A DNA stretch of 32,000 nucleotides from contig NZ_CP036280.1 in assembly GCF_007748075.1 (NCBI RefSeq), positions 1,500,001-1,532,000 on the forward strand, in the 5' to 3' direction. Each line of letters starts with the position of its first letter. The stretch's first letter is position 1. Positions 1 to 32,000 of the stretch are shown piece after piece. A model generated the notes under the pieces. It saw nothing but the letters and a program-made list of their open reading frames with translations, was not told the DNA's origin and did not search any database. Source of the DNA: Mucisphaera calidilacus. GTDB taxonomy: Bacteria > Planctomycetota > Phycisphaerae > Phycisphaerales > Phycisphaeraceae. The position numbers were made by a program, and so were the translations under genes.

Positions 1-289
1 ACCCCTTCACCGTCGCCGAAATGTCGATCTTCGAACCCGGATACTGCCCCCACGTCCCGTCCGCCCGCTGCTGACGACGCAGATACGCCGTGATCTGAGG
101 CAGCCTCGGGTCGTCCTCCTGCCCCAGAATCCACTTCATGAGGATGTACTCGGACTGCAGAATCGAGTCGCCCTCAAGCTCCGCGCACCAGTGCCCGTCG
201 CCATGCTGCAGACTCAGCAGCTTGCCGACCGCCGCATCCAGACCACGCTTTACGCGACCCTTCAAACCCTGCGTCGGCGGGCGTGTCAT
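1..289 (-). CDS. shc: squalene-hopene cyclase, N-terminal fragment (gene continues past the left window edge)
   Basis: Absent from the supplied ORF track because there is no stop in the window. Manual reverse translation from ATG at 289-287 gives MTRPPTQGLKGRVKRGLDAAVGKLLSLQHGDGHWCAELEGDSILQSEYILMKWILGQEDDPRLPQITAYLRRQQRADGTWGQYPGSKIDISATVKG. The LLSLQ..DGHWC.ELEGD..L.SEYIL and QQ..DG.W..YPG segments match the conserved N-terminus of bacterial SHC. An in-frame stop lies upstream at 376-374. Confidence 0.8.
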   Translation of the reverse strand, partial: MTRPPTQGLKGRVKRGLDAAVGKLLSLQHGDGHWCAELEGDSILQSEYILMKWILGQEDDPRLPQITAYLRRQQRADGTWGQYPGSKIDISATVKG

Positions 290-477
290 CTCGGCATCCG
301 TGGCCTGGGGAACAGCGGTATCCAAAGTCAGTAATCCTCGGTGTGCGGGACGAAGTCTTCGTAAACCGCCAGTTTAATGGACCGGAGCCAATAGAGCGAT
401 GATCTCGGCCAGAACCCATGCCTCGACGACATCGCACAACGCCAAATCACAAATCATCCCCGCGCCTCCCGCCAATA

Positions 478-506
478 GAAAAACGCGGCCCCGCGAAAGG
501 GCCGCG
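478..506 (-). terminator. rho-independent terminator downstream of the LamG-like gene
   Basis: 8-bp GC stem (484-491 cgcggccc / 499-506 gggccgcg) with a 7-nt loop. On the - strand it is followed directly by TTTTT (complement of aaaaa 479-483). It lies 35 nt after the stop at 541. Confidence 0.7.
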
Positions 507-540
507 CTCCTCCATCCTCAATCATCGGGTCGAAACGCGA

Positions 541-1422
541 TCAGCGGCGACGCAGAGCGATCAGGCCGCCCAGACTCACCAGCACGAACGACGCCGGCTC
601 CGGCACAAAACCGCCGTCAGCCACGAAGATCCGGTTCAACGCGTCAACATCGAGCGCCTCATCCCAGACACGCACGTTGTCCTGGTAGCCATTCAACGAC
701 GTATCAGCCGTCGGGGCCGCCGAAGTAAAACCGATGCCGAACTCCGTGTTCGCACCGCCATCACCCGACACCGGACCGATACCACCCGTCGAAGCCACGC
801 CTGCGACAGCCAACGGGCTGTTCAGATCGCCCACATAGAACGTGATGTTGTTGCTCGCAACCGACAGATCAACACTGACCGCCAGGAAAACCCACTGATC
901 AGCCGCGTCAATGTCCATCTGGTCCTGAAATCCCGCGCCAAAACCGTTGTTGGCACCGACAAACAGGGCCGTTCGCACATTGTCAACACCACGGTCACCC
1001 GTGTTCGGGTTGTTCAGGTTCCACGACGGCCCGGGGAACGAACCGCCGCCTTGCTCCGACATCAGACGGACATTCGACGATCCACCCTGATCCGCATTCA
1101 AACCCTGAATGTTGATCCAGGTCGAGAGCGTGAACGTGTTCAGGCCATCCACGATGTCGATGTCACCGGCCGAAAAAACGCTCCCGCTGCCCGCCGCGGT
1201 CAGATCAGCCGCAAAACCCGAGCCGGAAGGCGTGTCCGCAACACGACCGGCGGTCGCGCCGACGCTGCCGTCCGCAGCTGCGCCAAGCGTGCCCGAGTTC
1301 AACGCATCGCCCGCAGCCTCATCAAACGTCCACTCAAGCAGCAACGCCGCCGAAGCACACGGGGTCAGGCTCAGGCCAGCCACGGCAGCCAGAGCACAAG
1401 CCAAAGTCTTCTGAGTCTTCAT
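541..1422 (-). CDS. secreted LamG/concanavalin-A-like lectin domain protein with PEP-CTERM sorting tail
   Basis: ORF 541..1482 trimmed to ATG 1422, which gives the signal peptide MKTQKTLACALAAVAGLSL. RBS GAGGAG is the complement of 1429-1434. Laminin_G_3-like pattern: FTLSTWINI, WVFLAVSVD, ITFYVGD, DNVRVWDEAL. C-terminus VPEPASFVLVSLGGLIALRRR is a PEP-CTERM signal. Confidence 0.85.
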   Translation of the reverse strand: MKTQKTLACALAAVAGLSLTPCASAALLLEWTFDEAAGDALNSGTLGAAADGSVGATAGRVADTPSGSGFAADLTAAGSGSVFSAGDIDIVDGLNTFTLSTWINIQGLNADQGGSSNVRLMSEQGGGSFPGPSWNLNNPNTGDRGVDNVRTALFVGANNGFGAGFQDQMDIDAADQWVFLAVSVDLSVASNNITFYVGDLNSPLAVAGVASTGGIGPVSGDGGANTEFGIGFTSAAPTADTSLNGYQDNVRVWDEALDVDALNRIFVADGGFVPEPASFVLVSLGGLIALRRR

Positions 1423-1655
1423 CAATCTCTCCTCATTCTCGAATAGATGTCGCAGGGGTACAGACCAAAAAACACGATTCATAAACCTGTCACACTATAA
1501 ATCACCAACCGACCCTCCGGAAGATCAATCCGACGGATTAGACCGAAAAACACATAAACCCCGCCAGAACCTAGACTTATTCAAATATGAACGCAAGAAT
1601 ATGTTATGAATTGTACATAACTTATATTATCGGACTCTGGATCGTTCACCTGTGG

Positions 1656-2270
1656 TCAAGCCCGACGCAGCATCATTGACCACGCCACCCCGATCCCCTC
1701 CGGCAACGCCTCGCACTCCTGCTCAAAAACCCGAGCAGCCAGCGTCCCCGACGTATCGTCATCCAGAACCGGGCAGCAACGCTGCACCAGAATCGGCCCG
1801 TTGTCATACGCATCATCCGCGAGATGCACCGTACAACCCGACACCTTGCAGCCCGCCTTCAACACCGCCTCGTGAACGTTATCCCCGTACATCCCCGGTC
1901 CGCCGAAACTCGGCAGCAGCGCCGGGTGAATGTTCAGCACCCGACCCTCGAAGTCCGGCGCAATCCTCAACAAACTCAACCAGCCCGCAAGCACAACCAG
2001 ATCCACACCCGCCGCCCGACAACGGTCAAAAACCACGTCCGAGAAATCCTCACGATGGTCAAAATCCTGCGACCGGATACGCACAATCGGCACGTCGCCG
2101 TGAAGATCACGCTCGCACGCCGCCTCGTCCGCCTTCGTATTCGAAGCGATCACCAGATCAATCGACGCCGTGAGCCGACCATCCGCGATCCGATCCGCCA
2201 GATTCTGCAGCGAACGGCCACCACCCGAAACCAGCACCGCCAGACGTGGACCAACCTGTGAATCAGACAT
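1656..2270 (-). CDS. purN: phosphoribosylglycinamide formyltransferase
   Basis: ORF 1656..2324 trimmed to ATG 2270 (MSDSQVGPRLAVLVSGGGRSLQNL). PurN hallmarks present: LVSGGG.., LAGWL, NIHPALLPSFGG, VHLADDAYDNGPIL. Confidence 0.9.
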   Translation of the reverse strand: MSDSQVGPRLAVLVSGGGRSLQNLADRIADGRLTASIDLVIASNTKADEAACERDLHGDVPIVRIRSQDFDHREDFSDVVFDRCRAAGVDLVVLAGWLSLLRIAPDFEGRVLNIHPALLPSFGGPGMYGDNVHEAVLKAGCKVSGCTVHLADDAYDNGPILVQRCCPVLDDDTSGTLAARVFEQECEALPEGIGVAWSMMLRRA

Positions 2271-3274
2271 ACCGATACGATAACGACTTGTCCGCTCCAG
2301 CCACACCCGCAACCCGCCTCGCACCCTCGCCCACCGGAGCGCTGCACCTCGGCAACGCCCGAACCTTCCTCATCAACTGGGCCCTCGCCACGCAGAACAA
2401 CTGGCGCATCATCCTCCGCATCGAAGACCTCGACGGCCCACGCATCAAGCAAGGCAGCGACCTCGGCGCGATCGACACCCTCCGCTGGCTCGGCATCACG
2501 TGGCACGACGGCCCGCACTACCAGGCCGCCGACCTCACGCCCTACACCCACGCTATGCAGACCCTCCTCGATCAACGCCTCATCTACCCCTGCCCCGCCA
2601 CCCGCAAAGAAATCGAGGCCTCCCTCTCAGCACCCCACGCCGACGACCACGAACGCCGCTACCCCGGATTCCACCGCCCGACCACCGATGCCGACTGGCA
2701 ACGTGTCCAGCAACACGCCAACGACCGCGGTCTCCTCAACGAGGGTGACTGGGCCTGGCGTCTGATCGTCCCCGATCAACCCATCACCATCCACGACACC
2801 TTCGCACCGCCCGCCCGGGTCAACGTCCAGCAGCAGGTCGGCGACTTCGTCATCGCCTCCAAGGCCGGACTCCCCGCCTACCAGCTCGCCGTCGTCGTCG
2901 ACGACGCACGCCAGAGCATCACCCACGTCGTCCGAGGCGACGACCTGCTCCACGCCTCCGCACGACAGCACTGGCTCTACAAGTTTCTCGGTCAGGAAGA
3001 CCTCATCCCCAGCTACACCCACCTGCCGCTCGTCGTTGGTCCCGACGGACGACGACTCGCCAAGCGCCACGGCGACACACGCATCGCATCCTTCCGTGAC
3101 GCCGGTGTCCCCCCCGAACGCATCGTCGGCCTCATCGCATACCAGGCCGGCATCACCCAACAACGCACACCCATGACCGCGGCTCAATTCGCCACAGAAT
3201 TCTCACTCGACACACTCCCCCGCACGCCCGTAACCTGCACGCAGGAGGACACCGATTGGCTGCTCGCGCCCTGA
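2246..3274 (+). CDS. gluQ: glutamyl-Q tRNA(Asp) synthetase (GluRS catalytic-domain paralog)
   Basis: RLAPSPTGALHLGNARTF (HIGH-type motif), YQLAVVVDD, VVRGDDLL, RLAKRHGD (KMSKS equivalent). About 340 aa with no anticodon-binding domain, which is the YadB/GluQ-RS architecture. Start is uncertain: ATG 2246 overlaps the purN start, and in-frame TTG 2288 gives an E. coli-like N-terminal length. Confidence 0.85.
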   Translation: MDQPVNQTYRYDNDLSAPATPATRLAPSPTGALHLGNARTFLINWALATQNNWRIILRIEDLDGPRIKQGSDLGAIDTLRWLGITWHDGPHYQAADLTPYTHAMQTLLDQRLIYPCPATRKEIEASLSAPHADDHERRYPGFHRPTTDADWQRVQQHANDRGLLNEGDWAWRLIVPDQPITIHDTFAPPARVNVQQQVGDFVIASKAGLPAYQLAVVVDDARQSITHVVRGDDLLHASARQHWLYKFLGQEDLIPSYTHLPLVVGPDGRRLAKRHGDTRIASFRDAGVPPERIVGLIAYQAGITQQRTPMTAAQFATEFSLDTLPRTPVTCTQEDTDWLLAP

Positions 3275-3762
3275 CCATCCTGCTCATCACCACCCTGTTC
3301 GCCGCCGGCTGCGATCCCGCGCCCAAGTCACCCGAGCAGATCCGCCAGGCCATCGCCGACGCCGACATCCAACCCGTCACCATCAACGGCAAAACCTTCA
3401 ATCTCGAAATCGCCGCCACACACGACAAACGCGTACAGGGCCTCTCCGACAGGGAGTCCATCGCCGACGACGGCGGCATGATCTTCGTCTTCAAAGCACC
3501 CGCACGACGTGCCTTTGTCATGCGACGCTGCCTCGTACCCATCGACATCCTCTTTCTCGATCCAGACGGCACAATCGTCAGAAGCCACGCCATGAAGGTC
3601 GAGCCCTACGACCGCAGCGAACTCGCCCTCAAACGCTACAACTCTCGCTGGCCCGCCCAGTTCGCCATCGAACTCCAGGGCGGAATGATCGAAAAACTCG
3701 GCATCGAAGACGGACAAACCATCGATCTCCCACTCGACAAGCTCAAGGCCCTCGCCGAGTAG
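3256..3762 (+). CDS. DUF192 domain lipoprotein
   Basis: TTG start 6 nt after a strong RBS GGAGGA (3244-3249). Lipobox LFAAGC. DUF192-like pattern: RVQGLSDR..DDGGMIFVF...FVMRRCLVPIDILFLD.DG.IV, ending FAIELQGG. Overlaps the gluQ 3' end by 19 nt. Confidence 0.8.
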   Translation: MAARALTILLITTLFAAGCDPAPKSPEQIRQAIADADIQPVTINGKTFNLEIAATHDKRVQGLSDRESIADDGGMIFVFKAPARRAFVMRRCLVPIDILFLDPDGTIVRSHAMKVEPYDRSELALKRYNSRWPAQFAIELQGGMIEKLGIEDGQTIDLPLDKLKALAE

Positions 3763-3817
3763 CCCGATAAACCAATTATCACTCCGGGATTTCTGCCCAC
3801 CAGCTGAGGGCTGACAC

Positions 3818-5008
3818 ATGCAGGACGGGTCGCTCCTTATCGTCGACGACGGAAATCTAAACGTCGCTCAACTCGACATCAAGAATATGCTCGGCAACTG
3901 GTCCATCAAGGATCGACCCGAGATCACCATCGGCGGCATCAACACACTGCTCAACGGCAGCCGACCCGCCGCCTGCTGGATCAGACTCCACCACCCCGAA
4001 GCCGACCACTACTTCGAAGCACTCGACTACCTCGAAGTCAACAACATCCCCTCCATGTTCACACGCTGGCCCGAACGCCGTGGCTTCGGACGACTCGACC
4101 GCCCAGGCGTCGTCATCTGCCCACCCAACACCGATTCCACACGCGCCTGCGCCATGCTCCAGGGCATCATCAGCCAGGCAAGCCTCCTCGCACTCATCAC
4201 CGACGAGATGAAAGACATCCAGCGCCAGCAGGAAGGCCTCGCTCAGCAGATCAACAAGATCGACGAGGAACTCCGACTCGCAGCCCAACTCCAACGCGAG
4301 TTCCTCCCCGCCTCCCTGCCCACGCTCGACGAACTCAGCTTCCAGGTCCTCTGGCGCCCCGCCGGCTACGTCAGCGGCGACATCTACGACGCAAGACAGA
4401 TCGACGACCGACACCTCGCCTTCTTCGTCGCCGATGCCGTCGGTCATGGCGTACCCGCCGCCCTTCTCACCGTCTACATCCGACAGTCGCTCCAGCAGGC
4501 CCTGCTCCCCATCAGCGTCACCGGACGCACACAACCCATCGAGCCGGGCGAAGCCCTCGACCGACTCAACCAGGAACTACTCGCACGACAGGACGACCAG
4601 GTCCGCTTCGCTACCGCCGTCTTCGGCCTCTACGACAAACAGACACGCACCGTACGACTCTGCCGCGCAGGTCACCCCCTGCCCCTGATCATCGCCAGCG
4701 ACGGCTCGCAACAGACGATCTCCGACTGCGACGGACCCCTGCTCGGCGTATTCGAAGACGCAGAATTCACCACCGCCGAAGTCCAACTCGACCCGGGCGA
4801 CCGACTCGTTATCTACTCCGACGGCTTCGAGATGGCCTTCCCCGACGCCGAGACGGGCACCGCCAACAACCGCTACCTCGAAGCCTTCAACGACCTCGCC
4901 TCCGAACCCGCCGAGACATCGATGCTGCGCTTCGAAGACCGACTCACACAGCAGTCCGGCTCACTCCACCAGCAGGACGACATGACGCTCCTCTGCCTCG
5001 CGGCGTAG
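3818..5008 (+). CDS. PP2C/SpoIIE-family serine phosphatase with N-terminal receiver-like domain
   Basis: RsbU/SpoIIE pattern: LQREFLP.., GYVSGDIYD, FFVADAVGHGVPAALL, LCRAGHPLPL, LVIYSDGF, DDMTLLCL. The N-terminus starts LLIVDD like a response-regulator receiver. Confidence 0.85.
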   Translation: MQDGSLLIVDDGNLNVAQLDIKNMLGNWSIKDRPEITIGGINTLLNGSRPAACWIRLHHPEADHYFEALDYLEVNNIPSMFTRWPERRGFGRLDRPGVVICPPNTDSTRACAMLQGIISQASLLALITDEMKDIQRQQEGLAQQINKIDEELRLAAQLQREFLPASLPTLDELSFQVLWRPAGYVSGDIYDARQIDDRHLAFFVADAVGHGVPAALLTVYIRQSLQQALLPISVTGRTQPIEPGEALDRLNQELLARQDDQVRFATAVFGLYDKQTRTVRLCRAGHPLPLIIASDGSQQTISDCDGPLLGVFEDAEFTTAEVQLDPGDRLVIYSDGFEMAFPDAETGTANNRYLEAFNDLASEPAETSMLRFEDRLTQQSGSLHQQDDMTLLCLAA

Positions 5009-5121
5009 ATGCGGGATATCCCTAATTTTGGGGTTACCCTTATTCTAAAAACCAGAATCTAATAATTGCCTAGTCCATGACGTCGCAGTATGCTGGTCGT
5101 ATCCTGTAGAGGAGAAGCGTC

Positions 5122-5874
5122 ATGAAATCATGGTTCGGGTCGTTTGTCGTCACACTCTTGTTCTCGCTCTGCACGTCATCCGTGAACGCAGATGCAGTGC
5201 GCGTGATTGCCGCAGGTGATTCCATCACCGATGGTTACGCCTACCAAAGAATGCGGCTCCAACGCGCTCTGGATACCGTCAGCATCGATTGCACCGCCAT
5301 GCACGCCGCATACTCCGGCCGTAAGGCTCAGGATTTTATCAACGAAGGGGGAATCAACGCGACGCTCGACAAAGATCCCGACGTCATCCTCCTCATGCTC
5401 GGAACCAACGACGCTCTCCGGGCTAGCTTCTCAGCCCCCGACACCTACTTCGACGACTACACGCTTGCGATGTCCTCCATCTTCGAAGCCGTCCACGCCT
5501 TTACCAACACCCGAGGCGAATCCCCCGAGATCATCCTGCTCAACCTCATCCCCGTCATCGATAAGCCCGCACTGCCGGGATCGGTGAATATCGATTTTGC
5601 CAACCAAGCCATCGAAGCCTTCAACACCTGGCTCGAGCAACAGGCTCAGCAACATGGTTACTCCCTCTTCGACACCTACACACTCATCACCTCGCAGCCC
5701 GACTGGCAGGACATGTACAACGACGGCATACACCTCTGGGGGGACGACGAACGCGGGTATGACCTCATGGCCGACCAACTCGCACAGCAGGTCGAAACCG
5801 TGATGCTCCCAGAGCCTATCGCAGCAAGCTCACTCATGATCCTGCTCGCCACAACTCGGCTACGCCAACGCTAA
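5122..5874 (+). CDS. SGNH/GDSL-family hydrolase with PEP-CTERM tail
   Basis: RBS GAGGAGA upstream of ATG 5122. Signal peptide present. Block I is AAGDSITDG, block III is LGTNDA, block V is DGIHLW. C-terminus LPEPIAASSLMILLATTRLRQR is PEP-CTERM-like. Confidence 0.85.
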   Translation: MKSWFGSFVVTLLFSLCTSSVNADAVRVIAAGDSITDGYAYQRMRLQRALDTVSIDCTAMHAAYSGRKAQDFINEGGINATLDKDPDVILLMLGTNDALRASFSAPDTYFDDYTLAMSSIFEAVHAFTNTRGESPEIILLNLIPVIDKPALPGSVNIDFANQAIEAFNTWLEQQAQQHGYSLFDTYTLITSQPDWQDMYNDGIHLWGDDERGYDLMADQLAQQVETVMLPEPIAASSLMILLATTRLRQR

Positions 5875-6530
5875 TCCCCAAACCCCGCCCGTTTCAAAAG
5901 ATCCATATCCACAGGCTCCTCCGACGCGCTCATCGCACGCAGCGTGTGGCCGATCGCCTTCACCAGCACGTCACCCTCCAGATTCACCGTATCCCCAACC
6001 TTCAACGACCCGAGCGTCGTCACCTCCAGCGTCGTCGGGATCAACGCGATCGTGATCGTCTCGGCATCGCGGTCCGCCAGCGTCAGCGACACCCCATCAA
6101 TACACACCGACCCCTTCGCCACCATCCAGGCCATCATCGACGCCGGCGGCCGGATCGTCAGACGCCAGTCCGCAGGATCAGCATCGATCGCCGTCACCGC
6201 CCCCACGCCATCCACGTGACCCTGAACGAAATGCCCGCCCATCGGCTGCGTCGGCAGCACCGCCGGCTCCAGATTCACACGACTCCCCCGCTCCAGACGC
6301 CCAAGACTCGTCTTCGCCAGCGTCTCCGAGATCACGTCAAACCCGAACACGCCACCCTCGATCGCCGCCAGCGTCAGACAGACACCCGATACCGCGATCG
6401 AGTCCCCCAACGCCGGCCGATAACCTCGATCCGGAACCCAACCCTCCGTATCAATCTCGAGGCGAACACCCGCTCCGGTCGGCGTCAACGCCGCCACAGA
6501 GCCCATCGTCTGTACGATTCCCGTAAACAT
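5871..6530 (-). CDS. ribE: riboflavin synthase alpha chain
   Basis: MFTGIVQ..G start, GDSIAVSGVCLT and GSVCIDGVSLT (two lumazine-binding repeats), 219 aa. Confidence 0.92.
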   Translation of the reverse strand: MFTGIVQTMGSVAALTPTGAGVRLEIDTEGWVPDRGYRPALGDSIAVSGVCLTLAAIEGGVFGFDVISETLAKTSLGRLERGSRVNLEPAVLPTQPMGGHFVQGHVDGVGAVTAIDADPADWRLTIRPPASMMAWMVAKGSVCIDGVSLTLADRDAETITIALIPTTLEVTTLGSLKVGDTVNLEGDVLVKAIGHTLRAMSASEEPVDMDLLKRAGFGD

Positions 6531-6648
6531 GCCCCCAGCATAGCCGCACCGACGCTCCAGAACCGGGTGCGACCCGCCGATGTCGAGTAAACTGCCCGGC
6601 TTGACCGAACCAACCCCGACACCGATCGAAACTCAGGACGAAGACGAC

Positions 6649-8436
6649 ATGTCCCTCAGAACGCACACCTGCGGCGCCCTCCGTGCCGACCACGTCGACC
6701 AGACCGTCTCACTCTGCGGATGGGTCAACAGCTACCGCGACCACGGCGGCGTCATCTTCATCGACCTGCGCGACCGCGAAGGCATCACCCAGGTCGTCTT
6801 CCACCCCGAGAACGCCGACGCACACGCCACCGGCGACCGCCTCCGCAACGAGGACGTCGTCCGCATCACCGGCACCTGCCTCCGCCGCGAGGAGGGCATG
6901 GCCAACCCCAAACTCGTCACCGGCGAGATCGAGGTCGACGCCCGACAGGTCGAGATCCTCAATAAGGCCGACACACCCCCCTTCACGCCCGACGACGCCG
7001 CACGCACCGGCGAGGAAACACGACTGCGCTACCGATTCATCGACATGCGCCGACCGGCCATGCAGAACATCCTCCGCACACGACACCGCGTCGCCAAACT
7101 CATGCGCGACTACTTCGACGAGAACGGCTTCTACGAGGTCGAAACCCCCTTCCTCTGCCGATCCACACCCGAAGGCGCACGCGACTTCCTCGTCCCCAGC
7201 CGACTCCAGCCCGGCGAGTTCTACGCGCTGCCCCAGAGCCCCCAGCTCTTCAAGCAGATCCTCATGTCAGGCGGCATCGACAAATACTTCCAGATCGTCC
7301 GCTGCTTCCGCGACGAAGACCCCCGCGCCGACCGCCAGGCCGAGTTCACCCAGCTCGACGTCGAGATGAGCTTCATCGACCAGGAAGACGTCATGAACAC
7401 CCACGAGGGGCTCATGCGCCGCATCTGGAAGGAAGTCCTCGACGTCGACGTCCCCGAAATCCGCCGCATGACCTACGCCGAAGCCATGAACCGCTACGGC
7501 TCCGACCGACCCGACCTCCGCTTCGACCTCGAACTCATCGACGTCACCGACATCGCCAAAGGCACCGACTTCAAGGTCTTCACCGCCTCCATCGAAGCAG
7601 GCGGCATCGTCAAGGCCATCCGTGTCCCCGGCGGCGCCAAACTCTCCCGCAAGGAAACCGACACCCTTGCCGAGTGGGTCAAGCAGTTCGGTGCCGGCGG
7701 CCTGCCCGTCTCCAAACGCGAAAACGGCGCCTGGTCCACCGGCATCGCCAAGTTCATCGAACCCGTCGGCGACGCCCTCGCCGAACGGCTCGGCGCACAG
7801 GACGGCGACCTCGTCTGCTTCGGCGTCAGCAACAAACCCGCCGTCGTCCACCGCGTCCTCGGCGAACTCCGCATACGACTCGCACACGACCTCGGCATGA
7901 TCCGCGACGACCAGTGGGAATGGCTCTGGGTCATCGACTTCCCCCTCGTCGAGTGGGACGACGACCGCAAACGCTGGCACTCCCTCCACCACCCCTTCAC
8001 CAGCCCCAACCCCGAGGACATGGACAAGCTCGAGTCCGACACCGCCAACGTCCGATCCTGGGCCTACGACCTCGTTCTCAACGGATCCGAACTCGGCGGC
8101 GGCTCCGTCCGTATCCACGACACCGAAACCCAGAAACGCGTCTTCAAGGTCCTGGGCATCGACGAGGAAGAAGCACGAGCCAAATTCGGCTTCCTCCTCG
8201 ACGCACTACGCTTCGGCGCCCCGCCCCACGGCGGAATCGCCTTCGGTCTCGACCGCATCGTCATGCACCTCTGCGGGACCACCAACATCCGCGACGTCAT
8301 CGCCTTCCCCAAAACGCAGAACGGAGCCGACCTCCTCACCGAAGCGCCCTCCGAGGTCGACCTCGAACAGCTCAAGGAACTCCACCTCCGCGTCAACCTG
8401 CCCCAGCCCGCCGCCACACCCACGCCCACCGCCTAG
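6649..8436 (+). CDS. aspS: aspartate--tRNA ligase (bacterial type)
   Basis: MSLRTHTCGALR...V.LCGWV...RDHGGVIFIDLRD..G..QVVF, FYALPQSPQLFKQ, QIVRCFRDEDPRADRQ.EFTQLD.EM, GGGS.RIH, PPHGG.A.GLDR. ATG 6649 gives 595 aa, which is typical. The ORF also opens at ATG 6580, adding 23 low-complexity residues. Confidence 0.93.
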   Translation: MSLRTHTCGALRADHVDQTVSLCGWVNSYRDHGGVIFIDLRDREGITQVVFHPENADAHATGDRLRNEDVVRITGTCLRREEGMANPKLVTGEIEVDARQVEILNKADTPPFTPDDAARTGEETRLRYRFIDMRRPAMQNILRTRHRVAKLMRDYFDENGFYEVETPFLCRSTPEGARDFLVPSRLQPGEFYALPQSPQLFKQILMSGGIDKYFQIVRCFRDEDPRADRQAEFTQLDVEMSFIDQEDVMNTHEGLMRRIWKEVLDVDVPEIRRMTYAEAMNRYGSDRPDLRFDLELIDVTDIAKGTDFKVFTASIEAGGIVKAIRVPGGAKLSRKETDTLAEWVKQFGAGGLPVSKRENGAWSTGIAKFIEPVGDALAERLGAQDGDLVCFGVSNKPAVVHRVLGELRIRLAHDLGMIRDDQWEWLWVIDFPLVEWDDDRKRWHSLHHPFTSPNPEDMDKLESDTANVRSWAYDLVLNGSELGGGSVRIHDTETQKRVFKVLGIDEEEARAKFGFLLDALRFGAPPHGGIAFGLDRIVMHLCGTTNIRDVIAFPKTQNGADLLTEAPSEVDLEQLKELHLRVNLPQPAATPTPTA

Positions 8437-8446
8437 AGCCGATCCC

Positions 8447-10312
8447 ATGTGCGGCATCGCTGGCATCCTCCGACACGACGAACGACCGCCCGACCGCGGT
8501 CTGCTCGAGCAGATGCTCCAACGCATCCGCCACCGCGGTCCCGACGGACAGGGCATCACCGACCACGGACGATGCTCACTCGTCCACGCACGACTCTCCG
8601 TCATCGATCTGCTCTCCGGACAGCAGCCGATGCACGTCACACGCACCGACAACCACGGACCGCTCCACCTCATCTTCAACGGCGAGATCTACAACCACCA
8701 CAACCTCCGACGCAAACTCACACGACGCGGACACGCCTTTGCCTCCGACCACTCCGACACCGAGGTCCTGCTCTACGGCTACCGCCAGTGGGGACAGGAC
8801 CTCCCCAAACACCTCCACGGCATGTTCGTCTTCGCCATCTGGGATGAAGACGAGCAATCCCTCTTCCTCGCTCGCGACCGCACCGGCAAAAAACCCCTCT
8901 ACATCCAGCGAACCGAAAACGACTTCCGCTTCGCCAGCCTCATCCCCGCCCTGCTCTGCGGCCAGAATACGCCCCGCATCAACCGGACCGCCCTGCTCAC
9001 CTTCCTCCGCTACGGCTACACGTTCGGCGACGGACTCCTCCAGGGCATCGAGGAAGTCCCGCCCGCACACACCCTCCACATCAGCCGCCACGGCGAACGA
9101 CGCACCGAACGCTACTGGCGACCACCGCCCATCTCAAAATCCATCACTCGACTCGGCGCCGTCGACGCACTCCGGGAAGTCCTCACCGAATCCGTCGACG
9201 AACGCCTCGAATCCGACGTCCCCCTCGGCTGCTTCCTCTCAGGCGGCATCGACTCCTCCGTCGTCGCCGCGCTCGCCCAGCAGCAACTCAAGCAACGCGA
9301 CGCCCCCTCGCTCCGGACCTTCAGCATCCGCATCCCCGGCGCCGCCTACGACGAGTCCGCCAAGGCCCGCGCCGTCGCCCAACACATCGGAGCCGTCCAC
9401 ACCGTTCTCGACGTCCAGCCCCAGGACATCGCCGAAAACCTCCGACACATCATGCGCCTCACCGGGGACCCCACCGCCGACAGCTCCATCCTCCCCACCT
9501 ACTGGCTCTGCCACGCCGCTCGGCAGCACGTCACCGTCGCGCTCTCAGGCGACGGCGGCGACGAACTCTTCGGCGGATACGACCGCTACCGAGCCATGCG
9601 CCTCCTCCGACGACACGGCTGGTGGCTCAAGGCCATCCCCTACGGCTGGATCCCCGGCTCATCACCCCGCGCCCTCACCACCAAGGCCCGTCGCCTCCTC
9701 GAAGCCGCCTCCAAAGGACGCAAACCCGCCGCCCACTACCACGACATGATCCACCTCTTCCGAGATCAGCAGATACGCTCGCTCATCCCGGGACTAATCG
9801 AAACCGAACCCATCGACGCGCCCCAGGTCCCCGACTGGCCCGGTACCCACGACCGCGTCCACGCCGCCATGCGCTGGGACCTCGAACACTACCTACCCCA
9901 CGTCCTCCTGCGCAAGGTCGACCGCGCCTCCATGGCCGTCGCACTCGAAGTCCGCTGCCCCATCCTCGACACCCAGGTCTGCGACCTCGCCGGACACCTC
10001 CCCGACCCCGTCCTCATGCCCCACGGACGACCCAAGGGCCTGCTCCGACAACTCGCCGCCCAACTCATCCCCCGCCACATCAGCCGCCTGCCCAAACGCG
10101 GATTCGCCATCCCCCTCGGCGACTGGTTCCGCACCCGACTCACCGAGCAACTCCACGACGCCATCCTCACCGGAAATCTCGACACCCTCGGCCTCCAACG
10201 CCGCCCCATCGCCAAATGGTTCGACCAGCACCAGTCCGGACGCTTCGACCACACCCACCGACTCTTCGCCCTCTGGCAACTCGCGCTCTGGAATCAGGGC
10301 AATCCCCAATAG
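8447..10312 (+). CDS. asnB: asparagine synthase (glutamine-hydrolysing) family amidotransferase
   Basis: MCGIAG N-terminal nucleophile Cys2, FNGEIYN, and the CFLSGGIDSS PP-loop. 621 aa, 10 nt downstream of aspS. Confidence 0.88.
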   Translation: MCGIAGILRHDERPPDRGLLEQMLQRIRHRGPDGQGITDHGRCSLVHARLSVIDLLSGQQPMHVTRTDNHGPLHLIFNGEIYNHHNLRRKLTRRGHAFASDHSDTEVLLYGYRQWGQDLPKHLHGMFVFAIWDEDEQSLFLARDRTGKKPLYIQRTENDFRFASLIPALLCGQNTPRINRTALLTFLRYGYTFGDGLLQGIEEVPPAHTLHISRHGERRTERYWRPPPISKSITRLGAVDALREVLTESVDERLESDVPLGCFLSGGIDSSVVAALAQQQLKQRDAPSLRTFSIRIPGAAYDESAKARAVAQHIGAVHTVLDVQPQDIAENLRHIMRLTGDPTADSSILPTYWLCHAARQHVTVALSGDGGDELFGGYDRYRAMRLLRRHGWWLKAIPYGWIPGSSPRALTTKARRLLEAASKGRKPAAHYHDMIHLFRDQQIRSLIPGLIETEPIDAPQVPDWPGTHDRVHAAMRWDLEHYLPHVLLRKVDRASMAVALEVRCPILDTQVCDLAGHLPDPVLMPHGRPKGLLRQLAAQLIPRHISRLPKRGFAIPLGDWFRTRLTEQLHDAILTGNLDTLGLQRRPIAKWFDQHQSGRFDHTHRLFALWQLALWNQGNPQ

Positions 10313-10401
10313 CTCCAGGATCGCACGCCGTTACAATAGTTACACAGCGGTTAACGTTCGACGCGCCGTTCACCGTTCAATCACCAGAAGAGGAGAACAC
10401 C

Positions 10402-11085
10402 ATGCTGGCCCGCACGCTTGGCGCACTCACAGTCCTGTCGCTCACCACCACCCTCTCCGCCAACGTCATGCTCACCGCTCAGACACGGTCCGTATCGGCA
10501 TCCGCAGGCGACGCCGAAGGCACCGTAACCAACAGCACCAGCATCAACACCGCAGGGCCCTACGACGACACCCAGACCATCACACACTTCGGCGACTTCT
10601 TCGGAGGCGGCGGCACCGGCAACGCCACACAGCTCTCCAGCGTCACGCCTGCAAGCATCTCAGGAACCCTCCACGCCGACGGCGACGGAGGCGGGGGCGT
10701 CGGCACCGGCTTCGCAGGCGGCACCGCATCCATGGTCATCGACTTCACCGTCGCCCAGCCCCTCGACTACACCCTCTCGGCCACCATGACCGCACCCATC
10801 GGCTTCAACCACGCATGGATCAAACTCTACGGACCCGACGGCCTCGTCATCGACGAGGAGATCGGCGAGTTCCTCGGCAACTTCGGAACCGCTGACCTCA
10901 CCGGCCCCAACGCACGGACCGGAACGCTCGAAGCAGGCGACTACACCCTCGACGTCGAAGCATCCGCCAGCAGCATCGACTTCACCACCGCCAACACAGA
11001 CCTCATGATCTCCTTCATCATCCCCGAACCCGCCTCCGCCGCACTCCTCGGCCTCGCGGGCATCGCCCTCACGCGACGCCACTGA
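10402..11085 (+). CDS. secreted PEP-CTERM protein of unknown function
   Basis: ATG 10402 preceded by RBS GAAGAGGAGA. Signal peptide MLARTLGALTVLSLTTTLSA. Gly-rich segments. C-terminus IPEPASAALLGLAGIALTRRH. The upstream part of ORF 9622..11085 is a spurious read-through over asnB. Confidence 0.8.
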   Translation: MLARTLGALTVLSLTTTLSANVMLTAQTRSVSASAGDAEGTVTNSTSINTAGPYDDTQTITHFGDFFGGGGTGNATQLSSVTPASISGTLHADGDGGGGVGTGFAGGTASMVIDFTVAQPLDYTLSATMTAPIGFNHAWIKLYGPDGLVIDEEIGEFLGNFGTADLTGPNARTGTLEAGDYTLDVEASASSIDFTTANTDLMISFIIPEPASAALLGLAGIALTRRH

Positions 11086-11090
11086 ACCAC
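11020..11090 (+). repeat. PEP-CTERM tail cassette, copy 1 (69/71 nt identical to 13141-13211)
   Basis: Direct comparison of the two 71-nt stretches shows 2 mismatches. Identity includes the stop codon and 5 nt beyond it. Confidence 0.9.
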
Positions 11091-11130
11091 ACCGTCCTCA
11101 CAGATGACCGAGCCAGAACGCTCCGGGTGG

Positions 11131-11171
11131 CACACATCAAACCTCGTTCGCAAGAACGGGTTTGATGTGTG
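11131..11171 (+). terminator. long bulged hairpin with GCAA tetraloop, probable terminator of the 10402-11085 gene
   Basis: cacacatcaaacc(t)cgttc GCAA gaacg ggtttgatgtgtg gives 18 bp with one bulge, 46 nt after the stop. No clear U-tract follows (ttgctc), so function is uncertain. Confidence 0.5.
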
Positions 11172-11610
11172 TTGCTCATGATCCATCAAGGATCGCGGCG
11201 AACAGCCCCTGGTCAAAGCCCACGACTGACCACACAATCCCATCATCAACCTTCCACAGCCTGTCTCACTAAAACCATCTACCGCTGGATAACCAAGTAC
11301 TAACGCATCGCGCAAAATGACGGATGAAGACCTGCCGCGCAACACAACTACCCAAGTCACCCAGGCGCACGTCGCAAATGTTCGCATGACGATAGTTCAT
11401 GATTATTTCGCGCATCATAACCCGGGTCACGCCGTACAACGATCAATCTTGCTTCACTTGACACTAACACAGCCTTTCTAACTTACCCACGCTGTCGGGT
11501 GACCTGCGTCACTCACCACATCTAAGTGCCGAACACGACCGACGTTAAAGCGGGCGCGATGGCTGCGCCCGCATGTTCTCCTTACATCCACTTTGAGAAG
11601 AGGATTGACC

Positions 11611-13206
11611 ATGACCCGTTTCACCACAGCCTCCCTTGCCGCTGCACTGCTCGCAGCACCCGCATTCGCACAGACGAGTGTCCCCGCCATGATGACCGGC
11701 CTCAACGGCGCCGTCGTCAGCCCCGTCATCACCGTCGGTGAGTTCTACCCCGACGTCAACAACGCGGGCAGCCAGTACCAGTTCAAAGGCATCCCCGACG
11801 GCATGGGCGCCATCGAACTCGATCCCAACACCGTCCGCCTCTACGTCAACCATGAATTCAGCAGCGGCGGCGGCTCCTACAACCTCGCCAACGGCTACAC
11901 CATCCCCGAAGGCGCTCGCGTCAGCTACTTCGACATCGACAAGGCCTCACGCCAGGTCATCGGAGGCGGCCAGGCCTACGACAAGGTCGTTGACGCAGCC
12001 GGCAACATGATCGAGGCCGGTAACCCCCTCCTCTGGGACTACTTCGCACGATTCTGCTCCGCCAACATGCACGGCACCGCCGAAGGTTTCGACCGCAACA
12101 TCTTCTTCATGGGCGAGGAAGTCGGCAACGGCGGACGCCAGTACGCCATCGATACCACCACCAACACCGCTTACGAACTCGGCGATTGGGGCAAGGCCGC
12201 CTGGGAAAGCGTCACCGTCGTCCCCACAGTCGGCACCGCCCACGAGAACAAGTCCGTCTTCATCATCGGTGACGACCGTGGCGGCGCACCCCTGCTCCTC
12301 TACGTGGGCGAGAAGAACACGAGCTCTTCCGACTTCCTCGAGCGTAACGGCCTCACCGGCGGACAACTCTACGCTTGGAAGGGCGAGAACAACGAGGTCG
12401 GCCCCGTCGACTTCAAGGGCACCGGCAACAGCCTCAACGGCACCTTCTTCCCTGTCGATGTCTCCGGCTCCGATCCCTTCGGCTACGCCACACAGGCCGA
12501 GCAGGACGCGCGCACCATCGGCCAGGGCGCCTTCCAGTTCTCCCGACCCGAAGACGTCCACTACGACCCCATCAGCTTCAACGAGGGTAAGGTTGTCATG
12601 GCCTCCACCGGCCGTAACATCCCCGGCGTCTCCGACGACCTCTGGGGCACCACCTACCAGATCACCGTCGACCTCGACTCCCTCGACACCACCCCTGCCG
12701 CGGAAGTCCTCATACTTGAAGACACCAACGAGGCCGACAAGCAGGACTTCGGCATCCGCAGCCCGGACAACCTCACCTGGGCCACCGACGGGCTCATCTA
12801 CATCCAGGAAGACCGCTCCATCGGCGGCTTCGGCGCTGCCTCGGGACGCGACGCCTCCATCTGGCGACTCGACCCCGAAACCGGCGACAGGCAGCTCGTC
12901 ACGGAGATGGAAACCTTCGTCTACGAAGGCATGGTCGACGACGGCGACCTCAACGTCCTCGGTGACTGGGAGTCCTCAGGCATCATCGACGTCTCCGCCC
13001 TCTTTGGCGAAGACCCCGGCTCCCTCCTCATGGCCAACGTACAGGCCCACTCACTCGACCCCGATCCCGCCTTCCCCGACTTCGCTGACACCGTTCAGGG
13101 CGGCCAGATCATCTTTATCGACACCGCCAACATGAGCCCCATCCCCGAACCCGCCTCTGCCGCACTCCTCGGCCTCGCGGGCATCGCACTCACGCGACGC
13201 CACTGA
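11611..13206 (+). CDS. DUF839/PhoX-like beta-propeller protein (putative phosphatase) with PEP-CTERM tail
   Basis: ATG 11611 after RBS GAGAAGAGGA. The ORF-track start at 11593 is TTG. Signal peptide ..AALLAAPAFAQ. DUF839-like blocks: FCSANMHG..F.GEE, FSRPEDVHYDP, IRSPDNLTWATDGLIYIQED. C-terminus IPEPASAALLGLAGIALTRRH. Confidence 0.8.
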   Translation: MTRFTTASLAAALLAAPAFAQTSVPAMMTGLNGAVVSPVITVGEFYPDVNNAGSQYQFKGIPDGMGAIELDPNTVRLYVNHEFSSGGGSYNLANGYTIPEGARVSYFDIDKASRQVIGGGQAYDKVVDAAGNMIEAGNPLLWDYFARFCSANMHGTAEGFDRNIFFMGEEVGNGGRQYAIDTTTNTAYELGDWGKAAWESVTVVPTVGTAHENKSVFIIGDDRGGAPLLLYVGEKNTSSSDFLERNGLTGGQLYAWKGENNEVGPVDFKGTGNSLNGTFFPVDVSGSDPFGYATQAEQDARTIGQGAFQFSRPEDVHYDPISFNEGKVVMASTGRNIPGVSDDLWGTTYQITVDLDSLDTTPAAEVLILEDTNEADKQDFGIRSPDNLTWATDGLIYIQEDRSIGGFGAASGRDASIWRLDPETGDRQLVTEMETFVYEGMVDDGDLNVLGDWESSGIIDVSALFGEDPGSLLMANVQAHSLDPDPAFPDFADTVQGGQIIFIDTANMSPIPEPASAALLGLAGIALTRRH

Positions 13207-13211
13207 ACCAC
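13141..13211 (+). repeat. PEP-CTERM tail cassette, copy 2
   Basis: 69/71 nt identical to 11020-11090. Confidence 0.9.
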
Positions 13212-13245
13212 GTCACATACCGTCTGACGCAGTGCAGACCACCTA

Positions 13246-13277
13246 AGAGCCGCGCCCCCGAACGGGGGCGTGGCTCT
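13246..13277. terminator. GC-rich hairpin between convergent genes (PhoX-like / fmt)
   Basis: agagccgcgccccc gaac gggggcgtggctct gives a 14-bp stem (one G.U in + sense) and a 4-nt loop. Followed by cttgct on + and cttagg on -. Confidence 0.65.
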
Positions 13278-13292
13278 CTTGCTATAGAACAG

Positions 13293-14291
13293 CTAATCGA
13301 CCATCGCCTCGAGTCGATCGCCCACCACCAACCCCTGCCCCTGCTGGAACTGCGCGAAGCTCATCGCCTTCCGCCCCGGCGCCTGAACCTCCAACAACCG
13401 CACCGCGCCGTCAGGCGTCGCGATCAGATCATCCTGCATCCGGTTCTCCACACTCGGCGCTAACAACGTCCCCGACGCCGGCATCGCCTCCACCGACTCC
13501 AACCCGATCGTGCACGAAAGATCAGGCACCGCCGCCACACGAAGCAACTTCAAAACCCCCTTCTCCTCACCCGCCGCATCCACCCAACGCACCGTGCAAC
13601 CCGGCCAGGGCGTCAACCCATGCACCCGGCAACGCACCCGGTCACACGCCTGATCGAACGACACCGTCCCGTCCGACTTCGCAAACTTCGGCGCCTTCGT
13701 CGCCAGCGCATCCTCCTGCTCGATCGGCTCCAGCCGATCACCCGCCAACTGCTCCAGCACGCCACCCACCGCCTCCGGCCCCAGCAGCGAAAGCCGGTCG
13801 TGCAGCTCCCCCGCAGTCTCCCTCGGATCAATCGCCAGCGACGCCTGCCCGTACACCTCCCCCGCATCCATCCGCTGCGCCAGCCCGATCACCGACACCC
13901 CCGTCCGAAGCTCGCCCTCGATCATCGCCCAGTTGATCGGCGCCGCCCCCCGGTACTTCGGCAGCAGCGACGCGTGCAGGTTCACCGCCAGACGCCCCAT
14001 CGCACCGATCGCCTCCGGGCTCAGCTTCTGACCGAACGCGATCACCACGCCCGCCTCCGCACCCCACCCACGCAGTCGCTCCAACTCCGCCTCGCTGTTG
14101 ATGTCCTCCGAACGCAGCACCTCCAGACCGCGATCGTCCGCCCACGCGCCCACCGGCGTCGGCGTCATCTCACGCTTGCGACCCGCCGGCTTGTCCGGCT
14201 GCGTCACCACACCCACCAACTCGTGACGCTCCGCCAACCACGTCAGCGTCGGCACGCCAAACGAACCCGAACCGCAGAAAACAACACGCAT
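13293..14291 (-). CDS. fmt: methionyl-tRNA formyltransferase
   Basis: MRVVFCGSG.FG.P.L..L......VGVVTQPDKPAGRK, NLHASLLPKYRGAAPI. ATG 14291 overlaps the def stop (TGATG). The ORF track begins one codon earlier at GTG 14294. Confidence 0.92.
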   Translation of the reverse strand: MRVVFCGSGSFGVPTLTWLAERHELVGVVTQPDKPAGRKREMTPTPVGAWADDRGLEVLRSEDINSEAELERLRGWGAEAGVVIAFGQKLSPEAIGAMGRLAVNLHASLLPKYRGAAPINWAMIEGELRTGVSVIGLAQRMDAGEVYGQASLAIDPRETAGELHDRLSLLGPEAVGGVLEQLAGDRLEPIEQEDALATKAPKFAKSDGTVSFDQACDRVRCRVHGLTPWPGCTVRWVDAAGEEKGVLKLLRVAAVPDLSCTIGLESVEAMPASGTLLAPSVENRMQDDLIATPDGAVRLLEVQAPGRKAMSFAQFQQGQGLVVGDRLEAMVD

Positions 14292-14803
14292 CACCCCTCC
14301 TCGAGCGCCTTCAGCGCTACACGATTTGCAATCCTGTCCGTCGGCGACATCTTGTCAATGATCAGCACACCATCCAGATGGTCATACTCGTGCTGCCACA
14401 CCCGCGCCGGAAACTCATCGCTCTCCAGCCGAAACACCTCACCATCAAGACCTTGCGCCTCGATCACCGCCCGCGTCGGACGCCTCACGTTCACCGTGAT
14501 CTCAGGCAGACTCAGACACCCCTCGTCATAAACGTCCTGATCCCGACCCAGCTCAATAAACCGCGGATTGATGAACACCACATCATCCCCCGGCTCCCCC
14601 GTCGCGTTCACCACAAACAGCCGCCAGCTCAAACCCACCTGCGGCGCCGCCAGACCCACACCCGGAGCCTCGTGCATCAATTCGATCATTCGCCCCGCCA
14701 CACCCCGAACCTCATCCGTCACCGCCGCCACAGGCTCCGCCTGCTGACGCAACACCTCGTGCGGGTGAATCACGATCTCCAACGACTGCGGATCTGCTTC
14801 CAT
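14291..14803 (-). CDS. def: peptide deformylase
   Basis: GVGLAAPQVG, EGCLS.P and QHEYDHLDG, the three PDF motifs. Lies in the classic def-fmt arrangement. Confidence 0.93.
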   Translation of the reverse strand: MEADPQSLEIVIHPHEVLRQQAEPVAAVTDEVRGVAGRMIELMHEAPGVGLAAPQVGLSWRLFVVNATGEPGDDVVFINPRFIELGRDQDVYDEGCLSLPEITVNVRRPTRAVIEAQGLDGEVFRLESDEFPARVWQHEYDHLDGVLIIDKMSPTDRIANRVALKALEEG

Positions 14804-15000
14804 ACCGTCATGCTAGGAACCACCCCGCCCGCACTCAACTCTTGTGCTAATTTCACTAACAGCAACGAGTTGTCGCTTGACCACCCCGCACTTGACTGTC
14901 ATACTAATTCCCGTTGGGCTACAACCTTATCGGTCATCCGAACGACAAGTTGGGGAGATGGGTAATCCTGCGATAACCTGACCTCCGTGAGAGCAAACGC

Positions 15001-15330
15001 ATGGCGACGATCACCAAAAAAGAGTTAATCGATCAAATTGCTGATGCCACCGGCCAAAAACGCGTCGTGGTCAAGAAAATCGTCCAGAGCTTCCTCGACA
15101 GCATCATCGTCGAGCTGGGCAAGGGTAACCGCCTGGAGTTCCGCGACTTCGGCGTCTTCGAGGTCAAGCAGCGACAGGCACGCATGGCCCAGAACCCCAA
15201 AACCCTCGAACCCGTCGAGGTCCCACCCAAGCGGACCGTCAAGTTCAAGGTCGGCCGTCTCATGAAGCAGACCCTCTCAGGCGACGAACTCGCCATCATC
15301 GAATCAGCCGACGACGACGACGAGCTGTGA
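15001..15330 (+). CDS. HU/IHF-family DNA-binding protein with acidic C-terminal tail
   Basis: MATITKKELIDQIA...V...V..F.D.I...L..G..LEFRDFG.FEV..R.AR.A.NPKT.E.V.VP....V.FK.G. Extra tail SGDELAIIESADDDDEL. Confidence 0.88.
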   Translation: MATITKKELIDQIADATGQKRVVVKKIVQSFLDSIIVELGKGNRLEFRDFGVFEVKQRQARMAQNPKTLEPVEVPPKRTVKFKVGRLMKQTLSGDELAIIESADDDDEL

Positions 15331-16514
15331 ACCCCAACGACAACCCGCTCCATCAACAACTCCAAAGCGACCTCAACCACCTCCGGGACCAAAACCTCCT
15401 GCGCTCACTCCGCACACTCGACGCCGCCGGACCCCTGATCACACGCGACGGCCGCCAACTCATCAACCTCGCCTCCAACGACTACCTCGGCCTCTCCCAG
15501 CACCCCCGCCTGATCCAAGCCGCCCAGACCGCCGCCGCATCCTTCGGCGTCGGCTCCGGCGCCAGCCGACTCGTCGCCGGACACCTCCAGCCTCACCACG
15601 ACGCCGAACACGCCTTCGCCGACTTCAAACACGCCCAAGCCGCCCTCATCCTCGGCTCCGGCTACCTCGCTAACCACGCACTCCTCACCGCCATCGCCGA
15701 CACCGACGACCTCATCCTCTTCGACAAGCTCAGCCACGCCAGCATCATCGACGCCGCACGAGCCGCCAACGCCACCGCACGCTCCTTCCCCCATGGCGAC
15801 CTCCAACGACTCGACCAACTCCTCACCAGACTCGGCCCCGACGCACGCCACCGCTTCATCGTCACCGACTCCGTCTTCTCCATGGATGGCGACGCCGCCG
15901 ACCTCCCCGCACTCGCCGACCTCGCCGACCAGCACCACGCACACCTCATCGTCGACGAAGCCCACGGCACCGGCGTCCTCGGCAACACCGGTGCCGGACT
16001 CACCGAACAACAGGACGTCACCCACCGATGCCTCGCCATCGTCTCCACCGCCAGCAAGGCACTCGGATCCCAAGGCGGCATCATCACCGGATCACGCACC
16101 CTCATCGACACCCTCATCAACCGCGCACGCTCACTCATCTACACCACCGCACCGCCGCCAGCCCAGGCCGCCCTCATCACCGAAGCCCTCAGCATCCTCC
16201 GCGACGAACCCCACCACCAGCAAAGACTCAACACCATCACCCGCCACGTCCGCACCACCCTCACCGACCGCGGCTGGCAACTCCCCGAACTCGCCCCCGA
16301 CTGCCCCACACCCATCATCCCCCTCATCGTCAGCGACACCGACAAAGCCCTCGCCCTCGCCCGACACCTCGAACACCACCACATACTCGCACCCGCCATC
16401 CGCCCCCCCACCGTCGCACCCGGCACCGCTCGCGTCCGACTCTCACTCCGCGCCGACCTCACCGACCACCACATCGAACAACTCCTCACCACCCTCGGCC
16501 CCAAACCCTCTTAA
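15327..16514 (+). CDS. bioF: 8-amino-7-oxononanoate synthase-like PLP-dependent acyl-CoA transferase
   Basis: INLASNDYLGL, GSGASRLV.GH, SGYLAN, FSMDGD, VDEAHGTGVLG, STASKALGSQGG (PLP lysine). The only available start is GTG 15327, overlapping the HU stop (GTGA). BioF versus Kbl cannot be fully separated by eye. Confidence 0.75.
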   Translation: MNPNDNPLHQQLQSDLNHLRDQNLLRSLRTLDAAGPLITRDGRQLINLASNDYLGLSQHPRLIQAAQTAAASFGVGSGASRLVAGHLQPHHDAEHAFADFKHAQAALILGSGYLANHALLTAIADTDDLILFDKLSHASIIDAARAANATARSFPHGDLQRLDQLLTRLGPDARHRFIVTDSVFSMDGDAADLPALADLADQHHAHLIVDEAHGTGVLGNTGAGLTEQQDVTHRCLAIVSTASKALGSQGGIITGSRTLIDTLINRARSLIYTTAPPPAQAALITEALSILRDEPHHQQRLNTITRHVRTTLTDRGWQLPELAPDCPTPIIPLIVSDTDKALALARHLEHHHILAPAIRPPTVAPGTARVRLSLRADLTDHHIEQLLTTLGPKPS

Positions 16515-16632
16515 CCCGACACCATCTCAGTGCCACTGGCCCTGCGAAGCCTTGGCGAAGCAGGGGCGTCCCGGGTCAGGCACATCGCAACCCAACGCCT
16601 CCCCTCAATCGCGAGGATGCAAACCCAAGCCT

Positions 16633-18549
16633 CTATGGCTCCGGATAAAGCACCCAGTCGCAATCAATCAGTTCATCGTTCTCATCAAGCTCAGGCAGCC
16701 TCGGCCAATTCGTCGTCTCATCCACACGCCCACCATCGTCATCACCATCAAGACCCCGCCCGTACACCATCAGGTCCCCATCCTCCATCGCCCGCAACAG
16801 GTAAGGCCTTCCCTTTAAGTCCGACGCATCCGCGTATACCCTCGGCAGATACCCCGGCACCATCGCCGCCTGATCCGCCGGCCAACGCCCGTGCTCCCGC
16901 TTGAACACCTCCGCCGCCAACCGGATCACCACCGCATCACGCACGCTCCGGGTTTGTCCCTCCGTGCGCAAAACGCCTTCCAAAGCGGGCATCAGCATCA
17001 CTACCGGGAAATACCGTACGCCATACAGGCTGTAGGGATCTTCGCTCAACGCCACGATCTGCTCACCCAGATCGAACTCATGCAGCTCGGCAAGACTGTA
17101 CTTCGACGCCTCGATGATCTGTTCGTAATACGCATCCGCAACACGCTCCATCTCCCATCGCGGCGCAATCACCGCAGCGACAAGAGGGGTACTCGACGAC
17201 TGCAGCATACGCATGGCGATTTCCGTGTTCTTGACACTGCCTTCAATTCCCTCTATAAGATAATCGTAATTCGCTAAGACCAGAACACCCTCATCCGTCA
17301 TCCAGCCGCTCGGGCTGTAGATCCGATCGAAGTAATCTTCCATGAAGAAATCTCGCTCGAAGTAGATCCCCTCGACCACCGAGACATCGGCTACGGCCAA
17401 CTCATGCGCCAACGCCACCAGCTGTGAATCCGTCAGCAGCCCCGGGTCATCACGCAGGACCGCCCGCAGTTCTTCCAGCCGGTACGCCTGAATCGAAACC
17501 TTCACCAATTCACTGATCAGGAACGGCTGCTCCGCCGACCACGCCGCCAGACGACCGGTCGCCATGAAGTACGCCACAAACGCCTCGCCATCACCACGCG
17601 CAGCCGCGTCACGCATCGCCAGCCTAAAACTCCGCGCAATCTGCCTCTGAATCGAGAGATGCGGCAGCAGCACATGCAGCGTGCTCTGCGCCATCAGACG
17701 ATCCTCTGTCCGCAGCGAGTCCCAGTCCGGTGCCTCGGGCTGTCCCGACGCCTCATTACCCGTCGGGTTGTTCATCGCACGCCAGTCGTCCGGCTCCATG
17801 TCGTACTCAAAACCCACCCGAAAACCAAGGTACGGATAAGCCGTTAACGCCCGCAGCCGCTCAAGCGTCGCCGCGTTCTCCGCCAGATAAGCCTCCGCCA
17901 ACGGCCACAAACGCCCGTCAGGCTTCAACTTATTGACGTGATTCGGAATCTCGCCATCGACCTGATCCTCCACATCCTCCGGATCGAGTTTGCCCGACGC
18001 TTCCAGCTCGTGCAACGCACCGCTGAGCATCAGCGCCCTGAGCTCCGGCCACGCCTGATCCCTCTCCGCCTGAGCGTCCACGGACGCGTTCATCAGCGCA
18101 ATGATGTTCTCCCTTGGCCGCGGCTCGCCCATCATGAACCACAGGATCGCGGCCACATACAACACCGCCGTCACCCCCACCACGCGCCCCACCAGCACCC
18201 GCGCGTGATACACCACCGAACGCTGCCGCTTCTTCGCCCGTCGGATCAGCCGCGCCGCCTGGCGCACATCACCAAACCGTTCCACCAGTTCCTCCGCCGA
18301 CGCGCCCGCCTCGACACCATCCGCAAAATGCGCCACCAGCTCCCGCGCCACATCCGCCTTTTCACGCCGCCACAACCCCGACCGCCCCACCACCTCACGC
18401 ACCAGCCCCCGGCAGGGCTCGGGGATCGCCGCCGAGACAATCACCCACTTCCAGTCATACCGCCCCGACAACCGCCCGCGAATCCAATCCTTCATCGGCG
18501 TCGTCCGCATCTTCTGCCACACCCCCGGAACCGGTGACCGTGCGCTCAT
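16633..18549 (-). CDS. single-pass membrane protein, DUF1700/HAAS-like cytoplasmic head plus ~500-aa ectodomain (paralog B)
   Basis: ATG 18549 overlaps the stop of paralog A (ATGA). Head motif EKADVARELVAHFADGVEAGASAEELVERFGDVRQAARLIRRAKKRQR. TM helix VLVGRVVGVTAVLYVAAILWFMM. G/T-ending codon bias typical of - strand genes here. Confidence 0.85.
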   Translation of the reverse strand: MSARSPVPGVWQKMRTTPMKDWIRGRLSGRYDWKWVIVSAAIPEPCRGLVREVVGRSGLWRREKADVARELVAHFADGVEAGASAEELVERFGDVRQAARLIRRAKKRQRSVVYHARVLVGRVVGVTAVLYVAAILWFMMGEPRPRENIIALMNASVDAQAERDQAWPELRALMLSGALHELEASGKLDPEDVEDQVDGEIPNHVNKLKPDGRLWPLAEAYLAENAATLERLRALTAYPYLGFRVGFEYDMEPDDWRAMNNPTGNEASGQPEAPDWDSLRTEDRLMAQSTLHVLLPHLSIQRQIARSFRLAMRDAAARGDGEAFVAYFMATGRLAAWSAEQPFLISELVKVSIQAYRLEELRAVLRDDPGLLTDSQLVALAHELAVADVSVVEGIYFERDFFMEDYFDRIYSPSGWMTDEGVLVLANYDYLIEGIEGSVKNTEIAMRMLQSSSTPLVAAVIAPRWEMERVADAYYEQIIEASKYSLAELHEFDLGEQIVALSEDPYSLYGVRYFPVVMLMPALEGVLRTEGQTRSVRDAVVIRLAAEVFKREHGRWPADQAAMVPGYLPRVYADASDLKGRPYLLRAMEDGDLMVYGRGLDGDDDGGRVDETTNWPRLPELDENDELIDCDWVLYPEP

Positions 18550-18564
18550 GCCGCACCCCCCGTC
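18154..18564. repeat. 411-nt near-identical segment, copy in paralog B (pairs with 20139-20549)
   Basis: About 13 mismatches by eye over 411 nt (~97%). Covers 15 nt upstream of the ATG plus the first ~132 codons. Confidence 0.9.
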
Positions 18565-20534
18565 GCTAACCCGTGCCTCTGCCGCACCGGATACAACACC
18601 CAGTCACAGTCCGGCATCACCTCATCATCATAGTTGTAATCCAACTGCGGCCACGGCCGCTCGCCCCGCACACCCCCATCATCATCACCATCGAGCCCAC
18701 GCCCATAAATCATCAACCCGCCCTCATCATCCACTCGAAGAATCAACGGTCGAAGCGCCTCATCCGACTCATCGACATACACCTTCGGCAGATAACGAGG
18801 CACCATTTCAGCCTGATCCGCAGGCCATACCCCCTGATCCCGTCGATATAATTCCGCCGCCATCGCGATCATCAAACCATCTTGTGCAAGACGCCCCTGA
18901 GTCTCATTCTTGTAGCAAGCAGATAACGCTGGCGTGAACATAAAGATGGGGATATACCGAAACTTCATCCACGTCGAGTCAGACAGCCGCTCCAGATCAC
19001 TGTAGTACCCATACATCTTGCCATAGGGCATGGCGCCATACGCATGGGTCTCCGCGTAGCACCGATCAGCCATCGCCTGCATCGCATCACGATCCGCCAA
19101 CACCATCGACGCGATCGGCGTACCCAACCGATACAACCACCGTGAAGTCACAATGTCACTGAACAACTTGTGGCCCCAGGTTGGTGCTGTGTCCTCTTCT
19201 TCACCACCCCGACCATAAGCGTAGTTCTCAAACTGGAGCAGGCACTCCAGCCCCTCATCCGTGAGTTGGCCGTTCTTGCTGTAGATCCGGTCCAGAAATT
19301 CCTCCATAAAGAATCGCTGCTCTGACTCGATCCCCTCTCGAACCGAAAACGTCATACTCGCGAGCTGATGACACAACGCCCGTAGTTCCGAACGGTAATA
19401 CACCTCGGCATCATCTCTGAGGAATTGACCAACGCGCTCTAATGCCTCCTTCTTGATGTTGATGTCGACCAGACAGCAGATCATCATTGGCAGCTCACGT
19501 GCCCAGTCACCGATTCGTTGCATCGCCTTGACGCACGTCAGCACCCGCTCCGTATCACCTCGATAATGCGCCGCCACCATCTCGACCTGAATCAGCCTGG
19601 ACATGCGTCGCAATACCCCCAGATGCGGCAGCAGCACATGGATGCTGGATTGCCTGACAAGGCGCTTCGCCGTCGGCATCGCCGACCAGTCCGGCTCAGG
19701 CTCGTACCCGATGCCTTCCTTCGCACTGTCTCCGTAAAGCATCCGCAGATCTTCTTCATCCAGCCGGTACTCGAAATCAACGCGAAAACCCAGGTGTTCG
19801 ATCTCCGTTGCTGCCAGAATCTTCTCAATCGTTGACTCCGCCCGTTCGAGAAACACACCTACCCTCGGCCACGCCGGATGCTCAGGCGTCAGGTCACCCA
19901 GGAAGACAGTCTCATCCTCATCCCCTTCCAACTCTTCAGGCAGCATATCTTCCGACTTCGGATACATGCCCGACCATAAATCCAGGGAGGGATTGCGAGA
20001 GGATATCTCGATCTCCCTCAGAATCGGCCACGCCCGCTCTTCCACAGGCACATCCGCGATCGGCGCATTGATCCGCGCCACCAGCTCATCAATGCTCAAC
20101 GGCTGCGGCTCCCCAACCATCATCCACCCAGTGAGCAGCACATACAACGCCGCCGTCACCCCCACCACGCGCCCCACCAGCACCCGCGCGTGATACACCA
20201 CCGAACGCTGTCGCTTCTTCGCTCGCCGGATCAGCCGCGCCGCCTGGCGCACATCACCAAACCGTTCCACCAGTTCCTCCGCCGACGCGCCCGCCTCGAC
20301 ACCATCAGCAAAATGCGCCACCAGCTCCCGCGCCACATCCGCCTTTTCACGCCGCCACAACCCCAACCGCCCCACCACCTCACGCACCAGCCCCCGGCAG
20401 GACTCGGGGATCGCCGCCGAGACAACTACCCACTCCCAGTCATACCGACCCGAGAACCGCCCGCGAATCCAATCCTTCATCGGCGTCGTCCGCATCTTCT
20501 GCCACACCCCCGGAACCGGTGACCGTGCACTCAT
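18546..20534 (-). CDS. single-pass membrane protein, DUF1700/HAAS-like cytoplasmic head plus ~520-aa ectodomain (paralog A)
   Basis: ATG 20534 overlaps the padR stop (ATGA). The N-terminal ~130 aa are nearly identical to paralog B. The ectodomain is homologous but strongly diverged. Confidence 0.85.
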   Translation of the reverse strand: MSARSPVPGVWQKMRTTPMKDWIRGRFSGRYDWEWVVVSAAIPESCRGLVREVVGRLGLWRREKADVARELVAHFADGVEAGASAEELVERFGDVRQAARLIRRAKKRQRSVVYHARVLVGRVVGVTAALYVLLTGWMMVGEPQPLSIDELVARINAPIADVPVEERAWPILREIEISSRNPSLDLWSGMYPKSEDMLPEELEGDEDETVFLGDLTPEHPAWPRVGVFLERAESTIEKILAATEIEHLGFRVDFEYRLDEEDLRMLYGDSAKEGIGYEPEPDWSAMPTAKRLVRQSSIHVLLPHLGVLRRMSRLIQVEMVAAHYRGDTERVLTCVKAMQRIGDWARELPMMICCLVDINIKKEALERVGQFLRDDAEVYYRSELRALCHQLASMTFSVREGIESEQRFFMEEFLDRIYSKNGQLTDEGLECLLQFENYAYGRGGEEEDTAPTWGHKLFSDIVTSRWLYRLGTPIASMVLADRDAMQAMADRCYAETHAYGAMPYGKMYGYYSDLERLSDSTWMKFRYIPIFMFTPALSACYKNETQGRLAQDGLMIAMAAELYRRDQGVWPADQAEMVPRYLPKVYVDESDEALRPLILRVDDEGGLMIYGRGLDGDDDGGVRGERPWPQLDYNYDDEVMPDCDWVLYPVRQRHGLATGGAA

Positions 20535-20549
20535 GCCGCACCCCCCGTC
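20139..20549. repeat. 411-nt near-identical segment, copy in paralog A / padR 3' end
   Basis: See 18154-18564. The offset between copies is 1985 nt. Confidence 0.9.
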
Positions 20550-20878
20550 TGAGGCTCCGCGATCCCCAGCGACTTCATCGCCTCAACCAGCCGCAACCAC
20601 TGCGCCGTGTCACCCGCCAGCTTCTTCTTCCCCCGACCCGTCAGGCTGTAATACTTCCTCGGCCGAGGGCCAGCCTCGTCCGTCCGCGAGACGATCAGAC
20701 CCTTCGCCTCCAGGTTGTACAGCATCGGATAGAGCGTCGACTGCCCCATCGCCAGCAACCCGCCCGACTGCCGGTCCAGCGCCTGCACCAGCTCATACCC
20801 GTACCGCTCGCCCGCCTCCAGCAGCTTCAGCACCGCCAGCGGTCCCGCACCCCGCATCAACTCGCGTTCCAGTTTCAT
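20531..20878 (-). CDS. padR: PadR-family transcriptional regulator
   Basis: MKLERELMRGAGPLAVLKLLEAGERYGYELVQAL...GQSTLYPMLYNLEAKGLI......PRKYYSLT..G is the PadR winged-HTH pattern. ATG 20878 with a GAGG RBS is preferred over GTG 20890. Confidence 0.9.
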   Translation of the reverse strand: MKLERELMRGAGPLAVLKLLEAGERYGYELVQALDRQSGGLLAMGQSTLYPMLYNLEAKGLIVSRTDEAGPRPRKYYSLTGRGKKKLAGDTAQWLRLVEAMKSLGIAEPQTGGAA

Positions 20879-20897
20879 AAGACACCTCACTCAGTAG

Positions 20898-20914
20898 ACT
20901 ATGCACAGCATAGT
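20898..20914. promoter_or_regulatory. 7-3-7 inverted repeat upstream of padR (candidate operator)
   Basis: ACTATGC aca GCATAGT, about 20 nt upstream of the padR ATG in the padR/arsR divergent region. Binding is not demonstrated. Confidence 0.3.
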
Positions 20915-20986
20915 ATGCATCGCCCGATACGTCAAGCGTCTTGAATCTTAAAATATCTCGTTTTATGGAAATATGTCGAACTGTCG

Positions 20987-21343
20987 ATGTATTCAACACT
21001 CATGAGCTGCACACAACCCACCACCGACCCCCTGCCCATGGGACTCCTCGAACAGGCCGCCGACGCCCTACGCGTCCTCGCTCACCCGCACCGCCTCAAA
21101 ATCGTCGAGATCCTCCTCCAGCAGCGGCTCACCGTCGGCCAACTCGCCACCGAACTCCGCCTCCCCCAGGCCGCCGTCTCCGGACACCTCACACAGATGC
21201 GCGCCCACGACCTCCTCCGCGTCGAACGCGAAGGCCGAACCGCCTACTACCGCATCTGCCACCCCGCCGCCCACTTCATCATCAACTGCCTCACCACACA
21301 CCGGGACCAACTCTCCATCCACACCAACCAGGAAGCATCATGA
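20987..21343 (+). CDS. ArsR/SmtB-family transcriptional regulator
   Basis: LRVLAHPHRLKIVEILL...LTVGQLA.EL.L.QAAVSGHL..MR...LL...REGR..YY. Alternative ATG at 21002. Its stop overlaps the next start (ATGA). Confidence 0.88.
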   Translation: MYSTLMSCTQPTTDPLPMGLLEQAADALRVLAHPHRLKIVEILLQQRLTVGQLATELRLPQAAVSGHLTQMRAHDLLRVEREGRTAYYRICHPAAHFIINCLTTHRDQLSIHTNQEAS

Positions 21344-23022
21344 CCAACACCACACCCCTCAAACTCGTCATCGTCGGCGGCGTCGCCGGCGGAGCATCCG
21401 CCGCCGCCCGCGCCCGACGCATGAACGAACACGCCGAGATCATCCTCCTGGAGAAAGACCGCGACGTCTCCTTCGCCAACTGCGGACTCCCCTACTACCT
21501 AGGCGGCGAAATCACCGACCGCAACAAACTCACCGTCGCCTCCGCCGACCTCCTCCGCAAACGCTTCCGCATCGACGTCCGCACCATGACCGAGGCCGTC
21601 GCCATCAACCGCGACGCCAGAACCGTCACCGTCACAAACCACACCACCAACACCACCGAAGACCTCCCCTACGACAAGGTCATCCTCGCTCCAGGCGCCA
21701 GCCCCATCCGGCCCCCCGTCGGATGCGACCAGTGCCCAGGTGTCTTCACCCTCCGCAACCTCCACGACACCGACGACATCCACGACCACCTCGACAGAAT
21801 CGACAACAAACACGCCCTCGTCGTCGGCGGCGGCTACATCGGCATCGAGATGGCCGAACAACTCGTCGAACGCGGACACCCCGTCACCCTCGTCGAACGC
21901 GCCGAACAGGTACTCGCCCTCCTCGACCCCGAAATGGCACAGCCCGGCGCCAAGGCACTCACCGACAACGGCATCGACCTCCGCACTAGCGACGAGGTCG
22001 TCAACATCGAACGCAGCGACAACACCATCCACGCCACACTCAAGTCAGGCGCAACCCTCGACGTCGGCATCATCATCTTCGGCATCGGCGTCATCCCCAA
22101 CACCAAACTCGCCACCGACGCCGGCCTCGACACCGGACAGACAAGAGGCATCACCGTCGACCGCTACATGCGCACCTCCGACCCCGACATCTACGCCGTC
22201 GGCGACGCCGTCGAGTACGTCTACGGGCCCACCGGGCAATCCATGCGCATCGCCCTCGCCGGCCCCGCCAACCGCGCCGGACGCATCGCAGGCGAGCACG
22301 CCGTCACCGGAGAGTCACAGCCCATGGGCGACGTCTTCGGGACCTCCATCGTCCGCGTCTTCAACGTCGCCGCAGGACTCACCGGCCTCACCGCACGATC
22401 CGCCGAACGCTTCGGCATCGACGCCAACACCGTCACCGTCATCGCCAACCACCACGCCGGCTACTTCCCCGGCGCCAAGCCCGTCACCCTCAAACTCACC
22501 TACGCACCCGACACCGGCAAGGTCCTCGGCGCCCAGGCCGTCGGCGAGCAGGGCATCGACAAGCGACTCGACGTCATCGCCACCCTCATGGCCATGAACG
22601 GCACCGTCCGCGACCTCGCCAACCTCGACCTCGCCTACGCCCCTCCCTTCGGCTCCGCCAAGGACGTCCTCCATATGGCTGCCTTCGCCGCCTCCAACCA
22701 GCTCGACGGCTTCGACACCTTCCTGCCCGCCAACACCGACCTCGCCGATGATCAGGTCGTTGACGTCCGCACCGACGCCGAAGTCGCAAAGTCCCCCCTG
22801 CCCGCCGAGTCCGCCGTCACCCACATCCCCCTTGACGACCTCCGTGACCGACTCGGCGAACTCGACGCCGACCGACCCACCGTCGTCAGCTGCGCCTCCG
22901 GACTCCGCAGCCACGTCGCCGCACGCATCCTCCTCCAGAACAACTTCAAGGCCGTCTTCGAACTCTCCGGCGGCGCTACCATCCGCAACCGCGCCGTGGC
23001 CAGCCAGCCCGCCAACGCATAA
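21340..23022 (+). CDS. CoA-disulfide reductase-type FAD oxidoreductase fused to a C-terminal rhodanese domain (persulfide reductase-like)
   Basis: ATG 21340. VIVGGVAGGASAAARARR (FAD site), SFANCGLPYY (CoADR redox Cys), VVGGGYIGIEMAEQL (NAD(P)H site), AVGDA. C-terminal rhodanese with the VVSCASGLRS loop. The N-terminal part of ORF 20941..23022 is spurious. Confidence 0.88.
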   Translation: MTNTTPLKLVIVGGVAGGASAAARARRMNEHAEIILLEKDRDVSFANCGLPYYLGGEITDRNKLTVASADLLRKRFRIDVRTMTEAVAINRDARTVTVTNHTTNTTEDLPYDKVILAPGASPIRPPVGCDQCPGVFTLRNLHDTDDIHDHLDRIDNKHALVVGGGYIGIEMAEQLVERGHPVTLVERAEQVLALLDPEMAQPGAKALTDNGIDLRTSDEVVNIERSDNTIHATLKSGATLDVGIIIFGIGVIPNTKLATDAGLDTGQTRGITVDRYMRTSDPDIYAVGDAVEYVYGPTGQSMRIALAGPANRAGRIAGEHAVTGESQPMGDVFGTSIVRVFNVAAGLTGLTARSAERFGIDANTVTVIANHHAGYFPGAKPVTLKLTYAPDTGKVLGAQAVGEQGIDKRLDVIATLMAMNGTVRDLANLDLAYAPPFGSAKDVLHMAAFAASNQLDGFDTFLPANTDLADDQVVDVRTDAEVAKSPLPAESAVTHIPLDDLRDRLGELDADRPTVVSCASGLRSHVAARILLQNNFKAVFELSGGATIRNRAVASQPANA

Positions 23023-23046
23023 CCAGCACCAGAAAGCGAGATCACC

Positions 23047-23616
23047 ATGACCACGCTCAACAACAACATCGCCTTCGGCACCATCAAGCCCCAGAGGCTC
23101 GCCGAGATCCTCCACGAAAACCCCGACACCCACCTCATCGACGTGCGCACGCCCGCCGAGTACCGACAGGTCCACATACCCCAGGCACGGCTCATGCCAC
23201 TCGATTCCCTCGACCCCGCGGAAGTCCGCGAATACGCCGCCGACGACAAAACCCTCTACGTCGTCTGCCACGCAGGCGGCCGAGGCGCCAAGGCCTGCGA
23301 ACAACTCGCCGAAGCCGGCATCACCACCGTCGTCAACGTCGAGGGCGGAACCACCGCGTGGGCCGACGCCGGACTCCCCGTCGTCCGCACCAATGGCATG
23401 ATCTCCATCATGCGCCAGGTCCAGATCATCGCAGGTTCACTCATCCTCCTCGGCGTCGTCCTCGGCATCCTCGTCCACCCCTACCTCGTCGGCATCTCCG
23501 CCTTCGTCGGCGCAGGACTCCTCTTCGCCGGACTCACCGACACCTGCGGCATGGCCATCATCCTCGCACGCATGCCATGGTACAACGCCCCCAACGTCAA
23601 AAACTGCTCGATCTGA
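23047..23616 (+). CDS. YgaP-like rhodanese domain protein with C-terminal two-TM (DUF2892-like) anchor
   Basis: LIDVRTP.EY...HIP.A, active-site loop VVCHAGGRG, then MRQVQIIAGSLILLGVVLGIL...FVGAGLLFAGLTDTCGMA. Confidence 0.85.
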   Translation: MTTLNNNIAFGTIKPQRLAEILHENPDTHLIDVRTPAEYRQVHIPQARLMPLDSLDPAEVREYAADDKTLYVVCHAGGRGAKACEQLAEAGITTVVNVEGGTTAWADAGLPVVRTNGMISIMRQVQIIAGSLILLGVVLGILVHPYLVGISAFVGAGLLFAGLTDTCGMAIILARMPWYNAPNVKNCSI

Positions 23617-23643
23617 AACACACCCGCGAACGCAAACCCCCCG

Positions 23644-24750
23644 TCAGGTCACGTTCAACGTCGGACGATCCGCCGCCTCCGACATCAGGTGCATCGACAC
23701 CTGCGACACCAAACCGCGCGACAACTCCGATAGATCACGCGCCAACGCGTCGTCGCCCGTGAAGTTCGCCGACGGATCACCCGCGTCCGCGTTGTAACGC
23801 AGTGCCGTGTTGATCGGGATCCGACCCAGGAACGGAATCCCCGACTGCTGCGCCATCAACTCCGCACCGCCCTTGCCGAAGATGTCATACTCCTTGCCGT
23901 CGTCACCGATGAAGTAACTCATGTTCTCGACGACACCCAGCACCTCGATCCGCATCTGCCGGAACATCGCCACCGCACGACGCGCATCATCCTGAGCCAC
24001 CTTCTGAGGCGTGCATACCACCACCGCGCCCGTCAGAGGCAGCAGTTGTGCCATCGTCAGCGGAACATCACCCGTACCGGGCGGCAGATCGATGATCAGG
24101 TAATCCAAATCACCCCAGAGCGTCTGGCTGATCAACTGCCGAAACGCACCGTGCGCCATCGGCCCACGCCAGATCAGCGGCTTCTCATCCTCCACCAGCG
24201 ACCCCAGCGACATCGCCTTCACACCATGCACCTCGAAAGGCAGCAGGTGCTTACCCTCAGCCTTCGCCTCAAAACGATCCAGACCCATCATCGTCGGCAG
24301 CGACGGACCATAAATATCCCCGTCCAGAATCCCCACCTTCGCACCCTGACGCGCCAACCCCACCGCAAGGTTCACCGACACCGTCGACTTGCCCACCCCG
24401 CCTTTGCCCGCTCCCACCGCGATGATGTGCTTCACCCCCGGCAGGTCCACACCCTCCGACTCCGGCTGCTTGGGCTTGCTCTCACCCCCGCCGCCCTGCG
24501 CCAGCCCCGTCGTGAACTCGATCTCAACACCCTCCACGCCCGCTTCAATCCCCCGCAGAGCCGCCGTCACCCGCGACCGCAACTCCGACTTCAGCGACTC
24601 GTGCAGCGAAGAAACCTTCAACTGTAACCGCACCACGCCACCGTCAATCGACACGTGACGCACCATGTTCAGCGTCACCAGATCACGCTGTAACTCCGGG
24701 TCCAGGACCCCCCCAAGGGCCTCCATAACCTGTTGCTGACTGATCGACAT
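23644..24750 (-). CDS. apbC: Mrp/NBP35-family Fe-S cluster carrier ATPase
   Basis: ORF trimmed to ATG 24750, with RBS AGGAGA upstream. N-terminal DUF59/MIP18-like region (V..AL..V.DPEL..DLV.L.MV). Walker A is GKGGVGKST. DLPPGTGD also present. Confidence 0.9.
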   Translation of the reverse strand: MSISQQQVMEALGGVLDPELQRDLVTLNMVRHVSIDGGVVRLQLKVSSLHESLKSELRSRVTAALRGIEAGVEGVEIEFTTGLAQGGGGESKPKQPESEGVDLPGVKHIIAVGAGKGGVGKSTVSVNLAVGLARQGAKVGILDGDIYGPSLPTMMGLDRFEAKAEGKHLLPFEVHGVKAMSLGSLVEDEKPLIWRGPMAHGAFRQLISQTLWGDLDYLIIDLPPGTGDVPLTMAQLLPLTGAVVVCTPQKVAQDDARRAVAMFRQMRIEVLGVVENMSYFIGDDGKEYDIFGKGGAELMAQQSGIPFLGRIPINTALRYNADAGDPSANFTGDDALARDLSELSRGLVSQVSMHLMSEAADRPTLNVT

Positions 24751-24899
24751 CAATAAATCTCCTGATTGCAACGATCCTAGGAACTTCACCACCCCAAGGC
24801 CAATACGAACTTTTCCCATCGACCTGCAATCAACGCCACACCCACGCGTTACGTCTCATGGAATCACGATAAGCAACCCCGAAAGGGAAAGGACAAGCC

Positions 24900-26123
24900 A
24901 TGAAAATCGTCACCCGTAAGAACCTCCTCTGGACAGGCATCGCCGTCGCTTCCATCGGCCTCCTCGGCATCGCCGCCCTCCCCGCCGACGCACAATTCCG
25001 AGGCGACCGGCAAGGCCCCGATCGCCGAGGAATGATGAGCCCCGAGAAACCCGAGGCCCGAGGCGACCAGAGGACCCAGATGCTCCGCACCCTCTTCCGC
25101 GACGTCAACCTCACCGACGAGCAACGCGAAACAGCCCTCGAGATCGGCAAGCAGCACCGCGCCGAGATGCAGGCCTGGCGAGAAGCCAATGAGCCCCAGC
25201 TCCGCGAGCTCATGGCCGACGCCCGCGACGCCCGCGAACTCGACGACCGCGACCAGCTCCAGGCACTCATGGCCGAATTCCGCGAACTCCGCGAATCCGC
25301 ACCCCAGATGACCGACAGCCTCGAAGGCATCCGCGACATCCTCGACGAAGACCAGCTAGCCACCTTCGATGAGAACCTGGAGAAGATCCGCAGCCAGATC
25401 GAGCGACGCATGCCGCAGCCCGGCGAACGACGCGGACCCGGCTTCGACCAAGGCCGACAAGGCCGTGGCGGCCCCGGTTTCGACCAGCGACGGCAGGGAC
25501 CGGGCCGACCCGGCTTCGACCAAGGCCGACAAGGCCGTGGCGGCCCCGGTTTCGATCAGCGACGTCAGGGCCCGGGCCGACCCGGCTTCGATGGGCAGCG
25601 ACAAGGCCCTCCCGGCCCAGGCGGCCCCGAGGCCCGAGGCGACCAGCGGACCCAGATGCTCCGCACCCTCTTCCGCGACGTCAACCTCACCGACGAGCAA
25701 CGCGAAGCAGCCCTCGAGATCGGCAAGCAGCACCGCGCCGAGATGCAGGCCTGGCGAGAGGCCAACGAGCCCCAGCTCCGCGAGCTCATGGCCGACGCCC
25801 GCGACGCCCGCGAACTCGACGACCGCGACCAGCTCCAGGCACTCATGGCCGAATTCCGCGAACTCCGCGAATCCGCACCCCAGATGACCGACAGCCTCGA
25901 AGGCATCCGCGACATCCTCGACGAAGACCAGCTAGCCACCTTCGATGAGAACCTGGAGAAGATCCGCAGCCAGATCGAGCGACGCATGCCGCAGCCCGGC
26001 GAACGACGCGGACCCGGACGAGACGCTCAGCGACCCCGTGGCCCCCGGTCACAGGCCGCACCCGAGCAATCTGGCACCACTTCGGCAGAAAAAAGTAGCA
26101 CAGAGGATCAGCTTGATTTATGA
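24900..26123 (+). CDS. Spy/CpxP (LTXXQ)-like periplasmic protein, internally duplicated
   Basis: Signal peptide ..GIAALPADAQ. Two copies of a ~130-aa helical module containing NLTDEQRE.ALEIGKQHRAEMQAWRE. They are joined by a Gly/Pro/Gln/Arg-rich repeat linker. Confidence 0.8.
   Translation: MKIVTRKNLLWTGIAVASIGLLGIAALPADAQFRGDRQGPDRRGMMSPEKPEARGDQRTQMLRTLFRDVNLTDEQRETALEIGKQHRAEMQAWREANEPQLRELMADARDARELDDRDQLQALMAEFRELRESAPQMTDSLEGIRDILDEDQLATFDENLEKIRSQIERRMPQPGERRGPGFDQGRQGRGGPGFDQRRQGPGRPGFDQGRQGRGGPGFDQRRQGPGRPGFDGQRQGPPGPGGPEARGDQRTQMLRTLFRDVNLTDEQREAALEIGKQHRAEMQAWREANEPQLRELMADARDARELDDRDQLQALMAEFRELRESAPQMTDSLEGIRDILDEDQLATFDENLEKIRSQIERRMPQPGERRGPGRDAQRPRGPRSQAAPEQSGTTSAEKSSTEDQLDL
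25051..25441 (+). repeat. 391-nt direct repeat, copy 1 (module 1 of the Spy/CpxP-like gene)
   Basis: 4 mismatches by eye against 25627-26017. The offset is 576 nt, so the repeat is in frame. Confidence 0.92.
25436..25610 (+). repeat. 72-nt tandem repeat, about 2.4 units, encoding PGFDQGRQGRGGPGFDQRRQGPGR
   Basis: Units start at 25436, 25508 and 25580. The first two are near-identical and the third decays. Confidence 0.85.
25627..26017 (+). repeat. 391-nt direct repeat, copy 2
   Basis: See 25051-25441. Confidence 0.92.
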
Positions 26124-26175
26124 TTCAGACGGAGGAAGTACCTCCATGCTCACCGGAAAAGGTGGCGAGACACGG

Positions 26176-26210
26176 GAACCCGATGAGAGAACATCTCATC
26201 GGGTTCTTTC
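26176..26210 (+). terminator. rho-independent terminator after the Spy/CpxP-like gene
   Basis: gaacccgatgaga gaaca tctcatcgggttc gives a 13-bp perfect stem and a 5-nt loop, followed by TTT. Confidence 0.7.
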
Positions 26211-26262
26211 ATGAACAACGTCAATCTCGGTAACCCGGTAAACATGGGCGATTCCCGCGCCC

Positions 26263-27210
26263 CTACTGAACCGCACCCTCCGTCATCCGCATGAACGCCG
26301 TTTCCAGACTCGCCTCCTCACGCCTCAGCTCAACCAGCTTTAACCCCGCCTCCACCAGACACCGCGCTATCTGACCCACCGTCTCCGGGTGATGAGCCTC
26401 CAGCTCCACCAACAGCCCCTCCGCCTCCACACGAACACCCGTCACCCCCGACAACCCCGCCAACGCCCGCCGGGCATCATCCGCACGCTCCGCCACACGC
26501 ACGTGCAGCCGCCCGCCCGTCTCCGTCCGCGCCAGCAACTCATCCTTCCCGCCCACGAACTTCAGCTTCCCCCGCTCGATGATCCCGAACTTGTTACACA
26601 ACTCCGACAGCTCCGGCAGAATGTGCGAACTGATCAGAATCGTCTTGCCCATCCGGTGCAGCTCCTTGAGCAGCTCACGCATCTCCACCCGCGCCCGCGG
26701 ATCCAGACCCGACGCCGGCTCATCCAGCAGCAGCAGCTTCGGATCGTGAAGCAGCGCCCGCGCCACCGACAAACGCTGCTGCATGCCTCGCGACAAACCA
26801 TTCACCTCCGAAAGCGACTTGCCCGTCAGGTCCGTCAGCTCCAGCACGTCCCCGATCACACGCCGGCGATCCTGCCCCATGATCCCGTACGACGCCGCAA
26901 AAAACTCCAGATACTCCGTCACCGTCAGGTCCGCGTACGACCCGAAAAAGTCAGGCACGTACGCGATGATCCGACGCACCTCCTGAGCATTCACCGGCCC
27001 CACACTCAACCCGTCAATCCGAGCCTCACCCCACGTCGGCTTCAGCAGCGTCGACAGAATCTTCATCGTCGTCGTCTTGCCCGCCCCGTTCGGACCCAGA
27101 AAACCAAACGCGTCACCCTCCTCCACCGTCAGCGTCAGATGATCCAACGCCACCAGCTCGCCATACTTCTTCGTCAGGTTCTGAGTCTGGATCATGCCCA
27201 TCACGCTCAC
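26263..27210 (-). CDS. ABC transporter ATP-binding protein (ABC-2/DrrA-like, with C-terminal accessory domain)
   Basis: Walker A GPNGAGKTT, signature LSRGMQQR, Walker B LLLLDEP, H-loop SSHIL. GTG 27210 overlaps the upstream stop (GTGA). ATG 27201 or 27195 are alternative starts. Confidence 0.9.
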   Translation of the reverse strand: MSVMGMIQTQNLTKKYGELVALDHLTLTVEEGDAFGFLGPNGAGKTTTMKILSTLLKPTWGEARIDGLSVGPVNAQEVRRIIAYVPDFFGSYADLTVTEYLEFFAASYGIMGQDRRRVIGDVLELTDLTGKSLSEVNGLSRGMQQRLSVARALLHDPKLLLLDEPASGLDPRARVEMRELLKELHRMGKTILISSHILPELSELCNKFGIIERGKLKFVGGKDELLARTETGGRLHVRVAERADDARRALAGLSGVTGVRVEAEGLLVELEAHHPETVGQIARCLVEAGLKLVELRREEASLETAFMRMTEGAVQ

Positions 27211-29459
27211 TCCGTCCCACGCACACCCGCACCAAGATCAACGATCAGACGCAACGCCGTCACACCCGACGACACCGGCTCACGACCACGCACCACGAAA
27301 CGACCCGCCAGCGGACTCTCCTCCACCAACCCCGTCAGGATCAGAACCCCCGGCTGCAAACGATGACTCAGGTCAAGGTCACGCATCAACCCGCGACGGA
27401 TCACCGTCGCACGATCCTGCAGCTCAGTCAGCACGTGGAAACGTGGCGGCGGCATCAGCTCATAAAACGTCAGCACCCGCAGCTTCGCCAGAAAATGACT
27501 CCGCGACGACCCCGGAATCCCTCCCACACCCTGACCCATCCCCAGAACGCCACGCGTCGGGAACACCGACAACTGAGCGCCCAGGAAACCCTCCATCCTC
27601 AAACTCCGCACACCGTCAAAACCGTAATGCGACGGACGCCGAACCAGACGCAACGCCTCCGTCGGCGGCTCCAACACGATCAACCCCGCATCAGACCGCG
27701 TCACACGCCACGTCAACGCACGCGCCGGATCCGACTCGCCCTCCGGCAGATACGTCGCCTGCACGTAAAGCACCCGCGCCGGAAGCCCGTGCCGGATCTC
27801 ACCCACAGGCAACCCGTCCACCAGCTCCAGGCCGTGATGGATCGTCGCCGCATAACCCAGGTCATCCACCGGCCCCACCATCGTCGCCTTGATCATCCGC
27901 GACGCCGATCGCGACGGAACCGTTAACGAAGAAGGATCAGTCGTATCTACCGGGTACGCACGCGCGTCCAGGAACGGCACGCTCGCCAGCCCAGGCCAGC
28001 CCGGCGACGACAGCAACGCACGCGACCCGCCCTGCTCAAAACCGATCGAGACTTCATTGAACTCAGGCATATACACAGACAGCCACGTCTCCACCCGACC
28101 CACACCCTCCGTCAGATCAACGTCCACAAAACTCATGTGACGCAGCTGCGACTGCCCGCTGCCCGTGAACAACGCCACCGACCACGTCATCACGCCGAAC
28201 AACACCGTCAGCCCCGCAAACGCCAGCCACGCGTAACCGCTCCGCTGCTGACGCTTGAGCACGAAGTAACTCACCGGGCCCGCCAGCAACCAGTAGCCCA
28301 CCAGCATCAGCAGCAACAGATTCAGCCAGCCGCCCACCGAACGCTGCAGGTCCACCGGAGCCGAAAGATCCTCATCCAGGTCCGTCTTGATCCGCACCGG
28401 CGAATCCTCCGAGCTGATCTTCCGGTCACGGATCGCCTGCTCAAGCATCGCCCTCGGCAGCACAGGGTCCTGCCAGCCGAACACCCGATGCCAAAGCCGA
28501 AAACGGCTGTCGTCCGCCACCTTCCGACGAAAACCCGGATCGGTCACGTCCGCCCCCAACACCGTCACACGACCCATCCCGTACACACCCGAGACCAGTA
28601 ACGCCGATCCATCATCCAGGCGACCACGCACCCACGCGCCTTCACGCGGCACCATCGTCTGCATCACCACCGAATACGAACCCTCCGTCACACGACGCCC
28701 CAGCCACGCCGGCGGCCGCGCCTCCACACGACGAACCAGACCCGGACGGATCGGCAGCAGATCACGCACCGAACTGCTCGTCCACGTCTCACCCGCCGAA
28801 GGCAGAATCACCACCAGCTCGCCCCCGCCATACACCCACGCACGCAAAGCCTCCCGCTGAGCAGGCGACCACGAAGCCCCCGACGGATCTCCCCCGCCCT
28901 CACCCCAGCAGATCACGTCGATCGCATCCAGACCCTGGGCACGGTCCGGCAGATCACTCAGCTCCTGACCCTGAATCACCTGCACTGGCTCATGACGCGT
29001 CACACCCGTCTCGAACGCCCGAAGCCCCGTCCGACCCGACGCCAGCTGAAGAATCCGCTTCACGTGAGGCGTACCACCCATCACGCTCTGCACCGTCACC
29101 TCCCCCAGCGGAACACCCGTTTCCCCATCCGACGCCGTCACCCGAACGCGAAGCTGCGCCGCCGCCGCCACACCATAAAGCCACGTGTCCACCCGCCGAT
29201 TCCCGTCCACCGTCACGACACGCTCATACAACGCCGTGTCACCGTCCGAATCACCAAGCGGCAGCCGCAAACGCACCGACACCGGCTCCGCGCTCGTGTT
29301 CTCCACACCCACACGCACCGGCGACCACAGGCCCGGATAAAGACGACCCTCAAACCCCAGCGAACTCTGATCCACATCAAGACGAATCGACCCGTACGCC
29401 GGCACACACGCCAGCGACACCAGGAAACACAGCATCAGAATCGTCTTGATCAGCTTCAT
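27207..29459 (-). CDS. 750-aa membrane protein of unknown function (signal peptide, large N- and C-terminal extracytoplasmic regions, central TM hairpin)
   Basis: ORF trimmed to ATG 29459 (MKLIKTILMLCFLVSLACVPAYG). Hydrophobic segments WLNLLLLMLVGYWLLAGPVSYFVL and YAWLAFAGLTVLFGVMTWSVALF. A GATase1-like / ABC-auxiliary-like stretch reads DVICWGEGG...REALRAWVYGGGELVVILPS. Confidence 0.8.
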   Translation of the reverse strand: MKLIKTILMLCFLVSLACVPAYGSIRLDVDQSSLGFEGRLYPGLWSPVRVGVENTSAEPVSVRLRLPLGDSDGDTALYERVVTVDGNRRVDTWLYGVAAAAQLRVRVTASDGETGVPLGEVTVQSVMGGTPHVKRILQLASGRTGLRAFETGVTRHEPVQVIQGQELSDLPDRAQGLDAIDVICWGEGGGDPSGASWSPAQREALRAWVYGGGELVVILPSAGETWTSSSVRDLLPIRPGLVRRVEARPPAWLGRRVTEGSYSVVMQTMVPREGAWVRGRLDDGSALLVSGVYGMGRVTVLGADVTDPGFRRKVADDSRFRLWHRVFGWQDPVLPRAMLEQAIRDRKISSEDSPVRIKTDLDEDLSAPVDLQRSVGGWLNLLLLMLVGYWLLAGPVSYFVLKRQQRSGYAWLAFAGLTVLFGVMTWSVALFTGSGQSQLRHMSFVDVDLTEGVGRVETWLSVYMPEFNEVSIGFEQGGSRALLSSPGWPGLASVPFLDARAYPVDTTDPSSLTVPSRSASRMIKATMVGPVDDLGYAATIHHGLELVDGLPVGEIRHGLPARVLYVQATYLPEGESDPARALTWRVTRSDAGLIVLEPPTEALRLVRRPSHYGFDGVRSLRMEGFLGAQLSVFPTRGVLGMGQGVGGIPGSSRSHFLAKLRVLTFYELMPPPRFHVLTELQDRATVIRRGLMRDLDLSHRLQPGVLILTGLVEESPLAGRFVVRGREPVSSGVTALRLIVDLGAGVRGTE

Positions 29460-29568
29460 CTCGGGGTTCCCCGGAAAGTCGCTGGGATTGTAACCACTCA
29501 ACCGGCCGATAACCCGCCCCGTCACACGCCACGGGCCGACACACACACCTTACGTCGATACTCTCTCC

Positions 29569-29862
29569 GTGTTCGAACACGTCACCCTCACCATGATCCT
29601 CCCCCTCCTCGTCCTGGGCTATCTGCTGGTCACACTCGCCCTCCAACTCCTCACCTGCTACACCCACATCCGCATCGCACGATACGACCTCATCCGCGAG
29701 AGCAAAATCAAGCGACTCGAATACTTCCGCTCACTCGCCGGACGCATGGGTGACGACGACAACGAAAACGACACCATCGAGATCATCGACGACGACACCC
29801 CCGACGACGGCCCCATCCCCATGCCCCAGCCCGGCGAGTCCACCCAACGCATGGCCGCCTGA
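29569..29862 (+). CDS. small membrane protein with acidic C-terminal tail (hypothetical)
   Basis: GTG 29569 or ATG 29593. One TM helix (ILPLLVLGYLLVTLALQLL). C-rich third positions show the periodicity of other + strand genes. No recognisable family. Confidence 0.5.
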   Translation: MFEHVTLTMILPLLVLGYLLVTLALQLLTCYTHIRIARYDLIRESKIKRLEYFRSLAGRMGDDDNENDTIEIIDDDTPDDGPIPMPQPGESTQRMAA

Positions 29863-29894
29863 ACCACCCACCGTTGGCTGGTATCGTGATCGCC

Positions 29895-31298
29895 ATGAAC
29901 CGACTCCTCATCCGTGGCGGGCACCTGATCGACCCCCAGAACAACATCGACACCCAGGCCGACATCCTCCTCGTCGACGGCCGAGTCGCCAACGTCGGAA
30001 CCGTCCCGCCCTCCGAGGCCGACGGCACACCCACCCTCGACGCATCCGGACTCCTCGTCACCCCCGGACTCATCGACATCCACGTCCACTTCCGCGAGCC
30101 CGGCCAGGAACAGAAAGAAACCATCGCCACCGGCGCCGCAGCCGCCATCGCAGGCGGATTTACCTCCGTCTGCTGCATGCCCAACACCACACCCGCCATC
30201 GACGACGACGCCAGCATCGACTTCATCGACGAACGAGCCCACCGCGCCAACCTCGCCAACGTCTTCGCCACCGGATGCCTCACACGAAACCGCGCCGGCG
30301 AGGAACTCGCAGAAATCGCCCTCATGGCACAACGCGGAGCCGTCGCCTTCACCGACGACGGCACAGGCGTCGCCTCCGCCGACCTCATGGCCAAGGCCAT
30401 GACCTACGTCGGCATGACCGGACGCGCCGTCTTCCAGCACTGCGAAGACCCCACCCTCGGCGGGGGCGCCATGAACGCCGGACCCCTCGCCACGAGGCTC
30501 GGTCTCCCCGGATGGCCCGGCCTCGCCGAAGAACTCATGATCCAACGCGACCTCATGATCGCCCGATCACAGAACTACCACACCCGCTGGCACGCACAGC
30601 ACATGACCACCGCCAACGGCGCCGAACTCCTCCGACGCGCCAAACACGACGCCGGCGACAACGCACACCGCATCACAGGCGAGGTCTCACCCCACCACCT
30701 GCTCCTCACCGAAGAAGCCTGCGCCGAATACGACACCCACGCCAAGATGAACCCGCCCCTCCGCACCACCGCCGACATCGAAGCCCTCCGACAGGCCGTC
30801 GCCGACCGCACCATCACCATCCTCGCCACCGACCACGCCCCCCACACCGCCGAGGAAAAAGCCCTCGAGTTCGAGGACGCGCCCTACGGCATCATCGGCC
30901 TCGAACCCGCCCTCGCCCTCTACATCAAGGCGCTCATCGACGCCGGCACCATCGACTGGCCAAGACTCATCGAGATGATGACCATCCGCGGAGCCGAACT
31001 CTGCAACCTCGACGGCCGAGGACACCTCGCCACCGGTGCCCACGCCGACGTCACCCTCATCGACCCCAATCTCAACTGGACCATCGACGCCCACGCCTTC
31101 GCCGGCAAGGCCGCCAACTGCCCCTTCCACGGCTGGAACGTCCGCGGACGCGCCGTCGCCACCATCGTCTCAGGCGACATCAAGCTCCTCCGCGACGCCG
31201 ACCGACTCTCCGACGCAACCGCAACACCCCCCGCCGACGAAGCCGCACTGGCAACATTCGCCGCCGAACGCGCCGCCGCACCACCGCGTCAGGGCTGA
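29895..31298 (+). CDS. pyrC: dihydroorotase (class I, amidohydrolase superfamily)
   Basis: ATG 29895 (MNRLLIRGG.LIDP). GLIDIHVHFREPG (HxH metal site), PNT.P, VSPHHL, ATDHAPH. Confidence 0.9.
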   Translation: MNRLLIRGGHLIDPQNNIDTQADILLVDGRVANVGTVPPSEADGTPTLDASGLLVTPGLIDIHVHFREPGQEQKETIATGAAAAIAGGFTSVCCMPNTTPAIDDDASIDFIDERAHRANLANVFATGCLTRNRAGEELAEIALMAQRGAVAFTDDGTGVASADLMAKAMTYVGMTGRAVFQHCEDPTLGGGAMNAGPLATRLGLPGWPGLAEELMIQRDLMIARSQNYHTRWHAQHMTTANGAELLRRAKHDAGDNAHRITGEVSPHHLLLTEEACAEYDTHAKMNPPLRTTADIEALRQAVADRTITILATDHAPHTAEEKALEFEDAPYGIIGLEPALALYIKALIDAGTIDWPRLIEMMTIRGAELCNLDGRGHLATGAHADVTLIDPNLNWTIDAHAFAGKAANCPFHGWNVRGRAVATIVSGDIKLLRDADRLSDATATPPADEAALATFAAERAAAPPRQG

Positions 31299-31302
31299 AC
31301 CC

Positions 31303-31989
31303 TCACTCCCCCTCCGGCCCGACCAGAACCTGCCCCCTGCGCAAACCGTAATACCCGCCCATCGGCTCCGGCACCGTCGCCTTGCCGCCCACGTCACAAC
31401 CCGAGTGCGACAAACGCGAACCCGTGTGCACCGACATGTGCAGGTGCGGCCAGGTCGTGCCCGAATCACCCGACTTGCCGATCACCTCGCTCCGCTTCAC
31501 CCACACCTCCGGCTCGCCATACGCCACCTCCGGGAAACGACGCTCTGAAAGATGCGCATAGATCGACGTCACGCCCTCGCCGTGATCGATCACCACGTAC
31601 TGACCGTAACCATCCTCACGGTGCTGGCACGTCACCACACGACCCGGCGCCACCGCCAGCACCTCCGTCCCGGCGGGCAGATCAAAGTCCAGCGCAAAGA
31701 AATCATTCGCCGCACCATCGCGCCCGATCGTCTTGTGCGTCCACCAACGCGCCTCGTGACCATACCCCTCCTCCACCGTGAACGAACCGCGGAACGGCAG
31801 CGACAAACGCATCCCCTCCGGCAGATGAGCCGTCCCCGACATCAGATCCCTCGGCCGAGGCGTCAGAAATCGCATCTCACGCACCGCCTCCGCCGACGCC
31901 GCCGGCTTGCCCAGCACCGCTCCGCCCACGATCGTCGCCACGTCACGACGCACTGGCGCCGCCTTCCCATCCGCGTCCGACGGGTGCAC
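31303..31989 (-). CDS. M23-family (LytM-type) metallopeptidase
   Basis: VVIDHGEGVTSIYAHLS (HxxxD), GKSGDSGTTWPHLHMSVH (HxH). The GTG at 31989 is only the first start candidate; the frame stays open to the window end, so the N-terminus may be truncated. Confidence 0.8.
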   Translation of the reverse strand: MHPSDADGKAAPVRRDVATIVGGAVLGKPAASAEAVREMRFLTPRPRDLMSGTAHLPEGMRLSLPFRGSFTVEEGYGHEARWWTHKTIGRDGAANDFFALDFDLPAGTEVLAVAPGRVVTCQHREDGYGQYVVIDHGEGVTSIYAHLSERRFPEVAYGEPEVWVKRSEVIGKSGDSGTTWPHLHMSVHTGSRLSHSGCDVGGKATVPEPMGGYYGLRRGQVLVGPEGE

Positions 31990-32000
31990 CCGATTCGTCA

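Follow-up and report, generated by a model that had tools for sequence, protein, structure and literature searches.

Exceptionally strong replication-type strand asymmetry and mirrored codon usage in 32 kb of chromosomal DNA from Mucisphaera calidilacus Pan265

INTRODUCTION

Codon and amino-acid usage are split by replication strand in Borrelia/Borreliella burgdorferi, Treponema, Chlamydia, Lawsonia and Buchnera (McInerney 1998; Lafay et al. 1999; PMC2671203; PMC6042203). In Borrelia-type genomes, G and T are enriched on the leading strand; mutation is the cause, with translational selection playing a lesser part. Among 7,738 assemblies, the Borreliaceae were singled out as the most extreme outliers. 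These organisms are AT-rich, host-restricted and have reduced repair, whereas Mucisphaera calidilacus is a free-living, aerobic mesophile with 64% GC. Replication-dependent skew at four-fold sites, in the same measure as used here, is also known from Ca. Blochmannia floridanus, Clostridium acetobutylicum and Ehrlichia spp. In that survey of 352 chromosomes, the strongest genomes had an overall skew of 0.40–0.45 and a maximum RG of 0.433 (PMC2099444, Table 6). The skew of Clostridia is of the purine type, with negative RT.

Vertebrate mitochondrial DNA has a keto (G+T) versus amino (A+C) strand contrast, similar at four-fold sites to that described below in size. Its sign flips when the polarity of replication changes (e.g. 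PMC4182315, PMC13602327), and the asymmetry shifts protein composition (PMC2779903). Mitochondria have one sign molecule-wide and a gradient with the time of single-strand exposure.

On bacterial chromosomes the skew reportedly switches at the replication terminus, or dif (Hendrickson and Lawrence 2007). This switch is sharp in well-studied genomes.

Here we describe a 32,000-nucleotide stretch of M. calidilacus Pan265 (the window), for which an earlier note, made from the letters alone, had claimed a window-wide strand asymmetry with mirror-image codon usage. The kind of bias is already known and linked to replication; what stands out is its extreme strength in this stretch, where genes on opposite strands spell identical amino acids with opposite codons.

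RESULTS

Strand composition of the window

The + strand contains 13042 C, 7205 G, 7021 A and 4732 T (GC content, 0.633; GC skew, −0.288; AT skew, +0.195). GC skew was negative in all 64 bins of 500 bp (−0.52 to −0.12) and AT skew was negative in just one of them, and the skew stayed flat, without a gradient, across the 32 kb. The window-wide asymmetry is therefore borne out, and it is stronger than had been claimed. It is of the Lobry type, long-distance and independent of gene orientation. Coding sequence is divided between the strands (54% on +, 46% on −), and Pfam matches indicate that the genes of both strands are real. The features are as follows; GC4 is the GC skew at four-fold sites, counted on each gene's own strand (13 + genes and 12 − genes).

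1–32000, both strands: uniform asymmetry; + is C-/A-rich (lagging type), − is G-/T-rich (leading type), forks presumably running right to left
1–400, −: squalene-hopene cyclase, N-terminal fragment (L139 orthologue, SQHop_cyclase); GC4 +0.42, half-strength
541–1482, −: Laminin_G_3/PEP-CTERM protein (Pfam); GC4 +0.34, weakest of the − genes, by thirds 0.24–0.42
1656–2324, −: purN-like formyltransferase (PF00551); GC4 +0.82
2246–3274, +: Glu/Gln-tRNA-synthetase-like catalytic domain protein (PF00749); GC4 −0.73
3256–3762, +: DUF192 protein; GC4 −0.89
3818–5008, +: SpoIIE-type phosphatase; GC4 −0.76
5122–5874, +: GDSL hydrolase, without a match in sister locus L001; GC4 −0.46, weakest of the + genes
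5871–6530, −: ribE, riboflavin synthase (PF00677); GC4 +0.77
6649–8436, +: aspS, 595-aa product; GC4 −0.85
8447–10312, +: asnB, asparagine synthase; GC4 −0.82
10390–11085, +: small PEP-CTERM protein, start approximate, C-terminal end IPEPASAALLGLAGIALTRRH; the orthologue is a 232-aa protein of L139
11593–13206, +: PhoX-like PEP-CTERM protein; GC4 −0.88
13293–14294, −: fmt; GC4 +0.85
14291–14803, −: def; GC4 +0.97
15001–15330, +: HU; third positions C59 G28 A16 T6
15327–16514, +: class I/II aminotransferase; GC4 −0.93
16633–18549 and 18546–20534, −: two tandem HAAS-domain paralogues; GC4 +0.70 and +0.64
20531–20890, −: PadR regulator; GC4 +0.80
20987–21343, +: ArsR-type HTH regulator
21343–23022, +: CoA-disulfide-reductase-like oxidoreductase with rhodanese domain, start approximate; GC4 −0.86 (merged ORF 20941–23022)
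23047–23616, +: rhodanese/YgaP-like protein; GC4 −0.86
23644–24819, −: Mrp/ApbC Fe-S carrier ATPase; GC4 +0.74
24900–26123, +: LTXXQ-motif protein; GC4 −0.86
26263–27210, −: ABC ATPase; GC4 +0.86
27207–29546, −: 779-aa protein, without a match in the Pfam search; GC4 +0.83
29895–31298, +: pyrC, dihydroorotase; GC4 −0.90
31303–32000, −: M23 peptidase, C-terminal part, continuing past the window edge; GC4 +0.70

By codon position, the strand-linked GC skew was ∼0.60 at the third, 0.09 at the first and 0.07 at the second, an order that would fit a bias strongest where constraint is least. Intergenic DNA (2.3 kb) had a GC skew of −0.24 and an AT skew of +0.19. Across three genomes, intergenic skew was −0.19 to −0.24 versus −0.72 to −0.79 at four-fold sites, which is ∼3.5 times stronger. 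The weak intergenic skew is a point against a pure neutral mutational equilibrium, unless most of the short spacer sequence is under constraint.

Skew sign goes with the DNA strand, not with gene direction

At four-fold sites, + genes have C.743, G.069, A.139 and T.049 (GC4 skew −0.83, AT4 +0.48), and − genes have G.671, C.099, T.191 and A.039 (GC4 skew +0.74, AT4 −0.66). GC4 skew was negative in 13/13 + genes (−0.46 to −0.93) and positive in 12/12 − genes (+0.34 to +0.97), the ranges of the two orientations being without overlap. The bias tracked the DNA strand rather than gene direction in all 25 genes checked, as had been proposed; over whole coding sequences the strand-linked component of GC skew was 0.295 and the gene-direction component 0.013. 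The codon tables are mirrored: between + and − genes the share of GCC falls from 71% to 5%, that of GTC from 90% to 9% and that of CTC from 85% to 5%, while that of GCG rises from 5% to 81%. Synonymous codon usage thus splits the genes by replication strand in the Borrelia manner.

The hand counts behind the original claim were reproduced exactly, both for the first codons of aspS (from 6649; C47/G7/A5/T1) and fmt (G39/T12/C9/A0) and for two sequence lines (7021–7080, C24 G13 A14 T9; 13561–13620, C30 G11 A12 T7). The third-position skew of 0.6–0.7 estimated from them holds for all third positions taken together (−0.66 in + genes, +0.55 in − genes) and is an underestimate at four-fold sites.

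Neighbouring bases also affected the four-fold sites. In leading-strand orientation, a 5′-G lowered G to.40–.55, and a 3′-A nearly excluded T. These effects were equal in both gene orientations when read on the leading strand, which indicates a DNA-level process.

Reversed skew of the collinear genes in a sister species

The sister-species locus L001, whose AspRS is 87% identical to that of the window, is collinear with positions 3–23705 and has the opposite skew (GC +0.279, AT −0.169). Among conserved four-fold sites, a window C was a G in L001 at 749/1351 sites of + genes, and a window G was a C at 311/511 sites of − genes; these C↔G swaps make up 55–61% of such sites. The comparison shows that orthologues on opposite sides of a switch adopt the composition of their new strand, with complete re-equilibration.

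Amino-acid replacements between the window and L001 were directional (I/V 60:11, Q/E 28:2, L/V 24:5, P/A 16:2, D/E 42:9), and the directions were mirrored between + and − genes. Genes on the C/A-rich strand gained I, T, Q, N, H and P, and those on the G/T-rich strand V, G, E and R. Judged from these alignments, amino-acid composition shifts by strand along with the nucleotide bias.

HU is typically an abundant protein. Its L001 orthologue (95% identical) has third positions G58 C27 T19 A4, against C59 G28 A16 T6 in the window. HU is the sole candidate for a highly expressed gene in the window, which is devoid of ribosomal protein genes.

The skew switches sign within congeners

A single contig of a third species (JAVKCD010000025.1; L139, then L144) passes from a GC skew of +0.30 to −0.35 inside the gene block. 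Per-gene GC4 on its + strand is +0.8/+0.9, falls to ∼0 at aspS-asnB and then reaches −0.5/−0.66. This switch is a ramp of about 12 kb (the ramp model beats the step model by 36 log-likelihood units). The plateau at 10–30 kb beyond it is −0.29 to −0.41, and that of L144 persists without decay up to 50 kb from the switch. For the L001 genome, we predicted beforehand a switch to the right of the locus; in agreement, the skew of L141, on the 3.25-Mb contig of this Mucisphaera sp., declines from +0.30 to +0.02 over 16 kb. For two of the relatives the sequence is a metagenome-assembled genome; independent assemblies agree in DNA and skew (L142 from NCBI with L143 from Logan; L144 with L145).

The strand bias is common to the genus and, in the contigs of the congeners, its sign reverses at a switch point. 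The opposite sign in collinear L001 and the flip within the third-species contig support the replication-associated character suggested earlier. The polarity change in L139–L144 and in L141 resembles the switch at terminus/dif; we infer that it is of the convergent-fork (terminus) type and has moved among species. In contrast to the sharp switches at dif, the Mucisphaera switch is a ramp of 12–30 kb and lies at different places of one syntenic gene block in three congeners; a search for a dif-like core in the L139 ramp found none.

Magnitude and origin of the asymmetry

The replication-type components at four-fold sites in the window are RG 0.72 and RT 0.54, with an overall skew of ∼0.90. This is about twice the survey maximum of 352 chromosomes (RG 0.433, overall 0.45) and confirms a size far above the usual. 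B. burgdorferi has an RG of 0.229 and an RT of 0.300. Unlike in Clostridia, G and T are both enriched on the leading strand.

The window ranked first in |GC skew| among all compared loci (0.29) and L001 second (0.28), against a median of 0.06. The AspRS tree groups these two, and their sister clade has |skew| of about 0.01–0.03 (0.10 in one 3.5-kb contig). On this phylogeny, the extreme skew is a derived trait.

DISCUSSION

We consider an exceptionally strong replication-associated mutational asymmetry to be the probable explanation of the window. The window would be a terminus-side stretch of the Pan265 chromosome lying wholly on one side of the skew switch, and the two strands, leading and lagging, would mutate so differently that almost every site under weak constraint has been driven to the equilibrium of its own strand (on the leading strand at four-fold sites, about G 0.70, T 0.17, C 0.09, A 0.04). 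Which codons a gene uses, and in part which amino acids, would then be set by the DNA strand that is coding. The G/T-rich strand is assigned as leading solely from the general G>C rule; if an excess of G over C and of T over A marks the leading strand, the + strand would be lagging, in agreement with the earlier note. The switch would be the terminus, with forks traversing the window from right to left.

Selection at the DNA level that follows replication polarity, mainly inside genes, might instead amplify a modest mutational skew, either through polar, G-rich KOPS/AIMS-type motifs that become more frequent towards the terminus or through leading-strand composition. The ∼3.5-fold excess of four-fold over intergenic skew in three genomes fits such selection, as does the terminus-proximal position of all Mucisphaera skew data, which span roughly 100 kb surrounding the switch. 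However, nearly every four-fold and two-fold site is affected (C 74% versus G 7%), beyond the need of any motif set, the amino-acid sequences are reshaped in the direction expected of mutation pressure, and the plateaus do not decay over 32 kb (window) or 50 kb from the switch (L144). A weaker intergenic skew is, moreover, usual and has been ascribed to constraint (PMC2099444). We regard such selection as unlikely. Codon adaptation, transcription-coupled repair or transcription-coupled mutation would be the usual sources of codon bias, with nothing specific pointing to them here, but the per-gene counts split by orientation contradict them: 25/25 genes, of mixed orientation, have the sign of their DNA strand, gene direction contributes only 0.013, and HU prefers C3 in one species and G3 in the other. 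A transcriptional or translational source is hardly credible.

A moved switch is not the only conceivable cause of the opposite signs in the window and L001: the block could have been inverted locally, be a foreign island or result from chimeric assembly. Inversions are the textbook route by which genes change replication strand, and metagenome assembly of two relatives leaves room for chimeras; yet gene order and orientation are collinear over at least 21 kb, the skew shifts as a 12–30 kb ramp with intact synteny and no breakpoint step, and the paired assemblies concur, which makes such an origin very improbable. Prolonged single-stranded exposure of one strand under an unusual replication mode, such as the strand displacement of vertebrate mitochondria or a very slow, discontinuous lagging-strand synthesis, would give a mitochondria-like keto skew. 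Four-fold composition and magnitude do resemble the mitochondrial heavy/light-strand contrast, and the switch zones are broad. Nevertheless, opposite plateaus of equal size flank the congener switch (+0.30, −0.35), fitting two convergent forks, and the 32 kb of the window are without a gradient, unlike the single sign and the gradient of mitochondria. Asymmetry of the mitochondrial strand-displacement type does not match this pattern, and we hold an unusual mode of this kind to be quite unlikely.

Within the mutational explanation, the chemistry could consist mainly of deamination-type changes (C→T and A→G) that deplete C and A on the strand exposed as single-stranded lagging-strand template, an assignment that we make tentatively. 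Since purines make up 74% of four-fold sites on the leading strand, deamination-type transitions alone are insufficient, and some class of asymmetric transversions must contribute as well. Between the strands there is a ∼30-fold difference in equilibrium T/C ratio (about 1.9 versus 0.06), which requires order-of-magnitude rate asymmetries rather than the approximately two-fold asymmetries usual in bacteria. It is conceivable, although doubtful, that Mucisphaera gained an unusual replication or repair property (loss or alteration of repair or proofreading, or strand-specific polymerase usage) together with a terminus that is not fixed. On that reading, a free-living bacterium would have a chromosome evolving under mitochondria-like strand asymmetry, its forks would meet within a 12–30 kb zone whose position has shifted by more than 40 kb between congeners, and the skew, being so extreme, would record terminus history at single-gene resolution.

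The bias also bears on gene finding. Against about 27 genes, the window has 62 ORFs that reach 150 aa or more, in line with the earlier remark on spurious ORFs, and in one relative's contig gene calls had been placed on the wrong strand.

Strand composition and codon usage in the window

The base counts of the window are C 13042, G 7205, A 7021 and T 4732 (GC 0.633), which gives a GC skew of -0.288 and an AT skew of +0.195 on the + strand. Divided into 64 bins of 500 bp, the window has a negative GC skew throughout (range, -0.52 to -0.12) and a negative AT skew in a single bin. Genes were told from false ORFs by the GC3>GC1>GC2 frame rule, and were then confirmed with Pfam. About 27 genes were obtained in this way, with 54% of the coding bases on the + strand and 46% on the - strand. 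We then compared the four-fold degenerate sites of the two gene sets.

Composition and skew at four-fold degenerate sites (GC4, AT4) in the window, each gene read on its own strand
+ strand genes (among them aspS, asnB, HU and pyrC): C.743, G.069, A.139, T.049; GC4 -0.83, AT4 +0.48
Minus-strand genes (among them purN, ribE, fmt, def and mrp): C.099, G.671, A.039, T.191; GC4 +0.74, AT4 -0.66

The difference almost vanishes once both sets are expressed on the + strand (C ~.70, A ~.16, G ~.08, T ~.045). The GC4 skew of individual genes was negative in all 13 + genes (-0.46 to -0.93) and positive in all 12 - genes (+0.34 to +0.97). The codon tables are mirrored accordingly. Between + and - genes, the usage of GCC for Ala goes from 71% to 5% and that of GCG from 5% to 81%; the corresponding values are 90% and 9% for GTC (Val), 85% and 5% for CTC (Leu), 74% and 7% for ACC (Thr), and 45% and 5% for AAA (Lys).

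The earlier note had claimed, from hand counts, that the bias follows the DNA strand and not the transcript. This is borne out by the sign of GC4, which follows the DNA strand in 25 of 25 genes, and by the skews over whole CDS, where the strand-linked and gene-direction components are 0.295 and 0.013 for GC skew, and -0.196 and 0.022 for AT skew. Its four hand counts match ours exactly with the start of aspS at 6649, and the asymmetry is larger than it had stated (GC4 of -0.83 and +0.74 in the two gene sets). Neighboring bases also matter. With four-fold sites expressed on the G-rich strand, G is down to.40-.55 and T up to.28-.37 after a 5'-G, and T is nearly excluded before a 3'-A (.02-.04). 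These effects are the same for both gene orientations, which shows that the composition is determined by the DNA strand itself.

The earlier note had also remarked on many long spurious ORFs, and the window indeed has 62 that reach 150 aa or more, against the ~27 genes. The effect on gene calling is illustrated by two relative loci whose DNA is 99.99% identical: the calls at 1340-3299 of L143 (from Logan) are three - strand ORFs, whereas 1361-3383 of L142 (from NCBI) carries an HTH gene and an oxidoreductase gene on the + strand. The skew thus generates long false ORFs on the wrong strand.

The same genes carry the opposite skew in a sister species

L001, a locus on a 3.25-Mb contig of a Mucisphaera sp. 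MAG, encodes an AspRS 87% identical to that of the window. It is collinear with window positions 3-23705 in the same orientation, and its GC skew (+0.279) and AT skew (-0.169) are opposite in sign. Among the four-fold sites where the amino acid is conserved, 749 of 1351 in + genes have C in the window and G in L001, and 311 of 511 in - genes have G in the window and C in L001. For HU, whose protein is 95% identical, the third positions are C59 G28 A16 T6 in the window and G58 C27 T19 A4 in L001.

The amino acid replacements are also directional. In + genes, where the sense strand of the window is C/A-rich, the window has an excess of I, T, Q, N, D, H and P, and L001 of V, E, G, R and A. The window/L001 counts are 60:11 for I/V, 28:2 for Q/E, 24:5 for L/V, 16:2 for P/A and 42:9 for D/E; in - genes the pattern is the mirror image. 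As the Asp/Glu bias comes from the third base of the codon alone (GAC versus GAG), the strand bias alters even conservative acidic residues. A closer relative was sought in the metagenome collection for a polarised substitution spectrum, and none above ~74% AspRS identity was found there.

The skew switches sign within a third species

In L139, the locus of a third species (GCA_040222855.1; AspRS 86% identical), the gene order is that of the window and the skew changes sign along it.

GC4 skew on the + strand of L139
LamG to gltX-like: +0.79 to +0.92
SpoIIE to ribE: +0.33 to +0.59
aspS, asnB and the next gene: ~0
fmt and def: -0.12 to -0.20
HU to oxidoreductase: -0.47 to -0.66

With one parameter more than a step model, a plateau-ramp-plateau model (ramp at 4.6-16.7 kb) gained 36 log-likelihood units over it. 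Farther along the same contig (JAVKCD010000025.1), 10-30 kb onward, the GC skew of L144 is -0.29 to -0.41, and L142, from a 93%-identical relative, shows -0.19 to -0.39 across the right-hand genes of the window. The reversal in L001 and the flip within the L139-L144 contig support the proposal of the earlier note that the bias is associated with replication.

Reading toward the switch, both strands are G-rich. If leading strands are G-rich here, as they generally are, the switch is of the convergent-fork (terminus) type. For a block close to the terminus and a switch that has shifted, we had expected beforehand that the L001 genome would have its switch to the right of L001. This is what we observed in L141, a 17-kb rightward extension of the L001 contig, where successive GC skews are +0.30, +0.32, +0.24, +0.19, +0.16, +0.17, +0.11, +0.09, +0.03 and +0.02. 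The switch is thus a ramp 12-30 kb wide and not a step (4.6-16.7 kb in L139, 4-21 kb in L141), and its site differs: it is centred on aspS-asnB in L139, and in the L001/L141 genome it lies >10 kb to the right of pyrC. No dif-like core (ATAAT-N6-ATTATG, up to 2 mismatches) was present in the L139 ramp. The width could reflect a broad fork-collision zone; it is also possible that the terminus is evolving and that re-equilibration lags behind it.

In the window, forks would move from right to left, with the switch to the left of position 1. The four-fold skew at 1-1482 (shc fragment, LamG/PEP-CTERM) is of half strength, 0.24-0.42 compared to 0.82 in the adjoining purN, and may mark the edge of the transition ramp. 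We infer that the congeners replicate the same genes in opposite directions without rearrangement. The sequences of these collinear genes have fully followed the changed direction. All the Mucisphaera evidence comes from ~100 kb around the switch.

Magnitude and distribution of the asymmetry

We applied the definitions of Morton and Morton (PMC2099444) to the four-fold sites of four-codon amino acids, and compared the window with the strongest skews among their 352 chromosomes.

Replication-type components (RG, RT) and overall skew; values other than those of the window are from Table 6 of PMC2099444
This window (32 kb only, against whole-chromosome fits in the survey): RG 0.717, RT 0.537, overall 0.896
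Ca. Blochmannia floridanus: RG 0.433, RT 0.107, overall 0.446
Clostridium acetobutylicum: RG 0.426, RT -0.087, overall 0.435
Ehrlichia spp.: RG ~0.35, RT ~0.19-0.23, overall 0.40-0.41
B. burgdorferi: RG 0.229, RT 0.300, overall 0.378

The replication component in CDS, 0.295 in the window, can likewise be set against the phylum means of 0.001 to 0.096 reported by Chen and Chen (PMC2031905). SkewDB describes GC skew as 'typically around 2.5%', and in a survey of 7,738 assemblies the Borreliaceae were the most extreme outliers. Borrelia lp54, analyzed by our method, gave four-fold skews of only 0.10 (GC) and 0.17 (AT), and literature chromosome values were taken as the Borrelia comparator in its place. 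The window shares with Borrelia the kind of the effect, a replication-strand compositional asymmetry with strand-specific codon usage. This is a known phenomenon in an organism where it was not expected, and its size is about double the strongest values of the surveys compared. Phrase searches of the literature matched no report of a stronger bacterial case and no paper tying Phycisphaerae or Planctomycetes to unusual skew; such an absence of matches is not proof.

When the loci of the first scan of the genome collection, mostly from Planctomycetota, are ranked by median |skew|, the window (0.29) comes first and L001 (0.28) second, compared to 0.06. The two form one clade in the AspRS tree. 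In the sister clade, |skew| is 0.01-0.03 in six loci (L010, L018, L031, L035, L039 and L041) and 0.10 in the seventh, L017, a short 3.5-kb contig. These low values make the extreme asymmetry look like a trait derived in Mucisphaera. Some other Phycisphaeraceae loci reach 0.15-0.25, unevenly along the locus.

Possible causes

An exceptionally strong mutational asymmetry associated with replication is the most likely cause. The presumed leading strand is poor in C (.07-.10) and A (.04-.05), the bases whose deamination leads to transitions, and vertebrate mitochondrial DNA has this keto-skew signature in common with the window. The four-fold composition implies equilibrium T/C ratios of ~1.9 for the leading and ~0.06 for the lagging strand, which differ 30-fold. 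If transitions alone were responsible, C->T and A->G would need strand asymmetries whose product is ~30. Four-fold sites of the leading strand are 74% purine, which is beyond the reach of transitions, and an asymmetric class of transversions would also be needed.

A transcription- or translation-linked cause is excluded by the orientation test. An inversion, an island or a chimera is contradicted by the collinearity, the ramps and the presence of the same DNA in independent assemblies. Thermophily does not apply, as the type strain Pan265T is a free-living, aerobic mesophile growing at 27-36 C (optimum, 30-33 C; PMC8882080). Loss of the uracil-DNA glycosylase (UDG) gene that varies at this locus was also rejected: the genome of L139 has this PF03167 UDG, yet its plateau skew is near-equal (four-fold, -0.72).

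Mutational asymmetry might not act alone at codon third positions. Intergenic GC skew is -0.24, -0.21 and -0.19 in the window (2.3 kb of spacers), L144 and L142, respectively, against -0.79, -0.72 and -0.72 at four-fold sites. The ratio of ~0.3 in these three genomes is far below the slope of 0.68 across bacteria (PMC2099444). Reduced intergenic skew is common and is ascribed to constraint (PMC2099444), and the M. calidilacus genome is 92% coding, but a gap of this size still leaves room for a further amplifying force at third positions.

Implications

Replication-strand skew is usually small. Whether mutation or selection causes it, and which lesions are involved, has been debated for ~30 years on weak signals. 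Here, a culturable free-living bacterium offers a neutral-site signal 5-10 times the usual, so that a strand-resolved mutation spectrum becomes directly measurable with a few mutation-accumulation lines, and sequence alone can show where the termination zone lies and how wide it is. The three congeners are a natural experiment on how fast and how completely synonymous sites and proteins respond to a changed fork direction. What it costs the cell to translate two mirror-image codon dialects with a single set of 50 tRNAs can be measured as well. Practical effects include gene-calling errors and phylogeny artefacts arising from the composition of these proteins, and codon-usage-based tools for expression or for detection of horizontal transfer fail in Mucisphaera.

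The genome of Pan265T is 3,486,541 bp, with a GC content of 63.9%, a coding density of 91.7% and 50 tRNAs; its species description mentions neither skew nor codon usage (PMC8882080).

Other features of the loci

The tRNA and Rfam scans gave no match in the window. A tRNA-Pro(GGG), reading CCC/CCU, lies beside the FHA-SpoIIE gene in L141 (16216-16291) and L144 (5908-5982).

Between LamG and purN, L139 has a UDG (PF03167), a SAM methyltransferase and a DUF2726 gene (1766-3734). All three are absent from the corresponding site of the window (1483-1655). The same interval of L001 (1922-5397) is without the UDG and retains only frameshifted methyltransferase remnants (2774-3147); it carries a different small island (DUF2089 HTH) of lower GC and weak skew (0.07-0.11).

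An identical 21-aa PEP-CTERM tail, IPEPASAALLGLAGIALTRRH, closes two adjacent + genes of the window (~10390-11085 and 11593-13206) and is encoded by a near-identical ~40-nt DNA repeat (11018-11057 and 13142-13178). A match to this tail also lies in the LamG/PEP-CTERM gene of L001, on the opposite strand; the LamG/PEP-CTERM gene of the window is at 541-1482 (-).

Two tandem HAAS-domain paralogues occupy 16633-20534 of the window, where L139 has one gene (18187-19992). The skew of this L139 gene is at odds with that of its neighbors (+0.08 overall and +0.40 in part, against ~-0.5), which suggests a recent replacement or conversion.

Finally, the longest ORF at 20941-23022 of the window fuses two genes:

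20987-21343: ArsR-type HTH regulator, in a frame other than that of the merged ORF
start near 21343: CoA-disulfide-reductase/rhodanese gene, within the merged ORF

Follow-up and report, generated by a model that had tools for sequence, protein, structure and literature searches.

The padR-A-B genes of Mucisphaera calidilacus fall within a large and so far undescribed branch, in Planctomycetota, of HAAS-PadR, a signalling system postulated recently, and we propose, with a probability of roughly 0.6, that they form an autoregulated transmembrane signalling module with two inputs. The features of the locus in the window, i.e. the whole stretch of 32,000 nucleotides that was analysed, are collected in Table 1.

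Table 1. Features of the padR-A-B locus (positions in the window)
Feature	Position	Strand	Description
padR	20531-20878	-	short PadR-type winged-helix repressor, 115 aa; Pfam PadR match
sensor A	18546-20534	-	662 aa; Pfam HAAS match, 28.5 bits
sensor B	16633-18549	-	638 aa; Pfam HAAS match, 27.5 bits; A-like architecture, divergent ectodomain
operator-like palindrome ATACTATGctgtgCATAGTcT, 21 bp	20896-20916		15/16 to consensus ATACTATG-N5-CATAGTAT
putative sigma-70-type promoter TTGACG-17-TATGCT	20907-20935	-	consensus scan; -10 inside operator left half-site
gene-conversion tract, copy 1	20139-20549	-	last 15 nt of padR and codons 1-131 of A; repeat families D1, D15
gene-conversion tract, copy 2	18154-18564	-	last 15 nt of A and codons 1-131 of B; repeat families D1, D15
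GspG-like subdomain of A (T2SS pseudopilin globular domain)	18585-18923	-	C-terminal profile vs PDB; acidic loop GRGLDGDDDGG

Gene order and neighbourhood

The preliminary description had read padR, A and B as minus-strand genes joined by ATGA overlaps, and both the coordinates and the junction sequence agree with it: the padR/A and A/B junctions both read ...GGCATGAG..., with ATG and TGA overlapping by 4 nt. The encoded PadR matches Pfam PF03551 at 2e-21 over residues 16-88, which identifies a winged-helix PadR domain, and scores 74 bits against NCBIfam padR_acidobact, under the cut-off of that model. Its N-terminus, MKLERELMRGAGP, agrees with the family-wide M[KR]IERELMRGAGP, thus the start of padR was assigned to the ATG at 20878. 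A standalone PadR-like wHTH gene in the neighbourhood, as in HAAS-PadR dyads, is therefore present, and this arrangement is not peculiar to the window: a survey of homologues, which had been suggested earlier, showed that in 78 of 85 non-redundant loci of the sensor family the gene immediately upstream, in the same orientation, is padR, and in 48 of these 78 the junction is the same 4-nt ATGA overlap. Most loci consist of padR and the membrane protein alone with variable neighbours, and no conserved output gene was found beside the dyad across the surveyed neighbourhoods, a result that counts against a two-input signalling module. Scanning the window for Rfam families and tRNAs returned no matches, and a terminator-like site inside A (18749-18768) was discarded as within chance (1 found vs 2.8 expected).

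The cytoplasmic head and transmembrane helix

The assignment of the heads of A and B to the HAAS/DUF1700 type, made at first by eye, was borne out by profile search, both proteins scoring above the Pfam cut-off of 27 for HAAS (PF22564) over residues ~56-100. The profile is matched at E<1 by 56 of 70 family members, the best at 2.5e-8, and the strongest match among relatives reaches E=1.1e-15 (58 bits). Two observations count against our reading: the scores of A and B exceed the cut-off by 0.5-1.5 bits only, and the GxP motif position is G-D-V in both, G-D-P being found in only part of the family.

Sensor A, which is 100% identical to a Mucisphaera calidilacus hypothetical protein, is ordered as a cytoplasmic head (aa 1-110), a TM helix (112-140), a periplasmic all-alpha domain (148-567) and a pseudopilin-like C-terminal subdomain (~538-650). 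As had been proposed, a basic stretch (RRAKKRQR) precedes the only hydrophobic stretch of each sensor at residues ~112-140, and in the AF2 model of A (pLDDT 87.7, pTM 0.81) residues 112-140 form a single long helix. HAAS domains of the dyads have a core of three helices, the third being kinked at a conserved GxP motif. The modelled head has three to four helices (44-56, 61-80, 85-92 and 95-108), with a helix break at G93, a residue invariant across 70 sequences.

The periplasmic domain

Each sensor carries an all-alpha ectodomain of ~520 aa, which had been considered unassignable to any family. For most of its length this stands, since no Pfam or NCBIfam model matches the ~520-aa remainder and a Foldseek search of PDB with the full-length model yielded nothing at E<=1e-3, just generic helical repeats; neither a ligand site nor a structural relative was identified for the ectodomain by this search, which again counts against our reading. 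The last ~100 aa, however, are homologous to the globular domain of GspG, the major type II secretion pseudopilin. A C-terminal profile of the family found GspG (2kep) in PDB at E=1.7e-4, with GspG making up 7 of 12 matches, and a headless relative (P0248) matched Pfam T2SSG at 4.9e-4 (20.6 bits, just below the cut-off of 21), T2SSG being matched directly by only 2 of 70 family members, at ~0.1. The alignment with GspG / XcpT (PDB 2kep; Pfam T2SSG PF08334) reads AL..Y....G.YP..L..L.P.YL...P.DP..G.P..Y......YS.G.DG.D.G., the acidic loop included. In the AF2 model, the C-terminal part of A consists of a long helix (535-567) and, after it, short strands, and the C-terminal 139 aa modelled as a single sequence were unusable (pLDDT 33), thus the link to GspG comes solely from the profile searches. 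The acidic loop of GspG binds Ca2+. Unlike in GspG, the GspG-like domain here ends a 640-660-aa membrane protein and is packed against a helical domain. Neither a prepilin leader bearing the G/FTLIE-type cleavage-methylation motif nor a hydrophobic helix for assembly is seen in the sensor translations, and the GspG-like domain is C-terminal behind a HAAS head at the N-terminus, so the sensors are not pseudopilins or pilus subunits.

The ectodomain family comprises more than 5,000 cluster representatives (E<=1e-30), essentially all from Planctomycetota. Members that lack the head and are simply anchored in the membrane also exist (P0248, P0250), and a headless copy adjoins a head-bearing copy at loci L073 and L031; the gene neighbourhoods of headless P0248 and P0251 were uninformative. 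Such headless copies would suit a different role for A and B, namely as effectors rather than sensors: proteins for envelope upkeep in the periplasm, such as scaffolds or chaperones using the pseudopilin-like domain, in a homeostatic loop in which PadR sets production, the head reports free A/B by titration of the PspA/PspF type, and the operon is its own main output. The minimal unit of padR plus membrane protein also fits such a loop, and so do the Listeria regulators LltR and LstR, which "mainly regulate their own operons" (PMC6624303). Across ~700 kb of flanking DNA, no more than two additional operator-like sites came to light, a scarcity that weighs against our preferred reading and suggests that the module may regulate mainly itself. 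However, that scan covered flanking DNA rather than whole genomes and leaves room for a regulon, and at L066 the gene for a secreted hydrolase has an operator-like site (14/16) in front of it. In addition, the central ectodomain diversifies strongly between tandem copies, a pattern commoner in recognition modules than in housekeeping effectors. We thus regard an effector role as unlikely, albeit the most serious of the alternatives to a sensory one.

Doubled sensors and gene conversion

The doubled sensor had not been recognised as a characterised arrangement; it is not unique, tandem or triple sensors recurring in about 8% of loci. The similarity of A and B is unevenly spread: their heads share 95% aa and 96.7% nt identity, their ectodomains 38% and the whole proteins 48%. 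The near-identical tract occupies alignment columns 12-422 (411 nt) with sharp borders; the two genes differ at 13 of the first 393 coding nt and then at 32 of the following 60, and identity at third codon positions is 88-100% within the tract and ~30-55% outside. Judged from this alignment, the head identity of A and B is a gene-conversion tract, which also created the A/B ATGA junction. Copy 2 gives A a ...TGGAA* tail like that of PadR, and the orthologue of A at L006 (81% identical) ends in ...YPVR* without this tail; for the heads of L006 and L001, identity is 65-75%. Head homogenisation is also found in a second lineage (L013, L020), where the ectodomains group with their orthologues (72-78%, vs 43-46% between paralogues) and all four heads are 80-86% alike.

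Redundant duplication would mean that B adds no distinct input and that the identity of the heads reflects recent duplication or recombination of no functional meaning. It is consistent with the syntenic relative L001, which has one sensor between padR and bioF, and with A itself being the closest relative found for the B ectodomain (36%), in a word-indexed protein database whose search needs shared 5-residue words and may miss closer relatives. We consider it improbable on three grounds. The ORF of B is intact and retains 74% of the ectodomain positions with at least 80% conservation in the family, compared with 71% for A, thus B is not decaying; a single recent whole-gene duplication cannot yield both 38% identical ectodomains and a head at 97% nt identity; and homogenised heads in multi-sensor loci recur independently (L013, L020 and L041). 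Gene conversion restricted to the head is in effect a natural experiment, and suggests that it is the head which has to match PadR. A mirror-tree comparison of PadR and head with phylogeny controlled gave a partial r=0.12 (p=0.06, not significant), and the correlation of PadR with the ectodomain was higher than that with the head, which probably merely reflects phylogeny.

The operator-like palindrome

The 21-mer at 20896-20916 reads ATACTATGCTGTGCATAGTCT. A 7-3-7 inverted repeat (ACTATGC-TGT-GCATAGT, 20898-20914), 19 nt from the padR ATG, had been put forward as a possible operator; the repeat is real and conserved upstream of padR, but it is the inner part of the 21-bp palindrome, and the putative operator is 8-5-8 rather than 7-3-7. 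When up to 3 mismatches were allowed, this site was the sole match in the window, with 0.00 expected from shuffles. Matching at >=13/16 and with the spacer always exactly 5, the palindrome is present in 75 of 78 padR upstream regions and perfect in 29, against a background of 1 site at >=13/16 in 708 kb of flanking DNA. It is very likely the operator of padR, as far as conservation can tell. When 72 upstream regions were aligned on the operator, a TTGAC -35 appeared ~17 nt upstream of the TACTAT left half-site; the promoter in the window is a putative one, assigned by consensus match only, with its -10 overlapped by the palindrome. The box of Bacillus subtilis PadR and of LmrR is ATGT-N8-ACAT, and its half-site spacing differs from that of the palindrome here.

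The palindrome does lie in a 108-nt intergenic region common to padR and a divergent ArsR-family gene (20987-21343, plus strand), but its ownership by the latter is extremely improbable and was rejected, because it tracks padR from locus to locus (75 of 78), a divergent ArsR gene being missing from most of them, and because the ArsR side carries imperfect repeats of its own in the window and in L001.

The exact palindrome is likewise found ahead of PadR genes whose next gene encodes another HAAS protein, 7 of 10 tested reaching the Pfam cut-off, thus palindrome, PadR and HAAS appear to travel as a unit in which the sensor part is exchanged. About half of the palindrome matches in metagenomes, which lie in DNA of low GC content lacking PadR, are probably due to chance, and a fourfold palindrome site in L092 was set aside as a simple tandem repeat.

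Comparison with known systems

Sequestration of soluble transcription factors at the membrane is known from sigma/anti-sigma pairs and from Mlc, which is held by EIICB-Glc. The control proposed here is analogous to that of co-transcribed sigma/anti-sigma pairs and Mlc/EIICB-Glc in that it would act at the membrane by direct binding and not by phosphotransfer, and, as with sigma/anti-sigma pairs, regulator and partner come from a single translationally coupled operon; however, the sensors have no sequence or fold kinship to these proteins.

The closest likeness is to the HAAS-PadR dyad, proposed computationally as an alternative to two-component systems (mSystems 2024, PMC11237479). Both have a standalone short PadR gene followed by a membrane protein with an N-terminal cytoplasmic HAAS-matching domain, and in both the head stands ahead of the TM and sensory part, for which a two-component-like relay was proposed (PMC11237479). 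While the dyads of that study fuse HAAS to multi-TM modules (PspC, LiaI-LiaF-TM, FtsX/MacB, FtsW/RodA, 2-6 TM) or to intracellular Toastrack or pentapeptide domains, the partner here has a single TM helix and a ~520-aa periplasmic domain without a Pfam model, found essentially in Planctomycetota. Two or three sensors may accompany one PadR, no PSP components lie nearby, and the head carries an additional conserved segment on its N-terminal side (aa ~10-43).

The preliminary description held HAAS-PadR signalling to be known from computation only. It is indeed mainly a proposal (PMC11237479), but partial experimental precedent exists in the Listeria monocytogenes operon of LltR (Lmo0599), Lmo0600 (DUF1700) and Lmo0601 (DUF4097), which is autorepressed ~150-fold and off by default (PMC6624303). 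As here, the PadR gene comes first and a DUF1700/HAAS membrane protein is part of the operon, and its strong autorepression is a precedent for the one we propose (PMC6624303). It differs in belonging to Firmicutes, in a small HAAS protein without a large ectodomain, and in a Toastrack-type partner instead of a paralogous sensor. For comparison of the palindromes, we found no operator sequence reported for this Listeria operon (PMC6624303).

Proposed mechanism

In the autoregulated two-input module that we favour, PadR, probably as a dimer, would bind the 21-bp palindrome over its own -10 and repress padR-A-B. A and B would be N-in single-pass membrane proteins whose cytoplasmic HAAS heads dock PadR, and we infer a sensor role for their periplasmic domains, in which the novel all-alpha part and the pseudopilin-like subdomain would respond to differing envelope or periplasmic cues. 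As for the direction of signalling, a change of state in the ectodomain of A or B may lead the head to capture or reconfigure PadR at the membrane, so that the operon is derepressed together with any unlinked targets bearing the palindrome. ATGA coupling would keep regulator and sensors in a fixed proportion, and gene conversion would preserve the fit of both heads to the one PadR as the ectodomains drift apart.

Significance

The HAAS-PadR system, put forward as a widespread substitute for two-component signalling, is almost without experimental footing. The locus described here, in the cultured strain M. calidilacus Pan265, is a minimal and clean test bed with one regulator, one defined operator-like site and two sensors, and as HAAS-coupled PadR genes with differing sensors have the palindrome in common, a single EMSA or reporter design could serve many systems. 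The ectodomain family, with neither a Pfam model nor a fold match in PDB, makes up a sizeable unannotated share of planctomycetal envelopes. More tentatively, and as a generalisation that we can only call possible, Planctomycetota may possess a widespread phosphorylation-independent signalling cassette that joins PadR and a docking head to one 21-bp operator used throughout, with one to three interchangeable periplasmic sensors of an unseen fold that includes a pseudopilin-derived subdomain; gene conversion would actively match the heads, so that several inputs could converge on one transcriptional output.

Gene organisation and sensor architecture

The regulator gene padR and the genes for sensors A and B, two paralogous single-pass membrane proteins, were found as open reading frames exactly where the preliminary description had placed them, and the ATGA overlaps claimed there were borne out at both the padR/A and A/B junctions, each reading GGCATGAG, with the start codons of A and B overlapping the preceding TGA by 4 nt. 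Both sensors are annotated as hypothetical proteins in M. calidilacus (Phycisphaerae, Planctomycetota). Divergent from padR, an ArsR-family gene opens a run that continues with a CoA-disulfide-reductase-like flavoprotein carrying a rhodanese domain and a rhodanese/YgaP-like membrane protein, and by its gene content the run resembles an operon for sulfide or persulfide handling. This ArsR-led arrangement beside padR is syntenic in the related locus L001, and the ArsR side of the padR/ArsR intergenic region has imperfect inverted repeats of its own.

Features of the window and of compared loci (coordinates internal to each)
Feature	Position	Strand	Remark
padR	20531-20878	-	Pfam PadR, 2e-21
Sensor A, 662 aa	18546-20534	-	Pfam HAAS (PF22564), 28.5 bits
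Sensor B, 638 aa	16633-18549	-	Pfam HAAS (PF22564), 27.5 bits
Palindrome, 15/16	20896-20916		Sole match in window at <=3 mismatches, 0.00 expected
ArsR-led gene run	20987-23616	+	
Two tandem sensors	L013:2857-6713		Phycisphaeraceae MAG
Two tandem sensors	L020:1433-5337		Related Phycisphaeraceae MAG
Three sensors	L041		
Extra head-bearing copy upstream of dyad	L064		
Headless paralogue adjoining dyad	L073:6569-8419		
Headless paralogue adjoining dyad	L031:2736-4403		
Head/TM part and ectodomain in separate ORFs	L035:4758-6704		
Head/TM part and ectodomain in separate ORFs	L036:4860-6705		
Head/TM part and ectodomain in separate ORFs	L086:4434-6726		
Second operator-like site, 14/16	L066:6958-6978		23 nt upstream of next entry
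Secreted dienelactone-hydrolase-family protein gene	L066:7001-7627		Directly downstream of sensor; Lacipirellulaceae MAG
Palindrome-PadR with other HAAS protein	L113:9400-10050		
Palindrome-PadR with other HAAS protein	L131:6266-6916		
Palindrome-PadR with other HAAS protein	L147:4221-5066		
Four perfect palindromes in 160 nt	L092:860-1017		Rejected

The proposed HAAS/DUF1700-type cytoplasmic head was confirmed by Pfam, the HAAS match spanning residues ~56-100 in both sensors and exceeding the gathering score of 27 bits. As had also been claimed, a basic stretch (RRAKKRQR) lies just before the only hydrophobic segment of each protein (residues ~112-140), an arrangement implying a predicted N-in, C-out topology. 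The AlphaFold2 model of A, built from a 70-sequence alignment, is confident (mean pLDDT 87.7, pTM 0.81) and gives head helices at 44-56, 61-80, 85-92 and 95-108 with a break at G93, a residue invariant across the family alignment, which would fit the literature picture of HAAS as three helices, the last of them kinked (PMC11237479). One long TM helix (112-140) follows, and the ectodomain is all-alpha at 148-567, with some short strands further on (598-648).

The ectodomain had been described as not assignable to any family; this holds in that neither sensor has any match beyond HAAS in Pfam or NCBIfam, but not for the last ~100 residues, which resemble the pseudopilin GspG. While the full family profile matched GspG (2kep) in the PDB only weakly (E=0.18), a C-terminal-only profile reached it at E=1.7e-4, with GspG proteins making up 7 of the 12 matches listed, and the headless relative P0248 hits Pfam T2SSG at 4.9e-4. 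The alignment to the GspG globular domain comprises helix, strands and an acidic loop, GRGLDGDDDGG in the sensor. Since the sensor has no prepilin leader, this part is a borrowed domain, and the reading of the sensor as a pilin was rejected.

Linkage to padR and a probable shared operator

We compared 85 non-redundant loci, of which 80 come from species-representative genomes and the rest from individual-homologue look-ups and the window. In 78 of them the gene immediately before the sensor, in the same orientation, is padR; 3 of the other 7 end at a contig edge. Other neighbours are unrelated from locus to locus, thus the conserved unit is padR plus sensor. The padR/sensor junction is a 4-nt ATGA-type overlap in 48 of the 78 loci. 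In the public record, sensor A (P0001) has 653 aa and lacks the first 9 codons of the ATGA-coupled frame; its annotated start is probably too far downstream, because the coupled ATG agrees with these 48 junctions and with B, which has an identical N-terminus.

The 7-3-7 inverted repeat noted earlier upstream of padR is real, but it sits at the centre of a longer palindrome of 21 bp, ATACTATG-N5-CATAGTAT. Upstream of padR the palindrome occurs at >=13/16 specified positions in 75 of the 78 loci (perfect in 29 of them), always with a 5-nt spacer, against one such site in the other 708 kb of these loci. In 72 upstream regions aligned on the palindrome, a TTGAC -35 element stands ~17 nt upstream of TACTAT; as the latter is the left half-site, the operator overlaps the -10 element. 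The promoter scan of the window gave TTGACG-17-TATGCT. A palindrome over the -10 is a classic autorepressor layout and suggests a putative PadR operator, consistent with the Listeria LltR-Lmo0600(DUF1700) operon, for which autorepression of ~150-fold was measured (PMC6624303). The ~700 kb of flanking DNA gave only two further operator-like sites, one ahead of an orphan sensor (L052) and one before the dienelactone-hydrolase-family gene of L066, which is a possible regulon member judging from the latter site.

An exact-match scan of metagenome contigs found the palindrome in at least 120 loci. Among the matches listed, 54 have a PadR gene immediately downstream (median GC 58%), while the other 66, mostly in DNA of low GC (median 41%), probably occur by chance. 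Of the listed PadR-adjacent loci with enough downstream sequence, 17/40 encode the A/B-type ectodomain family; the remaining 23 encode different proteins, small or multi-TM, and of 10 of these tested, 7 score at or above the Pfam HAAS cut-off. Palindrome, PadR and HAAS are common to differing sensors, which argues that operator, PadR and head form one conserved cassette in which the sensor part is exchanged, and that the operator marks a broad HAAS-coupled PadR clade beyond the planctomycetal family. Palindrome-PadR before other, smaller HAAS/DUF1700 membrane proteins was seen in metagenome loci L110-L208, on contigs of 39-68% GC. The palindrome cluster of L092 was rejected: it is part of a simple tandem repeat, lies in low-complexity DNA and has no relation to PadR.

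Family spread and homogenisation of sensor heads

Of 1.84 billion cluster representatives covered by a profile search, 5,149 match at E<=1e-30 and 33,674 at E<=1e-10. Nearly all of the best 150 span the full length (about 600-650 aa), and the sources that carry a name belong almost exclusively to Phycisphaerae and other Planctomycetota. Variants include two or three tandem heads within one protein (P0124, P0231) and headless ectodomains with a short N-terminus on a plain membrane anchor (P0248, P0250). Some headless genes adjoin a PadR-HAAS dyad; others stand alone in uninformative surroundings. Sensors divided between adjacent or overlapping ORFs (L035, L036, L086) may be assembly frameshifts, one being from a nanopore MAG, or truly split genes.

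The 48% overall identity between A and B is very unevenly spread. Over the first 131 codons and 15 nt upstream of the ATG, only 13 of 393 coding positions differ (96.7% identity; 7 synonymous and 6 non-synonymous codon differences), whereas the 60 nt just past this tract contain 32 differences and identity between the ectodomains falls to 38%; at third codon positions, identity is 88-100% inside and about 30-55% outside. Between A and its 81% orthologue P0002, the ectodomains are 82% identical but the heads only 74%, so heads are not intrinsically slow-evolving. Judged from these comparisons, the A/B head identity is a recent gene-conversion or recombination tract. Its 3' border falls inside the TM helix and its 5' border in the final codons of the gene upstream, hence the ...TGGAA* end shared by PadR and A. 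In L006, the orthologue of A stops at ...YPVR*, with neither this tail nor a coupled downstream gene; the tract was therefore copied from the padR/A to the A/B junction, creating the second ATGA overlap. In the syntenic L001 a single sensor lies between padR and bioF. The nearest relative found for the B ectodomain is A (36%), in a word-indexed protein database that needs shared 5-residue words and may miss closer ones. At ectodomain positions conserved in the family, B is as intact as A (74% and 71% kept), thus it is not a decaying copy.

In the tandem pairs of L013 and L020, ectodomains group by orthology (orthologues 72-78%, paralogues 43-46%) and the order of orthologous sensors is swapped, while the heads of all four sensors show no such grouping and resemble one another at 80-86%. 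Homogenisation between paralogues extends to the C-terminal pseudopilin-like part as well as the head, and only the central helical domain is strongly divergent.

Proposed mechanism

HAAS-PadR signalling is a published computational proposal (PMC11237479), so padR-A-B is not categorically new. Our literature search found nothing on the A/B-type family, PadR in planctomycetes or the 21-bp operator; four features appear to be undescribed: a single-pass layout in which the large ectodomain has no assigned fold, the subdomain derived from a pseudopilin, the shared operator, and multi-sensor loci with head-specific concerted evolution.

The main rival explanation takes A and B as the output itself, envelope proteins whose level is set by the feedback loop, and it gains from the dyad having no conserved accompanying output gene and from the scarcity of extra operator-like sites in the ~700 kb of flanks. 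Most likely, we propose, the operon combines an autorepressing PadR with two head-docked sensors. PadR would repress its own operon at the palindrome, a step well supported by the comparative evidence; once the periplasmic domains change state, the A and B heads would dock PadR at the membrane and lift repression. That the heads touch PadR, that the switch runs in this direction and that A and B act as sensors is suggested by analogy with the HAAS-PadR proposal (PMC11237479) and the Listeria precedent, where the operon is off by default despite the HAAS protein being present (PMC6624303). With phylogeny controlled for, a mirror-tree test of PadR-head co-evolution gave no significant correlation (partial r=0.12, p=0.06). 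ATGA coupling would set the proportion of regulator to sensor. Since tandem and triple sensor loci recur, the window is one case of a recurrent design, in which homogenisation of the heads would keep A and B compatible with one PadR, giving two inputs and one output.
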